Shown here: positions 1-39,104 of the stretch, one piece after another
Layout of the letters: each line of letters begins with the position of its first letter
How positions within the stretch are numbered: the first letter of the stretch is position 1
NCBI GenBank assembly: GCA_015520605.1
Contig: WAPT01000025.1
Location: 1 to 39,104 of the forward strand
Direction: 5' to 3'
From: Nanobdellati archaeon
GTDB lineage: Archaea > EX4484-52 > WAPT01
DNA length: 39,104 nt
Program-made: the position numbers and the translations under genes
Notes under the pieces: model-generated
What the model was told of the DNA's origin: nothing
The model's input: the letters and a program-made list of their open reading frames with translations, nothing else
Database searches by the model: none

Positions 1-170
1 AGGACACATGGCTGGAACTAAGGTATGTGGTAAGGAATGAGTTTTCTGGGAAATCAAAGCAGGGAGTGCTTTACTGCAGACCATCGGAAAGAGAAAAAGA
101 AGAGGCCTATACAGTTGTGCGCTCTGCGCTTTCTAACGGCGGTGTGGTGAGTTTGCAGGAGGTTATCTAG
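1..170 (+). CDS. 3' end of a hypothetical protein (truncated by window edge)
   Basis: Open frame from nt 3 reads DTWLELRYVVRNEFSGKSKQGVLYCRPSEREKEEAYTVVRSALSNGGVVSLQEVI* with TAG at 168-170. No family recognised. Confidence 0.5.
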   Translation, partial: DTWLELRYVVRNEFSGKSKQGVLYCRPSEREKEEAYTVVRSALSNGGVVSLQEVI

Positions 171-328
171 TATTTCATCGGTTTTACCAAGTTCCGGATG
201 GGGCGGAGTTCACGGAGTTTCTCTACCGGCATGGAAGAGAGAGAAATCAAGTTGAGAGTAAAGCACTGTCCTTCGAAACTGAAGTAACAAACAAGCCGGT
301 AGCTGCAGAATAAGGTAAATTTATCCAT

Positions 329-661
329 CTACTCCATCTCATCCTGCACGTATTTTCTACCAGTTTTGAGACATTCTTCTGCTCTGGCAAGTTCATAACC
401 GAGATAAGCGGCATGATCCAGCATTGTCACAAGATCGTATTTTAGTATGGTACGGAACAGATCTATACTGTTTTTTCCTCGGAAAACAAACTTGAGCCTC
501 CCACTTCCCGGCTTTTTATCATCTCCCACATATTCATAAGCTTCAACAACGATCTCCTTTGCCTCGTGATCCACATTTATGACGAAGAAATGTCTATCAA
601 GCTTTATCTCAGATTCATCATGCTTCTCGGCCCTTATCTCAAAAATCCTGTGGGGAAGCAT
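329..661 (-). CDS. Stand-alone DUF4346 domain protein
   Basis: C-terminal LDHAAYLGYELARAEECLKTGRKYVQD matches the DUF4346 signature HAxYLGxELxxAExxLxxGxxYxQD. Its start overlaps the glyA stop by 1 nt (TAATG). Confidence 0.85.
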   Translation of the reverse strand: MLPHRIFEIRAEKHDESEIKLDRHFFVINVDHEAKEIVVEAYEYVGDDKKPGSGRLKFVFRGKNSIDLFRTILKYDLVTMLDHAAYLGYELARAEECLKTGRKYVQDEME

Positions 662-1917
662 TAGCAGTAGTGCACCTCCCTAAAGCTTTTTCTGAACTCC
701 ACAACATCATCCCTAACATTTTCATCCTTAACGATTACACGATGTATGAATTCTGCTATCACTTCCATGTCACTTTCCTTACACCCCCATCTCGTCATTT
801 CCTGTGTGCCTATCCTTATGCCAGAGGGGTTCTTCATTGTCTCAGCGTTTGTTTCATCCCCAGGAATCATGTTCTTATTGGCTATTATGTTATTCTCTTC
901 CAGCTTTTCAGCGTTAATCTTACCCCCTCCATACTCCCTCACATCTATAACAACTTGATGGCTCTCGGTGTATCCGTATGGTTCTCCAAGAACCCTAAAA
1001 CCAAATTCTGCTAGCCTTTCTGCAAGCTTCTTAGCATTCTTTATGGTCTGCCTGGCGTAAGCCTCGCCATACTTCCACATTTCCCATGCTGTTTGCGCCA
1101 GAGCAGGAAGCCTGTGAATGTGATGGTTGCACACCAGCCTTGGAAATATGGCTTTTTGCACTCTTTCAAATTCGACATTTTCAGCAGCCATTACAACTCC
1201 TCCCTGGGGGCCGGGAAACGTTTTGTGAGTCGAGCTGGTGACTATGCTCGCGCCTTCCCTGAAAGGTTGCTGAAATTGCCCTCCTGCTATCAAACCAAGG
1301 ACGTGTGCGGCATCATAAACTACCAAACCTCCATAACTCTTTGCCGCATCGCTTATCTCCTTTATCGGGTGAGGGAAGAGGAAAAGCGAAGCTCCAAGTA
1401 TGACCATCTTTGGCTGCTCTTTCTCAATGATTTTCACCGCCTTATCCTCATCTATGTTCATCCTCTCCCTATCAAACGGAAGCTGCAGGACTTCCACACC
1501 CCTCAAACCAAGTGCGCCATGAATTGTGTGAGAGACGTGCGCTCCTGCAGGAACATCCAGAGCAGCAACTTTATCCCCATTTTCCAGAAAAGCAACGAAT
1601 ACGGCAAGGTTTGCTATTGTGCCGCTCAGGGGGCGGAGATCAACGTGATCAGCATCGAAAAGCACGGATATGATTTTTTGAGCCCTGACCTCCACCTCGT
1701 CCAAGTACTTGTGCCCTTGGTAGTATCTTTTGAAGGGTAAGCCTTCAGCATATCTGTGCATCATATCATTGAGATAAAGCCTCTCTGCCACTGGAGACAT
1801 GACGTTTTCGCTTGCTATGAGGTTTATACACTCGTATTTGCGCCAGAGATCATGGTGTTTGGTCAGATAAACAATCTCTCCTATCAGCTCCTCTGGACTT
1901 TTCTTCATCAGCACCAC
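661..1917 (-). CDS. glyA: Serine hydroxymethyltransferase, archaeal type
   Basis: LIASEN, YAEG, GAHVSH, DAAHVLGLIAG and the PLP-lysine motif SSTHKTFPGPQGG are present. Start is GTG 1917 or ATG 1908. Confidence 0.97.
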   Translation of the reverse strand: MVLMKKSPEELIGEIVYLTKHHDLWRKYECINLIASENVMSPVAERLYLNDMMHRYAEGLPFKRYYQGHKYLDEVEVRAQKIISVLFDADHVDLRPLSGTIANLAVFVAFLENGDKVAALDVPAGAHVSHTIHGALGLRGVEVLQLPFDRERMNIDEDKAVKIIEKEQPKMVILGASLFLFPHPIKEISDAAKSYGGLVVYDAAHVLGLIAGGQFQQPFREGASIVTSSTHKTFPGPQGGVVMAAENVEFERVQKAIFPRLVCNHHIHRLPALAQTAWEMWKYGEAYARQTIKNAKKLAERLAEFGFRVLGEPYGYTESHQVVIDVREYGGGKINAEKLEENNIIANKNMIPGDETNAETMKNPSGIRIGTQEMTRWGCKESDMEVIAEFIHRVIVKDENVRDDVVEFRKSFREVHYC

Positions 1918-2065
1918 AGGGATGGTTTAGGGGAGTAATAAATTTAAAATGGATGGAAAGTGCAGTTATACTCCGTTTTCACACAAACCGTCCACAGAGC
2001 CTCGGCTTTGAATGGAGAACTGGCAGAGGGACAAACATAAATTTTTTCCTGCGGGATAAGAACTT

Positions 2066-3361
2066 ATGAAAGCCGTGCGAGAGATTGTAAGAGCAGAACC
2101 CATTGACTATGCTCCGGTTTTTGAAGGTTTCGGGCCTGATGAAATAGTAACGGTATCGGGCATTCTCACGGCAAAGCGGGGCAGCTTCAAAGAGATGCTC
2201 AACACGCTTGATCCAGGTGTTGTAAAAAAGTTCCATCGGGAAGCGACAAGAAGGGGACATGCAAGTCTGCTAACAACACCCACATTCTATTTTTGGGTTG
2301 AGGGAAGCAGACTTATAGATCTCTTTTTCACAGCTTTTCCCTTTGGATCCTACCTGATGTTTAGTTCGCGCCGAATTGAGGTTACCAAGGAAAACATGAT
2401 CATCCCGGATGCTGTTGCAGGGACACCTTACGAAAAGGGTTATGTTCGGGTCTGCGAGAAGCTACTGAAAGTTTATAAGGAGCTTCTAAAGATTGGATAC
2501 GACCAAGCGAGGAACATACTCCCACTCGGATTCAGTTCTTATGGGTTATTTTCATTCCCAATGCAGACGATCCTCACGGCCATCAAAGAATGCGAACTAA
2601 ATCCTGAAATTCCTGAAGAAATACAGCTTATTTCCAACTTTTTCAAAGAGATTTTGAAGGAAAAAACACCATTCATCTTTGGCGCTTCCGAGAAAGCACA
2701 TTCCACGGGTTACCCGTTTCCCAACATATTTGGACGCCATGAAATAATGGAATCTCCTTCCATAGATGTTGTTCATGCAGGTGATATAAAAAGCGTCATT
2801 AAGCTGGTTTCTGAGAGGGGCTGGAAAGAAGCTGCAGAGCATGCGCAGACAGAGATTCTTGTCAAATGTGTGAGCACGCTATCCATAGCGGCGTGGAACG
2901 AGATAAAAAGGCACAGAACGGTCAGGCAATTCGTCGAGCCGATCTATGTTGCAGCGGAGCGATACCTCAGGGATCCGAAGGAAGAGTATTTTCACATCCC
3001 TCCGGATGCGGGTAAAAATTACATTGAGGCATTTCATGAAGCTATGGTGTTCTATGAGAGGCTTGTTGATGAGGGTGTGGATAGAAAACATGCGGTCTAC
3101 ATAGTGCCGCATGCTCTTAAAATAAAATTCAAGCTGCTCTTGGATGGGTATCATCTGCTGAACCCCTTCGGTTTTCTGGGTGTGAGGTGCTGCACCACGA
3201 CCCATTACGAGGTGAGGAACTTTGCCGGAGAAATAATACGTGCACTATCTGATTCTTTTCCGGAGCTGGAACCCTTGCTTGGACCCAAGTGCAAGACGGG
3301 TGTGTGTCCTGAGAGGAACCCATGCGGTAGGGTTAATCTTTACAGAAAAAACAAAAATTAA
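2066..3361 (+). CDS. thyX: FAD-dependent thymidylate synthase, tandem (double-domain) type
   Basis: RGHASLL and SSRR in the N-half. EIKRHRT, A-x-Y-I-V-P and terminal GPKCxxGxCPExxxCG in the C-half. 431 aa is about twice a single ThyX domain. Confidence 0.85.
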   Translation: MKAVREIVRAEPIDYAPVFEGFGPDEIVTVSGILTAKRGSFKEMLNTLDPGVVKKFHREATRRGHASLLTTPTFYFWVEGSRLIDLFFTAFPFGSYLMFSSRRIEVTKENMIIPDAVAGTPYEKGYVRVCEKLLKVYKELLKIGYDQARNILPLGFSSYGLFSFPMQTILTAIKECELNPEIPEEIQLISNFFKEILKEKTPFIFGASEKAHSTGYPFPNIFGRHEIMESPSIDVVHAGDIKSVIKLVSERGWKEAAEHAQTEILVKCVSTLSIAAWNEIKRHRTVRQFVEPIYVAAERYLRDPKEEYFHIPPDAGKNYIEAFHEAMVFYERLVDEGVDRKHAVYIVPHALKIKFKLLLDGYHLLNPFGFLGVRCCTTTHYEVRNFAGEIIRALSDSFPELEPLLGPKCKTGVCPERNPCGRVNLYRKNKN

Positions 3362-3394
3362 AAATAATTAAAATCAGTTTTAATGAGGAGTTTC

Positions 3395-3688
3395 TCATTT
3401 TTTCAGGTTTTCTTCTAAGAAATCTCCTATTACTGTCCCGACAACGAAGATCAGAGCATAGATTATGGCTATTATTGCGAGTCCTATGCCTGCCCCTACC
3501 GCCGAAGCTATCGCCAAGATCCCGGGCATCACCAACCCAAATACAAGTCCCAGCACGACTCCAACCGCAAGTCCCGCAATTCCTGCCTTCTTGAGTATTC
3601 CCATTCTGTCCTCCTTGCCGGCTCTACTGTACCCGTACAACACTCCTGTTATCAGGAGTACAAGTCCCGTTAAGCCACCCAACACCAT
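3395..3688 (-). CDS. Small Gly-rich membrane protein (about 3 TM helices)
   Basis: Three hydrophobic Gly/Ala-rich stretches. Probable start is ATG 3688 (MVLGGLTG); the ORF track extends to 3757. Confidence 0.7.
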   Translation of the reverse strand: MVLGGLTGLVLLITGVLYGYSRAGKEDRMGILKKAGIAGLAVGVVLGLVFGLVMPGILAIASAVGAGIGLAIIAIIYALIFVVGTVIGDFLEENLKK

Positions 3689-3850
3689 ATCTTTACCCTG
3701 CGGATACAAACCGTTAAATTTCTTTGCATTTCTTGCTTGAGACCGTATGGGTAACAAAATAAAGCTTCAACGCTTCGGGGATGAAACATCAAAACACAAT
3801 CCATGATTTTTGAATATTGATGGAAAAGGTAATCTTTTGAAAGAGTAAAA

Positions 3851-3860
3851 GGTTTAAAGC
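3851..3860 (+). promoter_or_regulatory. Putative archaeal TATA box with purine-rich BRE for the Lrp operon
   Basis: GTAAAAGG-TTTAAAGC lies about 20-28 nt upstream of ATG 3880, consistent with a leaderless transcript. Confidence 0.45.
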
Positions 3861-3879
3861 AAGTCGACCAACATATATC

Positions 3880-4299
3880 ATGGTTCTGATGGATGAAATT
3901 GATGAAAAAATTATCGAAATGCTCAAGGAAGATTCGCGTACACCTTTTTTGAAAATAGCTCAGACACTCGGAATAAGCGAGGGTGCTGTGAGAAGCAGGG
4001 TAAAGAAACTCGTAAAATCAGGGGTAATAAAAAAATTCACAATAGAAGTTTCGGAACCCGAAAATGTAAAGGCCATTGTGCTCGTTAAGACTTCTCCCGA
4101 AATGGACACCGCAGAGGTAAGAGAAAATATTTTACGAGTATGCAGGAACGTGACGTGGTGTTTTGAGATTTCCGGGAGTTATGACATAATTCTCCTTCTT
4201 TCCGCGAGAAACATTTCCGAGATGAATACCGAGGTGGAGAAGATAAGAAAAATTAAAGGTGTCTCCGAAACCCTTACGAATTTCGTAATGAATGAGTAA
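3880..4299 (+). CDS. Lrp/AsnC family transcriptional regulator
   Basis: HTH MDEIDEKIIEMLKEDSRTPFLKIAQTLGISEGAVRSRVKKL, then GVIKKFT and a RAM domain with SGSYDI. Confidence 0.95.
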   Translation: MVLMDEIDEKIIEMLKEDSRTPFLKIAQTLGISEGAVRSRVKKLVKSGVIKKFTIEVSEPENVKAIVLVKTSPEMDTAEVRENILRVCRNVTWCFEISGSYDIILLLSARNISEMNTEVEKIRKIKGVSETLTNFVMNE

Positions 4300-5254
4300 A
4301 CTATTTAAAGATATTCGTAAAATTTTCTGCATGCTTTCTCAGAAAATCGAAGAAATCGATAGGGAATGGAAAGAGTATTTAGGTATGGAGGATCTGGCTG
4401 GCGTCCCAATGTTGATAGATATGAGTAACAAGAGAGCTAAACCGCTGGGAATATACATTCTCAACTACGTGGAAGAGGACGAGATCGACCCATGGCTGGA
4501 AAAATGCGCATATGAATGCAGGGAGAGAGGCTTGAGCAGAGTTGGAGAGATTTACATACCTTCCAATATTGAGCTGAATCCCTCCCTGCCAAAAGGATGG
4601 CACCTCGTTAAAGAATGCAGTCTGGATGGCGTTTGCGAATACGCTCTTTTGAACGAGGAAAGAGAAAAGTACAGGGGCACTCCTGAATGCTGGAAAGAAG
4701 ATGCAAAAAGAGTCATTGAAAATGAGTTGAAAAAACTTGAGAACAGGAAATACAGAGAGATCTTAAGGGAAAATATCGAAGAACTTGCCGTCGAGCTTGT
4801 GGACTTCGAAAAGAAAAGGAAGGAAGGAAAAGAAGTTCTGAAGAGAATAAACACAGAGTGCTTTTACAACTATTCTCTCCATGAACCTTCAGAATTTACA
4901 GAAACTCTGCTGTGCTATAAAGATAACAAAGCAGTGGGAGTGATATCTCTGGAGTACATGCCGAACGGAATCGTCGAATATTCCATCAGTGTATTACCTT
5001 CAGAACAAAAGAAAAATACAGGAACTGCCATGCTTTCCGCGCTGCTGGAAGAAAAAGAGTTCAACATCCTTTACGGGGATATAACCAACACACCTTCGGC
5101 AAAAGCGCTGATAAGAGCGCGATATCTTTCCGGAAAAAATTATGCACTATCCTACGGGGTACACAATCTGCAGGCAGATATAAATTCCGTTACAATGGAC
5201 TACATGAAATATGGAAGATATATTGACACACTCCCAATCTATCTTCGGAGGTGA
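4292..5254 (+). CDS. Hypothetical protein with C-terminal GNAT-like acetyltransferase domain
   Basis: ISVLPSEQKKNTGTAML resembles the GNAT acetyl-CoA motif A (V.P..Q/R..G.G..L). NTPSAKAL resembles motif B. Overlaps both neighbours. Confidence 0.6.
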   Translation: MSKLFKDIRKIFCMLSQKIEEIDREWKEYLGMEDLAGVPMLIDMSNKRAKPLGIYILNYVEEDEIDPWLEKCAYECRERGLSRVGEIYIPSNIELNPSLPKGWHLVKECSLDGVCEYALLNEEREKYRGTPECWKEDAKRVIENELKKLENRKYREILRENIEELAVELVDFEKKRKEGKEVLKRINTECFYNYSLHEPSEFTETLLCYKDNKAVGVISLEYMPNGIVEYSISVLPSEQKKNTGTAMLSALLEEKEFNILYGDITNTPSAKALIRARYLSGKNYALSYGVHNLQADINSVTMDYMKYGRYIDTLPIYLRR

Positions 5255-6336
5255 ATGAAATGCCCGACGAACTTTTAAACCTGCTCTCCGAACTCGTTTC
5301 AATACCTTCCGTAACAGGAGAGGAGCTGGAAATAGCGAAGTTTGCCAGATCGTGGCTTGGAGAACACGGAATAGAGGCAAAACTCCAGAAAGTTGAAAAC
5401 AACAGGTTCAATGTGATCGCGCGAAGCGGAGATGCGGACAAAAAAATACTCATCTCTGGACATCTCGACACCGTTGCTCCTGTGCGTGGATGGAAAACAA
5501 ACCCATTCGAACTTGTTGTCAGAGGAGATAAGGGCTTTGGTTTAGGGGCACTCGACATGAAAAGCGGTGTTGTGATTCTGATGAACTTAATTTCTGAAGT
5601 AAAAAGAAAGGATATGGAAATAATTTGTGTCCTTACCATAGATGAGGAAATGCATTCTTGCGGAATGTACAGGTTCCTTGAAGAAAGTAGAGAAAAATTT
5701 TACGGTGCCATTTTTACGGAACCTCTACCCGGAAATAAAATCGCTCTTGTTACGCGCTGTTTTGGAAGGTATGCCGTTGATGTAAAAATACCTCTTAAAG
5801 GAGGACATGCTGCATTTCATGGAGCGGAAAATGTTTCGGAAGTGATAAGAAACTTGGCATCATGTATCTCGCGCTTAAAAAGCTACGAAAAAGAAGGAAA
5901 AATAGGAAAGTGCGAATATTCCGTTTCGATGGTTAAGATGGGAGACGAGTTTCTTTCCCTGCCGTCTGAAATTTTACTCAGAATTAACCACAGAGCCGTT
6001 GAGGGGGAGAGCCTTGAATCCACCGTAGAAGAAGTCAAGGAAGCGTTTTCTATCTTCAACGGAGTTGAAGTTCAGCCCATAGAAAGGCCCACACCTTTTT
6101 TAGAGCCGTTTTGCTTTGATGAGAGTGCGGAATTCGTAAGAAAATGCATGAGTATTATTGAGGAAGTTGCTGTTTCGCCCTCTGTTTTTGACGGAAACTT
6201 AACCGCAATGTACGGTATTCCTACGGTAAACGTGGGTCCCGTAGGCGAGAATCTCCACAGGGAAAATGAATATGTGGTTATTTCCAGCATGAAAAAAGTT
6301 TATAGGATTTTGAAGCATCTCCTCAATACGTTGTAG
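5251..6336 (+). CDS. M20 family metallo-amidohydrolase (ArgE/DapE-like deacylase)
   Basis: Metal ligands GHLDTV, GALDMKSG, DEE, FTEP and C-terminal LHRENE are all present. Confidence 0.92.
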   Translation: MNEMPDELLNLLSELVSIPSVTGEELEIAKFARSWLGEHGIEAKLQKVENNRFNVIARSGDADKKILISGHLDTVAPVRGWKTNPFELVVRGDKGFGLGALDMKSGVVILMNLISEVKRKDMEIICVLTIDEEMHSCGMYRFLEESREKFYGAIFTEPLPGNKIALVTRCFGRYAVDVKIPLKGGHAAFHGAENVSEVIRNLASCISRLKSYEKEGKIGKCEYSVSMVKMGDEFLSLPSEILLRINHRAVEGESLESTVEEVKEAFSIFNGVEVQPIERPTPFLEPFCFDESAEFVRKCMSIIEEVAVSPSVFDGNLTAMYGIPTVNVGPVGENLHRENEYVVISSMKKVYRILKHLLNTL

Positions 6337-6575
6337 CAATAGTTTTGAATTAAGTATCAACCATCTCTTCTTTTAAGAATCCTTCTCTACATCGTTTTCA
6401 TTTCCAAGGATAAAAACAAGCATTCTTCGTCAGGTTTTTTAAACTCTTTTCGATAGGTTCCAGTTACAACCATAAATATTTCCTACTGCTGGAGTAGGTC
6501 TAACAACAATTTCCAAAATGTTCGTATTTTAACTTAAAAATGAATGAATCGGAATCATTAAACTATTCTGCTCTA

Positions 6576-7061
6576 CTATAAATTCATTATGTATCTGTCT
6601 TCAGTAACATGCGAGAGTGGCACAAAGTCCTTCCTTCTAATATGTTCTTCCACAACCTCTCCTACAACTATGTAATGATCTCCGTGCCTGTACATCCCAT
6701 CAACAACACACTCGAAGCTTATCGGCGCTTCCCTTATACACGGTGCGCTGATTTTTCTTGACGGCTCTTTTGTCAGATTGGCAAGTTCAAACTTGTCAAC
6801 ATACCTGCCAGAATGAGTGCCGCAGATTTCTGCAGCTTTTTTCATGCTCACATCACACACATTAATGGTTAACTCCTTCGTTTCCTTCAGGTTCTCGAAG
6901 GTGTATCTCTGCGGAGCTATGGAAACCGCCAGATATTTCGGTTCAAAACTCACCGGCATAACGAAGCTTGCGGTCATGACGTTCGGCTTTCCTTCTCTAT
7001 TCACAGAGCATACAAGTACAACGGGCCTCGGCCATATCTGCTGGGAGATGCGCATCCGCAC
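6576..7061 (-). CDS. Flavin reductase family protein (DIM6/NTAB, split-barrel FMN-binding)
   Basis: PRPVVLV, NVMTAS, CGTHSGRYVDKF, FEC and GDHYIVVGEV. Starts 15 nt after the thyA stop. Confidence 0.9.
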   Translation of the reverse strand: MRMRISQQIWPRPVVLVCSVNREGKPNVMTASFVMPVSFEPKYLAVSIAPQRYTFENLKETKELTINVCDVSMKKAAEICGTHSGRYVDKFELANLTKEPSRKISAPCIREAPISFECVVDGMYRHGDHYIVVGEVVEEHIRRKDFVPLSHVTEDRYIMNL

Positions 7062-7076
7062 TACACCTTTCCAGAT

Positions 7077-7772
7077 TTACTCCCTTACAGATTCAGCAAC
7101 TCTCCTTGCGGTTTCAAAGTCCCTGCTATAAATATGAGCTGAAACAGAATAGCTATGTAGCTCTCCCATGAAAACTCTCTCACCAAGTCTCTTTCCAACT
7201 TCTTCCGCAACATACTTCTGGAGGTGTGTCAAAGCTACCCAGTTAGCGTAGCTCGCTCCAAAAATATCGTGGCTTCTGAAAAGCACGTCCATGTGTAGCT
7301 TTTTTACCGCGGGTAGCATTGGCGCTTCCTTCTCTTCCCTTATATTGAAGCAGATCACACGGAGGCAGGGGGGATCCCTTATCCTGTTAGGGAAGTGGTC
7401 TAAGGTCGGAATGGTGAGGTCGATAACTGCACGCCTGGTGAAAGGACTTTTGCTGAGTCTTTCTATGACGGCTTCCACTTGATTAACCTTTTCATCCCAT
7501 TTCCATATTCGTTCGCCGTATGTGTACTGAAAGCCCCACCTATTCTCCGGAGTCATAAGCTGATCGACATAGTCCTGCAAAGCTTTTCCGTGAAACGGAT
7601 ATTCCGCGGGAGCTTCATCTATACTTATGGTGGGCTTTTTTATCCTGACTGCAAGCCCTATAATCTCTTTCGTTTCGTCACCATCTTCTGTGACCATAAT
7701 TTTTCCGTGCTCCATAACCGCTTTGACGGCTTTCCTCCATGCATCCTCCGTAGTGTTTGCAACTATCAGCAT
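7077..7772 (-). CDS. thyA: Thymidylate synthase, short archaeal (methanogen-like) ThyA
   Basis: YTYGERI, TRRA phosphate-binding arginines, catalytic PPC, RSHDIFGASYAN with the dUMP-specifying Asn, and SAHIY. Probable start is ATG 7772 (231 aa); the ORF track extends to 7886. Confidence 0.88.
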   Translation of the reverse strand: MLIVANTTEDAWRKAVKAVMEHGKIMVTEDGDETKEIIGLAVRIKKPTISIDEAPAEYPFHGKALQDYVDQLMTPENRWGFQYTYGERIWKWDEKVNQVEAVIERLSKSPFTRRAVIDLTIPTLDHFPNRIRDPPCLRVICFNIREEKEAPMLPAVKKLHMDVLFRSHDIFGASYANWVALTHLQKYVAEEVGKRLGERVFMGELHSYSVSAHIYSRDFETARRVAESVRE

Positions 7773-7810
7773 AACATAATCAAAGCATGAAAAATTTTTT
7801 AGGGTTCGCG

Positions 7811-7849
7811 ACTTTGCCGGGAGAGTTGCGAGACATATTGCCGGCAATA
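7811..7849. promoter_or_regulatory. Pair of palindromic candidate operator sites between divergent thyA and wHTH genes
   Basis: Perfect 14-bp palindrome TATTGCCGGCAATA (7836-7849) and imperfect ACTTTGCCGGGAGAGT (7811-7826). Their CCGG centres are 24 bp apart. Confidence 0.55.
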
Positions 7850-7857
7850 CGGAAATC

Positions 7858-7865
7858 TTTATATA
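7858..7865 (+). promoter_or_regulatory. Putative TATA box for the wHTH / giant surface protein operon
   Basis: TTTATATA preceded by GGAAA (BRE-like). A Shine-Dalgarno-like GAGGTG lies at 7921-7926. Confidence 0.55.
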
Positions 7866-7937
7866 CAACTCATCATTCTTATTCACTCTATAGCTCGAGA
7901 TTTCGAAATGCGAGTATGGCGAGGTGCTTTGAAGATC

Positions 7938-8159
7938 ATGAATATCTGTGAAAGAATTGTTGAGGAGCTTTCAAGGAAGCCAATGTCTGTTTCTGAGTTA
8001 GCTAAACGTCTCAATCTGAGGAGGGAGTTCTTGACGGGATACCTTGAAGCGATGAGGCAACAGGGTCTGTTGGAAAGAGTGGTGGTGGGGAGAGCACACG
8101 TTTACATCCCAAAACAGACCGTTTCGCTTAGTGGTGTGAGTGATGGTGAAGAGGAATAA
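7938..8159 (+). CDS. Small winged helix-turn-helix regulator
   Basis: IVEELSRKPMSVSELAKRLNLRREFLTGYLEAMRQQGLLERVVVGRAHVY is a typical archaeal wHTH. Start is ATG 7938 (alternatives 7929, 7908). Overlaps the start of the giant gene. Confidence 0.8.
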   Translation: MNICERIVEELSRKPMSVSELAKRLNLRREFLTGYLEAMRQQGLLERVVVGRAHVYIPKQTVSLSGVSDGEEE

Positions 8160-11100
8160 ATGGTTTATGGTGAAGGTAACAGTACTGTTGCTGGTAGTGC
8201 TCACAGTAGTGAACTTTAGCGCTCATGTTGCTTTTGCTCAGCCCAGCATAACATTAGTTCCACCAACTCCAAAGAATGGATCCGTAATCAACGTGTCGTG
8301 GTTTGAGGTGAATGCATCAAGTGTGGCTGCAAATCTCACACAGCTAAACCTGACGCTCGATGGTGTGAATTATTCAGTTTATGATAACTCAATTGTACTC
8401 TATCTCGGTTTCAACAACGTCTCGGCCATAGGGGAGAACAGCACGAATTTTGTTGACATCTCGCTCTACGGTAACAACGGTACATGTAACATAACCGCCG
8501 GAACATGTCCGGAATATGCTGTCGGGATCTTCGGCAATGCCCTGAGCTTTGACGGGGTGGATGATTATGTGGAAGTGCCGGACGGTTCTGAGTTTAATTT
8601 TACGGCTTCAGACAAATTCTCTGTTTGTGCTTGGGTAAATTTACCTGAAACTTCGAGCTACGAGGCTGTAGTCTCACAGGGTGATTATTCCGGATGGAGG
8701 CTTTTTGTATATAACACTTCATACTTTTTTGGATTTAATGGAACTGATGGTGTGTATCGTCAGACAGGTGCGCCGTTTGTTTACGGGAGTTGGCAGTTTA
8801 TTTGCGGGGAATATAATGGAACACACATACTCTTGTATAGAAACGGGGATTTAGATTCAGCTTACTTTACGAACGCGACGCCAATAGATCCAAATGCACC
8901 CGTAATTGTAGGCGCAACTTACACCGGTGCCTCTGCGGTTTTAAGGTGGTTCGCCAACGGCACAATCGATGAAGTCCGCATTTACAACAGAGCTTTGAGC
9001 GATGAGGAGATAAAGCTTCTCTATCGATCGTACCTCGCAAAATTAAACGCCACAGTATGGAATTTTTACGCGAATATCACGAACCAGAGCGATGGTCTGC
9101 ACACCTTCTCATTAACCCTTGAGGACAATGGAAGCGCAGTGGCAACCACCGGCACGAGATACGTGATAGTGGACACAAAACCACCCCGGATAATCGTGAC
9201 ATCCCCCGTTAATATGAGTGAATACAGCTCAAGAAATGTTACTCTGAACGTAAGCGTAGCGGATGTAACACCAGCCAACATAACTTATGAGGTGGACGAC
9301 AACGGCACGATCTTAACCCTCTGCACAAACTGCTACGGTGGCAGCGCCGTCCTCAGCAATCTAAGCGATGGTCTGCACACGGTGAAAATCACAGCAGTGG
9401 ATGCGGCTGGCAGGCAAAACGAAACAAGAGTGTACTTCAGAGTCGGAGCCACTCCGGTACATTTCATTATCGTTGATGGGCAGAACACATCACTTTCTGT
9501 GGTGGGGGCTCTCATCACCCTCGTGGGGAACGAAACATTCATTCCTTCGATTTACTCCAATCTCACAAACTCATCCGGCATGGTAACATTCCTCGTGGAC
9601 TCGAGCCAGGAATATTCCATCATCGTTTCAAAGGACGGATATCGCACCATAGTTCTTAACAATGTTGTGTTCAAAGCAGGCGATGTGATCAACCTCACCC
9701 TGTGGGGTAACACCACGATAAACGGCACGGTTTTGGACATCCTAACAAATCTTTCCATAAAAAACGCAACGGTGAAAATCTACAACGCTTCTGATTATCA
9801 GCTGAAATATGTAGTAAGAACTGATGACAATGGCTGGTTCTCGGCTGAGATCCCGTCCACAATGGACTATATCATAGAGATTTCGAGCATCAATTTTGTT
9901 ACCCGAAGCTGGTACTTTGATGCAGGAACGAACCTCAACAACTACACTTTCGAACTTTATGAGACGGGATGGGGCAGTTTTGAGGTATGGGTTGTTGATT
10001 ACCAGAACCACGCACCGATCGAGAACGCAACGGTAACCTTCGTACTTTCTGCAAGCGAGAACTTCACAGGAACAACGGACTCTAACGGCTATGCCAGAGT
10101 ATTTGTTAAAGCAAATTTAATCGACGGATATCCAGCAAGATATGGAATCGTGATCAAAAAAGACGGTTACAGAGAATATGAAAACCTAAGCGCCAATTTG
10201 ACCATTGAAGAAGGTGAGAATGTTCTTGTTGGAGAGTTCGAACTAAAGGGCTGGTATGTTATAAACGGCACGGTTACGGACGAATTCAACCCGTCACTTG
10301 CGGTCAGCAACGCTTCGGTTGAGCTGTGGTGGATGGATGGTGGAACGCTGGATGCTCCGGTCAATATCAACGGCTACAGATATTATACGATGACTGACGA
10401 GAGAGGACACTTTGAGATTTACGTTCCAAAACTGCTGCTCGAAAACAGAACCTTCGCTCTGAGGATTGACAGAGCCGGATATCAGCACCTCGATTACCCT
10501 TCGAATGGTGTTGGTCTATCGGCAGGAGAACAGGGTGTATTTAACCTCAATATAAAAATGAAGGGCACGATAAATATCAAGCTGACGGTTAAGGATGAGG
10601 GTAACGGGGCTCCGGTTCCGGATTTACCTGTGGTGATCAAGGAAAACAGTACGGAAGGGTACAATTACATTGCTCCCGCAACGTACACCTTCCGCACTAA
10701 CGGGGACGGAACGATAAATGTGTATATCAGGGGGAACGATGGCTACACTGTTGTGGTGGACGGGAGCTCGAACGGTTATCAGACACCATCACCTATAGAA
10801 GTTAACACGGGGACTGATTTGGATAGAGTGGTTTATCTCAGGGGCAGTTTGCAGATAACGGGGAGAGTTATTGATGTTAACACGGATGAAAACGGTTACA
10901 CAATAACTCTACCGGGCATAAGGGTCGTGCTATGTCCTGTATCGGGATCAACGTCCTGCTATGTTACGGAAACCAGCTCCTCAGGAATATTCTCCGTTTA
11001 CGTTAAGGGTTATGAGGATTATGAGATTACCGCGGACGGTAAGGAAAGCGGGTACAACACCACAACTATTCTAGTTAACAGTGCAGCAACCACATCTTTA

Positions 11101-14100
11101 GATGTGGGCGACATAGTGTTGGAGGGCAGATGCACAATAACCGGAAGAGTCATCGATAAATATTCAAGGTACATTCCGAAAGGCGTGTCCCCATACATTC
11201 CGAACCCGAGAGTTATAGTGGTCATGAACTTCAACGGAAAACTCATACGGTACTCTGTTGTTGGGGACGATAACGGTTACTTCACCATAAAGGTGCCCGC
11301 CGGTCAGATTGCCAGTAGCATCCGGATAGAAGTATTGGGTTACTATCCGTATCTCCTCGAGAATGTGGGCACAGTTGATGGCACCAAAAATCTCAGCACC
11401 ATTTCTCTTGTGGGGGCAACGCATTTGGAAGGCAAGGTTGTGGATGCCCACAACGGGAAGTCGCTGGGTGGTGTGAGTGTTAAAATTTATGAACCAGAGA
11501 ACGGTTCTTCAAAGCTCAGATACGAGCTCACAACCAATGATAGCGGACAATTCAACATAGATCTTGGTGTAACAACCGAATATACCGTGGAGCTGAGCAG
11601 AGCAGGATACACAACTGCAAGCTTTGAGGAAACACCATTCGAGAATATAAGCAGGACTTATTTCATGACGGGTGCAGGAAAAATAAGCGGAGAGGTACTT
11701 GATTACTACACAGGCACGCCCCTGCAGAACTTTACCGTAGAGCTATACGCGGAGGGAGACACAACTCCCACCTATAAATTCAGCAACCTTCATGGGAGCT
11801 TTACGATGTTTGTCGACAGCACGAAGTGCTACCGTATACGGGTTTACCAGTACGGATACCCCGTATTGTGGGTGGGGGGTGGGAAGTGTTACACACCACC
11901 AGTTGATTTTAGCGGGAGTAACGCGATAAAACTGAGGGCTTACTTTGAGACCTTTGTCTGCGATCGTTACAGTTACGATCCCGATAGTGAAAGTCCCTGT
12001 TATCCTCACAGACCCATCAAAAATGCCGATGTTGTCCTCTATTTCCGCACGAATGAGACCGGAAACTACGAAATAAATGGGCTCAATGTGACCAAGGTGA
12101 GAATCGATCTTAGCACGAAATACTGCTCGAATTCAAGCGCAAAGATCACCCTGACAAAGCTCGACGGATGCACGCAGGCACAGCAGAACCACAACCTCTG
12201 CACGATGACCGGTACTACAAACTCAACCGGTTACGCTTCCTTCCTTTACGTGCCGGTTGGAAAATACAGAGTCACTGTTGATGCGGTTAGTCAGGGATGC
12301 GGCATAAAGGAGGAGGAATTCAATATCTCAACAGAGAATGCGGGCAAACTCAACGTATGGAAAATCGAGTTTGTCAGGACATGGCTGGAAATTAACGTGA
12401 CCGATGGGCAGTACCCTATCGGTGGAGTGAATGTAACTTTATGGAACGGCTCCGTGATAGCGAGGAACACCGTTGGTGATCCGCTAACCGCCATAACAGG
12501 GATTGACGGCAAGGTTGTTTTTGACATGATGAGTCCCGGCACCTATACCCTCACAATGAAAAAGACCGATGCGGGAATAGATATTGTTAGAACAGTTGAG
12601 GTAAAAGAGGGCAATAATACACTTGTTTTTGATGTGCTACCACCCAGAATAACGGACACATACCCGAAGGACGGGGATATCATAATTCACGGCTGCGCGC
12701 TTTCCCCGCCACAACCCCTAACCCTTTGGGTTGCGACGAGCGAACCGACAACTGCAAACATAACTCTGGAGAAGTACGACGGCACGCTTCAACTACCCTT
12801 GATCACCAGCAATGTCACCGAGACCAACCACAGCTGGGAGCTTGCTCTGAGCTGCGGTGATTGGGTGTGGAACATAACTGCATGTGATTCTGCGGGAAAC
12901 TGTAATCACACGCACGTAACTTTCATACTTGCAAACGGGACCTCAACCGTGGCATTCACAATTCTCGATAACGGGGTTGCGGTGAGCGGCGCAAACGTAA
13001 CAATGTGGACCGCTACCGGAAAAATAGCCGAGAACACCACCGGTGCGAACCTCACCGCCATAACAGGGATTGACGGCAGGGTTGTTTTCACCGGTGTGAT
13101 TCCCGACAGTTACAACATCACCGTAAAGAACGCCACGAAACCCGTACTGACATTCATGAGAGGTATTTACAATACCAATTATAACTTTATTGTGGATTAT
13201 CAGAGACCAAGTATAACCGCGGTAGAACCCGAAAACAACACAAAATACTATGTCGCCTGCGGTGTGGACAAAGGTGCTAACGTAACTTTCAGTATCAACA
13301 CATCCGAGAGCACCAATTTCAGTGTTGATCTGGAGGGTGTCCAGACCATCCATTGGGGAAATCAAGAAGTATCGAACTCAACTCTGTTCAACCTGACACT
13401 TCCCTGTGGCAAGTGGAAATGGAATGTGACGGTCTGCGATCTCACTGGTAATTGCACAAATAAGACCAATCTTATCTTCGAGATTGTGGACACAAGCTTC
13501 ATAGTCAACGTGACTGATGAATACGGCAGACCGCTTGACAACATTTCCGTAACAGTGAGTAACGCCACGTATGCAGAGACAATACGTACAACCAATGGTC
13601 TGGCGATTTTCGGAAAGCTGGAAAATAATACACTCTACAACATAACTGTCAATGGCACTCTTCAGGGATATGGAAATGCGGTATTTACAAACCACGATGT
13701 TATCTGGGGTGATGTGCTAGGAGTTAGCCTCAACGTCACAACACTTACAGTTCTCGTCTATGATCCCTCGGGAAATCCGGTCAGCGGAGCCGAAGTAAAG
13801 GTGTATGAAAATTCCTCGGGTAGCTGGACGCTGGCAAGAGATGCAAACGGTAATCCGCTGATAAATACAACCGGAATTGATGGGAAGGTTGTGTTTACTA
13901 GAGTACTGCCATGCGATTACTGCAATGTTACCGTAAACAAGACAGGAACTATAAACTCCACAATTTTGAGCATCAGGGCAGGCGAGAAGGAACAGGTAAA
14001 TCTGGACCCGGAGATAATTTCGGGGGAAACTCCATTTGAACCTATCAATTCCTCTTCTGGGGAAAGATTTTTGGTTATACTCAAAATCCTTGACGAGTTC

Positions 14101-17100
14101 AACAAAACCGTTTTTGAAAATGTTACTGTGAAGTTAATCTCCACAACAACCGGTAAGGAATATGTTAACCGCACGGATAATAACGGGGTGGTGACCTTTA
14201 ATGTTACCTCCGACAGGTTCGATGTTATTGTTGATGGCTCTGATATGGGCTACGGGATTCTCACACTCAAGCGGGCAATAGCCATCGGATGGCTGAAGAT
14301 TAACGAGGGCAAAACCTATGCCAATGGTTACGTACGGCTTGATGTTGACGGGCAGCGCTATTATTATGTATTGGTGAAGGCGCCCGGTTATGAGGAATAT
14401 GACTCTAGAGATGAAGGCAAGGTGTATTTCGGTACACACACGATGGGTGATCATAATAACATTAATCTAAGTGGAACTGTAGAGGTGATGGGCCACGTTT
14501 ATGATACCTATTTTTCAAATCCCATCGACGCCAGAAAGAACATTTCTGGTGCGGATGTTTATCTCTATAGCTTAACCGGAACACCTTATGTAAGATACAG
14601 ATTCACAACGGACTCTAACGGTAACTTTTATGGTAGAATTTCTCCATATGTGGAGGGATCATCCATCCATGATAAAAGCTTGGACACATACAAACTTGTG
14701 GTTAAAAGGAAGGGATACATTACTTATACATACATAAACAGTACTACAGGTAATTCCAGAATCATTTTTGGTGATGACGAAAAAAAGTACTTCAACATAG
14801 GTATGACTGGTGTCGGAAGAGTTTACGTGCACCTTTACGATAAGGTAAATGGAGCACCCATAACTAACTACTCAAGCTTTAAACTTATTGATAGCAATGG
14901 GGTGGAACTTTACAGAAACATAGGCAGGGAAGGAAATCTGCTTTACGGTATTTACAATCCAGACTACAACCCTGCTCATCTTGTGGTGGAGGCCAGCGGG
15001 TATTGTCCGGCAGATATACCCGTAACATCTTTCGGTAACCTCATAAACATTCCCGTTTACCTGTACACATACGAAACATCGCAGCTGCTCATAACCGTAA
15101 GGGACATGCTGACCAGTCAGCCTGTTTCAGGTGCCACGATAACCTGCTATTACCTCGGCACCGACGAGAAGGTGTGTGAGGCGAGAACGAATTCCAGCGG
15201 CATGGCTCTGGTAACGATAAGTAAAAGCGGAACTTTAAACATTAAAATTAATGGGACATCCACATATCACGGAATCAAAATGATAGAGAATGTGAAAATC
15301 AATCCATGCGATGGGATCAAAATCAAAATCATAAATACAACTCTAATCCCGACGGGAGCGATAATCAGGGCGGTGAATGATCTCAATGAATACATCGATG
15401 GAAGGGTTCGCATGGTTAACACAAGAACGGGAAGAAGCTACGAGGTTCACATCAAGAATGGCGAAGCCATTTTTGCACCCATTCCGCCGGGTAATTACTC
15501 AATTGATTATGAACTTGGCCTGGTATATCTGCCGGCGAACGTATCCAATTATGTAAACATAACATCTTACGGTCAGCTTAAAAATGTAATTTCCATATTT
15601 AACGAGACCAGATTCGAAGTAAAGTTGGTTGATAACCAGACCTCTCTACCTGTGCGGGATATTAAAGTGTGTCTTGGCACCACATGTCTGTTTACAAATT
15701 CGGATGGAATTGCTTTGTTCAGGAGAGTCATACCCGGAAATTACACTTTGACCTTTGATAAGCTAAGTTCTTATAAAGCTGGATATTTCCCACACAACGA
15801 TGTTAACGTGAGTGTTGTTCGTGGTAAAAACGAGAATACAGGTAATAAGTTGGTGGTTAACCTTACACCAACTAAGGGATATAGCATTCTTCATATTAGG
15901 GTCAGAAATATCTACGCGAAGAACACCATGATCTATGTCTATGCCGATGGTGCAAGACTATATGCTCTTAATACAAGCAGAAACGGACTCGAGGCGTTTA
16001 TTCCTCTGATATATCCGCGAGAGGCAATGAAGGTCAAGGTTAAGGCCACACATCCTGGCTGTGGTATGTTTGTTTTTGGTCCTGTAGACCTAACAGAACA
16101 AGAGGTCAGGGATGTTTACATAACATTCAAATGCAGATCTGCAAGTTCCGAGGAGGGGTATAGACCATTAACTACTACCTCAATTAACGGAACGGGTAAT
16201 TTTCCTCAGAACAAACCTTTTTTTGCGCTCACCGTTGTTCCAAATCCAGTCGAGATATCTCCGGGCGGGTGCGCAACCGGAGAGTTAAGTTTAGAGAACA
16301 CGGGAGAAAAAATAATCACAAATGTGGTTTTGCGGAGTATAAAAACACCATACTACGCAATCAATGGTATTGGTCACATAGTAGCACTACTTCCGGATGA
16401 CAGGGAAATAATAAGATACTCGCTATGTATTTTCCGACCAGTAAACGAAGTTACAGCGACTCTTCTTTCCGATCAGTTGACAAAGGAGGTCACGATACCA
16501 GTGACATTAGTCCCTGAGACCATCAATGAAACGGAAACCAAGTCAATGCTTCTCGAAGACCTCAACGAGCTTAGGATGAAGTTGCTGAGCATTAACAGGA
16601 GCGCATTGCCTCCCGAGTTGCAACGAGAATATGATGAGGTGCAGGCACATTTGCAATTTGCGAGCAATTACGTAGCGAGTGGCAACTACGCACTCGCGAG
16701 AAATGAAACAGAGGAGGCGAGAAGAATATTGGAAAATCTGGAAAGTTACATGGTGTCCACTAAACAGAATGGATTGAATAAAAAAAGAGGAATTTCAAAA
16801 GAAACGATAATAATATTGTCCTTTATAGGGGTCTTTGGGATCTTAATACTGATTTATTTGAAGGAAACAAGAAATATTTTCAAACAAGCGTCATCTGGAT
16901 CTGCAAGTTTACTCTCAAAAATAGTGAAAGATATACCTGCGGGATTCGTAAAGAGAGCTGAAAAAAATAGAGGGACGTATCGCACATCCTCGATCCCGTC
17001 CAGATCATCCATACATCCCGTTCCCCGGTTCACCGCTGAAAACGTACCAGTTGTGATGGAGGGAGGAAAAGATATTCATCCTGAGCATTCAGATTTTCTT

Positions 17101-17226
17101 TATTTCACGGAGCCCGTTGCAAAACAGGAATACATATCTTACCTCAAAAAAGTAATAGAGAGCACGGAACGCTGCCCTTACTGTGGAATGAGGAAGGTCA
17201 ATGGAAGGTGTCTTAGATGTGACTGA
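8140..17226 (+). CDS. Giant (3028 aa) type I membrane-anchored surface glycoprotein / adhesin: signal peptide, LamG domain, many Ig/CnaB/carboxypeptidase-regulatory-like repeats, TM anchor, cytoplasmic Zn-ribbon
   Basis: N-terminal basic + hydrophobic signal ending AFA. LamG motifs ALSFDGVDDYV and NGTIDEVRIYNRALS. Recurrent PIxNATV...TDxNG...Y.I...KxGY units. Very frequent N-x-S/T sequons. TM IIILSFIGVFGILILIYL. Terminal CPYC...CLRC. Confidence 0.9.
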   Translation: MMVKRNKWFMVKVTVLLLVVLTVVNFSAHVAFAQPSITLVPPTPKNGSVINVSWFEVNASSVAANLTQLNLTLDGVNYSVYDNSIVLYLGFNNVSAIGENSTNFVDISLYGNNGTCNITAGTCPEYAVGIFGNALSFDGVDDYVEVPDGSEFNFTASDKFSVCAWVNLPETSSYEAVVSQGDYSGWRLFVYNTSYFFGFNGTDGVYRQTGAPFVYGSWQFICGEYNGTHILLYRNGDLDSAYFTNATPIDPNAPVIVGATYTGASAVLRWFANGTIDEVRIYNRALSDEEIKLLYRSYLAKLNATVWNFYANITNQSDGLHTFSLTLEDNGSAVATTGTRYVIVDTKPPRIIVTSPVNMSEYSSRNVTLNVSVADVTPANITYEVDDNGTILTLCTNCYGGSAVLSNLSDGLHTVKITAVDAAGRQNETRVYFRVGATPVHFIIVDGQNTSLSVVGALITLVGNETFIPSIYSNLTNSSGMVTFLVDSSQEYSIIVSKDGYRTIVLNNVVFKAGDVINLTLWGNTTINGTVLDILTNLSIKNATVKIYNASDYQLKYVVRTDDNGWFSAEIPSTMDYIIEISSINFVTRSWYFDAGTNLNNYTFELYETGWGSFEVWVVDYQNHAPIENATVTFVLSASENFTGTTDSNGYARVFVKANLIDGYPARYGIVIKKDGYREYENLSANLTIEEGENVLVGEFELKGWYVINGTVTDEFNPSLAVSNASVELWWMDGGTLDAPVNINGYRYYTMTDERGHFEIYVPKLLLENRTFALRIDRAGYQHLDYPSNGVGLSAGEQGVFNLNIKMKGTINIKLTVKDEGNGAPVPDLPVVIKENSTEGYNYIAPATYTFRTNGDGTINVYIRGNDGYTVVVDGSSNGYQTPSPIEVNTGTDLDRVVYLRGSLQITGRVIDVNTDENGYTITLPGIRVVLCPVSGSTSCYVTETSSSGIFSVYVKGYEDYEITADGKESGYNTTTILVNSAATTSLDVGDIVLEGRCTITGRVIDKYSRYIPKGVSPYIPNPRVIVVMNFNGKLIRYSVVGDDNGYFTIKVPAGQIASSIRIEVLGYYPYLLENVGTVDGTKNLSTISLVGATHLEGKVVDAHNGKSLGGVSVKIYEPENGSSKLRYELTTNDSGQFNIDLGVTTEYTVELSRAGYTTASFEETPFENISRTYFMTGAGKISGEVLDYYTGTPLQNFTVELYAEGDTTPTYKFSNLHGSFTMFVDSTKCYRIRVYQYGYPVLWVGGGKCYTPPVDFSGSNAIKLRAYFETFVCDRYSYDPDSESPCYPHRPIKNADVVLYFRTNETGNYEINGLNVTKVRIDLSTKYCSNSSAKITLTKLDGCTQAQQNHNLCTMTGTTNSTGYASFLYVPVGKYRVTVDAVSQGCGIKEEEFNISTENAGKLNVWKIEFVRTWLEINVTDGQYPIGGVNVTLWNGSVIARNTVGDPLTAITGIDGKVVFDMMSPGTYTLTMKKTDAGIDIVRTVEVKEGNNTLVFDVLPPRITDTYPKDGDIIIHGCALSPPQPLTLWVATSEPTTANITLEKYDGTLQLPLITSNVTETNHSWELALSCGDWVWNITACDSAGNCNHTHVTFILANGTSTVAFTILDNGVAVSGANVTMWTATGKIAENTTGANLTAITGIDGRVVFTGVIPDSYNITVKNATKPVLTFMRGIYNTNYNFIVDYQRPSITAVEPENNTKYYVACGVDKGANVTFSINTSESTNFSVDLEGVQTIHWGNQEVSNSTLFNLTLPCGKWKWNVTVCDLTGNCTNKTNLIFEIVDTSFIVNVTDEYGRPLDNISVTVSNATYAETIRTTNGLAIFGKLENNTLYNITVNGTLQGYGNAVFTNHDVIWGDVLGVSLNVTTLTVLVYDPSGNPVSGAEVKVYENSSGSWTLARDANGNPLINTTGIDGKVVFTRVLPCDYCNVTVNKTGTINSTILSIRAGEKEQVNLDPEIISGETPFEPINSSSGERFLVILKILDEFNKTVFENVTVKLISTTTGKEYVNRTDNNGVVTFNVTSDRFDVIVDGSDMGYGILTLKRAIAIGWLKINEGKTYANGYVRLDVDGQRYYYVLVKAPGYEEYDSRDEGKVYFGTHTMGDHNNINLSGTVEVMGHVYDTYFSNPIDARKNISGADVYLYSLTGTPYVRYRFTTDSNGNFYGRISPYVEGSSIHDKSLDTYKLVVKRKGYITYTYINSTTGNSRIIFGDDEKKYFNIGMTGVGRVYVHLYDKVNGAPITNYSSFKLIDSNGVELYRNIGREGNLLYGIYNPDYNPAHLVVEASGYCPADIPVTSFGNLINIPVYLYTYETSQLLITVRDMLTSQPVSGATITCYYLGTDEKVCEARTNSSGMALVTISKSGTLNIKINGTSTYHGIKMIENVKINPCDGIKIKIINTTLIPTGAIIRAVNDLNEYIDGRVRMVNTRTGRSYEVHIKNGEAIFAPIPPGNYSIDYELGLVYLPANVSNYVNITSYGQLKNVISIFNETRFEVKLVDNQTSLPVRDIKVCLGTTCLFTNSDGIALFRRVIPGNYTLTFDKLSSYKAGYFPHNDVNVSVVRGKNENTGNKLVVNLTPTKGYSILHIRVRNIYAKNTMIYVYADGARLYALNTSRNGLEAFIPLIYPREAMKVKVKATHPGCGMFVFGPVDLTEQEVRDVYITFKCRSASSEEGYRPLTTTSINGTGNFPQNKPFFALTVVPNPVEISPGGCATGELSLENTGEKIITNVVLRSIKTPYYAINGIGHIVALLPDDREIIRYSLCIFRPVNEVTATLLSDQLTKEVTIPVTLVPETINETETKSMLLEDLNELRMKLLSINRSALPPELQREYDEVQAHLQFASNYVASGNYALARNETEEARRILENLESYMVSTKQNGLNKKRGISKETIIILSFIGVFGILILIYLKETRNIFKQASSGSASLLSKIVKDIPAGFVKRAEKNRGTYRTSSIPSRSSIHPVPRFTAENVPVVMEGGKDIHPEHSDFLYFTEPVAKQEYISYLKKVIESTERCPYCGMRKVNGRCLRCD
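9088..9380 (+). repeat. 17-bp direct repeat AGCGATGGTCTGCACAC (9088-9104, 9364-9380)
   Basis: Both copies encode SDGLHT in consecutive Ig-like domains. Confidence 0.75.
12487..13088 (+). repeat. 35-bp direct repeat with one mismatch (12487-12521, 13054-13088)
   Basis: ACCGCCATAACAGGGATTGACGGCA(A/G)GGTTGTTTT encodes TAITGIDG(K/R)VVF. A third, diverged copy (TTGIDGKVVF) lies near 13870. Confidence 0.85.
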
Positions 17227-17227
17227 C

Positions 17228-17243
17228 CAAAAAAACAAAAAAC
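17228..17243 (-). terminator. Oligo-T terminator candidate downstream of mtrH-like gene
   Basis: Minus strand reads TTTTTTGTTTTTTTGG about 20 nt after the stop at 17264. Confidence 0.5.
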
Positions 17244-17263
17244 TACCATTCAAACCTATTACA

Positions 17264-18151
17264 TCACAGCTCAAGCCCGTAGACCTGAATAAAACGAGAG
17301 TTTCTTTCCTCCACCAGCATTTCCACAAAGGCGGTCGCGTCAAACACATACCTTGCATTTTCTATTGGGCCGTAGAGAACAAAATCCGCACCGAATAGAA
17401 CTGGCAGTACACTCGATGCCACATCAACATGCTTGCAGCTTTCTCTTTTTTTTATCCAACTCCACGAACTCACAGCATTATGCATCCCGCAACCGGTGGG
17501 ATAACCGTACCTCGCTTTCAGCGTGACCAGAGCCTCCAGAGACGTGGCCGCACCACGTTTTAGCGGTGTGGTGGCGGTATCCATCATAAGATTCTCGGCA
17601 CCGATCTCCCTGACATTTTCAAGCAGTCCCTTACCGAGAGCACCGTCCTTCTCAAGACACGATATCTTGTCCTCAATACTTTCTCCCCCGACAGCATGCG
17701 CAAGGATCAGAACATTTTTTAATCCAATTTCTGTAAGTTTTTCCTTTTCATCCCTGTTAAGGGTTATGTTTATGGAGTTGTACACAATTCTTGAGAGAAA
17801 CCCGGTTTCCTTTGCAAATTTTATTGCCTCTACTCTGGCCTTATAGCTGAGAGAGTCCACGAGAATGGGATTCCCGTCCCTTTCAGCCACAAACTCGAGC
17901 CGTTTGAGCAAGGAGGTGCTATCTTTTCCATAAACATTGGTCATGTAAGGGATTCTGGTTTCATCGCTTCTCTCCTGTTGCAGAACGAGAAGTTCTTCAG
18001 CCTTGTCGCTATCGAATTCACCGTTTTGCTTCACTATTTTATGTCCTTCATAAAAAATCGTTCCGATCATGACTGGCGGCGTTTCTCCGGGCTGACCTCC
18101 AAGCACGATATTTCCTATTTTCATTTTTTTCTGATCCGGATAGAGGAACAT
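17264..18151 (-). CDS. mtrH: MtrH-like pterin-binding methyltransferase
   Basis: GGQPGETPPVMIGTIFYEGHK, DS, YNSIN, TGCGMHN and GADFVLYGPIE. Start is ATG 18151 after a GAGGTG SD; the ORF track extends to 18184. Confidence 0.92.
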   Translation of the reverse strand: MFLYPDQKKMKIGNIVLGGQPGETPPVMIGTIFYEGHKIVKQNGEFDSDKAEELLVLQQERSDETRIPYMTNVYGKDSTSLLKRLEFVAERDGNPILVDSLSYKARVEAIKFAKETGFLSRIVYNSINITLNRDEKEKLTEIGLKNVLILAHAVGGESIEDKISCLEKDGALGKGLLENVREIGAENLMMDTATTPLKRGAATSLEALVTLKARYGYPTGCGMHNAVSSWSWIKKRESCKHVDVASSVLPVLFGADFVLYGPIENARYVFDATAFVEMLVEERNSRFIQVYGLEL

Positions 18152-18205
18152 GCGTTTTCCACCTCTCTGCGGAGGAAGATCCAAAATTCAAAGCAACATC
18201 AAAAA

Positions 18206-18844
18206 CTAATTCTCACACAATCTTTCCATCATGTTTATTTTAAAAGTTAGCGGATCCAGAATAGTAATCTCGTTGAGGTAAATGACCTCGCTTTTTCCTG
18301 AGTAGATTTCGCATCTCTTCGTATCTTTTGTCTTGTGCCCGAAGGTATGCAGCACTTCATCAACATCCACTTTTTTGGGAAACTGCTGTGGTTTTTCCTT
18401 TTCAAGTTCCGTCAAAACCTCCTCAATTTTGGACACGGAAACGTTGCCTACGAGATCAACAACCTCCAGTATCTGCTGTCTGAAGTGTTCTACCCATTCC
18501 CTCCTTATGTTTTCAAGATAAGGAATGGCACCTCTTGCCCCGACAATTCTACCTTCTCCATCCACCCCATTTTCAACGAGCTTTATCAGTGCGTCTCCGG
18601 GATAATGTCCTTTCGATTCCTCGCCGTATAGTACGAGATAGCGGATGTTGGGATTGGTTATCACGTTGACTATTATTTTTTCAACTCCCAGATTCTCCGT
18701 TTTGACACTGCCGAGTATGGCGATAGAAACGTGATGGAGAAGATCTGTGAAACTCTCCGGTTTGGTATTGAGGGTTGCTACAGCGATCCAGCCTTCCGGG
18801 TTGTTTACAATATAGTCCCCGATTAGTGGGGGCCAATTTTTCAT
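18206..18844 (-). CDS. mtrA: MtrA-like corrinoid protein, soluble (no C-terminal TM anchor)
   Basis: WPxxxGDY, KTENLGVEKIIxNxxxNPNIRYL, GxExKGH (cobalt-ligand His, codon 18605-18607) and GARGAIPYLEN. Confidence 0.92.
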   Translation of the reverse strand: MKNWPPLIGDYIVNNPEGWIAVATLNTKPESFTDLLHHVSIAILGSVKTENLGVEKIIVNVITNPNIRYLVLYGEESKGHYPGDALIKLVENGVDGEGRIVGARGAIPYLENIRREWVEHFRQQILEVVDLVGNVSVSKIEEVLTELEKEKPQQFPKKVDVDEVLHTFGHKTKDTKRCEIYSGKSEVIYLNEITILDPLTFKINMMERLCEN

Positions 18845-18855
18845 CGAACCTCACA

Positions 18856-19422
18856 TTATATTTTCTTTGTAGGAAACGATGGATTTGGTTGGGAAATAGC
18901 CAACCCTCCAAGAAGATGTGAGACATCGACGAAATCCACTTTTATTCCCGCATCTTTGAGAATCTCGAGCCCTTCGGTATCGCTGTATTCTCCGCAGACC
19001 ACAACCCTTTTTATTCCCGCATTAACCGTCATTCTGGCACACAGCTTGCAGGGAAACCCGTTTACATAAAGAGTTGCACCTTCTGCATTTCTGCCTGCCT
19101 GCATCAAAGCGTTCATTTCGGCATGAACAGCTATGCACTCCTCATGCATCATTCCGCTTGTACCACCTTTGGCCCTCTTCGGGCAGTATCCGAGTTCTAT
19201 GCAGTCTTTCATACCTCTCGGGGCTCCATTATAACCTGTAGATATGACTTGTTTGTTCTTCACCACCACCGCACCGTACTGCCTTCCAGGGATTATGCAG
19301 GTGGATCTCTGCGCAACAACCCAAGCCATTAAAGCGAAGTATTCGTCCACGCTTAATCTGGTTCTGCGCAGTGGTAAACTCTTTTCGTTTTCTCTTCCCA
19401 TAATCTCGGTTTTATCCCTCAT
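18856..19422 (-). CDS. dCMP deaminase (ComEB/deoxycytidylate deaminase family)
   Basis: RSTC, STGYNG, and zinc motifs HAE and PCxxC. Probable start is ATG 19422 after a GAGGTG SD. Confidence 0.9.
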   Translation of the reverse strand: MRDKTEIMGRENEKSLPLRRTRLSVDEYFALMAWVVAQRSTCIIPGRQYGAVVVKNKQVISTGYNGAPRGMKDCIELGYCPKRAKGGTSGMMHEECIAVHAEMNALMQAGRNAEGATLYVNGFPCKLCARMTVNAGIKRVVVCGEYSDTEGLEILKDAGIKVDFVDVSHLLGGLAISQPNPSFPTKKI

Positions 19423-19488
19423 ATTGACACCTCTCACGCACAGGACTTTGACTCCTTAGGTTCTTTAACCATATTTCAACTCATGATA

Positions 19489-20730
19489 TTACATTCCCAT
19501 AACTGGGGGAAACCACCTCTTTGCTTTTTTTCTTTCCTCCTCTTCCTCTTTTTTCATTACCCTCCACACGGGCTTGAGAACCTTCTCGAGATTTCTGACC
19601 TCGTCAGCTGAATTTCCCACACCGCATGTATTTCCCACACCCACGACCAGAATATTTCTGTGAGGGCTGAGCTTTATGAGTTCCTTAACTTTTTCCAGGG
19701 CTACAGGAGCAGCTCTGTATATCTCCCTCTTCATGGGGATGGATGCTTCAACATCCGACATTTTTATTATGACCCCGTCAAGCTCTATGCCATGCTTCGT
19801 GGCTATCTCCTCCACGAAAGGTCTATCAACTCCATAAGGAGACATGACAAAACCAACACCTTCCGCCACACTGCCCGTCTTCTCACCCTCCAGTTTAAGG
19901 CTGGCATCAATAGAAATAATGTGCTTTATCTTTTCCTTCTTTACAATCTTCTCTATCGCTCTCCACATCTTTGTCTGGGAAATTTCGGCGCCCTTTCCCT
20001 TGGCCTTCAAAACAAAAACATCCTTACCGTCTATTTTCTCCTTACTGACAACAACATCTGGCTCTATCTCCTCCCCTTCCTTGCTCTTCATCATCGTGGC
20101 CACAAGCGGTCCTATACCGTCCCCTATCGGTATCCCGTCCAGAAAAGCTTTTGTTGCTTTCAGATTTGCCTTGGCGGCTTTCATGATTTCAGGAAGCATC
20201 ATCTGAATTATGAGTCCGAGCTGAATGTTATTGGTCCTTTTTATGGTTTCCACGTAGTGTCTCATAATCTTATAGATCATAACAACACTCATCGCCCCAA
20301 GCAACCCGAACTTGACGTTTTTCTTACTGTCCCTCTCTTCGATTTCTGCTATGCGAGACACGAACCTTTCTATTCTTGACTCGGCAAGTTTGGTTATATG
20401 TTCTATTTTGTTGAGTATCCCGTAGGGATCTATGTCTACAGGAGAAACAGCAAAAAAGTCCATGAACGCACTGATTTTTTTTCTTAGTGTAACGGTGCTA
20501 GCTCCTTTCTTTCCTTTTAGTTTCTTTATTTTCTTCACGACATCATTCTGAGATTCTATAGCGTATTCTTCCAGTTTAACGAGCTCAGATTCAAGTGTGT
20601 TGAGTATCTGCCATAAATATAATTTTGGATAGAAATAAAGAAATACTAAAAATAATAAAAATGAAAACAAATCTCCACCTCCGAAAAGATTACCATTCAT
20701 TTTTAAAACGTTCACGCTATCACCTTCCAA
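19489..20730 (-). CDS. DUF1512 family protein
   Basis: N-terminal TM, PVDIDPYGI, PIGDGIGPLVA, IDASLKLEGEKTGSVAEGVG and VGVGNTCGVG. Exact start uncertain. Confidence 0.85.
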   Translation of the reverse strand: MEGDSVNVLKMNGNLFGGGDLFSFLLFLVFLYFYPKLYLWQILNTLESELVKLEEYAIESQNDVVKKIKKLKGKKGASTVTLRKKISAFMDFFAVSPVDIDPYGILNKIEHITKLAESRIERFVSRIAEIEERDSKKNVKFGLLGAMSVVMIYKIMRHYVETIKRTNNIQLGLIIQMMLPEIMKAAKANLKATKAFLDGIPIGDGIGPLVATMMKSKEGEEIEPDVVVSKEKIDGKDVFVLKAKGKGAEISQTKMWRAIEKIVKKEKIKHIISIDASLKLEGEKTGSVAEGVGFVMSPYGVDRPFVEEIATKHGIELDGVIIKMSDVEASIPMKREIYRAAPVALEKVKELIKLSPHRNILVVGVGNTCGVGNSADEVRNLEKVLKPVWRVMKKEEEEERKKAKRWFPPVMGM

Positions 20731-20971
20731 TATCTCTACACAAACGAATGCTATGCAGGCACTTTTTCTAAAATATAGTGTTACATGAAGATTACAATAA
20801 TAACCGAACAGATAATTTTATAAAAGGTTCTCATTTCAGTTCCACATCTATGTTGTTTGTTTAACGTATGGTCGTCTCATATTCGTGATAAAACTTATTT
20901 AAGCATTGAGTCACAAGAATAAAATAATAATTATGGGCTATATCCCAAACAACCTTTAGAGAGGATGTTTC

Positions 20972-21703
20972 ATGAATTCGAAGGTAGCAGCGTTTGTTGT
21001 TCTTGGTGTAATCTTTCTGCTGGCTGGAGTTTTCAATATGGTCTTTGAAAAAATGAAGTCTTTAGACGTCAATATGTACTCTTCAGATTTGCTATCTGGA
21101 TTATTCTCGAGGATAACAGGTTTCATCGCTGGTGCTACCAGAACTGCCACATCTGAAATAGAAGCTAATTTTACTCTTCCATCGGAGTTCCAGCAGGACT
21201 TTGACGATCTTAAAGCTAATTCTTTGAGAATAGTTACCTGTAGCAGAGTTTCATCCATCCAGATAAAGCCGGTGGTGGGTTCTCCATACACTCTTGAACT
21301 TATGCCATCAACATCGGTAGACATCCAGGGATATATTGGAAATTTCATCATTGATGATGGACTCAAGATCGATGGCAGAGCTTCCTCAATCCAGTCAAAG
21401 GAAATAGAACTCAAGGCCGAAAATTCCGTTCTCAGAGTGAGCAGTACGCCTATAAAGTTCAGGAATCTAATACTCAACAATGTTTCCATCGACTCTCTTG
21501 AGCTTGTAAATGTGAAGGGAAGCATAACAATTAAGGAGGGGAAGGATTCTATTATTCATATAATTTCACAGTCCAGAAATATCGTACTGAGAAACTTTAT
21601 TGGGGATGTAATAATAAGTGGAAATAAAATTTTCATAAAGGGCAGAGCATCATACAATCCAGCGGCACTTTTCTCACCACCTATAAACATTCCTGTGAAG
21701 TAA
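20972..21703 (+). CDS. Hypothetical protein with N-terminal membrane anchor and beta-rich ectodomain
   Basis: Hydrophobic residues about 5-24, then Ile/Ser-rich alternating strands. SD-like GAGGA upstream. Confidence 0.7.
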   Translation: MNSKVAAFVVLGVIFLLAGVFNMVFEKMKSLDVNMYSSDLLSGLFSRITGFIAGATRTATSEIEANFTLPSEFQQDFDDLKANSLRIVTCSRVSSIQIKPVVGSPYTLELMPSTSVDIQGYIGNFIIDDGLKIDGRASSIQSKEIELKAENSVLRVSSTPIKFRNLILNNVSIDSLELVNVKGSITIKEGKDSIIHIISQSRNIVLRNFIGDVIISGNKIFIKGRASYNPAALFSPPINIPVK

Positions 21704-21710
21704 AAAACGG

Positions 21711-22193
21711 GTGCACACTCTAATGGGTTTGCCATTGGAAATATTAACTGGAAATGCTAGTATCAGGGTGTATTTATTTTTTCTTTTCATAATTTTCGTG
21801 GTAATATCTTATCTAACCGTTAAGTTTATGTTACGTACCCTTATGTTCATGATGATCGGAGCAACATTCCCTTTTTTTCTAAAATACGCACTCAGTTTAA
21901 ACATCAAGATAACGGCACTTACCGTGCTGGGATACGCGGTTCTGGGTGGGGTTCTTTACCTGTGTTACGCCGTTCTAAAAGCATTATTTACCACAGGAAA
22001 GGTTGTGCTTTTCATTATTCGAATTATTTCCTTCCCTTTCAGGCTTGGGTTTAGAGTTGTGATGTTCCTTGTAAAAAAGGTCGGAGGAGGTGGAAAGCAG
22101 AAAAGCAGGGTTGAAAAGGAGCGGCTTGAGGTCATAAAAAGTGTTGATGACAAGGAAGAAGAGCGAGAGGGGAAAGAAGAAGTGAACAACTAA
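21711..22193 (+). CDS. Hypothetical membrane protein (about 4 TM, charged C-tail)
   Basis: Hydrophobic segments. Starts 7 nt after the previous gene, so probably co-transcribed. Confidence 0.7.
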   Translation: MHTLMGLPLEILTGNASIRVYLFFLFIIFVVISYLTVKFMLRTLMFMMIGATFPFFLKYALSLNIKITALTVLGYAVLGGVLYLCYAVLKALFTTGKVVLFIIRIISFPFRLGFRVVMFLVKKVGGGGKQKSRVEKERLEVIKSVDDKEEEREGKEEVNN

Positions 22194-23356
22194 ACCTCAC
22201 TGACGTGCACTTCGACAATATCCCCATCGTTGAGCACGTGATCAAGCCCCACTTTCTGCCCGTAAAACTTGACGGATGTGCCGTAAACTTTCGCGAATTT
22301 AAAACGCGAGACAAAATCACTCCTTATCCTCTCACAGACGTCTTTAACCGTTGAACCCTTTTTCAATATCATCGGTTCTTCGAGGTTTGCCGGCTTACCC
22401 GGTTTTTTTGTGTAGATTCTCATGAATTCGCACACTTCAAATATCTTATTAACAAGCTCCTCTAACCCATCCTTCTTCTCCACCGAGATGAAGACAACAT
22501 CCATTTTTATGGGGAGGTTTTCTTCGAGCCAGCGATTTATCTTTTCCAATTCTTCTTTACCGACCATGTCTATTTTGTTCACAACCAGCACCCCCCGAAG
22601 GTATGCTCTGTTAGCGAGGAGCGCGTCTATTAACCTCTCAGCATCGATATCCTCCTCAATTATTACCTCCGCGTTGTGTACCTTAAACTCCCTTAGTATG
22701 GATTTTATCGTTTCCTCATCAAGCTTCGTGAGCTTAACCTTACTGAATATGTTTATTGAGCCGCGATCCTTCTTGATGATCTTGATTGCCGGTGGGCTCT
22801 GGTTTATTCTTATCCCGACCCTGTGTAGATCTTTCAGAATCGCTCCTATTTGGTTGTATGTGAGCACATCAACCATAATCAGTAAGACATCGCCCATCCT
22901 GACATATGACAAGATTTCTCTCCCACAACCTACATCATCAGCTGCGCCGCTGAGCAGCCCCGGAATGTCAAGGATCTGTATTCTTGCACCCCCATACTCG
23001 AGCATACCTGGAATGACTGTCGTGGTGGTGAAAGTGTATTCGCCAACTTTTGATTCAGCATGCGTGAGCGTGTTAAGCAGGCTGGATTTCCCAACGGAGG
23101 GAGGACCAACAATCACAGCTGTGGCATCTCCGGTTTTCTTTACACCCTCACGGGAGCGAGAAGCTTTTCTTTTTGCGCGCTGTATTTCCAGTTCTTCCTT
23201 CAGTCTTGCGAGCTTTGCCTTTAGTCTTGCGAGATGAGCTTCCGTACCCTTATTTACGGGTGTCTTTCTTATCTCCTCCTCAATTTCCCTTATCCTTTCC
23301 TCCAGCCTGTCCATAATCATCACGTATGAGGATGGTTCTGGTGGAAAAAGACACAT
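22190..23356 (-). CDS. DRG/Rbg1 family OBG GTPase with TGS domain
   Basis: TPVNKGTEAH, GPPSVGKS, YTFTT, DIPG, NKID and GQKVGLDHVLNDGD. True start is probably 23314-23320. Confidence 0.95.
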   Translation of the reverse strand: MCLFPPEPSSYVMIMDRLEERIREIEEEIRKTPVNKGTEAHLARLKAKLARLKEELEIQRAKRKASRSREGVKKTGDATAVIVGPPSVGKSSLLNTLTHAESKVGEYTFTTTTVIPGMLEYGGARIQILDIPGLLSGAADDVGCGREILSYVRMGDVLLIMVDVLTYNQIGAILKDLHRVGIRINQSPPAIKIIKKDRGSINIFSKVKLTKLDEETIKSILREFKVHNAEVIIEEDIDAERLIDALLANRAYLRGVLVVNKIDMVGKEELEKINRWLEENLPIKMDVVFISVEKKDGLEELVNKIFEVCEFMRIYTKKPGKPANLEEPMILKKGSTVKDVCERIRSDFVSRFKFAKVYGTSVKFYGQKVGLDHVLNDGDIVEVHVSEV

Positions 23357-23358
23357 AA

Positions 23359-23937
23359 TTACTTTTTATTACTCTCAGAATTTTTATCTCGCTTAATTTC
23401 AAGAATCTTCAGTTCCTCAAAAAACAGCCTCCTTCTTTCCATTAACTTCCACTTCATTCCGTGAGCATTCAGAGTGGCTCTGAGCCCTTCATCCACGCTA
23501 TAGCTTGAGATTAAAAGATAAGCGGCACAAAACCTTCTGAGCCTTGCAAGGGATTCAGCAAATTTTTTCAGAACATCTTCACCGTTAGGCGTGTTCTGGT
23601 GGATGGTAACATCGAACTTTTCACCGTTCTCCCGCCAGAGGTATGGGGGATTGAACACGACAATGTCCGCCTCTTTTATAAAGTCCACGAAGTTGCCAAG
23701 CACGATGCTTACATTTGAGGGGAGGGATCCTTTCTTCCTTTTTTCTTTTAGCAATCTTATAGCATCCCTGCTTATATCCGAAGCAACAACATGCTTTGTC
23801 ATGCTGGATAACACTTCGGCCAGTATCCCGCTACCGCTACCAACGTCAATTGCAGTGTTAATTTCACATTTCTCCAACTTTTTCTCAAGAAATTCCAACA
23901 TGAAAAAGGAATCCTCTCTCGGCTGATATACATGCAT
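23359..23937 (-). CDS. HemK2/Mtq2-like release factor glutamine methyltransferase
   Basis: VYQPREDS, DVGSGSG, FNPPY and LFFEEL. Confidence 0.88.
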   Translation of the reverse strand: MHVYQPREDSFFMLEFLEKKLEKCEINTAIDVGSGSGILAEVLSSMTKHVVASDISRDAIRLLKEKRKKGSLPSNVSIVLGNFVDFIKEADIVVFNPPYLWRENGEKFDVTIHQNTPNGEDVLKKFAESLARLRRFCAAYLLISSYSVDEGLRATLNAHGMKWKLMERRRLFFEELKILEIKRDKNSESNKK

Positions 23938-24025
23938 AGGAAACAGCCCTTATGTGGTTTTTTCAAGATATGAGAATAAGAAAAGAAATTTGCTGTGTTC
24001 TCGTTCCGGATTATTATTTAGGGTA

Positions 24026-24211
24026 TTATTTGGAGATGTCCCTGTCAAGAACTTCCAGAACCTTAGCATTCTGCAATATTCCCTTGCCTCCGGTGTTTTT
24101 CATAAGGACAGCATTGCAGACGAGGCATCTAACCTCCGTTGCAGGCTTACTAAATATGTTCTGCTCGTTGTTGCACTTGTAACATTTAACTCTCAAAAAC
24201 CTGCCCACCAT
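24026..24211 (-). CDS. rps27e: 30S ribosomal protein S27e
   Basis: FLRVKCxxCxNEQxIFS...CxxC...TGGK. ATG 24211 follows a GAGGTG SD. Confidence 0.95.
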
Positions 24212-24233
24212 AACCCACACCTCGAAAATATTT

Positions 24234-24551
24234 TTACTGGCTAACGAGCTCGAATCTTTTGAAGCGCTGCGCCCTCTTTATGAGGTGGGCCTTCCCGCAC
24301 TGAGTACAGATAAACTTGAGACAGATCTTCCTAACCGCTTTGGCACCATGTTTCCTGCCGTGCTCTATAAGGGGGTAGGGTGAGCTTCCGTAACCCTTTT
24401 CAAGCTTCTTTTTCCTGTATCGAGTGCCCGCTTTCAGGGATGATGTCTTTCTTCGGCCGGCAGTTTTTACTATCTCTATTTTGTGTACCGTGTGCGTCTT
24501 GCAGTACGGACAGTGTCTCTTAACCTCTTTTGGCATCTTAATTTTAACCAC
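24234..24551 (-). CDS. rpl44e: 50S ribosomal protein L44e
   Basis: MPK...[12 protein letters not shown] and CTQCGKAH. Confidence 0.95.
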
Positions 24552-24617
24552 CCCGTAAAAACAGGATAAGCTAATTGCTAATCCCCAAACTTTATAAGTT
24601 TTTTGTCAGCCTCTTTT

Positions 24618-25376
24618 TTAAACCCGTAACTCCCTCGCCCTGCCAGTTTTAACGAGAGCTCTCGCTATTTTTTCTGGCACCGCCACTATCTGCCCTTTCT
24701 TCCACGGACCGTACTTGTTGAGGTCTATGCCTATAAAGGCGGGAACATCCTTTATTATTTCCAGCCTCATAAATTCACGGGACGGGGTTTTATTACTTGT
24801 TTTTTCCCCTTTTTCTTTCTCAGCTTCAGTCTCCCTATTCTCTTTATCCTTCTCTATTTCCTTTCTCCTAACACTTTCCGCTAGTTTCTCAGCTTCTTTC
24901 TCCATTTCGTGACCCGTTTTCACATCCCTGTTGACAGCTTCCTCCCCACTATTTTGTACTTCCAACTCCCTATCTATCAGCTGCAGTGAGTTACGGTGGA
25001 GGGGGTCTATCAGCATGAGAATATCATCCAGCAGCAATCTGTTCTTCACAATCTCGTGCTTCAGCGCATTAAACAGAGCTTCCTCGTGAGGGAGCATGTT
25101 CTTGGGTTTTATCCCGGTCCTAGCGGCATGTAGGGCGGCCCTGACTATCTTTTGCTCCCTTCTTTCGAAAATGCACTTTATCACGGGTTTAAGATTCTCT
25201 ATCTCCTTCTTTTCAGCGAACGTCAACATCTCCGGCTTGGAAAGCAGTTCAACCTTTCTCTTTATGTAATCCCTTAGCTGATCTATGAAATCGTCAGGTA
25301 GCTTCTGTAGTTCCGGGCTTTCTCTTTCCTTTCTCTGAAGCTCCCGGAGGAAACGAAAATTGATCTCACCACCCAT
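24618..25376 (-). CDS. GINS subunit (Gins51/Gins15-like)
   Basis: LQKLPxDF, RRExKI and EE.LF in the A-domain, a charged linker, then B-domain PAFIGIDLxxYGP...VP...A..L...G.A. Canonical position upstream of L44e. Confidence 0.88.
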   Translation of the reverse strand: MGGEINFRFLRELQRKERESPELQKLPDDFIDQLRDYIKRKVELLSKPEMLTFAEKKEIENLKPVIKCIFERREQKIVRAALHAARTGIKPKNMLPHEEALFNALKHEIVKNRLLLDDILMLIDPLHRNSLQLIDRELEVQNSGEEAVNRDVKTGHEMEKEAEKLAESVRRKEIEKDKENRETEAEKEKGEKTSNKTPSREFMRLEIIKDVPAFIGIDLNKYGPWKKGQIVAVPEKIARALVKTGRARELRV

Positions 25377-25563
25377 GGATAATGGCTGGGAATTTAATTT
25401 TTAAATTTGGAAGCCCCCAAACATGCCGTTAATGTTGCATAATTTCTACGGAATCTTCCCTGATTTGTTAACCAATCGTCGAATTGGAATACACGTATCT
25501 TGAAAACATTTAAAAATGTTTGCATGTGGTGTATATCAACCAACTAATAATATGTCCAGATAG

Positions 25564-25803
25564 GTGAGTGAAATGCCTGTCTGCGAGATATGCGGGGAAG
25601 ATGTGAGCGAGGTCAAGGAGTGCAAGATGTGCGGGGTTATTTTCTGTCAGGATTGTGGTGATTTCGAGAGAGAGCTTTGCGAGGACTGCATATTTGAGAT
25701 GGAGAACGGAGAGGATGAAGAAGATTTTGATATGGATGACGAGGAAAATTTCTTTGATGAAGATGAAGAGGACTTTTTTGAGGATGAAGATGAGGAGTGG
25801 TGA
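25564..25803 (+). CDS. Small 8-Cys zinc-finger protein with highly acidic tail
   Basis: CEIC, CKMC, CQDC and CEDC, then a D/E/F-rich tail. SD-like AGGTGAG present. Start is GTG 25564 or ATG 25573. Confidence 0.75.
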   Translation: MSEMPVCEICGEDVSEVKECKMCGVIFCQDCGDFERELCEDCIFEMENGEDEEDFDMDDEENFFDEDEEDFFEDEDEEW

Positions 25804-25815
25804 GCCCTACTTCCC

Positions 25816-25831
25816 TGTTTTTTATTTTTTG
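25816..25831 (+). terminator. Oligo-T terminator candidate
   Basis: Two T runs separated by a single A, about 15 nt after the stop at 25803. Confidence 0.5.
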
Positions 25832-25868
25832 AATTCCAAATATAATTTGTTATATCAACCTTGTTTAT

Positions 25869-27212
25869 TCATTTTATTTCCGTAACGGCACCGTTATAGA
25901 GTATTCGGACGGTGTCCCCTATCCTGTAGCCTTCCTCAAGCGCCATGGACGCATAGCTCGCAAGTCTTTCCGTTTCCCCATGGCTCGGGATCACATATTC
26001 TGGCCGGAGCATTTTGAGGAGCTCTCTGTGATCTTCTCTCCTCGCATGTCCCGAAACGTGAACATCATCGATTATCTTCGCTCCCTGCTCCTTGAGAAGC
26101 TCGATTACCATGTATTTACTCGCTCTATTTATTGGGTGGGGGATAGTCTCGGATGCAAAGATAACAACATCATCCTTCCTTATCTTGAACTCGTACTGCT
26201 TTCTGGCCATCCTCCACAACACGGAGTTCTCCTCACCCTGGTTGCCGGTGCAGACAACAAGGTATTCTTCTGGATGTTCTGCGACCTTTTTCATCGTCCT
26301 CTTTATTCCCCTCTTTCTCCCGAAGACTCTTACACCCCTGAGATTTATTAGACCGAGTTGCGAAGCAGGAATGACGTAATTATCGAGGGATCTCCCAACC
26401 ATCACAACTTTCCTTTTGTCTTTGTTTTCCTCTATTATGCTTTTCAGCCTCGCTATGTGAGATGCAAAGGTTGTAATTATCACAGCTGATTTTTCATAAT
26501 CGTATGCTTTGTTTAGCGCATATCTCACAAGGTGCTTTGCCACGCTTTCGGGTGGGGTTATCGAAGGTTCTGTTACTCTCACACACTCGGAAATTAGAAG
26601 TTTTACCCCTTCTTTGCCAAGAGCTTTTATGCGCCGGTAATCCGGTTTTTTCTCCAGCACCGGTTCGTCATCCAGCTTGTAGTCGTTGGCGTAAACCACA
26701 GTCCCCTCTTTTGTGTGAAGTACTGAGAGCACCGTCTGGGGTATACTGTGGGTTATGTGCACGAATTCCAGCTGAAGGTTTTTACTCAGCTCGACGGTAT
26801 CGTTGGCGTTCATGGGGTAAAGCCTGCTTTTAAGGTAACCTTTGCCTTCATCATCCAGCAGATTTTTTATGACCTCAAGCGTGTAGGGTGTGGCATAAAT
26901 TTTACAGTTATACTTCTCCGCAAGCCGGGGGACAGCTCCACAATGATCTAAGTGACCGTGATTTATGACTATACCGACAACATTTTTTCCTTCAAGTATT
27001 CTGTCGTTGGGTATGGCCCCCATCTCTTTCATCGCTTCCGTGGAGGCTGCCCTCTCCTCGTCTTCCATGGATACTATCTTTTCCATAGAATAGCCCATGT
27101 CAAATATCACAACCTCTCCATCAACTTCCACAGCCGTCATGTTCTTTCCAACTTCGTTGTAACCTCCTATTGCGTATACCTTCATCATTCTCACCTTTTC
27201 CGTGCTTTTCAA
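25869..27212 (-). CDS. rnj: Ribonuclease J (beta-CASP metallo-beta-lactamase)
   Basis: GGYNEVGKNMT, HGHLDH, HSIP, FASHIAR, TGNQGE and HVSGHA. Start may be at MMKVYAIGG. Confidence 0.95.
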   Translation of the reverse strand: MKSTEKVRMMKVYAIGGYNEVGKNMTAVEVDGEVVIFDMGYSMEKIVSMEDEERAASTEAMKEMGAIPNDRILEGKNVVGIVINHGHLDHCGAVPRLAEKYNCKIYATPYTLEVIKNLLDDEGKGYLKSRLYPMNANDTVELSKNLQLEFVHITHSIPQTVLSVLHTKEGTVVYANDYKLDDEPVLEKKPDYRRIKALGKEGVKLLISECVRVTEPSITPPESVAKHLVRYALNKAYDYEKSAVIITTFASHIARLKSIIEENKDKRKVVMVGRSLDNYVIPASQLGLINLRGVRVFGRKRGIKRTMKKVAEHPEEYLVVCTGNQGEENSVLWRMARKQYEFKIRKDDVVIFASETIPHPINRASKYMVIELLKEQGAKIIDDVHVSGHARREDHRELLKMLRPEYVIPSHGETERLASYASMALEEGYRIGDTVRILYNGAVTEIK

Positions 27213-27246
27213 AGGAGCTTTACCCGTACATTCCCCTAAGGGAGTA

Positions 27247-28092
27247 TCAATCGCTATTTTTTTCTTCCCTCACGAACCCGACAGAAGCATAACCCACTAT
27301 CATATCCTTATTGCGCGATACATCGTAAGATGTCGAGTAATGGAGCAGCTTGCCGTTCACATTCATACCTTTCATGGTATTGATAAGCGTCGCTATAGCT
27401 CCGCTCCCACAGATGGTGGTTGTCCTCGCTATATTCAAAAATTCATCGTCATCGAGTCTCAGAATGGCGTCGACAGCTTTAAGATCGGTTTTTCTCACCC
27501 ACTCAACGGGGTCTCCGTTTGTTGGCACAAAACCATAACCCTCCCCAAAGTGCGTGAAATCGGAGCTCGCTATTATGAGAGCGTTGAGATCCTTGGTACA
27601 GGTTTTAATCGCATTACCTATTTCAGTATAGAATGCTGGGTTGCTGTTGCTCATGATTGTTATGGGGACAAAACGAAAATCCTTGAGTCTGTACTGAAGG
27701 AAGGGCAGTTGCACTTCGATGCTGTGTTCGTAAAGATGAGCGAGCTCATCCGCCTTTATGTGAGGACACACATCCATAAGAGCGTCAGCAAGCTCAAGGT
27801 CAACTTCAACAACGCCGAGCGGAGTTTCCCATAGCTCTCTGGAAATAGCAGCTTTCTCTCCGAGTCCCGTGTGATTTGTTCCCAGTATTATCACAACATC
27901 ATAGCTATCGGAAATATTCTTGTAAAAATGAGCAGCCGTCAGTCCAGAGTACATATAACCCGCATGAGGAACAACACCTCCAATAATGTGTCCGATGTCC
28001 ATTTTTTCAGATTTTTTGAAAAGATCTTCAAGCATGCTGAGAAGTTCGTCTCTCCTCCACGGGTAAAAGCCCTGCGCCACAGGATATCGCAT
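27247..28092 (-). CDS. MEMO1 family protein (AmmeMemoRadiSam protein B)
   Basis: FYP, PHAGYMYSG, GTNHTG, EHSIEVQLPFLQ, ASSDFTH, TICG and VGYAS. Confidence 0.95.
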   Translation of the reverse strand: MRYPVAQGFYPWRRDELLSMLEDLFKKSEKMDIGHIIGGVVPHAGYMYSGLTAAHFYKNISDSYDVVIILGTNHTGLGEKAAISRELWETPLGVVEVDLELADALMDVCPHIKADELAHLYEHSIEVQLPFLQYRLKDFRFVPITIMSNSNPAFYTEIGNAIKTCTKDLNALIIASSDFTHFGEGYGFVPTNGDPVEWVRKTDLKAVDAILRLDDDEFLNIARTTTICGSGAIATLINTMKGMNVNGKLLHYSTSYDVSRNKDMIVGYASVGFVREEKNSD

Positions 28093-28148
28093 ACTCTAAA
28101 TTTTAAGCAAGGTATATATAAATATTTCCAGGGGATGTTATTGCTCCT

Positions 28149-29285
28149 ATGCGAGGATGTTCACGCCTCTCCAGCAAAAACTGAACCGTAAGAAGATTAG
28201 TCCTCCTCACGCTTGTTTCATCCCTCTCCGTTTTTGCAGGCTCACTCTTAGTCCCGATTAAATCAAGGTTCACCTATTCTCTCTGTGGTGACACCAGAAT
28301 CGTGGGGCTTATATTTTCTGTAGGTATCATCATTTCCTTCCTCTTTTCCCTACTGATCGGCAGAAAAAGTTTAAAGTGGGGCAAAAAAGAGCAACACTCC
28401 TCGGTATGCTTGTGGGAATTGTCTATCTTGATAAACGCGATCTTTCAGAGACACGGTTAAATCGGCAAAAAACATTGCCGAGTTCTTTGGCTATGGGTTT
28501 TCCGCATGGAGCATACATAGTTAGCAGTGCCGGCTCATTCCTTGAAGGTTATCTTAGTGATACTTACGGGTTGAGAGCACCTTACTTTCTGCTCCCGCTG
28601 GTCTACGCACTAATGATGGCTATTATGATTTACACTCTCAAGAACTACAGAGAGTGGAAGGTGGCTGATGGGAGAAAACACAGCATCACATCCTCACTCA
28701 GAAACATCATGTTCAACTCCTTTCTATTTTTAAGATTCTTTACGGAGGGAATAACATAGTCACACTGGGCTATGGAACCGATAGTATTTCCCTTTGCTAT
28801 CTATGCCATCACATCCAGCAACACAGCAACAGGTATCGTGTTCTCTCTCATGGGGTTGATAGCCATGTTTGCCCTCCCGCTCACAGGAAAGTTCGTTGAC
28901 AGGTACTCAGCCATTGTGGGACTTAAGGTAATTTCTCCTTTATGTTCTCGCACTTATCACCCTATCCTTTGCGCACAGCCTGCCTCTTTCCGTTGTGGGC
29001 GCACTCCTCCTGTCGATTGGAAAAACCTTCAACGGACCGTCGGTGGCTAGGATAGAAACACTCCACATCCGCGACGAGGTCAGAGCGGAATACTTTGGAT
29101 ACTTTCAAGCATACGACACGATAACAGGAGCGTGCGCAGCGTTCATTACCGGCGTCCTGCTCAGGTATCTATCCCCCTGGCAAGTGCTGTTTGGTTACGG
29201 GATTTTAACGCTTTCGGGCTTTATTGTTGGGTATGTCCTCTTCCTGAAGAAGCTCGGGAGATGGAAGGGTGACAAAGTCTGCTGA
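28149..29285 (+). pseudogene. Disrupted MFS transporter
   Basis: MFS-like segments spread across frames (GRKSLKWGKK/R, GYLSDTYG, GKFVDRY, RAEYFG). In-frame TGA at 28182, frameshift at the A-run near 28383, in-frame TAG at 28757, another frameshift near 28935. Confidence 0.8.
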
Positions 29286-29323
29286 AAACTATATAATGTC
29301 ACATGCTGATAGAATCCGGGGGG

Positions 29324-29914
29324 TTATCTTCCCCCACCAAGCCCAAGCCTGAGAATGTGAAGCACTTCATCTTTATCAACAGCCGTGTCAACACAACCTG
29401 CTTTTAAGAGTGGAACCGCTTGGATAGGTATGCCAATAAGACTAAGTTTTTCCGCAGCTTCCACAAGCTCCGGAACGCACGCAACACCCACCGCTGCGAG
29501 TATGTTGTGGGACTCAACACCTCTTTTTATTATTCTTATGACCATACTTCCCCCCGGTACAATATAAACGTGTCTGTAGCCCAGACTCTCAGCACCCTCT
29601 ATGATTTCCTTGATGACACACGCACCGCACCTCTTACAAACATAACCGGCATCGCTCCTAAGCTCTGCTCTACAAGTTTTTGAATTTCTGAGGCATGCTG
29701 GCAGAAAAAGAGCTCTTTTTTTCACAGGCACCTTGGAAAATCTCTCCCGGTAGGCACGGTTTTTTACAGCTATGTAGATCATATCAAGGGCGTCATCATC
29801 CTCCACAATACCTCTCAGAACTTTCTTAACCGCCATCCTTGTGCTTAAGTCAGCGCCAGCAGCTATAAGCCTCGATACTATCCCCTCTATGTCCATAGCG
29901 AAGCTCACCGTCAC
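29324..29914 (-). CDS. DUF116 family Cys-rich protein
   Basis: LFLPACLR, CKRCGAC, YIVPGGS, GVACxxEL and PLxxxGCxDT. Confidence 0.88.
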   Translation of the reverse strand: MTVSFAMDIEGIVSRLIAAGADLSTRMAVKKVLRGIVEDDDALDMIYIAVKNRAYRERFSKVPVKKRALFLPACLRNSKTCRAELRSDAGYVCKRCGACVIKEIIEGAESLGYRHVYIVPGGSMVIRIIKRGVESHNILAAVGVACVPELVEAAEKLSLIGIPIQAVPLLKAGCVDTAVDKDEVLHILRLGLGGGR

Positions 29915-29948
29915 GAGACGCTCGGAAGATCCACACCCCTCTTAGACA

Positions 29949-30437
29949 TTACAGAGCTACATTTTTAAGCAGCTCCACTACACCATATCCCGTGAGAAGC
30001 GTTATCATTCCTGCCATCATGATTCCCAGCGATATTATGATACTGCTCTTTTTGAAGTTCATTCCCAGAAAGGATGCTATCAGCAACCCTGTGTAGCCTC
30101 CAGTCCCGGCCATTGGTACGGCAACGAACAGCAACAGCGCAACCTCTTTATATTTTTCCAGCTTTTTTCTGTTTCCAACGAGTTTCTTTTCAACATACCT
30201 GTGGGAGAGAGCGTGTGCTATCCTGCCCACAAATGAGCGCTCGATCAGATAGTAAGTGGTGACAACACATGCTATGTTGATGGCCGTAGCAAGCGAATAC
30301 GCAAGTAAAGGGTTCTCACCGTGAGCAAGAGCATAGATTATTGCACCTCGGTTCTCGCTTACCGGCAGGGCAGCAAGAAGAGCAACCGTGATCCAGAAGT
30401 TGTTTGAAAGAGCAGGGAGGATATTTTCCATAAACAT
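29949..30437 (-). CDS. COG2426 / small multi-drug export family membrane protein
   Basis: LPVSENRGAI and LFVAVPMAGTGGYTG. Confidence 0.85.
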   Translation of the reverse strand: MFMENILPALSNNFWITVALLAALPVSENRGAIIYALAHGENPLLAYSLATAINIACVVTTYYLIERSFVGRIAHALSHRYVEKKLVGNRKKLEKYKEVALLLFVAVPMAGTGGYTGLLIASFLGMNFKKSSIIISLGIMMAGMITLLTGYGVVELLKNVAL

Positions 30438-30463
30438 AACTAAGGAATGAAGCCCAAAATTAT

Positions 30464-30988
30464 TTAATGTGTCGGTCCACCCAGCTCGGTAAGGTCTTTC
30501 AGCTGAAAGACTCTACCTCCTTTTAGTTTCCACTCCTCGAAAAGAAAGGACGCAAAAACTTTCTCACCCTTAAGAACAGGTGGCAACCAGTAAATATCAT
30601 CCTCCCACATTATATCAAAAGGGATCTCGTTTATTTTCACCCATACTGGCCTCGCTTCTTCCGTCTCCACCGGCGTGCCCTCCCAATCTTTTGCCAGGAA
30701 AACATGAACATATATGACTTCTCTTGATCCATCAGCTTTCTCATTGATGAATTCAAGCAGAGCCATCCATTCGGGGTTTAAGGGCTTAACACAAACTTCC
30801 TCCTCACACTCCCTTATGGCAGCACCCAGGATATTCTCGCTGGACTCAACCTTTCCACCCACTCCGTTATAAAGACCGGCACCGAGCCCGCGTTTTTTCA
30901 CTATGAGTAGCACTTCCTCATCTCTCACAAGGTAAAGCAGAGTCTGGATCTCGGCCTTCATAACCTTATTCCCGTTCAGAACAACCAC
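30464..30988 (-). CDS. NUDIX hydrolase, MTH1/8-oxo-dGTPase-like
   Basis: KKRGLGAGLYNGVGGKVE...AIRECEEE, ETEEARP.W and MWEDD.YWLP. Confidence 0.9.
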   Translation of the reverse strand: MVVLNGNKVMKAEIQTLLYLVRDEEVLLIVKKRGLGAGLYNGVGGKVESSENILGAAIRECEEEVCVKPLNPEWMALLEFINEKADGSREVIYVHVFLAKDWEGTPVETEEARPVWVKINEIPFDIMWEDDIYWLPPVLKGEKVFASFLFEEWKLKGGRVFQLKDLTELGGPTH

Positions 30989-31081
30989 CCGGGTGCCATG
31001 TCCTTAATGTTCCAGCTTTTTGAAGATGTTAGAAATGGGTGCGGTCGCAAAAGTTAATAAACATTTTCATCGTTCTTACTG

Positions 31082-31729
31082 CTACTGCGTCTGCGGTGGC
31101 ATCATGAAGTCATCCACGCTATACTTGAACTCCGCATCCCCTTTGATTACACCCTTTGCTTTCAGGTATTCCCTTGCGAGTATCCAGTAGATGAGCGCAA
31201 GAGCCCTCCTCCCCTTATTGTTGCAGGGTACGACGAGGTCTATGTTCGCTGGGTAATTAAAGCTGTCGCAAAGCGCCACAACTGGTATGTTGCTCCTCAC
31301 CGCTTCATCAAGAGCCTGTCTATCAGCCATTATGTCGGTGATAAAAACAACTTTTGGTTCGAGATATACTTCCTGGTAGGGATTGGTAAGCGTGCCCGGT
31401 AAAAACCTACCATAAATTGCCCTCGCTCCTGTCGCTTTGGCAAACTTGACCACAGGCTTGTGAGAGTTGGGCTTCCTTCCAACAACGAGAATGTCAGCGG
31501 GATCATAATTTGCGAGGAACTTTGCGGCCACCCTAAGCCTTTCGTCTATCTTCTGCACATCGAAGACACATATCCTGTTGGGTCGTATCTTGTAGATGAA
31601 TTTCGTCATGTATTTTACTCTGAATCTCATGCCTATGTGAACGCCTGCAGCAAGATAGGTGTTGAGAGGTACAAGCAATTCTTCCTGTGCCTGCTGTTCC
31701 TCAACATTCTGAGCAGTTTTCTCACTCAT
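31082..31729 (-). CDS. rps2: 30S ribosomal protein S2
   Basis: YLAAGVHIG, GRFLPGTLTNP and PCNNKG. Confidence 0.97.
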   Translation of the reverse strand: MSEKTAQNVEEQQAQEELLVPLNTYLAAGVHIGMRFRVKYMTKFIYKIRPNRICVFDVQKIDERLRVAAKFLANYDPADILVVGRKPNSHKPVVKFAKATGARAIYGRFLPGTLTNPYQEVYLEPKVVFITDIMADRQALDEAVRSNIPVVALCDSFNYPANIDLVVPCNNKGRRALALIYWILAREYLKAKGVIKGDAEFKYSVDDFMMPPQTQ

Positions 31730-31804
31730 TCAATATCACCTTATGAGCCTTAAACATCGTTAAGATTATTATATACCTTTTTAAAACTTTCCTCACGAAT
31801 GCGC

Positions 31805-32014
31805 TTAGAGGAGCCACCCGAGCGTTTTTCTCTCTCCTCTATTGATTATAGTTATGGGTAACACGCCTTTCTCGAACTCCATTCTTGCAATCTTTATCGG
31901 ATCAATCTCTCCCGTTTTTATCAAAGGAAGTGCACCCATTGAGAGCTGTAGGGCCCTTGCAGCAATTATCCTTGCCCGTTCATACCTGTTATAGCTCTCC
32001 ACCATTTGTATCAC
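31805..32014 (-). CDS. rpoK: RNA polymerase subunit K (Rpo6)
   Basis: [19 protein letters not shown]...A..E...GVLPITI.R. Confidence 0.95.
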
Positions 32015-32183
32015 CTCTCATGTTGGGGGAAATTGATACAGGTGTTGTGAGTAAGTATGAGATATGATACCGGCAAAGGTCTGAAGATAGTAAGGAAGCA
32101 AAATAATCCAACGGAATATAATTCCTCTGAGGGATCCGAACGGATCGTAACTTTATTATTAGTTTTCATTTTTACCGTCCTTC

Positions 32184-33038
32184 TCACCCTATGTACTGCA
32201 GATCCTTCTCTTCACTCTTTTTCTCACCCCTTCTGGTCTGTTGCTGCATTAAGCTTGAGAGGAGTTGCTCCTGCAGATTCTCTATCTTCTTTATTATTTT
32301 ATCAAGCTCTTTGACCCTTTCCTCTATCTTGGAGAAGTCAAGTCCGAGGTTCAGATATCCGTCGAGCACCTTGAGCACAGCCTCGGTCGCCTTTGGATCT
32401 GAGACGAGCATACCCGAAGTCTCGCCCATGAGACACACTCCACTCATCTTCCTGTGCTTTGCAACCGCGAGCACAAGACCAGCGGCACCGATTATCTGTC
32501 CTATAGCTGTGTCCTTAAATTTCACTCCGAGCTTCTCGAATGGAGCCATATCTTCCTCGTGTACGGTAGCACCATAAACCTTTGGATCATTCTCAACAAG
32601 CTCACCCGTACCGAATCCACCGAGGGTTATGATTTCTTTAACACCCAGAGACTCGATAACATCAACTATCTTCTCAGCTATGAGGTAGTGTCCTTTGGGA
32701 TCCATACTTTGCGCATCCCCAATCAAAATAATGAGATCCCTTTGCCCCTTTTTCTTTGCCTTCCAGAAAAAGAACTCGAGCTTGAGTTCTCTTATCATAC
32801 CCCTCTTGTTTGGATCAACAAGAACCACATGTGGAAAATGGTAAGAGTACATTTCCGCGAACTTCTCGGCACCAAGCTCATCAACGAGGTAACCCGCGGC
32901 GTTTCGACCCACATAACCTACGCCCGGCAGACCTTGGATAAAAACGGGATTTTTGAGCTTCGGTTTTTTGATCCACCTTATAAATGTGCCGCCTTCCTTA
33001 AAGCTTCCTTCGTACACGTCCTTAACATTTTCCGCCAT
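32184..33038 (-). CDS. Proteasome assembly chaperone (PAC2) family protein
   Basis: GLPGVGYVG, GDAQ, TLGG, CLMGET, DP.A and terminal YIG. Canonical position after nop10. Confidence 0.92.
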   Translation of the reverse strand: MAENVKDVYEGSFKEGGTFIRWIKKPKLKNPVFIQGLPGVGYVGRNAAGYLVDELGAEKFAEMYSYHFPHVVLVDPNKRGMIRELKLEFFFWKAKKKGQRDLIILIGDAQSMDPKGHYLIAEKIVDVIESLGVKEIITLGGFGTGELVENDPKVYGATVHEEDMAPFEKLGVKFKDTAIGQIIGAAGLVLAVAKHRKMSGVCLMGETSGMLVSDPKATEAVLKVLDGYLNLGLDFSKIEERVKELDKIIKKIENLQEQLLSSLMQQQTRRGEKKSEEKDLQYIG

Positions 33039-33044
33039 TTCACA

Positions 33045-33221
33045 TCACATCCGTGGTTGATTCACCCCCCTGCTGAGCTTGGCCAACCTCCTCCACTTGC
33101 CGTACCTATCTTCAGGTGAAAACCTCGGTGGGAGGGGCCTTACCGCCTCGCTTCCACACCTTGGACACTTTTCTTTAAGCGTGTATTCATTACATTTTAA
33201 ACATTTATAAATGTGCGGCAT
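33045..33221 (-). CDS. nop10: H/ACA RNP protein Nop10
   Basis: CxxCxxYTLKxxCPxCG...PPRFSPEDRYGKWR. Probable start is ATG 33221. Confidence 0.95.
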   Translation of the reverse strand: MPHIYKCLKCNEYTLKEKCPRCGSEAVRPLPPRFSPEDRYGKWRRLAKLSRGVNQPRM

Positions 33222-33274
33222 CGATATCACGGGATGGTGTCTGGTTGACCGACTCTGATGACTTTTAATTAGCA

Positions 33275-34069
33275 TCAATAACTTTCTATTTCTCCGACAA
33301 CCTTGCAGTAACCATCATGCCCGGACAGGTTTCTATTCACCCTTTCCACAAATTCTTCGAGCACAGCCTCACAGGCCTTGTAATCCCTCCCCTTCACACG
33401 GAAGTAATAATGCGGAGATGATATGTACTTTATTTCCATCCCTTCCTTAATGTTGTTCAGAATGGCTTCTTTCACCCACTTTATACCGCGTCCATCTCTG
33501 CTCAGGATCTCGAGTTTTCTCCTGATCAAAACTTCCCTCTCTTTTATGTATTCTTTTGCAAACTCTTCTATCTTCTCTGCCCACTCGGTCGGGATGCCCT
33601 CCTTTATCAGCGCATCTTTTCCTTCCTCTTTCGCTATTTCAAAAGCGGTGTACATCAGATCAAACTTCCGTTGAAGTGGAAAACCAATCTCCTCATAAAT
33701 TTTGTTTTCGTCCTTTCCGAGATCCTTCGCTATCATTTTGAGCCATTTTTCCGCCCTCACTTCATTATTAAACTCCTTCTGCTTCTCTCTACGGGCTGCT
33801 GAGCTCACTCTTTTTATTGAGAGATTTATGAGCTTTCTCTCCTTGTCCACCTCAAGGATCTTTGCAACCCACCTCTCTCCCTCTCTCACAAAATCCCTTA
33901 TGTTCTTTACCCACTTGGGAGAGATTTCGGAGATGTGAATCATACCTTTTCTACCGGGATACTCCTCAAGCTCCACTATGGCGCTATTTGGCCTTATCTC
34001 GACTATCCTGACGATTACAAGCTCACCCCTCTCGGGCCATTCCTCGTATCTTCTGATATCTATCACCAC
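33275..34069 (-). CDS. eif2a: Translation initiation factor 2 alpha subunit
   Basis: WPERGELV, S1 domain LEEY...IHISE...WVKNIRDFV, LSIKRV and SPHY. Confidence 0.95.
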   Translation of the reverse strand: MVIDIRRYEEWPERGELVIVRIVEIRPNSAIVELEEYPGRKGMIHISEISPKWVKNIRDFVREGERWVAKILEVDKERKLINLSIKRVSSAARREKQKEFNNEVRAEKWLKMIAKDLGKDENKIYEEIGFPLQRKFDLMYTAFEIAKEEGKDALIKEGIPTEWAEKIEEFAKEYIKEREVLIRRKLEILSRDGRGIKWVKEAILNNIKEGMEIKYISSPHYYFRVKGRDYKACEAVLEEFVERVNRNLSGHDGYCKVVGEIESY

Positions 34070-34085
34070 CAGAAGAAGTTTTGAA

Positions 34086-34667
34086 TCATGATTTCGTGGG
34101 AGTTGCCGCTTCGGCCGATGCAGTGGCTGGCTTGTCTATTGGTCCGCTCCACGGTTCGACAACTACCTTTGTTGTGCATGGTAGCTTGTATCCCGCTCTC
34201 TTCATCGCTATCTTGGCCTTTTCGAGGAACTCCTCTATTGTCCATACCGTCATTATCTTCTGCCCCCTATCTATCTGAGCTGCTCTGCCGACCGGTTTAC
34301 CGAAGGGCCTCCTCATTCCTTGGTAGTATCTGTCCGCCTGCGCAACAGCAGCCTGAGCATGCTCCCTCAAAACGTGGTGGGGGTAAATTCTTATCTTCAG
34401 GAAGTAGTTTTTATCACCGATGTTCTTTCTCATGTAACTGTTCGCCATGACTCTTGCAGCTTCCAGAGCATTATGCCTTATCTGGATCTTGTCCTCCGAA
34501 ACAAGGTGAACCACTACCGTATAGTTGTTTTCTTTTGTTCCCATCTCAAATATCCTGAGTTTTATACCCGGAACACCCTTTATGTACGCCTTTTTGGGAA
34601 CCCTTATCGCAACTCTAGTGTAGGGCCTTTTCCATTCCCTGTAACATCGAGCAGGTCTCAAACCCAT
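34086..34667 (-). CDS. rpl10e: 50S ribosomal protein uL16 (L10e)
   Basis: RPARCYR, QIRHNALEAAR, YPHHVLRE, ADR...GMR.PFGKP.G.AA and KLP. Confidence 0.97.
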   Translation of the reverse strand: MGLRPARCYREWKRPYTRVAIRVPKKAYIKGVPGIKLRIFEMGTKENNYTVVVHLVSEDKIQIRHNALEAARVMANSYMRKNIGDKNYFLKIRIYPHHVLREHAQAAVAQADRYYQGMRRPFGKPVGRAAQIDRGQKIMTVWTIEEFLEKAKIAMKRAGYKLPCTTKVVVEPWSGPIDKPATASAEAATPTKS

Positions 34668-34872
34668 ACTTCACCACCACAGGAGGATGAGCGCCTGACC
34701 ACAAGCACCCGTACAAAAAGCTAAGATGTGATCTTTGTCGGCTTCATACTCTTTGGATGGGATAATTTTTAAAATTTAATCCCTCCCGTCTAATATACCT
34801 AAAATATATGTTTGCAGGCTTTAACCAACCCAGCTGACCAAAACCGTGCTACTAAAATGAAGATTAAAAAAC

Positions 34873-35700
34873 ATGACGGTGCACATAATGTATCCTGATA
34901 ACATCATCAAAATCGGTAGGGTGGAGGGATACATTCTTGATTCTCTTAAGAGGGACGGAGCACTGCATTTCACGCTTCTCGACCCGGAGTACGACGATAC
35001 GGAATTCGTTAGAAGGGTGGTGGAGGCAGCGGATAACGCGGGCACAGATGCCTTCATGGTCGGCGGTTCTCTCGGAGTTGGGTCAATGTCGGCCGAGAAG
35101 GTTGTTAAAGTGATAAAGGAAACAACATCCAAGCCGCTCATAATCTTTCCGGGAAATGTGGATAACGTGACAAGACATGCAGATGCGATATTGTTTATGA
35201 GTCTGCTCAACTCCAGAAACACGTATTGGATCAGCGGCGCTCAGGCTCTGGGGGCACCGATAGTAATGAAGTTAGGAATCGAGCCCATACCTATGGCTTA
35301 CATCATCATTGAACCAGGCGGGACGGTCTCGTTCATAGGAGATGCGAAGCCCATCCCGCGTAAAAAACCGGACATAGCTGCCGCATACGCTCTTGCCGGT
35401 CAGTATCTTGGAATGAGATTGGTGTATCTTGAATCCGGATCCGGAGCTGAAGAGCCAGTGCCGACGAAACTTGTTCAGAGGGTTAGAAGCGTTATATCCG
35501 TGCCCATCATCGTTGGCGGAGGTATCAGGAAGCCAAAACAGGCTGCAAAGCTGATAAGGGCGGGGGCGGACATAGTAGTCACAGGAACCCTCGTAGAGAA
35601 GTCAAAGGAGCCAAAAGAAGTTCTTAAAAAGGTGATAAAAGCCATAAAATCTACCGGTAAAAGAAGGACGAAAAGAAGGGAAGAAAAAAGAAACGAATAG
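34873..35700 (+). CDS. Geranylgeranylglyceryl phosphate synthase (group II)
   Basis: HFTLLDP, MVGGS, IFPG, FMSLLNS, YLESGSGA, VGGGIR and GAD.VVTGT. Confidence 0.93.
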   Translation: MTVHIMYPDNIIKIGRVEGYILDSLKRDGALHFTLLDPEYDDTEFVRRVVEAADNAGTDAFMVGGSLGVGSMSAEKVVKVIKETTSKPLIIFPGNVDNVTRHADAILFMSLLNSRNTYWISGAQALGAPIVMKLGIEPIPMAYIIIEPGGTVSFIGDAKPIPRKKPDIAAAYALAGQYLGMRLVYLESGSGAEEPVPTKLVQRVRSVISVPIIVGGGIRKPKQAAKLIRAGADIVVTGTLVEKSKEPKEVLKKVIKAIKSTGKRRTKRREEKRNE

Positions 35701-35722
35701 GTCTTGAATAGGTCTTTTGCAT

Positions 35723-37384
35723 TCATGCTAAATTCTCGATAGTTCTCAGTACTTTTGCCACTTTTGCGGGTGTAATGCTTAATATGAGTGTCGTAGCTCT
35801 CGGGCCTCTTTCCTTTCCAAGCAGACAGAGGTAGAACGCCCTGAAGAATTTTTGGGGGGTCAGGTTGTGATTTTTTATGACTTCGGTAAACAGTTCTTTA
35901 AGATCGCTGTCTGTAATGTCGCCCTTTTTCTCTGCCACATTCTCAAGTTTCTCCGCAAGCTCGAGCATCGCCTCAAGCTCTCTGTCTTCAAGTATATGCT
36001 TTATACCCTCGTTAACCATTTCTTTCACTTCTATTCTGTACTCCTGTGGAGCGTGCTTCCTTGCCCATGTACCGGCTTGTTTTACCCTTTTCATTATCAA
36101 ATCGTGTTTTTCCTCATCATAATGTCCGGTTCTTTTGAGAGCGTTGACTATATCCTCATCGGTGGTGAAAATCTGCGCCACCATCGCGGCGTGCGCATAG
36201 CTTACGGGAACAACGGGAAGAATGTTACGAACCATGGACATCTCGTAAAGCCTTTTCAGGTGCTTCTCCTCCTTTTCGTTGTCCGCCTTTTCCATCCCAT
36301 GGTAAATTCTGGCAACGGTATCAAACTCGTCATAGAGGTTTGGCAGCATCTTCCAGGAGAAGCTTCTCATCTTCATCAGCTTCTTACAGTAGAGATACCT
36401 TAACACTTCTGGTCTTGCAACCTCTAGCCAGTCCCTTGGATATATCACGTTGCCGAGTGAGGCGGACATCTTCTGACCATCTATCATTATGTGCTCGTAA
36501 AAGATTGGTACCGGCGAGGGGTGACCAAGTACCCTCTCCACAAGCTCCGCATTCACCCAGAAAGCGCTCGTGGGCACCTGATATTCTTTGCCAGCTCCTT
36601 CAGCAACCACCCTCCATCTTGCCCACTGCGCAGCCCACTCGCTCTTCCACATAAGCTTGCCATTTCCACTTAACGGGTCTGCATAGCCCTCATATCCGCA
36701 TCCCTTTGCCACGTGTTTCTCAAACTGATAGTCTTGGCAGATGTAATGAACCTTACCATCCTCGATACCTATAACACGGGGGGTTATTATCTTCCCGCAG
36801 TTTTCACATATCGGCACCCAGGGACTCCAACCTGCTGGCAAAGGCGTGGTGCGGTACTTGTTCATTATCTCCTTGGCAAGTTCAATGCTTTCAAGGAACT
36901 TCTTTATGTATGGATTGAAACTGCCCTTTTTGTATTCCTCCCTCATGGAATACTTGGGCATCTCAACTCCGACAAACTCCTCGAGAACCCGAAAGTACTC
37001 ATCCTTGTGGTGATCGGCATAGCTATCGTGACAACCCCACGGATCCGGGACATCGCTCACGGGCATACCTATGTACTCCTCGTATTCCTTCGGAACGCCG
37101 GCGGGAATCTTACGCAAGGGATCCATATCTTCAGCAACCCAGATCAGTCTGGCATCATAACCCGCATCCCTTAAAGCCCTCACCACAGCCTCTCCTCTTA
37201 TGGTATCGCTCAGCCTTCCGATGTGCAGTACGCCAGATATTGATGCTGAGGTCTTAACGATCAGCGGCTCTTTTAGTTCCACCTCTCTATCGATGTACCG
37301 AAACTTAGTCCTCGTAATTATCTCCCTCGCTATGGAGTCCGCCCAGAATACGGCATCATCAGCTTTCTTTTCCTTCAGACCCAT
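35723..37384 (-). CDS. lysS: Lysine--tRNA ligase, class I
   Basis: FWAD, SGVLHIG (HIGH), DPLRKIP, CENCG, GKLMWK, KMSASLGN and GPR. Probable start is ATG 37384. Confidence 0.96.
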   Translation of the reverse strand: MGLKEKKADDAVFWADSIAREIITRTKFRYIDREVELKEPLIVKTSASISGVLHIGRLSDTIRGEAVVRALRDAGYDARLIWVAEDMDPLRKIPAGVPKEYEEYIGMPVSDVPDPWGCHDSYADHHKDEYFRVLEEFVGVEMPKYSMREEYKKGSFNPYIKKFLESIELAKEIMNKYRTTPLPAGWSPWVPICENCGKIITPRVIGIEDGKVHYICQDYQFEKHVAKGCGYEGYADPLSGNGKLMWKSEWAAQWARWRVVAEGAGKEYQVPTSAFWVNAELVERVLGHPSPVPIFYEHIMIDGQKMSASLGNVIYPRDWLEVARPEVLRYLYCKKLMKMRSFSWKMLPNLYDEFDTVARIYHGMEKADNEKEEKHLKRLYEMSMVRNILPVVPVSYAHAAMVAQIFTTDEDIVNALKRTGHYDEEKHDLIMKRVKQAGTWARKHAPQEYRIEVKEMVNEGIKHILEDRELEAMLELAEKLENVAEKKGDITDSDLKELFTEVIKNHNLTPQKFFRAFYLCLLGKERGPRATTLILSITPAKVAKVLRTIENLA

Positions 37385-37826
37385 TCTTATCCCTCTTCTC
37401 AGCAAGCTTCTTGACAATCCCGTGCGCAAATTTTAAAGCCTGTTTATCGTTTTCCCACGTCAGTAGCTTCATAGCTTCCTCATACTTCACCCACCTGTAA
37501 GCATCATGCTCCACCACCGGCTCTCTCTGTAGCACGACGGCCTGAGAGGAGTCCGCCCTTACCAAGTATTGCTTGTAGGAATAAGATGTCCCGCCTTCCG
37601 CTTTCCACTCCGACTTCGGTAGCTCTGTGATAATTTCATTAACCTCCAGTCCGGTCTCCTCCTTTATTTCCCGCTTAAGCGCTTCAATATGATCCTCGTC
37701 CTCTTCCACACCTCCTTTTGGAAACTCCCATCCCCGCCAGTTCAGCACACGGTGAAGAAGAAGATATATAGGTTCACCGTTCCTAATATCGAACACAACA
37801 CCCTTCACACCACGTCTCACGTCCAT
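37359..37826 (-). CDS. NUDIX hydrolase, Ap4A hydrolase-like
   Basis: WEFPKGGVE...ALKREIKEETGL and EHDAYRW...EA..LL. Probable start is ATG 37826. Confidence 0.88.
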   Translation of the reverse strand: MDVRRGVKGVVFDIRNGEPIYLLLHRVLNWRGWEFPKGGVEEDEDHIEALKREIKEETGLEVNEIITELPKSEWKAEGGTSYSYKQYLVRADSSQAVVLQREPVVEHDAYRWVKYEEAMKLLTWENDKQALKFAHGIVKKLAEKRDKNGSEGKES

Positions 37827-37878
37827 ATACAATCTAACCCGAGACAAATATTTATTATTATTTCATTCAATAAAAAAC

Positions 37879-38172
37879 ATGGTTTATCGGGAAATAAAAA
37901 GCGTTGAGCCATTCAGCATGGCAATCGTTACGGGAATAATCCTTGGTCTGCTCGCGCTAATAGCGGCGATTCTGTTACTCGCAGGGATGGAAGGTGTGCT
38001 CTACACAATTCCCTACGTTCAGCTCACAGCTAAAACGTTCGGTAAAAAAGCAGTTGTATGGACGCTACCCTTGCTTTACTTTGCGATAGGGTTCGTGGTT
38101 GCATATCTCGTCGCTGTAATTTATAACTTCGTTTCACGAAAGTACAGGGGAATACGGATAGAGCTGGAATGA
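37879..38172 (+). CDS. Small two-TM membrane protein (DUF3566-like pattern)
   Basis: EIKSVEPFS, two TM helices, then IYNFVS..Y.GI.IELE. Confidence 0.7.
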   Translation: MVYREIKSVEPFSMAIVTGIILGLLALIAAILLLAGMEGVLYTIPYVQLTAKTFGKKAVVWTLPLLYFAIGFVVAYLVAVIYNFVSRKYRGIRIELE

Positions 38173-38441
38173 TCGTGCGGTTTCAGCAGGACAAATGACG
38201 GACAAGTTTTCAGAAATCCTAGTATCATCAGTGTTGGGTTCAAAAGAGCAGGAGAGGAGAAGCACCGGTACAAGAAAAACCGGGAAGTGTTAAAGAACGT
38301 ATCAAACTGAAAGTAATGAGGCAGGACCGAAAGTAGAACGCTGGTTATGAGAATGGGATCTCCGACAGTACCGGGTTCGGTTTTCCGTAACTAAAGCACC
38401 TGAATTAACGGTCGCCGGTATTCCCGCTGGAAGTGAATCCT

Positions 38442-38933
38442 TTATTCCTTTTCCATCTTTTTGAGCTTTATGAGATCCCCGAGGGTTATTCCATAACCAC
38501 TCTTCTTTTTCCTGCTCTCCTCGTCTTTCTCCTCTGTAGTAACTTCAGAGGGTTGAAGCTTTTCTAGGAGCTTTATGTTAAGAACTTTCTCTATTTTCCT
38601 AGCAAGCTTGATATCTGGAGTTATTTCTTCCCTCTCTATCTTGGAAAGAAGAGTTGTTTTTATCATCAGCTTTGCCGCAAGCTCCTCCTGTGTCATGCCT
38701 TTGGATTCTCTTGTTTTCTTTATCAGCTGGCCGTAGTTTTCAACCAAATCCTCGCTTGTCACTTCATCCCCAGAAGAAAGAACCCGCTCACCTTTTATTC
38801 TTGTTACCTTCTTTGGTGAGGACTTATCACCAAAGGCAGCACATTTTTCACACACAAGAAGAGTACTGCCCTCAATTTCGACCTCAACGAGCTTGCCGAA
38901 CCTTCCGCAGAGTTCACATTCACCCTCTTCCAT
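38442..38933 (-). CDS. mbf1: Archaeal multiprotein bridging factor aMBF1 (Zn ribbon + Cro-like HTH)
   Basis: CELCG...IEG..L.VCEKC, LVENYG..I...RE..GMTQEELA and TLGD. Confidence 0.93.
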   Translation of the reverse strand: MEEGECELCGRFGKLVEVEIEGSTLLVCEKCAAFGDKSSPKKVTRIKGERVLSSGDEVTSEDLVENYGQLIKKTRESKGMTQEELAAKLMIKTTLLSKIEREEITPDIKLARKIEKVLNIKLLEKLQPSEVTTEEKDEESRKKKSGYGITLGDLIKLKKMEKE

Positions 38934-38987
38934 AAACTCACCCAGGGCATACTAAGCTTTTAATTTGGGGTCGAAAAATTTAAATGC

Positions 38988-39104
38988 ATGGTTAAATGTC
39001 CTGAAAAAATCTTCAGAGTACATGTTAAAGAAGCGTACGAATCCATAGCGGAGGAGTTCAGCAGAACAAGATCTCGCGCATGGCGAGAAGTTGAGGAGTT
39101 TCTG
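38988..39104 (+). CDS. 5' end of Trm9/ALKBH8-like SAM-dependent methyltransferase (truncated by window edge)
   Basis: MVKCPEKIFRVHVKEAYESIAEEFSRTRSRAWREVEEFL matches the Trm9-type N-terminus HV...Y..IA..FS.TR...W..V..FL. Confidence 0.7.
   Translation, partial: MVKCPEKIFRVHVKEAYESIAEEFSRTRSRAWREVEEFL

What the first reader, a model, noticed from the sequence alone, without database searches (positions are those of the whole stretch)
329..19422. Candidate corrinoid-linked thymidylate pathway: dCMP deaminase + MtrA + MtrH + archaeal ThyA + flavin reductase + SHMT + DUF4346
Seen: seven minus-strand genes within 19 kb, in three tightly spaced units: dCMP deaminase-mtrA-mtrH, thyA-flavin reductase, and glyA-DUF4346. 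thyX is divergent from glyA. Established: dCMP deaminase makes dUMP, SHMT makes methylene-pterin, and MtrH moves a methyl group from methyl-pterin to the MtrA cobamide. My unverified recollection is that DUF4346 occurs fused to MtrA-like domains and in MtrA-like/ThyA/DUF4346 multidomain proteins, and that the C1 donor of short methanogen-type ThyA is not well resolved. Inference: these are the unfused parts of one module in which MtrA/MtrH/DUF4346 supply methyl groups or redox recycling to ThyA. That would be a route to dTMP distinct from ThyA+DHFR and ThyX.
Basis: partly seen in the sequence, partly recalled or inferred. Interest (0 to 1): 0.9.

Follow-up and report, generated by a model that had tools for sequence, protein, structure and literature searches.

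The report
Corrinoid-linked thymidylate synthase gene module
A small-genome archaeon keeps its thymidylate synthase with a vitamin-B12-type carrier protein and its loading enzyme, and relatives fuse them into one protein, which points to an undescribed B12-dependent way of making the DNA base thymine.

Summary
The link between them is more than chance. The phylum has 42 genomes. In them the soluble MtrA corrinoid protein is fused to methanogen-type ThyA, fused to MtrH just upstream of thyA, or sits next to a dUMP-making deaminase. That deaminase is a dCMP deaminase here and the unrelated dCTP deaminase in another family. MtrH sits next to ThyA, and SHMT next to DUF4346. MtrA and ThyA co-occur in 23 of 41 genomes. 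Canonical ThyX is found only in genomes without MtrA. Public protein sets hold MtrA-ThyA, MtrA-ThyA-DUF4346 and MtrA-DUF4346-ThyA fusions. A sister species carries a MetVF-type methylene-pterin reductase inside the cluster. My best reading is serine → methylene-pterin → methyl-pterin → methyl-cobamide on MtrA → C5 of dUMP on ThyA, with no DHFR needed. This is inference; nothing biochemical exists. Open problems: this genome lacks the reductase, the fusion-bearing genomes lack MtrH, SHMT and MTHFR, and 74 of 80 metagenomic ThyA loci show no such link. The flavin reductase is found almost only in this genus. In Thermoplasmatota, MtrA-MtrH-DUF4346 sits with a core methionine synthase instead.

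The parts
18856..19437 (-). dCMP/cytidylate deaminase (makes dUMP); first gene of the deaminase-MtrA-MtrH unit
   Evidence: PF00383 74.1 bits. It is adjacent to MtrA in 3 of 3 genomes of the genus. In family f6/g6 the non-homologous dCTP deaminase takes this place next to MtrA.
18206..18844 (-). Soluble MtrA-like corrinoid (cobamide) protein, 212 aa
   Evidence: PF04208 158.8 bits. It matches solved MtrA 5L8X and 5LAA at E 1e-37. The motifs GDY, KTENLG, N60 and GH(80) are invariant in A6. By motif they match the cobalamin contacts named in PMC4915002 section 6. No MtrE or McrA was found in the genome.
17264..18184 (-). MtrH-family methyl-pterin:corrinoid methyltransferase
   Evidence: PF02007 253 bits. 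TIGR01114 scores 245.5, below its cut-off of 271.4, and MtgA scores 185.5. It is adjacent to ThyA in 4 of 4 fetched g6 loci and fused to MtrA in G011.
7077..7886 (-). Methanogen-type ThyA. The start may be Met39, giving 7077-7772, as in other genera
   Evidence: TIGR03283 177.2 bits against a cut-off of 174.55. The catalytic Cys and the RR, RSHD, N and HxY motifs are kept. The AF2 model (pLDDT 81) matches ThyA-fold structures at E 1e-11 to 1e-12. Start comparison is, but G001 aligns from residue 6.
6576..7061 (-). HpaC-like flavin reductase, 15 nt downstream of ThyA; an accessory found almost only in this genus
   Evidence: PF01613 123.7 bits. It lies near ThyA in 3 of 3 genus members. It was found in only 4 of 42 genomes of the phylum.
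661..1917 (-). Serine hydroxymethyltransferase (makes methylene-pterin)
   Evidence: PF00464 222.9 bits; NF000586 444 bits. It is adjacent to DUF4346 in the genus (3 of 3) and in g6 (4 of 4 fetched). In g13 it is adjacent to canonical ThyX instead.
329..661 (-). Stand-alone DUF4346 (PterinBD-DUF4346), 110 aa, overlapping the glyA stop by 1 nt
   Evidence: PF14251 74.9 bits. It co-occurs with MtrH: 13 genomes have both, 1 has only one, 1 has only the other, and 26 have neither. It is fused to MtrA and/or ThyA in 43 of 156 proteins. The AF2 model is three strands plus two helices, with no Foldseek PDB hit at E<=1e-3.
2066..3361 (+). Tandem, diverged ThyX-like protein (431 aa), divergent from glyA; membership in the module is doubtful
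   Evidence: There are two Thy1 stretches of 39.8 and 61.6 bits. TIGR02170 scores 47 against a cut-off of 87.9. The ThyX motif is split and degraded between the two halves compared with canonical ThyX of g13 and g5. It is present in G000 and G002, not in G001, where a MetVF MTHFR lies in that interval.

Best explanation
I make two claims with different certainty.

(1) Functional link, about 0.9. In this archaeal phylum a soluble MtrA-type corrinoid protein works together with a methanogen-type ThyA to make dTMP. This system is the alternative to ThyX.

(2) Mechanism, about 0.5, inferred. The window encodes a three-component corrinoid methyltransferase system whose final acceptor is dUMP:
- dCMP deaminase makes dUMP.
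- SHMT loads a C1 unit from serine onto a tetrahydropterin as methylene.
- A MetVF-type reductase turns it into methyl-pterin. This gene is inside the cluster in the sister species and was not found in this genome.
- MtrH moves the methyl group to Co(I) on MtrA.
- ThyA activates dUMP by adding its cysteine at C6, and the C5 carbanion takes the methyl group from methyl-Co(III). This gives dTMP and Co(I).

The pterin stays tetrahydro, so no dihydrofolate reductase is needed.

DUF4346 is an accessory of the soluble MtrA/MtrH module. Its role is unknown; docking or capping is a guess. The flavin reductase is an add-on found almost only in this genus. It may keep cobalt or a flavin reduced, which is also a guess.

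What is shown: gene identities, fusions, adjacency, phyletic patterns and retained catalytic and cobalamin-contact motifs. What is inferred: every chemical step involving ThyA and the corrinoid.

The confidence given for this field (0.5) is that of the mechanism.
For: **Fusions**
- MtrA+ThyA occur in one ORF in family f3/g3 (L015, L017) and in f8 (alignment).
- MtrA+ThyA+DUF4346 occur in one ORF in f2 (L022).
- 25 of 156 database proteins carry MtrA+ThyA, in two domain orders: MtrA-ThyA-DUF4346 and MtrA-DUF4346-ThyA.
- The ThyA part of P0049 scores 200.9 bits on TIGR03283, above the cut-off.

**Reshuffled adjacency of the same gene set**
- Own genus: dCMP deaminase-MtrA-MtrH, 3 of 3 genomes.
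- g6: dCTP deaminase-MtrA (5 of 6 fetched loci adjacent, one 2.8 kb away), MtrH-ThyA (4 of 4) and SHMT-DUF4346 (4 of 4).
- G011: an MtrA-MtrH fusion sits directly upstream of a ThyA-domain ORF.

**Phyletic pattern over 41 genomes**
- MtrA+ThyA+ 23, MtrA only 3, ThyA only 5, neither 10. Of the three MtrA-only cases, one has a divergent ThyA part seen only by alignment, one is cut by a contig end, and one genome is 68% complete.
- Canonical ThyX was found in 0 of 26 MtrA genomes and in 8 of 15 others.

**Methyl level**
- MTHFR was found in g1 (1 of 3), g6 (6 of 8) and g11 (4 of 4). These are among the genera that have MtrH. The fourth, g10 (G011), has MtrH but no MTHFR hit. MTHFR was also found in g5 (2 of 4), which lacks MtrH.
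- In G001 a MetV-MetF fusion (PF12225+PF02219) lies between the flavin reductase and SHMT.
- No MetE-type or homocysteine methyltransferase domain was found in G000. No MetE-type domain was found in G001, G002 or g11. That leaves ThyA as the only linked acceptor.
- Thorarchaeota-titled loci have MTHFR-MtrH-MtrA-MtrH, 10 of 80.

**Analogy**
- 25 of 80 MtrA loci, mostly with Thermoplasmatota titles, read MtrA-MtrH-core MetE-DUF4346.
- Core methionine synthases are predicted to take methyl groups from corrinoid proteins, MtrA among them (PMC7857596, passages).

**Cofactor site**
- The His ligand is kept in 16 of 18 MtrA-ThyA fusions, and the contact motifs are invariant in A6.
- G000 has a second predicted B12 enzyme, a B12-binding radical SAM protein.

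**ThyA side**
- The Cys, RR, RSxD, N and HxY positions are kept.
- All 28 MtrA-linked ThyAs fall on one side of a 96% SH-aLRT branch in a quick tree.
- They have lost 31 of the 113 columns that are at least 90% conserved in 56 ordinary stand-alone ThyAs, among them several Arg and Trp. They kept 26, the dUMP-activating set included.

**No DHFR or FolD was found in G000**.
Against: - There is no biochemical evidence, and no paper in the searched library links MtrA with thymidylate synthase.
- This genome and G002 lack a recognisable MTHFR (tblastn best E 0.33). As assembled (90.7% complete), the proposed route has a missing step here.
- Genomes with MtrA-ThyA fusions (g3, f2, f8) show no MtrH, SHMT, MTHFR or stand-alone DUF4346. 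There is no conserved neighbour among 11 fusion loci. Their methyl source is unexplained, and MtrH cannot be universally required.
- The Asp of the RSHD motif is retained. By motif it corresponds to the position PMC13326640 calls D169. From memory, it contacts the pterin in classical ThyA. A pterin may therefore still bind ThyA.
- In some triple fusions and in f2 the His ligand is Phe.
- 74 of 80 metagenomic methanogen-type ThyA loci have no MtrA, MtrH, DUF4346, MTHFR or deaminase nearby. No ThyA lies near MtrA in the 80 genome-contig loci, including those outside the phylum.
- Extracts of Methanosarcina thermophila made dTMP from labelled formaldehyde plus tetrahydrosarcinapterin (PMC9931769, passage). 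That fits a methylene-level donor at least there.
- The genomes are related MAGs, so the counts are not independent.
- The tree is a quick one with long branches.
Confidence: 0.5

Rival explanations
1. ThyA takes the C1 unit directly from methylene-pterin, as classical ThyA does. The corrinoid protein plays another part in the same reaction cycle. It could supply the two electrons (Co(I) to Co(III)) that reduce the exocyclic methylene intermediate, following the logic of ThyX's flavin. Or it could help keep the pterin reduced.
For: - The RSHD Asp and the YG motif are retained.
- The fusions work without MtrH, SHMT or MTHFR in their genomes.
- No DHFR was found.
- N-terminal Rossmann domain plus C-terminal TS is the layout of DHFR-TS fusions, which appear among the fold hits (2h2q, 7fgw).
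- Bacterial MtrA-DUF4346 proteins carry a Cys-rich N-terminus that could hold a redox cluster.
Against: - MtrH is a methyl-pterin:corrinoid methyltransferase family. It is adjacent to ThyA or fused to MtrA, and it co-occurs with MTHFR. This is hard to explain if no methyl-cobamide is made.
- No reductase for Co(III) or Co(II) is conserved with the module.
- From memory, I know of no corrinoid dihydropterin reductase.
Confidence: 0.2
2. MtrA/MtrH/DUF4346 is a general methyl-pterin to methyl-cobamide module that serves some other acceptor, such as methionine synthesis or an unrecognised methyltransferase. ThyA is an ordinary methylene-pterin enzyme, and the clustering reflects shared C1 metabolism only.
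For: - 25 of 80 MtrA loci place the module with a core MetE.
- 5 of 8 g6 genomes have a core MetE, once 4.5 kb from MTHFR.
- The published prediction is that MesA takes methyl groups from MtrA.
- 74 of 80 ThyA loci elsewhere lack any such link.
Against: - Covalent MtrA-ThyA fusions occur in two domain orders and in at least 23 of the 150 listed representative proteins (each standing for a 50%-identity cluster), and most keep the catalytic residues.
- No MetE-type or homocysteine-binding domain was found in G000. No MetE-type domain was found in G001, G002, g11 or the fusion-bearing genomes.
- MtrA is never found together with canonical ThyX.
- Two unrelated dUMP-making deaminases sit next to MtrA.
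Confidence: 0.1
3. In this particular genome the MtrA/MtrH-ThyA route is vestigial or being replaced. MetVF has been lost, and a thyX-like gene has come in at the same place and now makes dTMP.
For: - G001 has MetVF between the flavin reductase and SHMT and has no thyX-like gene.
- G000 and G002 have the thyX-like gene plus Lrp, GNAT and M20 in that interval and no MTHFR.
Against: - All module genes are intact and conserved between G000 and G002 (89-96% amino-acid identity) and G001 (68-85%).
- The thyX-like protein has a degraded ThyX motif in both halves and scores well below the ThyX equivalog cut-off.
- G000 is 90.7% complete, so MetVF may simply be unassembled.
Confidence: 0.1
4. ThyA here is a flavin-using member of the ThyA fold, paired with the adjacent flavin reductase. 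This would follow the phage dCMP 5-hydroxylases, which swapped folate for a flavin.
For: - The best Foldseek hits of the ThyA model are the flavin-dependent phage enzymes 9iqu and 9iqc (TM 0.70).
- A flavin reductase lies 15 nt downstream.
- PMC13326640 (passages) documents the folate-to-flavin switch in that branch.
Against: - That paper's diagnostic substitutions are absent: Asn at the RSxD Asp, and Asp at the dUMP/dCMP-selecting Asn. The window protein keeps Asp and Asn (mapping by motif).
- The flavin reductase is missing from 38 of 42 genomes of the phylum, including all of g6, g11 and g3, which have the MtrA-ThyA link.
- The fold hits may only reflect the shared short form of the fold.
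Confidence: 0.05
5. The grouping is chance co-location of house-keeping genes in a compact genome.
For: - The three units are separated by 9 kb and 4.5 kb of unrelated genes.
- The genome is small and gene-dense.
Against: Fusions, reshuffled adjacency in several families and the phyletic patterns all argue against it.
Confidence: 0.02

Closest known systems
Methanogen-type thymidylate synthase ThyA (NCBIfam TIGR03283)
   Same: - The window protein scores just above the curated cut-off (177.2 against 174.55).
- It has the ThyA fold.
- It keeps the catalytic Cys and the dUMP-binding Arg, Ser, Asp, Asn, His and Tyr positions.
   Different: - It belongs to a divergent subclade in which every Form A and fused member is tied to MtrA (quick tree).
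- That subclade has lost 31 of 113 columns that are near-invariant in ordinary members.
- The C1 donor of the whole family is experimentally unsettled (PMC9012536 and PMC9931769, passages).
Three-component corrinoid methyltransferase systems: MetH modules, MtaABC-type systems, and core methionine synthase MesA with MtrA as predicted by Price et al. 2021
   Same: - There is a pterin-side methyltransferase (MtrH), a corrinoid carrier (MtrA) and a second enzyme that would take the methyl group.
- The Thermoplasmatota-type operon MtrA-MtrH-core MetE-DUF4346 is a direct parallel.
- The MesA-MtrA link is a published prediction.
   Different: - The proposed acceptor enzyme has a ThyA fold, and the acceptor atom is a carbon of dUMP rather than a thiol.
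- No activating (RamA-type) partner was looked for.
- That these systems share this three-part layout is my recollection, apart from what one search shows.
Membrane Mtr complex (MtrA-H) of methanogens
   Same: MtrA and MtrH are homologues. MtrA matches 5L8X at E 1.7e-37, and the cobalamin-contact motifs are kept.
   Different: - No MtrE and no McrA were found in the genome.
- MtrA is below the TIGR01111 cut-off and MtrH is below the TIGR01114 cut-off.
- MtrA is soluble-type in length, like the cytoplasmic homologues of unknown function noted by Wagner et al. (PMC4915002).
Flavin-dependent thymidylate synthase ThyX
   Same: It is a DHFR-independent way to make dTMP. In this phylum it is the mutually exclusive alternative to MtrA+ThyA, and it too sits next to SHMT.
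   Different: The fold and cofactor are unrelated. The window's own Thy1-domain gene is a degraded tandem form.
Phage 5-hydroxy-dCMP synthases (ThyA fold with a flavin instead of folate)
   Same: - They show that the ThyA fold can exchange folate for another cofactor (PMC13326640, passages).
- They are the closest solved folds to the window ThyA model.
   Different: - Their diagnostic substitutions are not present here (mapping by motif).
- Their substrate is dCMP and the reaction needs O2.
Bifunctional DHFR-TS of protists and plants
   Same: The layout is the same: an N-terminal nucleotide-fold domain fused to a C-terminal TS. Examples are among the fold hits.
   Different: The N-terminal domain here is MtrA, not DHFR. 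That DHFR-TS channels dihydrofolate is my recollection.

Membership tests
ThyA, methanogen type (TIGR03283) | Score over the curated equivalog cut-off | tested here: met
   177.2 bits against a cut-off of 174.55, a narrow pass. G001's copy scores 172.5, just under.
ThyA, methanogen type (TIGR03283) | Catalytic Cys and the dUMP-binding RR, RSxD, N and HxY positions | tested here: met
   All are present in the window protein. The Cys column is C in 26 of 35 ThyA-domain proteins examined.
ThyA, methanogen type (TIGR03283) | ThyA fold | tested here: met
   AF2 model with pLDDT 81.0 and pTM 0.83 from a 7-row alignment. Foldseek gave 396 PDB hits at E<=1e-3, all ThyA-fold enzymes among those listed.
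ThyA, methanogen type (TIGR03283) | Uses methylene-pterin as both C1 and hydride donor, and releases dihydropterin | not testable with these tools
   This needs an enzyme assay. Indirect signs are mixed. The RSHD Asp is kept, but 31 of 113 near-invariant columns are lost in the MtrA-linked clade.
MtrA (corrinoid subunit family, PF04208) | Pfam score over the gathering cut-off, and similarity to solved MtrA | tested here: met
   158.8 bits against a cut-off of 25. 5L8X matches at E 1.7e-37.
MtrA (corrinoid subunit family, PF04208) | His cobalt ligand and the cobalamin-contact residues | tested here: met
   H80 and the GDY, KTENLG and N60 motifs are invariant in A6. The contacts are listed in PMC4915002 section 6. 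The mapping is by motif, not by superposition.
MtrA of the membrane Mtr complex (TIGR01111 equivalog) | Equivalog cut-off, and the presence of the other Mtr subunits | tested here: not met
   149.4 bits against a cut-off of 249.15. MtrE and McrA were not found in G000. Subunits B, C, D, F and G were not searched.
MtrH (PF02007; TIGR01114 equivalog) | Family membership, and equivalog status | tested here: inconclusive
   Pfam 253 bits against a cut-off of 22.8, which is met. TIGR01114 scores 245.5 against 271.4 and NF002142 scores 244.8 against 287, which are not met. It is a family member but not the methanogen equivalog.
PterinBD-DUF4346 (PF14251) | Score over the gathering cut-off | tested here: met
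   74.9 bits against a cut-off of 29.6. The family has no known function, and there were no Foldseek PDB hits at E<=1e-3.
ThyX (TIGR02170) | Equivalog cut-off and an intact ThyX motif | tested here: not met
   47 bits against a cut-off of 87.9. The motif seen intact in g13 and g5 ThyX is degraded in both halves.
Three-component corrinoid methyltransferase system | Donor-side methyltransferase plus corrinoid protein encoded together | tested here: met
   MtrA and MtrH are 21 nt apart and are fused in G011.
Three-component corrinoid methyltransferase system | Acceptor-side enzyme that takes the methyl group from the corrinoid protein | not testable with these tools
   ThyA is proposed on the basis of fusions, adjacency and co-occurrence.
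Three-component corrinoid methyltransferase system | Supply of methyl-pterin (MTHFR or Mer) | tested here: not met
   PF02219 was not found in G000. It was found in G001 inside the cluster, in g6 (6 of 8) and in g11 (4 of 4). Mer was not searched.
Phage 5-hydroxy-dCMP synthase branch of the ThyA fold | Asn in place of the RSxD Asp, and Asp in place of the substrate-selecting Asn | tested here: not met
   The window protein has Asp and Asn at these columns. The criteria come from PMC13326640.

The most novel reading that the evidence does not exclude
This would be a third mechanistic class of thymidylate synthesis. A ThyA-fold enzyme would receive a ready-made methyl group from a protein-bound methyl-cobamide (MtrA). 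It would need neither the hydride of a tetrahydropterin (ThyA+DHFR) nor a flavin (ThyX). The self-contained MtrA-ThyA(-DUF4346) fusions would then be single-polypeptide B12-dependent thymidylate synthases whose methyl donor is still unknown. One possibility is methyl-pterin scavenged from a host and bound in the old pterin pocket of ThyA. This reading would also give the first function to the soluble MtrA homologues and to DUF4346.
Probability: 0.45. Interest if true: 0.95.

Novelty: new variant of a known kind. Interest (0 to 1): 0.85.

Why it matters
Only two ways of making thymidylate are established, ThyA with DHFR and ThyX. Recent papers say the biochemistry of archaeal ThyA remains scarce. 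A cobamide-coupled ThyA would add a new cofactor dependence to DNA precursor synthesis. It would explain life without DHFR in these small-genome archaea. It would also make their DNA replication depend on scavenged B12-type cofactors, since CobS was not found.

It gives testable functions to soluble MtrA homologues, whose role was left open in the structural paper, and to DUF4346. The fusions offer a one-gene test: ask whether they rescue a thyA deletion strain with and without B12. The parallel operon with core methionine synthase suggests that MtrA/MtrH/DUF4346 is a portable methyl-donor cassette that different acceptor enzymes plug into.

Tried and rejected
- **Complex prediction** (two copies of ThyA plus MtrA, own alignments A5 and A6): no verdict, score 0.02 against a mark of 0.32, and the controls were not folded. 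I count this neither for nor against binding.
- **DUF4346 fold:** a good AF2 model (pLDDT 84.9), but Foldseek gave 0 PDB hits at E<=1e-3. No function could be drawn from the fold.
- **Word-based search for longer ThyA relatives:** only 1 protein found. The same search with MtrA found 5. The full phmmer scan was needed to see the fusion families.
- **Extra conserved partner (reductase or activase):** I looked next to MtrH-ThyA, SHMT-DUF4346, DCD-MtrA and the fusions and found none. The RimK-family ligase pair next to the g3 fusions is conserved in the 3 loci with enough flank. It scores 143.8 on MptN against a cut-off of 350, so it is inconclusive.
- **Chance clustering, and membership in the membrane Mtr complex:** considered and rejected. 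See Rival explanations and Membership tests.
- **Fisher tests:** reported as description only, because the genomes are kin.
- **Tree:** this is the quick tree. The careful search did not finish in 300 s and I did not rerun it. Rows opr_L020 and several fusions have very long branches.
- **Literature searches that found nothing:** 'DUF4346'; MtrA+MtrH+thymidylate synthase+archaea; 'PterinBD'; thymidylate synthase+corrinoid+MtrA; 'MJ0757'. MtrA+cobalamin+homologue+thymidylate gave 1 unrelated review. The library lacks most subscription journals, so 'not in print' means not in this library.
- **Papers not read:** Nyce and White 1996 (PMC177745) is not held. I know Krone 1994, Xu 1999, Deobald 2020 and the CobR corrin reductase work only from memory or from reference lists.
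- **Supplements:** Supplementary Figs S1, S5, S9 and S10 of PMC4915002 (homologue lists and conserved contacts) and the supplementary tables of PMC7857596 could bear on my residue mapping and on MtrA distribution.
- **Not done:** searches for Mer, MtrB-G, RamA-type activases, cobamide transporters and transmembrane helices; expression data (look-up of sequencing runs and read laying were not used); the protein atlas.

Full report
**What is in the window**

The window is contig C25 of an 863,228-base, 27-contig archaeal genome, estimated 90.7% complete. On the minus strand:
- DUF4346 329-661
- SHMT 661-1917
- HpaC-like flavin reductase 6576-7061
- methanogen-type ThyA 7077-7886 (TIGR03283, 177.2 bits; cut-off 174.55)
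- MtrH 17264-18184
- MtrA 18206-18844
- dCMP deaminase 18856-19437

A Thy1-domain gene (2066-3361, plus strand) is divergent from glyA. The three units are tight, with gaps of 11, 21 and 15 nt and a 1-nt overlap. They are separated by genes I judge unrelated: a 3028-aa surface protein with CarboxypepD_reg, Laminin_G_3 and Ig-like domains, plus Lrp, GNAT and an M20 peptidase. The genome has no MtrE and no McrA. The MtrA and MtrH genes therefore do not belong to a methanogen Mtr complex.

**Is the grouping more than chance?**

Yes. The phylum as held comprises 42 genomes of one order. I searched them with family models and fetched the loci.

In the two congeners the order dCMP deaminase-MtrA-MtrH, ThyA with the flavin reductase nearby, and SHMT-DUF4346 is kept. 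In other families the same genes appear in other combinations:
- In family f3/g3, MtrA and ThyA are one 474-508-aa protein.
- In f2, one roughly 485-aa ORF carries a weak MtrA, ThyA and a weak DUF4346.
- In f8, MtrA is fused to a divergent ThyA-like part (alignment).
- In G011, an MtrA-MtrH fusion is followed directly by an ORF with a ThyA domain.
- In f6/g6, MtrH is adjacent to ThyA (4 of 4 fetched loci) and SHMT to DUF4346 (4 of 4). MtrA follows dCTP deaminase, which is unrelated to dCMP deaminase but also feeds dUMP (5 of 6 fetched loci adjacent, one 2.8 kb away).

Two unrelated dUMP-making enzymes taking the same place next to MtrA is hard to explain except by function.

**Phyletic patterns**

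Over 41 genomes, MtrA and ThyA occur together in 23. MtrA occurs alone in 3: one has a divergent fused ThyA part seen only by alignment, one fusion is cut by a contig end, and one genome is 68% complete. ThyA occurs alone in 5, and 10 genomes have neither.

Canonical ThyX (225-247 bits) is present in 8 genomes, all without MtrA. In genus g13 it sits next to SHMT. MtrA+ThyA and ThyX therefore behave as alternatives.

MtrH and stand-alone DUF4346 go together: 13 genomes have both, 1 has only one, 1 has only the other, and 26 have neither. They occur only where MtrA is unfused or fused to MtrH. These genomes are kin, so the counts describe a pattern and do not prove it.

**Outside the phylum**

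I ran a full phmmer scan of an MtrA-ThyA fusion against 1.84 billion representatives and scored the hits with local HMMs. I examined 156 proteins: the best 150 representatives plus 6 from earlier searches:

| Architecture | Proteins |
|---|---|
| MtrA-ThyA | 18 |
| MtrA-ThyA-DUF4346 | 4 |
| MtrA-DUF4346-ThyA | 3 |
| MtrA-DUF4346 | 36 |
| MtrA alone | 92 |
| ThyA alone | 3 |

Two domain orders imply more than one fusion event. Ten fusion clusters that I looked up have 1-3 members each and no source-given name.

The link is not general, however. Of 80 metagenomic loci with this type of ThyA, 6 are fusions. The other 74 have no MtrA, MtrH, DUF4346, MTHFR or deaminase in their flanks. None of the 80 genome contigs MtrA loci, including those outside the phylum, has ThyA nearby.

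Those loci fall into three groups. 25 of 80 (mostly Thermoplasmatota titles) read MtrA-MtrH-core MetE-DUF4346. 10 of 80 (Thorarchaeota titles) read MTHFR-MtrH-MtrA-MtrH. Methanogens show the ordinary mtr operon.

MtrA/MtrH/DUF4346 thus looks like a portable methyl-cobamide cassette. Its acceptor is a core methionine synthase in one lineage and, I infer, ThyA in this one. That core methionine synthases take methyl groups from corrinoid proteins, MtrA among them, is a published prediction (PMC7857596, passages).

**Which C1 level?**

G000 lacks DHFR, FolD, MTHFR, MetE-type domains and homocysteine-binding domains.

Across the phylum MTHFR was found in g1 (1 of 3), g6 (6 of 8) and g11 (4 of 4), which are among the MtrH-bearing genera. 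The fourth, g10, has MtrH but no MTHFR hit, and g5, which lacks MtrH, has MTHFR in 2 of 4. In the sister species G001 a MetV-MetF fusion lies inside the cluster, between the flavin reductase and SHMT.

Where no methionine synthase is present (G001, g11), the only linked sink for methyl-pterin is MtrH to MtrA, and the only linked partner of MtrA is ThyA. I therefore favour the route serine → methylene-pterin → methyl-pterin → methyl-Co(III)-MtrA → dUMP. ThyA would supply the Cys-activated C5 nucleophile, and the pterin would stay tetrahydro.

**Protein-level support**

MtrA keeps the His ligand and the motifs that correspond to the cobalamin contacts of the solved homologue. The His is kept in 16 of 18 MtrA-ThyA fusions.

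ThyA keeps the Cys and the dUMP-binding set. Its model has the ThyA fold.

In a quick tree, all 28 MtrA-linked ThyAs lie on one side of a 96% branch, together with 7 unlabelled rows. None of the other 67 rows is linked. This clade has lost 31 of the 113 columns that are near-invariant in 56 ordinary stand-alone ThyAs, several Arg and Trp among them. It keeps 26, including the catalytic set. That fits a changed C1-donor site, but it could also reflect general divergence.

Phage 5-hydroxy-dCMP synthases show that the ThyA fold can exchange folate for another cofactor (PMC13326640, passages). Their diagnostic substitutions are absent here.

**What does not fit**

- G000 and G002 lack MTHFR and carry, in its place, a thyX-like gene with Lrp, GNAT and M20. 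The thyX-like protein is a tandem form with a degraded motif. Either the reductase is unassembled, or another protein does its job, or methyl-pterin is imported, or the route is being replaced in this species.
- Genomes with fusions lack MtrH, SHMT, MTHFR and stand-alone DUF4346, and have no conserved neighbour. Their methyl source is unknown.
- The RSHD Asp is retained, and some triple fusions have Phe for the His ligand.
- The flavin reductase is found almost only in this genus: 4 of 42 genomes, 3 of them in the genus.
- DUF4346 has no informative fold match.
- The complex prediction gave no verdict.
- No experiment exists. In the searched library no paper links MtrA to thymidylate synthase. 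Recent papers state that archaeal ThyA biochemistry is scarce.

**Verdict**

I put the functional link between MtrA and ThyA at about 0.9 and the methyl-cobamide mechanism at about 0.5.

I file it as a new variant of a known kind: a corrinoid methyltransferase system with a ThyA-fold acceptor enzyme.

Noticed in passing
L086:9983-12667 and 24 further genome-contig loci (e.g. L047, L053, L111): A conserved four-gene operon reads MtrA-MtrH-core MetE (PF01717, 298 aa; NF002119 255.7 bits against a cut-off of 258)-DUF4346, mostly in records titled Thermoplasmatota. It looks like a three-component corrinoid methionine synthase with DUF4346 as a fourth part. Three such genomes have no methanogen-type ThyA.
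   Followed up: partly
L055:8149-11547 and 9 further loci with Thorarchaeota titles: An operon reads MTHFR-MtrH-MtrA-MtrH, with two MtrH paralogues flanking MtrA. The acceptor is unknown. In G045 a methanogen-type ThyA lies at 2149-2748 of contig C10, which may be the contig of L055.
   Followed up: no
window 2066-3361 (+): A tandem-duplicated ThyX-like protein of 431 aa. Each half keeps a different part of the ThyX motif seen intact in g13 and g5 ThyX. It is present in G000 and G002, which lack MTHFR, and absent from G001, which has MetVF at that position. It could be a degenerate pseudo-dimeric ThyX or an enzyme with a new function.
   Followed up: partly
window 8140-17226 (+): A 3028-aa ORF with CarboxypepD_reg, Laminin_G_3, bMG3 and Ig-like domains, probably a cell-surface protein. 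It is conserved at the same place inside the cluster in G001 (42-45% identity) and G002.
   Followed up: partly
P0002, P0003, P0004 and 33 further proteins: A large family of MtrA-DUF4346 fusions (36 of 156 proteins). Several carry a Cys-rich N-terminal stretch and have a high-GC, bacterial-looking composition. NCBIfam NF002128 models this 390-aa architecture. Their gene neighbours were not examined.
   Followed up: no
window 18206-18844 (-), residues 160-212; and Thermoplasmatota-type DUF4346 C-termini (e.g. L086:12341-12667): Soluble MtrA proteins of this phylum end in a conserved tail with a DPxxF motif and an invariant Cys. Thermoplasmatota-type DUF4346 proteins end in a conserved Gly-Gly-Cys. 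Neither is explained.
   Followed up: no
window 19489-20730 (-); L128:8225-9400; L129: DUF1512 sits next to the deaminase-MtrA-MtrH unit in the genus and about 1.1 kb from MetVF in g11. This may be residual synteny or a link to the module.
   Followed up: no
L015:7785-9534 (-), also L012 and L017: Two RimK-family ATP-grasp ligase genes lie divergent from the MtrA-ThyA fusion gene in g3. The best one scores 190 bits on rimK_fam and 143.8 on MptN (cut-off 350). A pterin-glutamate ligase role is possible but unsupported.
   Followed up: partly
L122:1399-2811 (G000 contig C23): The genome encodes a B12-binding radical SAM protein (HpnJ-like, 208 bits, below the cut-off), but no CobS was found. This suggests it depends on imported cobamide.
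   Followed up: partly
L020:4693-6057 (G011): The ThyA-domain ORF downstream of the MtrA-MtrH fusion is 454 aa. About 250 C-terminal residues match no family, and it sits on a very long branch in the tree.
   Followed up: no

Follow-up and report, generated by a model that had tools for sequence, protein, structure and literature searches.

A pair of MtrA-like and MtrH-like proteins, apparently soluble, and a short thymidylate synthase of the methanogen type (ThyA-like), all encoded on one contig of a small symbiotic DPANN archaeon, point to an undescribed B12-dependent route for making thymine, as judged from the gene order and gene fusions of relatives. The pair probably works with the ThyA-like enzyme in dTMP synthesis. 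A specific methyl-donor mechanism, in which the methyl group of a methyl-pterin would pass to the cobalt of MtrA and from there to dUMP via the ThyA-like enzyme, is a tentative proposal that we hold with slightly more doubt than confidence. The window, i.e., the whole stretch of DNA that was analysed, comprises 39,104 nt (positions 1 to 39,104 of contig WAPT01000025.1) and belongs to an 863-kb genome assembled in 27 contigs and 90.7% complete, in which a genome search finds MtrA and MtrH in single copy. No publication was found on a thymidylate link between MtrA/MtrH and ThyA; the trees of Adam et al. (2022, figs S1, S2) might already show DPANN sequences.

The deaminase-MtrA-MtrH locus

The cluster reads as follows, in the direction of transcription:

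19489..20730, minus strand: DUF1512 protein (PF07431, E 1.1e-36; PF23542, E 1.3e-47)
18856..19422, minus strand: dCMP deaminase, putative dUMP supplier (PF00383, E 8.9e-21)
18206..18844, minus strand: MtrA-like putative corrinoid protein, predicted soluble, 212 aa (PF04208, E 1.4e-46)
17264..18151, minus strand: MtrH-like putative methyl-pterin:corrinoid methyltransferase, 295 aa from its ATG (PF02007, E 4.5e-75)

The deaminase, mtrA and mtrH ORFs of the window are co-directional on the minus strand, and the gaps of 11 nt and about 54 nt that the preliminary description placed between them are those read in the sequence: 11 nt separate the deaminase TAA from the mtrA ATG, with GTGAGGT in between, and 54 nt separate the mtrA TAG from the mtrH ATG at 18151, which is preceded by AGAGGTGG. 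Similarly, GAGAGGTG precedes the deaminase ATG at 19422. The mechanical ORF of mtrH opens earlier, at TTG 18184; the start is placed at ATG 18151 because the G041 orthologue starts at the same position. The locus had been described as an operon led by dCMP deaminase. The order of deaminase, MtrA and MtrH is real, but a DUF1512 gene lies 66 nt upstream of the deaminase, a position common to this genome (G000), G040 and G041, and may be the first gene of the cluster instead. The order DUF1512, deaminase, MtrA, MtrH recurs in all three genomes of genus g1. A sigma-70-type promoter/terminator scan returned 5 promoter-like sites against 6.7 expected and was left unused because this type of scan is unsuited to archaea. 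Purifying selection acts on MtrA, MtrH and ThyA (dN/dS 0.10–0.19; 0.17 for the MtrA-like and 0.19 for the MtrH-like protein), and dN/dS of the deaminase against G040 is 0.15.

The MtrA-like protein scores 158.8 bits against PF04208 (Pfam gathering cut-off 25) and stays below the cut-off of the NCBIfam equivalog TIGR01111 (149.4 vs 249.15). Its H80, the His of the GH pair picked out as a cobalt ligand in the preliminary description, does fall on the cobalt-coordinating His when the protein is aligned to the experimental MtrA structures 5l8x and 5laa (E 1.7e-37). E50, H80 and I107, unchanged in all 16 relatives compared, align with the His84-Glu54-Ile111 linkage of the lower cobalt ligand, which a passage of PMC4915002 describes for a cytoplasmic MtrA homologue; from this homology we infer that the protein binds a corrinoid. 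The same description had the protein ending without a transmembrane helix, and hydropathy agrees: within the C-terminal 60 residues, the Kyte-Doolittle mean over 19 residues peaks at 0.85, below a transmembrane mark of 1.6 that was our own choice. At 212 aa, the protein falls among the MtrA sequences shorter than 215 aa that the relevant part of PMC4915002 classes as cytoplasmic, and a C-terminal helix is likewise missing from 80 of 81 homologues of comparable length. The tail carries a motif, (V/I)DP(L/V)(S/T)F.I, that is kept across genera; an identity of the tail with a short DUF4346 domain was ruled out (hhalign probability 0.3%). The MtrH-like protein scores 253 bits against PF02007 (gathering cut-off 22.8), falls below the equivalog cut-off of TIGR01114 (245.5 vs 271.4 bits) and also matches the model of the folate-dependent MtgA at 185 bits.

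The pair had been called an orphan, and no MtrE, the subunit searched for among MtrB, C, D, E, F and G, is found in this genome or in the other four of the five genomes searched. McrA (this genome searched), Mer and CobS are likewise absent here, MTHFR is absent from this genome and G040 (best tblastn E 0.33, against 1e-75 for the control), and DHFR is absent from all five genomes searched. Sodium pumping and coenzyme M methylation are thus excluded as far as tested, since anchor, MtrE and McrA are all missing. Family membership, intact cobalt-ligand residues, the missing anchor and the absence of McrA, MtrE and Mer lend support to the earlier suggestion of a cytoplasmic methyl shuttle. Cobamide use through salvage, proposed at the same time, also gains: the genome encodes a class II B12-dependent ribonucleotide reductase (776 bits) and a B12-binding-domain protein, and lacks CobS.

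Several known systems resemble the pair in part. The cytoplasmic MtrA, or MtxA-MtxH, of methanogens is, in the passages of Wagner et al. (2016; PMC4915002) that concern it, likewise soluble, shorter than 215 aa, endowed with the His-Glu-Ile linkage and partnered by an MtrH paralogue. Unlike MtxA/MtxH, the proteins described here come from a non-methanogenic DPANN host, score below the NCBIfam equivalog cut-offs and, in the case of MtrA, have a tail motif of their own. In comparison with the mtxXAH operon (PMC12978539), mtxX is absent from the cluster, the neighbours are DUF1512 and dCMP deaminase, and the context is that of thymidylate synthase. The energy-conserving MtrA-H complex (PDB 8q3v, 9qts) has the same MtrA and MtrH folds (the MtrA domain matches 8q3v chain A at E 3.7e-33) and presumably carries out the same first half-reaction, from methyl-pterin to Co(I); the present genome differs in lacking the anchor, MtrE and McrA. 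The soluble MtrAH of Thorarchaeia, treated as methanogenesis remnants in part of PMC9635834, also occur in a non-methanogen and without membrane subunits.

Thymidylate and one-carbon genes of the contig

The same contig carries five further genes of thymidylate and one-carbon metabolism:

7077..7772, minus strand: ThyA-like, methanogen-type thymidylate synthase, 231 aa, proposed methyl acceptor enzyme (TIGR03283)
6576..7061, minus strand: flavin reductase-like protein, starting 15 nt past the ThyA-like gene (PF01613, E 9.3e-36)
2066..3361, plus strand: divergent ThyX-like protein of 431 aa in which two Thy1 domains stand in tandem (PF02511 matched in two stretches, E 2.4e-29)
661..1917, minus strand: serine hydroxymethyltransferase (SHMT), putative methylene-pterin source (PF00464, E 7.3e-66; NF000586, 444 bits, cut-off 335)
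329..661, minus strand: stand-alone PterinBD-DUF4346 protein, overlapping the SHMT stop (PF14251, E 9.2e-21)

The ThyA-like gene lies 9.4 kb away from the MtrA/MtrH pair. Its mechanical ORF spans 7077-7886, and the start is placed at M39, where 10 orthologues begin. The protein passes the cut-off of TIGR03283 (177.9 vs 174.55 bits) and shares 33-40% identity with proteins of Methanobacterium and Methanothermobacter that are annotated as thymidylate synthase. All 24 sequences compared keep its catalytic Cys, RR, RSxD, N and HxY, and its predicted structure has a ThyA-superfamily fold (pLDDT 92.8), with a phage dCMP hydroxylase and a flavin-dependent ThyA-fold monooxygenase (9iqu, 9iqc) among the best structural matches. 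Classical ThyA is matched at profile positions 92-219 of 266 only, and TIGR03284 gives 25.4, below its cut-off of 108.35. This partial match and the lack of DHFR in the five genomes searched argue against placing the protein with the classical folate-dependent ThyA (EC 2.1.1.45). The family retains the Asp of RSxD, which we take to bind the pterin in classical ThyA; the retained residue fits classical methylene-pterin chemistry equally well, an observation against the relay proposed below. According to a passage of PMC9931769, no archaeal thymidylate synthase has been both purified and characterised, the studies having used cell extracts only, and part of PMC9012536 gives the cofactor of methanogen ThyA as unknown. 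A complex prediction for a ThyA-like dimer with MtrA-like scored 0.02 against a mark of 0.32 and has no bearing either way.

The other four genes vary in their conservation. The flavin reductase-like gene adjoins ThyA in G040, in G041 it follows ThyA at a distance of about 1.2 kb, and no homologue was seen beside ThyA in the g2 or g4 loci. The SHMT-DUF4346 pair is kept in g1 and g2, and public proteins include fusions of the DUF4346 domain with MtrA, ThyA or both. The ThyX-like protein scores 47 bits against TIGR02170, below the cut-off of 87.9, and is a possible alternative thymidylate synthase. It is present in this genome and G040 and absent from G041, where MTHFR occupies the syntenic place; that two genomes carry a ThyX-like gene instead of MTHFR also speaks against the relay.

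Fusions, gene order and phyletic pattern

The link to ThyA comes from a comparison of 42 genomes in 13 genera of the phylum. By coordinates and Pfam domains, MtrA and ThyA are encoded in a single open frame in 10 genomes, which belong to three genera, g9 (six genomes), g11 (three) and g12 (one), and two g13 proteins have a weak ThyA-type match (TIGR03283, E 8.6e-5). In a pool of 234 public proteins, 71 are at least 330 aa long, and 26 of these 71 contain both MtrA and ThyA domains; public data thus hold at least 26 fusion clusters, in several domain orders (MtrA-ThyA, MtrA-ThyA-DUF4346, MtrA-DUF4346-ThyA), and ThyA-DUF4346 fusions as well. The nucleophile Cys and the dUMP-binding residues are kept in the ThyA part of nearly all fusions. 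In g11, g12 and 10 of the 26 public fusions, F, Y, W or a gap stands where the ligand His would be, most fusions that keep it (those of g9 and g13 included) lack the Glu of the His-Glu linkage, and both residues are kept in 2 of the 26. Corrinoid binding is therefore not assured in the fusions. A model of one natural three-domain fusion (P0136) has confident domains, a pTM of 0.56 and a linker at 153-171 with pLDDT below 50; at this pTM no fixed domain interface can be claimed, and a flexible linker fits a swinging corrinoid domain. Fused genes of g9 to g13 have no neighbours conserved between genera; within g9, but in no other of these genera, RimK-like and MscS-like genes recur.

Where the genes are separate, their order tells a similar story. 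MtrH lies 17-42 nt upstream of ThyA in four of the seven MtrH-bearing g2 genomes (G002, G005, G006, G008), and in five of the seven MtrA-bearing g2 genomes the MtrA-like gene is preceded, at 9 to about 30 nt, by a dCTP deaminase (PF22769). This enzyme is unrelated to dCMP deaminase but has the same output. The tie to dUMP supply that was first suggested from the present locus is consequently stronger than it seemed, drawing on the deaminase order, the dCTP deaminase of g2 and the MtrA-ThyA fusions. An MtrA-MtrH fusion beside a DUF2114 gene was found in G032 alone; DUF2114 (marker 14), tried as a candidate activase, was rejected, being seen in that one genome of the 42.

Genera g1, g2, g4, g9, g11 and g12 have both the short ThyA type and MtrA, while g3 and g7 have neither and carry canonical ThyX in eight of eight genomes; the sole genome with a canonical full-length ThyA (327 bits) is without MtrA. 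ThyX was found in none of the 23 genomes of g2, g4, g9 and g11, which leaves the ThyA-like protein as their only visible thymidylate synthase. In g4, MTHFR and MtrH are each present in 4/4 genomes and a MetE-like methionine synthase in 0/4, so MtrH is the visible user of methyl-pterin there. A MetE-like gene is also missing from g1 (0/3); a core MetE-like gene is present in five of eight g2 genomes, and in G004 and G003 it lies a few kb from MTHFR. MtrH, SHMT and MTHFR were not found in the fused lineages g9, g11, g12 and g13; the fusion, whatever its role, must hence act without MtrH.

TIGR03283-type proteins of this phylum are fused to or adjoin MtrA, MtrH or DUF4346. As an observation against the relay proposed below, none of the three was found within 10 kb of a methanogen-type ThyA at 67 loci outside the phylum; the outside records are titled Methanothrix, other Methanosarcinales, Thorarchaeota, Altiarchaeota or, in some cases, only archaeon. 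Among 87 genomes of one Asgard class, 59 have both genes, 5 ThyA only, 19 MtrA only and 4 neither, a co-occurrence that does not discriminate because both genes are too common. Thorarchaeial MtrA scores far higher against the MtrA profile than that of this phylum.

A proposed cobamide methyl relay and its alternatives

Thymidylate is known to be made by two routes, through folate-dependent ThyA and flavin-dependent ThyX. The genes described above could form a soluble three-part cobamide methyl relay for thymidylate synthesis, with MtrA-like and MtrH-like as its first two parts. By homology, MtrH would move the methyl group of methyl-tetrahydropterin to the Co(I) of MtrA-held cobamide, a transfer that has been shown for MtrH and MtrA of methanogens. 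The ThyA-like enzyme, judging by its conserved residues, would activate dUMP via the catalytic cysteine and, as fusions and gene context suggest, would shift the methyl group from CH3-Co(III)-MtrA to C5 of dUMP, yielding dTMP and Co(I) and no dihydropterin. The dUMP would be supplied by the co-oriented dCMP deaminase, the cobamide would be imported, and SHMT and MTHFR would make methyl-pterin from serine where the pathway is complete (G041, g2, g4). Together with methanogen-type ThyA, the relay could amount to a third, cobamide-dependent mode of thymidylate synthesis that would run from serine through methylene-pterin, methyl-pterin and CH3-Co(III)-MtrA to C5 of dUMP, with the ThyA fold serving as a methylcorrinoid:dUMP methyltransferase that forms no dihydropterin; we regard this bolder claim as possible, with doubt clearly prevailing. 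The absence of DHFR fits a route without dihydropterin. Against the relay, this genome and G040 lack MTHFR and also Mer, and thus show no source of methyl-pterin at the very locus described here; the missing MtrH of the fused lineages and the altered cobalt-ligand residues of many fusions count against it as well.

In three-component corrinoid systems and in MetH, one methyltransferase on the pterin side loads Co(I), from which a second enzyme delivers the methyl group to a nucleophile. The proposed relay would follow this logic, except that the acceptor would be a carbon of dUMP in a ThyA fold and not a thiol. By homology, the corrinoid protein and the loading methyltransferase of such a system appear to be present, and fusions and gene order make the ThyA-like protein a candidate for the second, corrinoid-unloading methyltransferase. 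Unlike those systems, the phylum has no identifiable ATP-dependent reductive activase of the RACo/RamA type (RACo-type PF14574, 0/42 genomes), a further observation against the relay.

Alternatively, the ThyA-like enzyme may be classical and use SHMT-made methylene-pterin, with MtrH and MtrA stripping methyl-pterin, host-salvaged or formed by MTHFR, to free tetrahydropterin for SHMT and handing the methyl group to some other acceptor. SHMT and DUF4346 do share the contig, any methyl-pterin would have to be imported where MTHFR and Mer are missing, the RSxD Asp is invariant, and the MtrH family includes tetrahydrofolate enzymes that work in either direction, such as the MtgA matched here. We nevertheless consider this unlikely: it leaves unexplained the corrinoid-ThyA fusions in 10 genomes and 26 public clusters and the position of MtrH directly before ThyA in g2, shows no methyl acceptor (MetE-like being absent in g1) and has no DHFR to recycle the dihydropterin of the classical reaction. 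Loss of the His ligand from many fusions, and of MtrH from the fused lineages, would be easier to understand if MtrA fed electrons to, or merely stabilised, a ThyA-like enzyme using methylene-pterin or formaldehyde as its carbon source, the reductant in place of pterin being reduced flavin, from the adjacent flavin reductase, or cobamide Co(I). The flavin reductase-like gene 15 nt after ThyA-like and the resemblance of the ThyA-like model to the hydroxylase and monooxygenase point the same way, but the flavin reductase is found near ThyA only in g1, MtrH is left without a role even though it adjoins ThyA in g2 and MtrA in g1, and characterised MtrA-type proteins are all methyl carriers according to a passage of PMC4915002, which makes this reading quite improbable.

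Two further proposals take the methyl group elsewhere. Methanogen core MetE enzymes reportedly take their methyl group from corrinoid proteins, and the core MetE-like gene of g2 suggests that the pair might feed a corrinoid-dependent methionine synthase or another methyltransferase, the position of the deaminase being incidental. As a general account this is very unlikely, given that MetE-like genes, the methionine synthase type covered by the search, are absent from g1 and g4 despite MtrA and MtrH, and that another genus has the deaminase link too, through a non-homologous enzyme; in g2, where five of eight genomes have the MetE-like gene, methionine synthesis could be a second, or the actual, destination of the relay. 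The published default is a methanogenesis remnant that funnels methyl groups into the Wood-Ljungdahl pathway: in the parts of Adam et al. (2022; PMC9635834) that bear on it, many non-methanogens are said to retain MtrAH, and the role of MtrAH without membrane subunits is called unclear. Here this default is extremely improbable; the methyl branch is missing from the 863-kb genome, which has no Mer, MTHFR, McrA or MtrE.

The locus and its relatives join two questions, the mechanism of the short archaeal ThyA and the role of membrane-free MtrAH, and turn them into a single bench experiment with four small soluble proteins. If the cobamide relay is real, a function could be assigned to the orphan soluble MtrAH/MtxAH pairs of Thorarchaeia, DPANN, CPR and methanogens, and there would be a reason why archaeal ThyA has escaped the purification and characterisation found wanting in the cited passage of PMC9931769. 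In these organisms DNA synthesis would need B12 twice, for ribonucleotide reduction and for making thymidylate, both running on imported cobamide, and the relay would show how genome-reduced symbionts make DNA precursors.

A thymidylate island around a soluble MtrA-MtrH pair

The contig is a thymidylate island, in which the soluble MtrA-like and MtrH-like genes (the pair) lie behind a dCMP deaminase gene and on one contig with a methanogen-type thymidylate synthase gene (ThyA-like):

329-661, minus strand: DUF4346 protein, encoded beside SHMT
661-1917: SHMT (444 bits versus a cut-off of 335)
2066-3361, plus strand: divergent tandem ThyX-like protein, 431 aa, two Thy1 (ThyX) domains
between the ThyX-like and flavin reductase-like genes: Lrp-type regulator, GNAT and M20 peptidase
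6576-7061: flavin reductase-like gene
7077-7772: ThyA-like gene (TIGR03283, the methanogen-type thymidylate synthase family; 177.9 bits, above the curated cut-off of 174.55)
8140-17226, plus strand, opposite to ThyA-like: surface protein gene, 3028 aa
17264-18151, minus strand: MtrH-like protein (PF02007, E 4.5e-75)
18206-18844, minus strand: MtrA-like protein (PF04208, E 1.4e-46)
18856-19422, minus strand: dCMP deaminase (PF00383, E 8.9e-21)
closing the island with the three preceding genes: DUF1512 gene

The deaminase, MtrA-like and MtrH-like frames are co-directional on the minus strand, and in the sequence a purine-rich GGTG-type motif stands ahead of every start codon. The spacings of 11 and 54 nt given in the preliminary description are borne out, as is the three-gene cluster as a whole. 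For MtrH, the mechanical frame begins at TTG 18184, and ATG 18151 corresponds to the start position of the orthologue in G041, a genome of the same genus (g1). Neither protein of the pair reaches the NCBIfam equivalog cut-off for a true Mtr subunit (mtrA, 149.4 versus 249.15; mtrH, 245.5 versus 271.4), and the MtrH-like protein also resembles folate-dependent MtgA.

Over 150 residues the MtrA-like protein can be aligned to two solved structures of MtrA, 5l8x and 5laa (E 1.7e-37). Its H80, E50 and I107, unchanged in 16/16 relatives, are the counterparts of the His84-Glu54-Ile111 linkage, which sits under the cobalt in MtrA according to Wagner et al. (2016, PMC4915002). The last 60 residues contain no membrane helix (top hydropathy mean 0.85) and a tail motif, (V/I)DP(L/V)(S/T)F.I, is kept across genera; an origin of the tail as a DUF4346 remnant was rejected (hhalign probability 0.3%). 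A related motif, hydrophobic-hydrophobic-D-x-x-A-W-x-hydrophobic-A, stands at the end of soluble MtrA paralogues about 200-220 aa long (P0007-P0061, public homologues of the MtrA-like protein, the named minority labelled Methanothrix, Methanocrinis or Methanosarcina), and a C-terminal helix is absent from 80 of the 81 MtrA-like homologues of near length.

In the ThyA-like protein the nucleophile Cys is retained, as are the Arg pair and the RSxD, Asn and HxY residues; proteins of Methanobacterium and Methanothermobacter that bear the name thymidylate synthase share 33-40% identity with it. Its model (pLDDT 92.8, pTM 0.90) matches the ThyA superfamily at TM 0.65-0.78, the top structural matches including MilA, T4 dCMP hydroxymethylase and two flavin-linked phage enzymes. 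The tandem ThyX-like protein (2066-3361) scores 47 bits, far under the ThyX equivalog cut-off of 87.9, and may be a single-chain pseudo-dimeric ThyX. The surface protein gene is convergent to mtrH and lies between the MtrH and ThyA genes. Its product has an N-terminus resembling a signal sequence, numerous N-x-S/T sites and an anchor at the C-terminus; the C-terminus is kept in G041.

NCBIfam NF002128 (an 'MtrA' model of 390 positions) and TIGR00284 (dihydropteroate synthase-like protein) both match DUF4346 at their C-terminal ends. The domain, encoded at window 329-661 and present in P0065, P0082-P0084 and further public proteins, has four pterin-linked partners, SHMT as a gene neighbour and MtrA, ThyA and a DHPS-like protein in fusions, and looks like a pterin-related adaptor domain. 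No paper containing the word DUF4346 was found in the open literature searched.

Genome content and distribution across the phylum

The genome (863,228 bases in 27 contigs, of which the window, 39,104 bases long, is one entire contig; 90.7% complete, contamination nil) contains a single MtrA and a single MtrH. McrA, MtrE, Mer, MTHFR (best tblastn E 0.33 versus controls near 1e-75), a MetE-like gene, DHFR, CobS and a RACo-type activase were not found in it. With neither McrA nor MtrE found at this completeness, the pair appears to be an orphan. Cobamide use by salvage, the other genome-wide proposal of the preliminary description, agrees with the absence of CobS and the presence of a class II, B12-dependent ribonucleotide reductase (776 bits versus a cut-off of 400) and a B12-binding domain on a 473-aa protein; therefore MtrA is not the sole support for cobamide use by import.

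Within g1, G041 has no ThyX; between its ThyA and SHMT genes lies an MTHFR whose N-terminus is MetV-like. The window's genome (G000) and G040 carry the tandem ThyX, Lrp, GNAT and M20 genes in its place; MTHFR is absent from both, and MtrA, MtrH and ThyA are intact despite this absence. dN/dS is 0.17 for MtrA, 0.19 for MtrH and 0.10 for ThyA, and 0.05 to 0.15 for five measured neighbour genes.

The phylum comprises 42 species genomes in 13 genera of one order; many are 57-90% complete, so that single misses mean little, and kin are not independent.

Table. Genomes with a match per genus (genomes surveyed in brackets; G000 is included in g1), in the order MtrA, ThyA, MtrH, DUF4346, MTHFR, SHMT, ThyX, MetE-like
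g1 (3): 3, 3, 3, 3, 1, 3, 2, 0
g2 (8): 7, 6, 7, 7, 6, 7, 0, 5
g3 (4): 0, 0, 0, 0, 0, 4, 4, 0
g4 (4): 3, 4, 4, 3, 4, 2, 0, 0
g5 (1): 0, 1, 0, 0, 0, 1, 0, 0
g6 (1): 0, 1, 0, 0, 0, 0, 1, 0
g7 (4): 0, 0, 0, 0, 2, 4, 4, 2
g8 (1): 0, 0, 0, 0, 0, 0, 0, 0
g9 (8): 7, 6, 0, 0, 0, 0, 0, 0
g10 (1): 1, 0, 1, 1, 0, 0, 0, 0
g11 (3): 3, 3, 0, 0, 0, 0, 0, 0
g12 (2): 1, 1, 0, 1 (weak), 0, 0, 1, 0
g13 (2): 2, 0, 0, 0, 0, 0, 0, 0

In g2, MtrH precedes ThyA with a gap of 17-42 nt in G002, G005, G006 and G008; in G007 the distance is about 660 nt, in G004 it is 5.4 kb, and in G003 the two genes are on separate contigs. A dCMP deaminase stands in front of MtrA in 3/3 g1 genomes, and a dCTP deaminase (PF22769, E 6.4e-48) 9 to about 30 nt ahead of MtrA in five of seven g2 genomes. 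These deaminases are unrelated, and their recurrence upholds the proposed tie to dUMP supply. The first reading of the cluster is supported and extended. MtrA and ThyA matches share one open frame of 419-517 aa in g9 (6 genomes), g11 (3) and g12 (1), the stops flagged in these frames being terminal stop codons.

Canonical ThyX complements this distribution, occurring in g3 and g7, both without MtrA and ThyA. The exceptions are g6 (78% complete), with a ThyA of intermediate score, ThyX and no MtrA; g10, with an MtrA-MtrH fusion adjoining DUF2114 and no ThyA; and g4, where the genes are scattered. The g5 ThyA is canonical and full-length (327 bits) in a genome without MtrA; the g12 ThyX belongs to the second genome of the genus, not the one with MtrA and ThyA; and g13 gives no Pfam ThyA match and one protein with a weak TIGR03283 match (E 8.6e-5).

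At the g10 locus (L182, G032:C15, 1532-6057) the MtrA-MtrH fusion is 544 aa long (PF04208 + PF02007), flanked by the DUF2114 gene (divergent, of marker-14 type) and an ORF of 454 aa without a Pfam match; neither ThyA nor ThyX was found in G032, the sole g10 genome. In 4/4 g9 loci examined (L178-L181), the region upstream of the MtrA-ThyA fusion contains, divergent to the fusion, a tandem pair of RimK-like ATP-grasp genes and a gene for an MscS-like channel. RimK-family ligases glutamylate methanopterin and F420.

Fusions and linkage beyond the phylum

Searched against 1.84 billion representatives, a g9 fusion gave 848 matches at E up to 0.001. Pooled public proteins (234) were typed with the window's MtrA, ThyA and DUF4346 as queries; among the 71 of at least 330 aa, MtrA occurs together with ThyA in 26 and with DUF4346 in 26. 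Of the MtrA-ThyA proteins, six end in a DUF4346 domain and one carries it between the other two domains; ThyA-DUF4346 fusions are also present. One source names such a fusion 'tetrahydromethanopterin S-methyltransferase subunit A/thymidylate synthase'. As leads only, the ESM Atlas offers three-domain-type clusters with mostly bacterial labels and one two-domain cluster labelled mostly Nanobdellota.

The ligand His is retained in the window's MtrA-like protein, g9, g10, g13 and 16/26 public fusions; g11, g12 and the remaining 10 have it replaced. Its Glu partner is lost in most fusions, and the ThyA Cys is retained in nearly all.

No MtrA, MtrH or DUF4346 was found within 10 kb of 67 ThyA loci outside the phylum, and MtrA is present in 5/5 tested non-DPANN genomes with methanogen-type ThyA. 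In one Asgard class (n=87), 59 genomes have both, 5 ThyA only, 19 MtrA only and 4 neither, a two-by-two table that is uninformative because both genes are so common there. In this class, that of the L142 genome (Candidatus Thorarchaeota archaeon; G042-G129), 27 of the 59 genomes with both genes carry methanogen-type ThyA and MtrA on a single contig at a distance of 17-24 kb, which is conserved synteny, not an operon; ThyA might be the missing methyl sink of the Thorarchaeial MtrAH module.

A possible methyl relay to dUMP

All characterised MtrA-type proteins are carriers of a cobalt-bound methyl group that MtrH takes from methyl-tetrahydromethanopterin (PMC4915002). In the proposed relay, the methyl group would pass from MtrH to the cobalt of MtrA and on to ThyA-bound dUMP: the ThyA fold, via its cysteine, would generate a C5 carbanion equivalent, and C5 would attack CH3-Co(III), giving dTMP and Co(I). 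Such a relay would need neither pterin hydride nor DHFR, an enzyme indeed missing here. When a corrinoid module is fused to an enzyme, the methyl group normally goes to the substrate of that enzyme; SAM-dependent uracil-C5 methyltransferases share ThyA's Cys chemistry, and for TsrM it is accepted that methylcobalamin donates a methyl group to carbon in a polar transfer. The putative supply chain of serine, SHMT, MTHFR, MtrH, MtrA and ThyA is complete in G041, g2 and g4, and in g4 no methyl-pterin consumer is visible aside from the MtrH pathway. Gene order and fusions make a joint role of the pair and ThyA in dTMP synthesis quite probable; direct transfer from CH3-Co(III)-MtrA to dUMP via ThyA-like is proposed tentatively, its odds falling somewhat short of even.

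Several observations fit direct transfer poorly: no methyl-pterin source is visible in the window's own genome, cobalt ligands are lost in many fusions, no activase was found, the pterin-side Asp of ThyA is kept, and the 67 ThyA loci outside the phylum have none of the proposed partners close by. The fused lineages are without MtrH, SHMT and MTHFR, and so without a visible carbon source under any reading. The flavin reductase gene and the flavin-type structural neighbours of ThyA-like allow a flavin-based variant of its reaction, and the MetE-like gene of g2 allows a methionine role in that genus. Adam et al. (2022, PMC9635834) describe MtrAH as kept by many lineages in an unclear role, with a hypothesised feed into the Wood-Ljungdahl pathway.

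In the published record, mtxA and mtxH are functionally unassigned (PMC12978539) and archaeal ThyA biochemistry is unsettled (PMC9931769, PMC9012536). No paper linking MtrA or a corrinoid to thymidylate synthase was found in the open literature searched. The parts are known; their combination is, within the literature searched, an undescribed variant of corrinoid methyl relays. The module here includes MtrH, the pterin-side enzyme, a sister genus supplies an MtrH-ThyA operon, and relatives supply the full serine-to-methyl line. If the mechanism is true, it would add a third kind to the known types of thymidylate synthesis.
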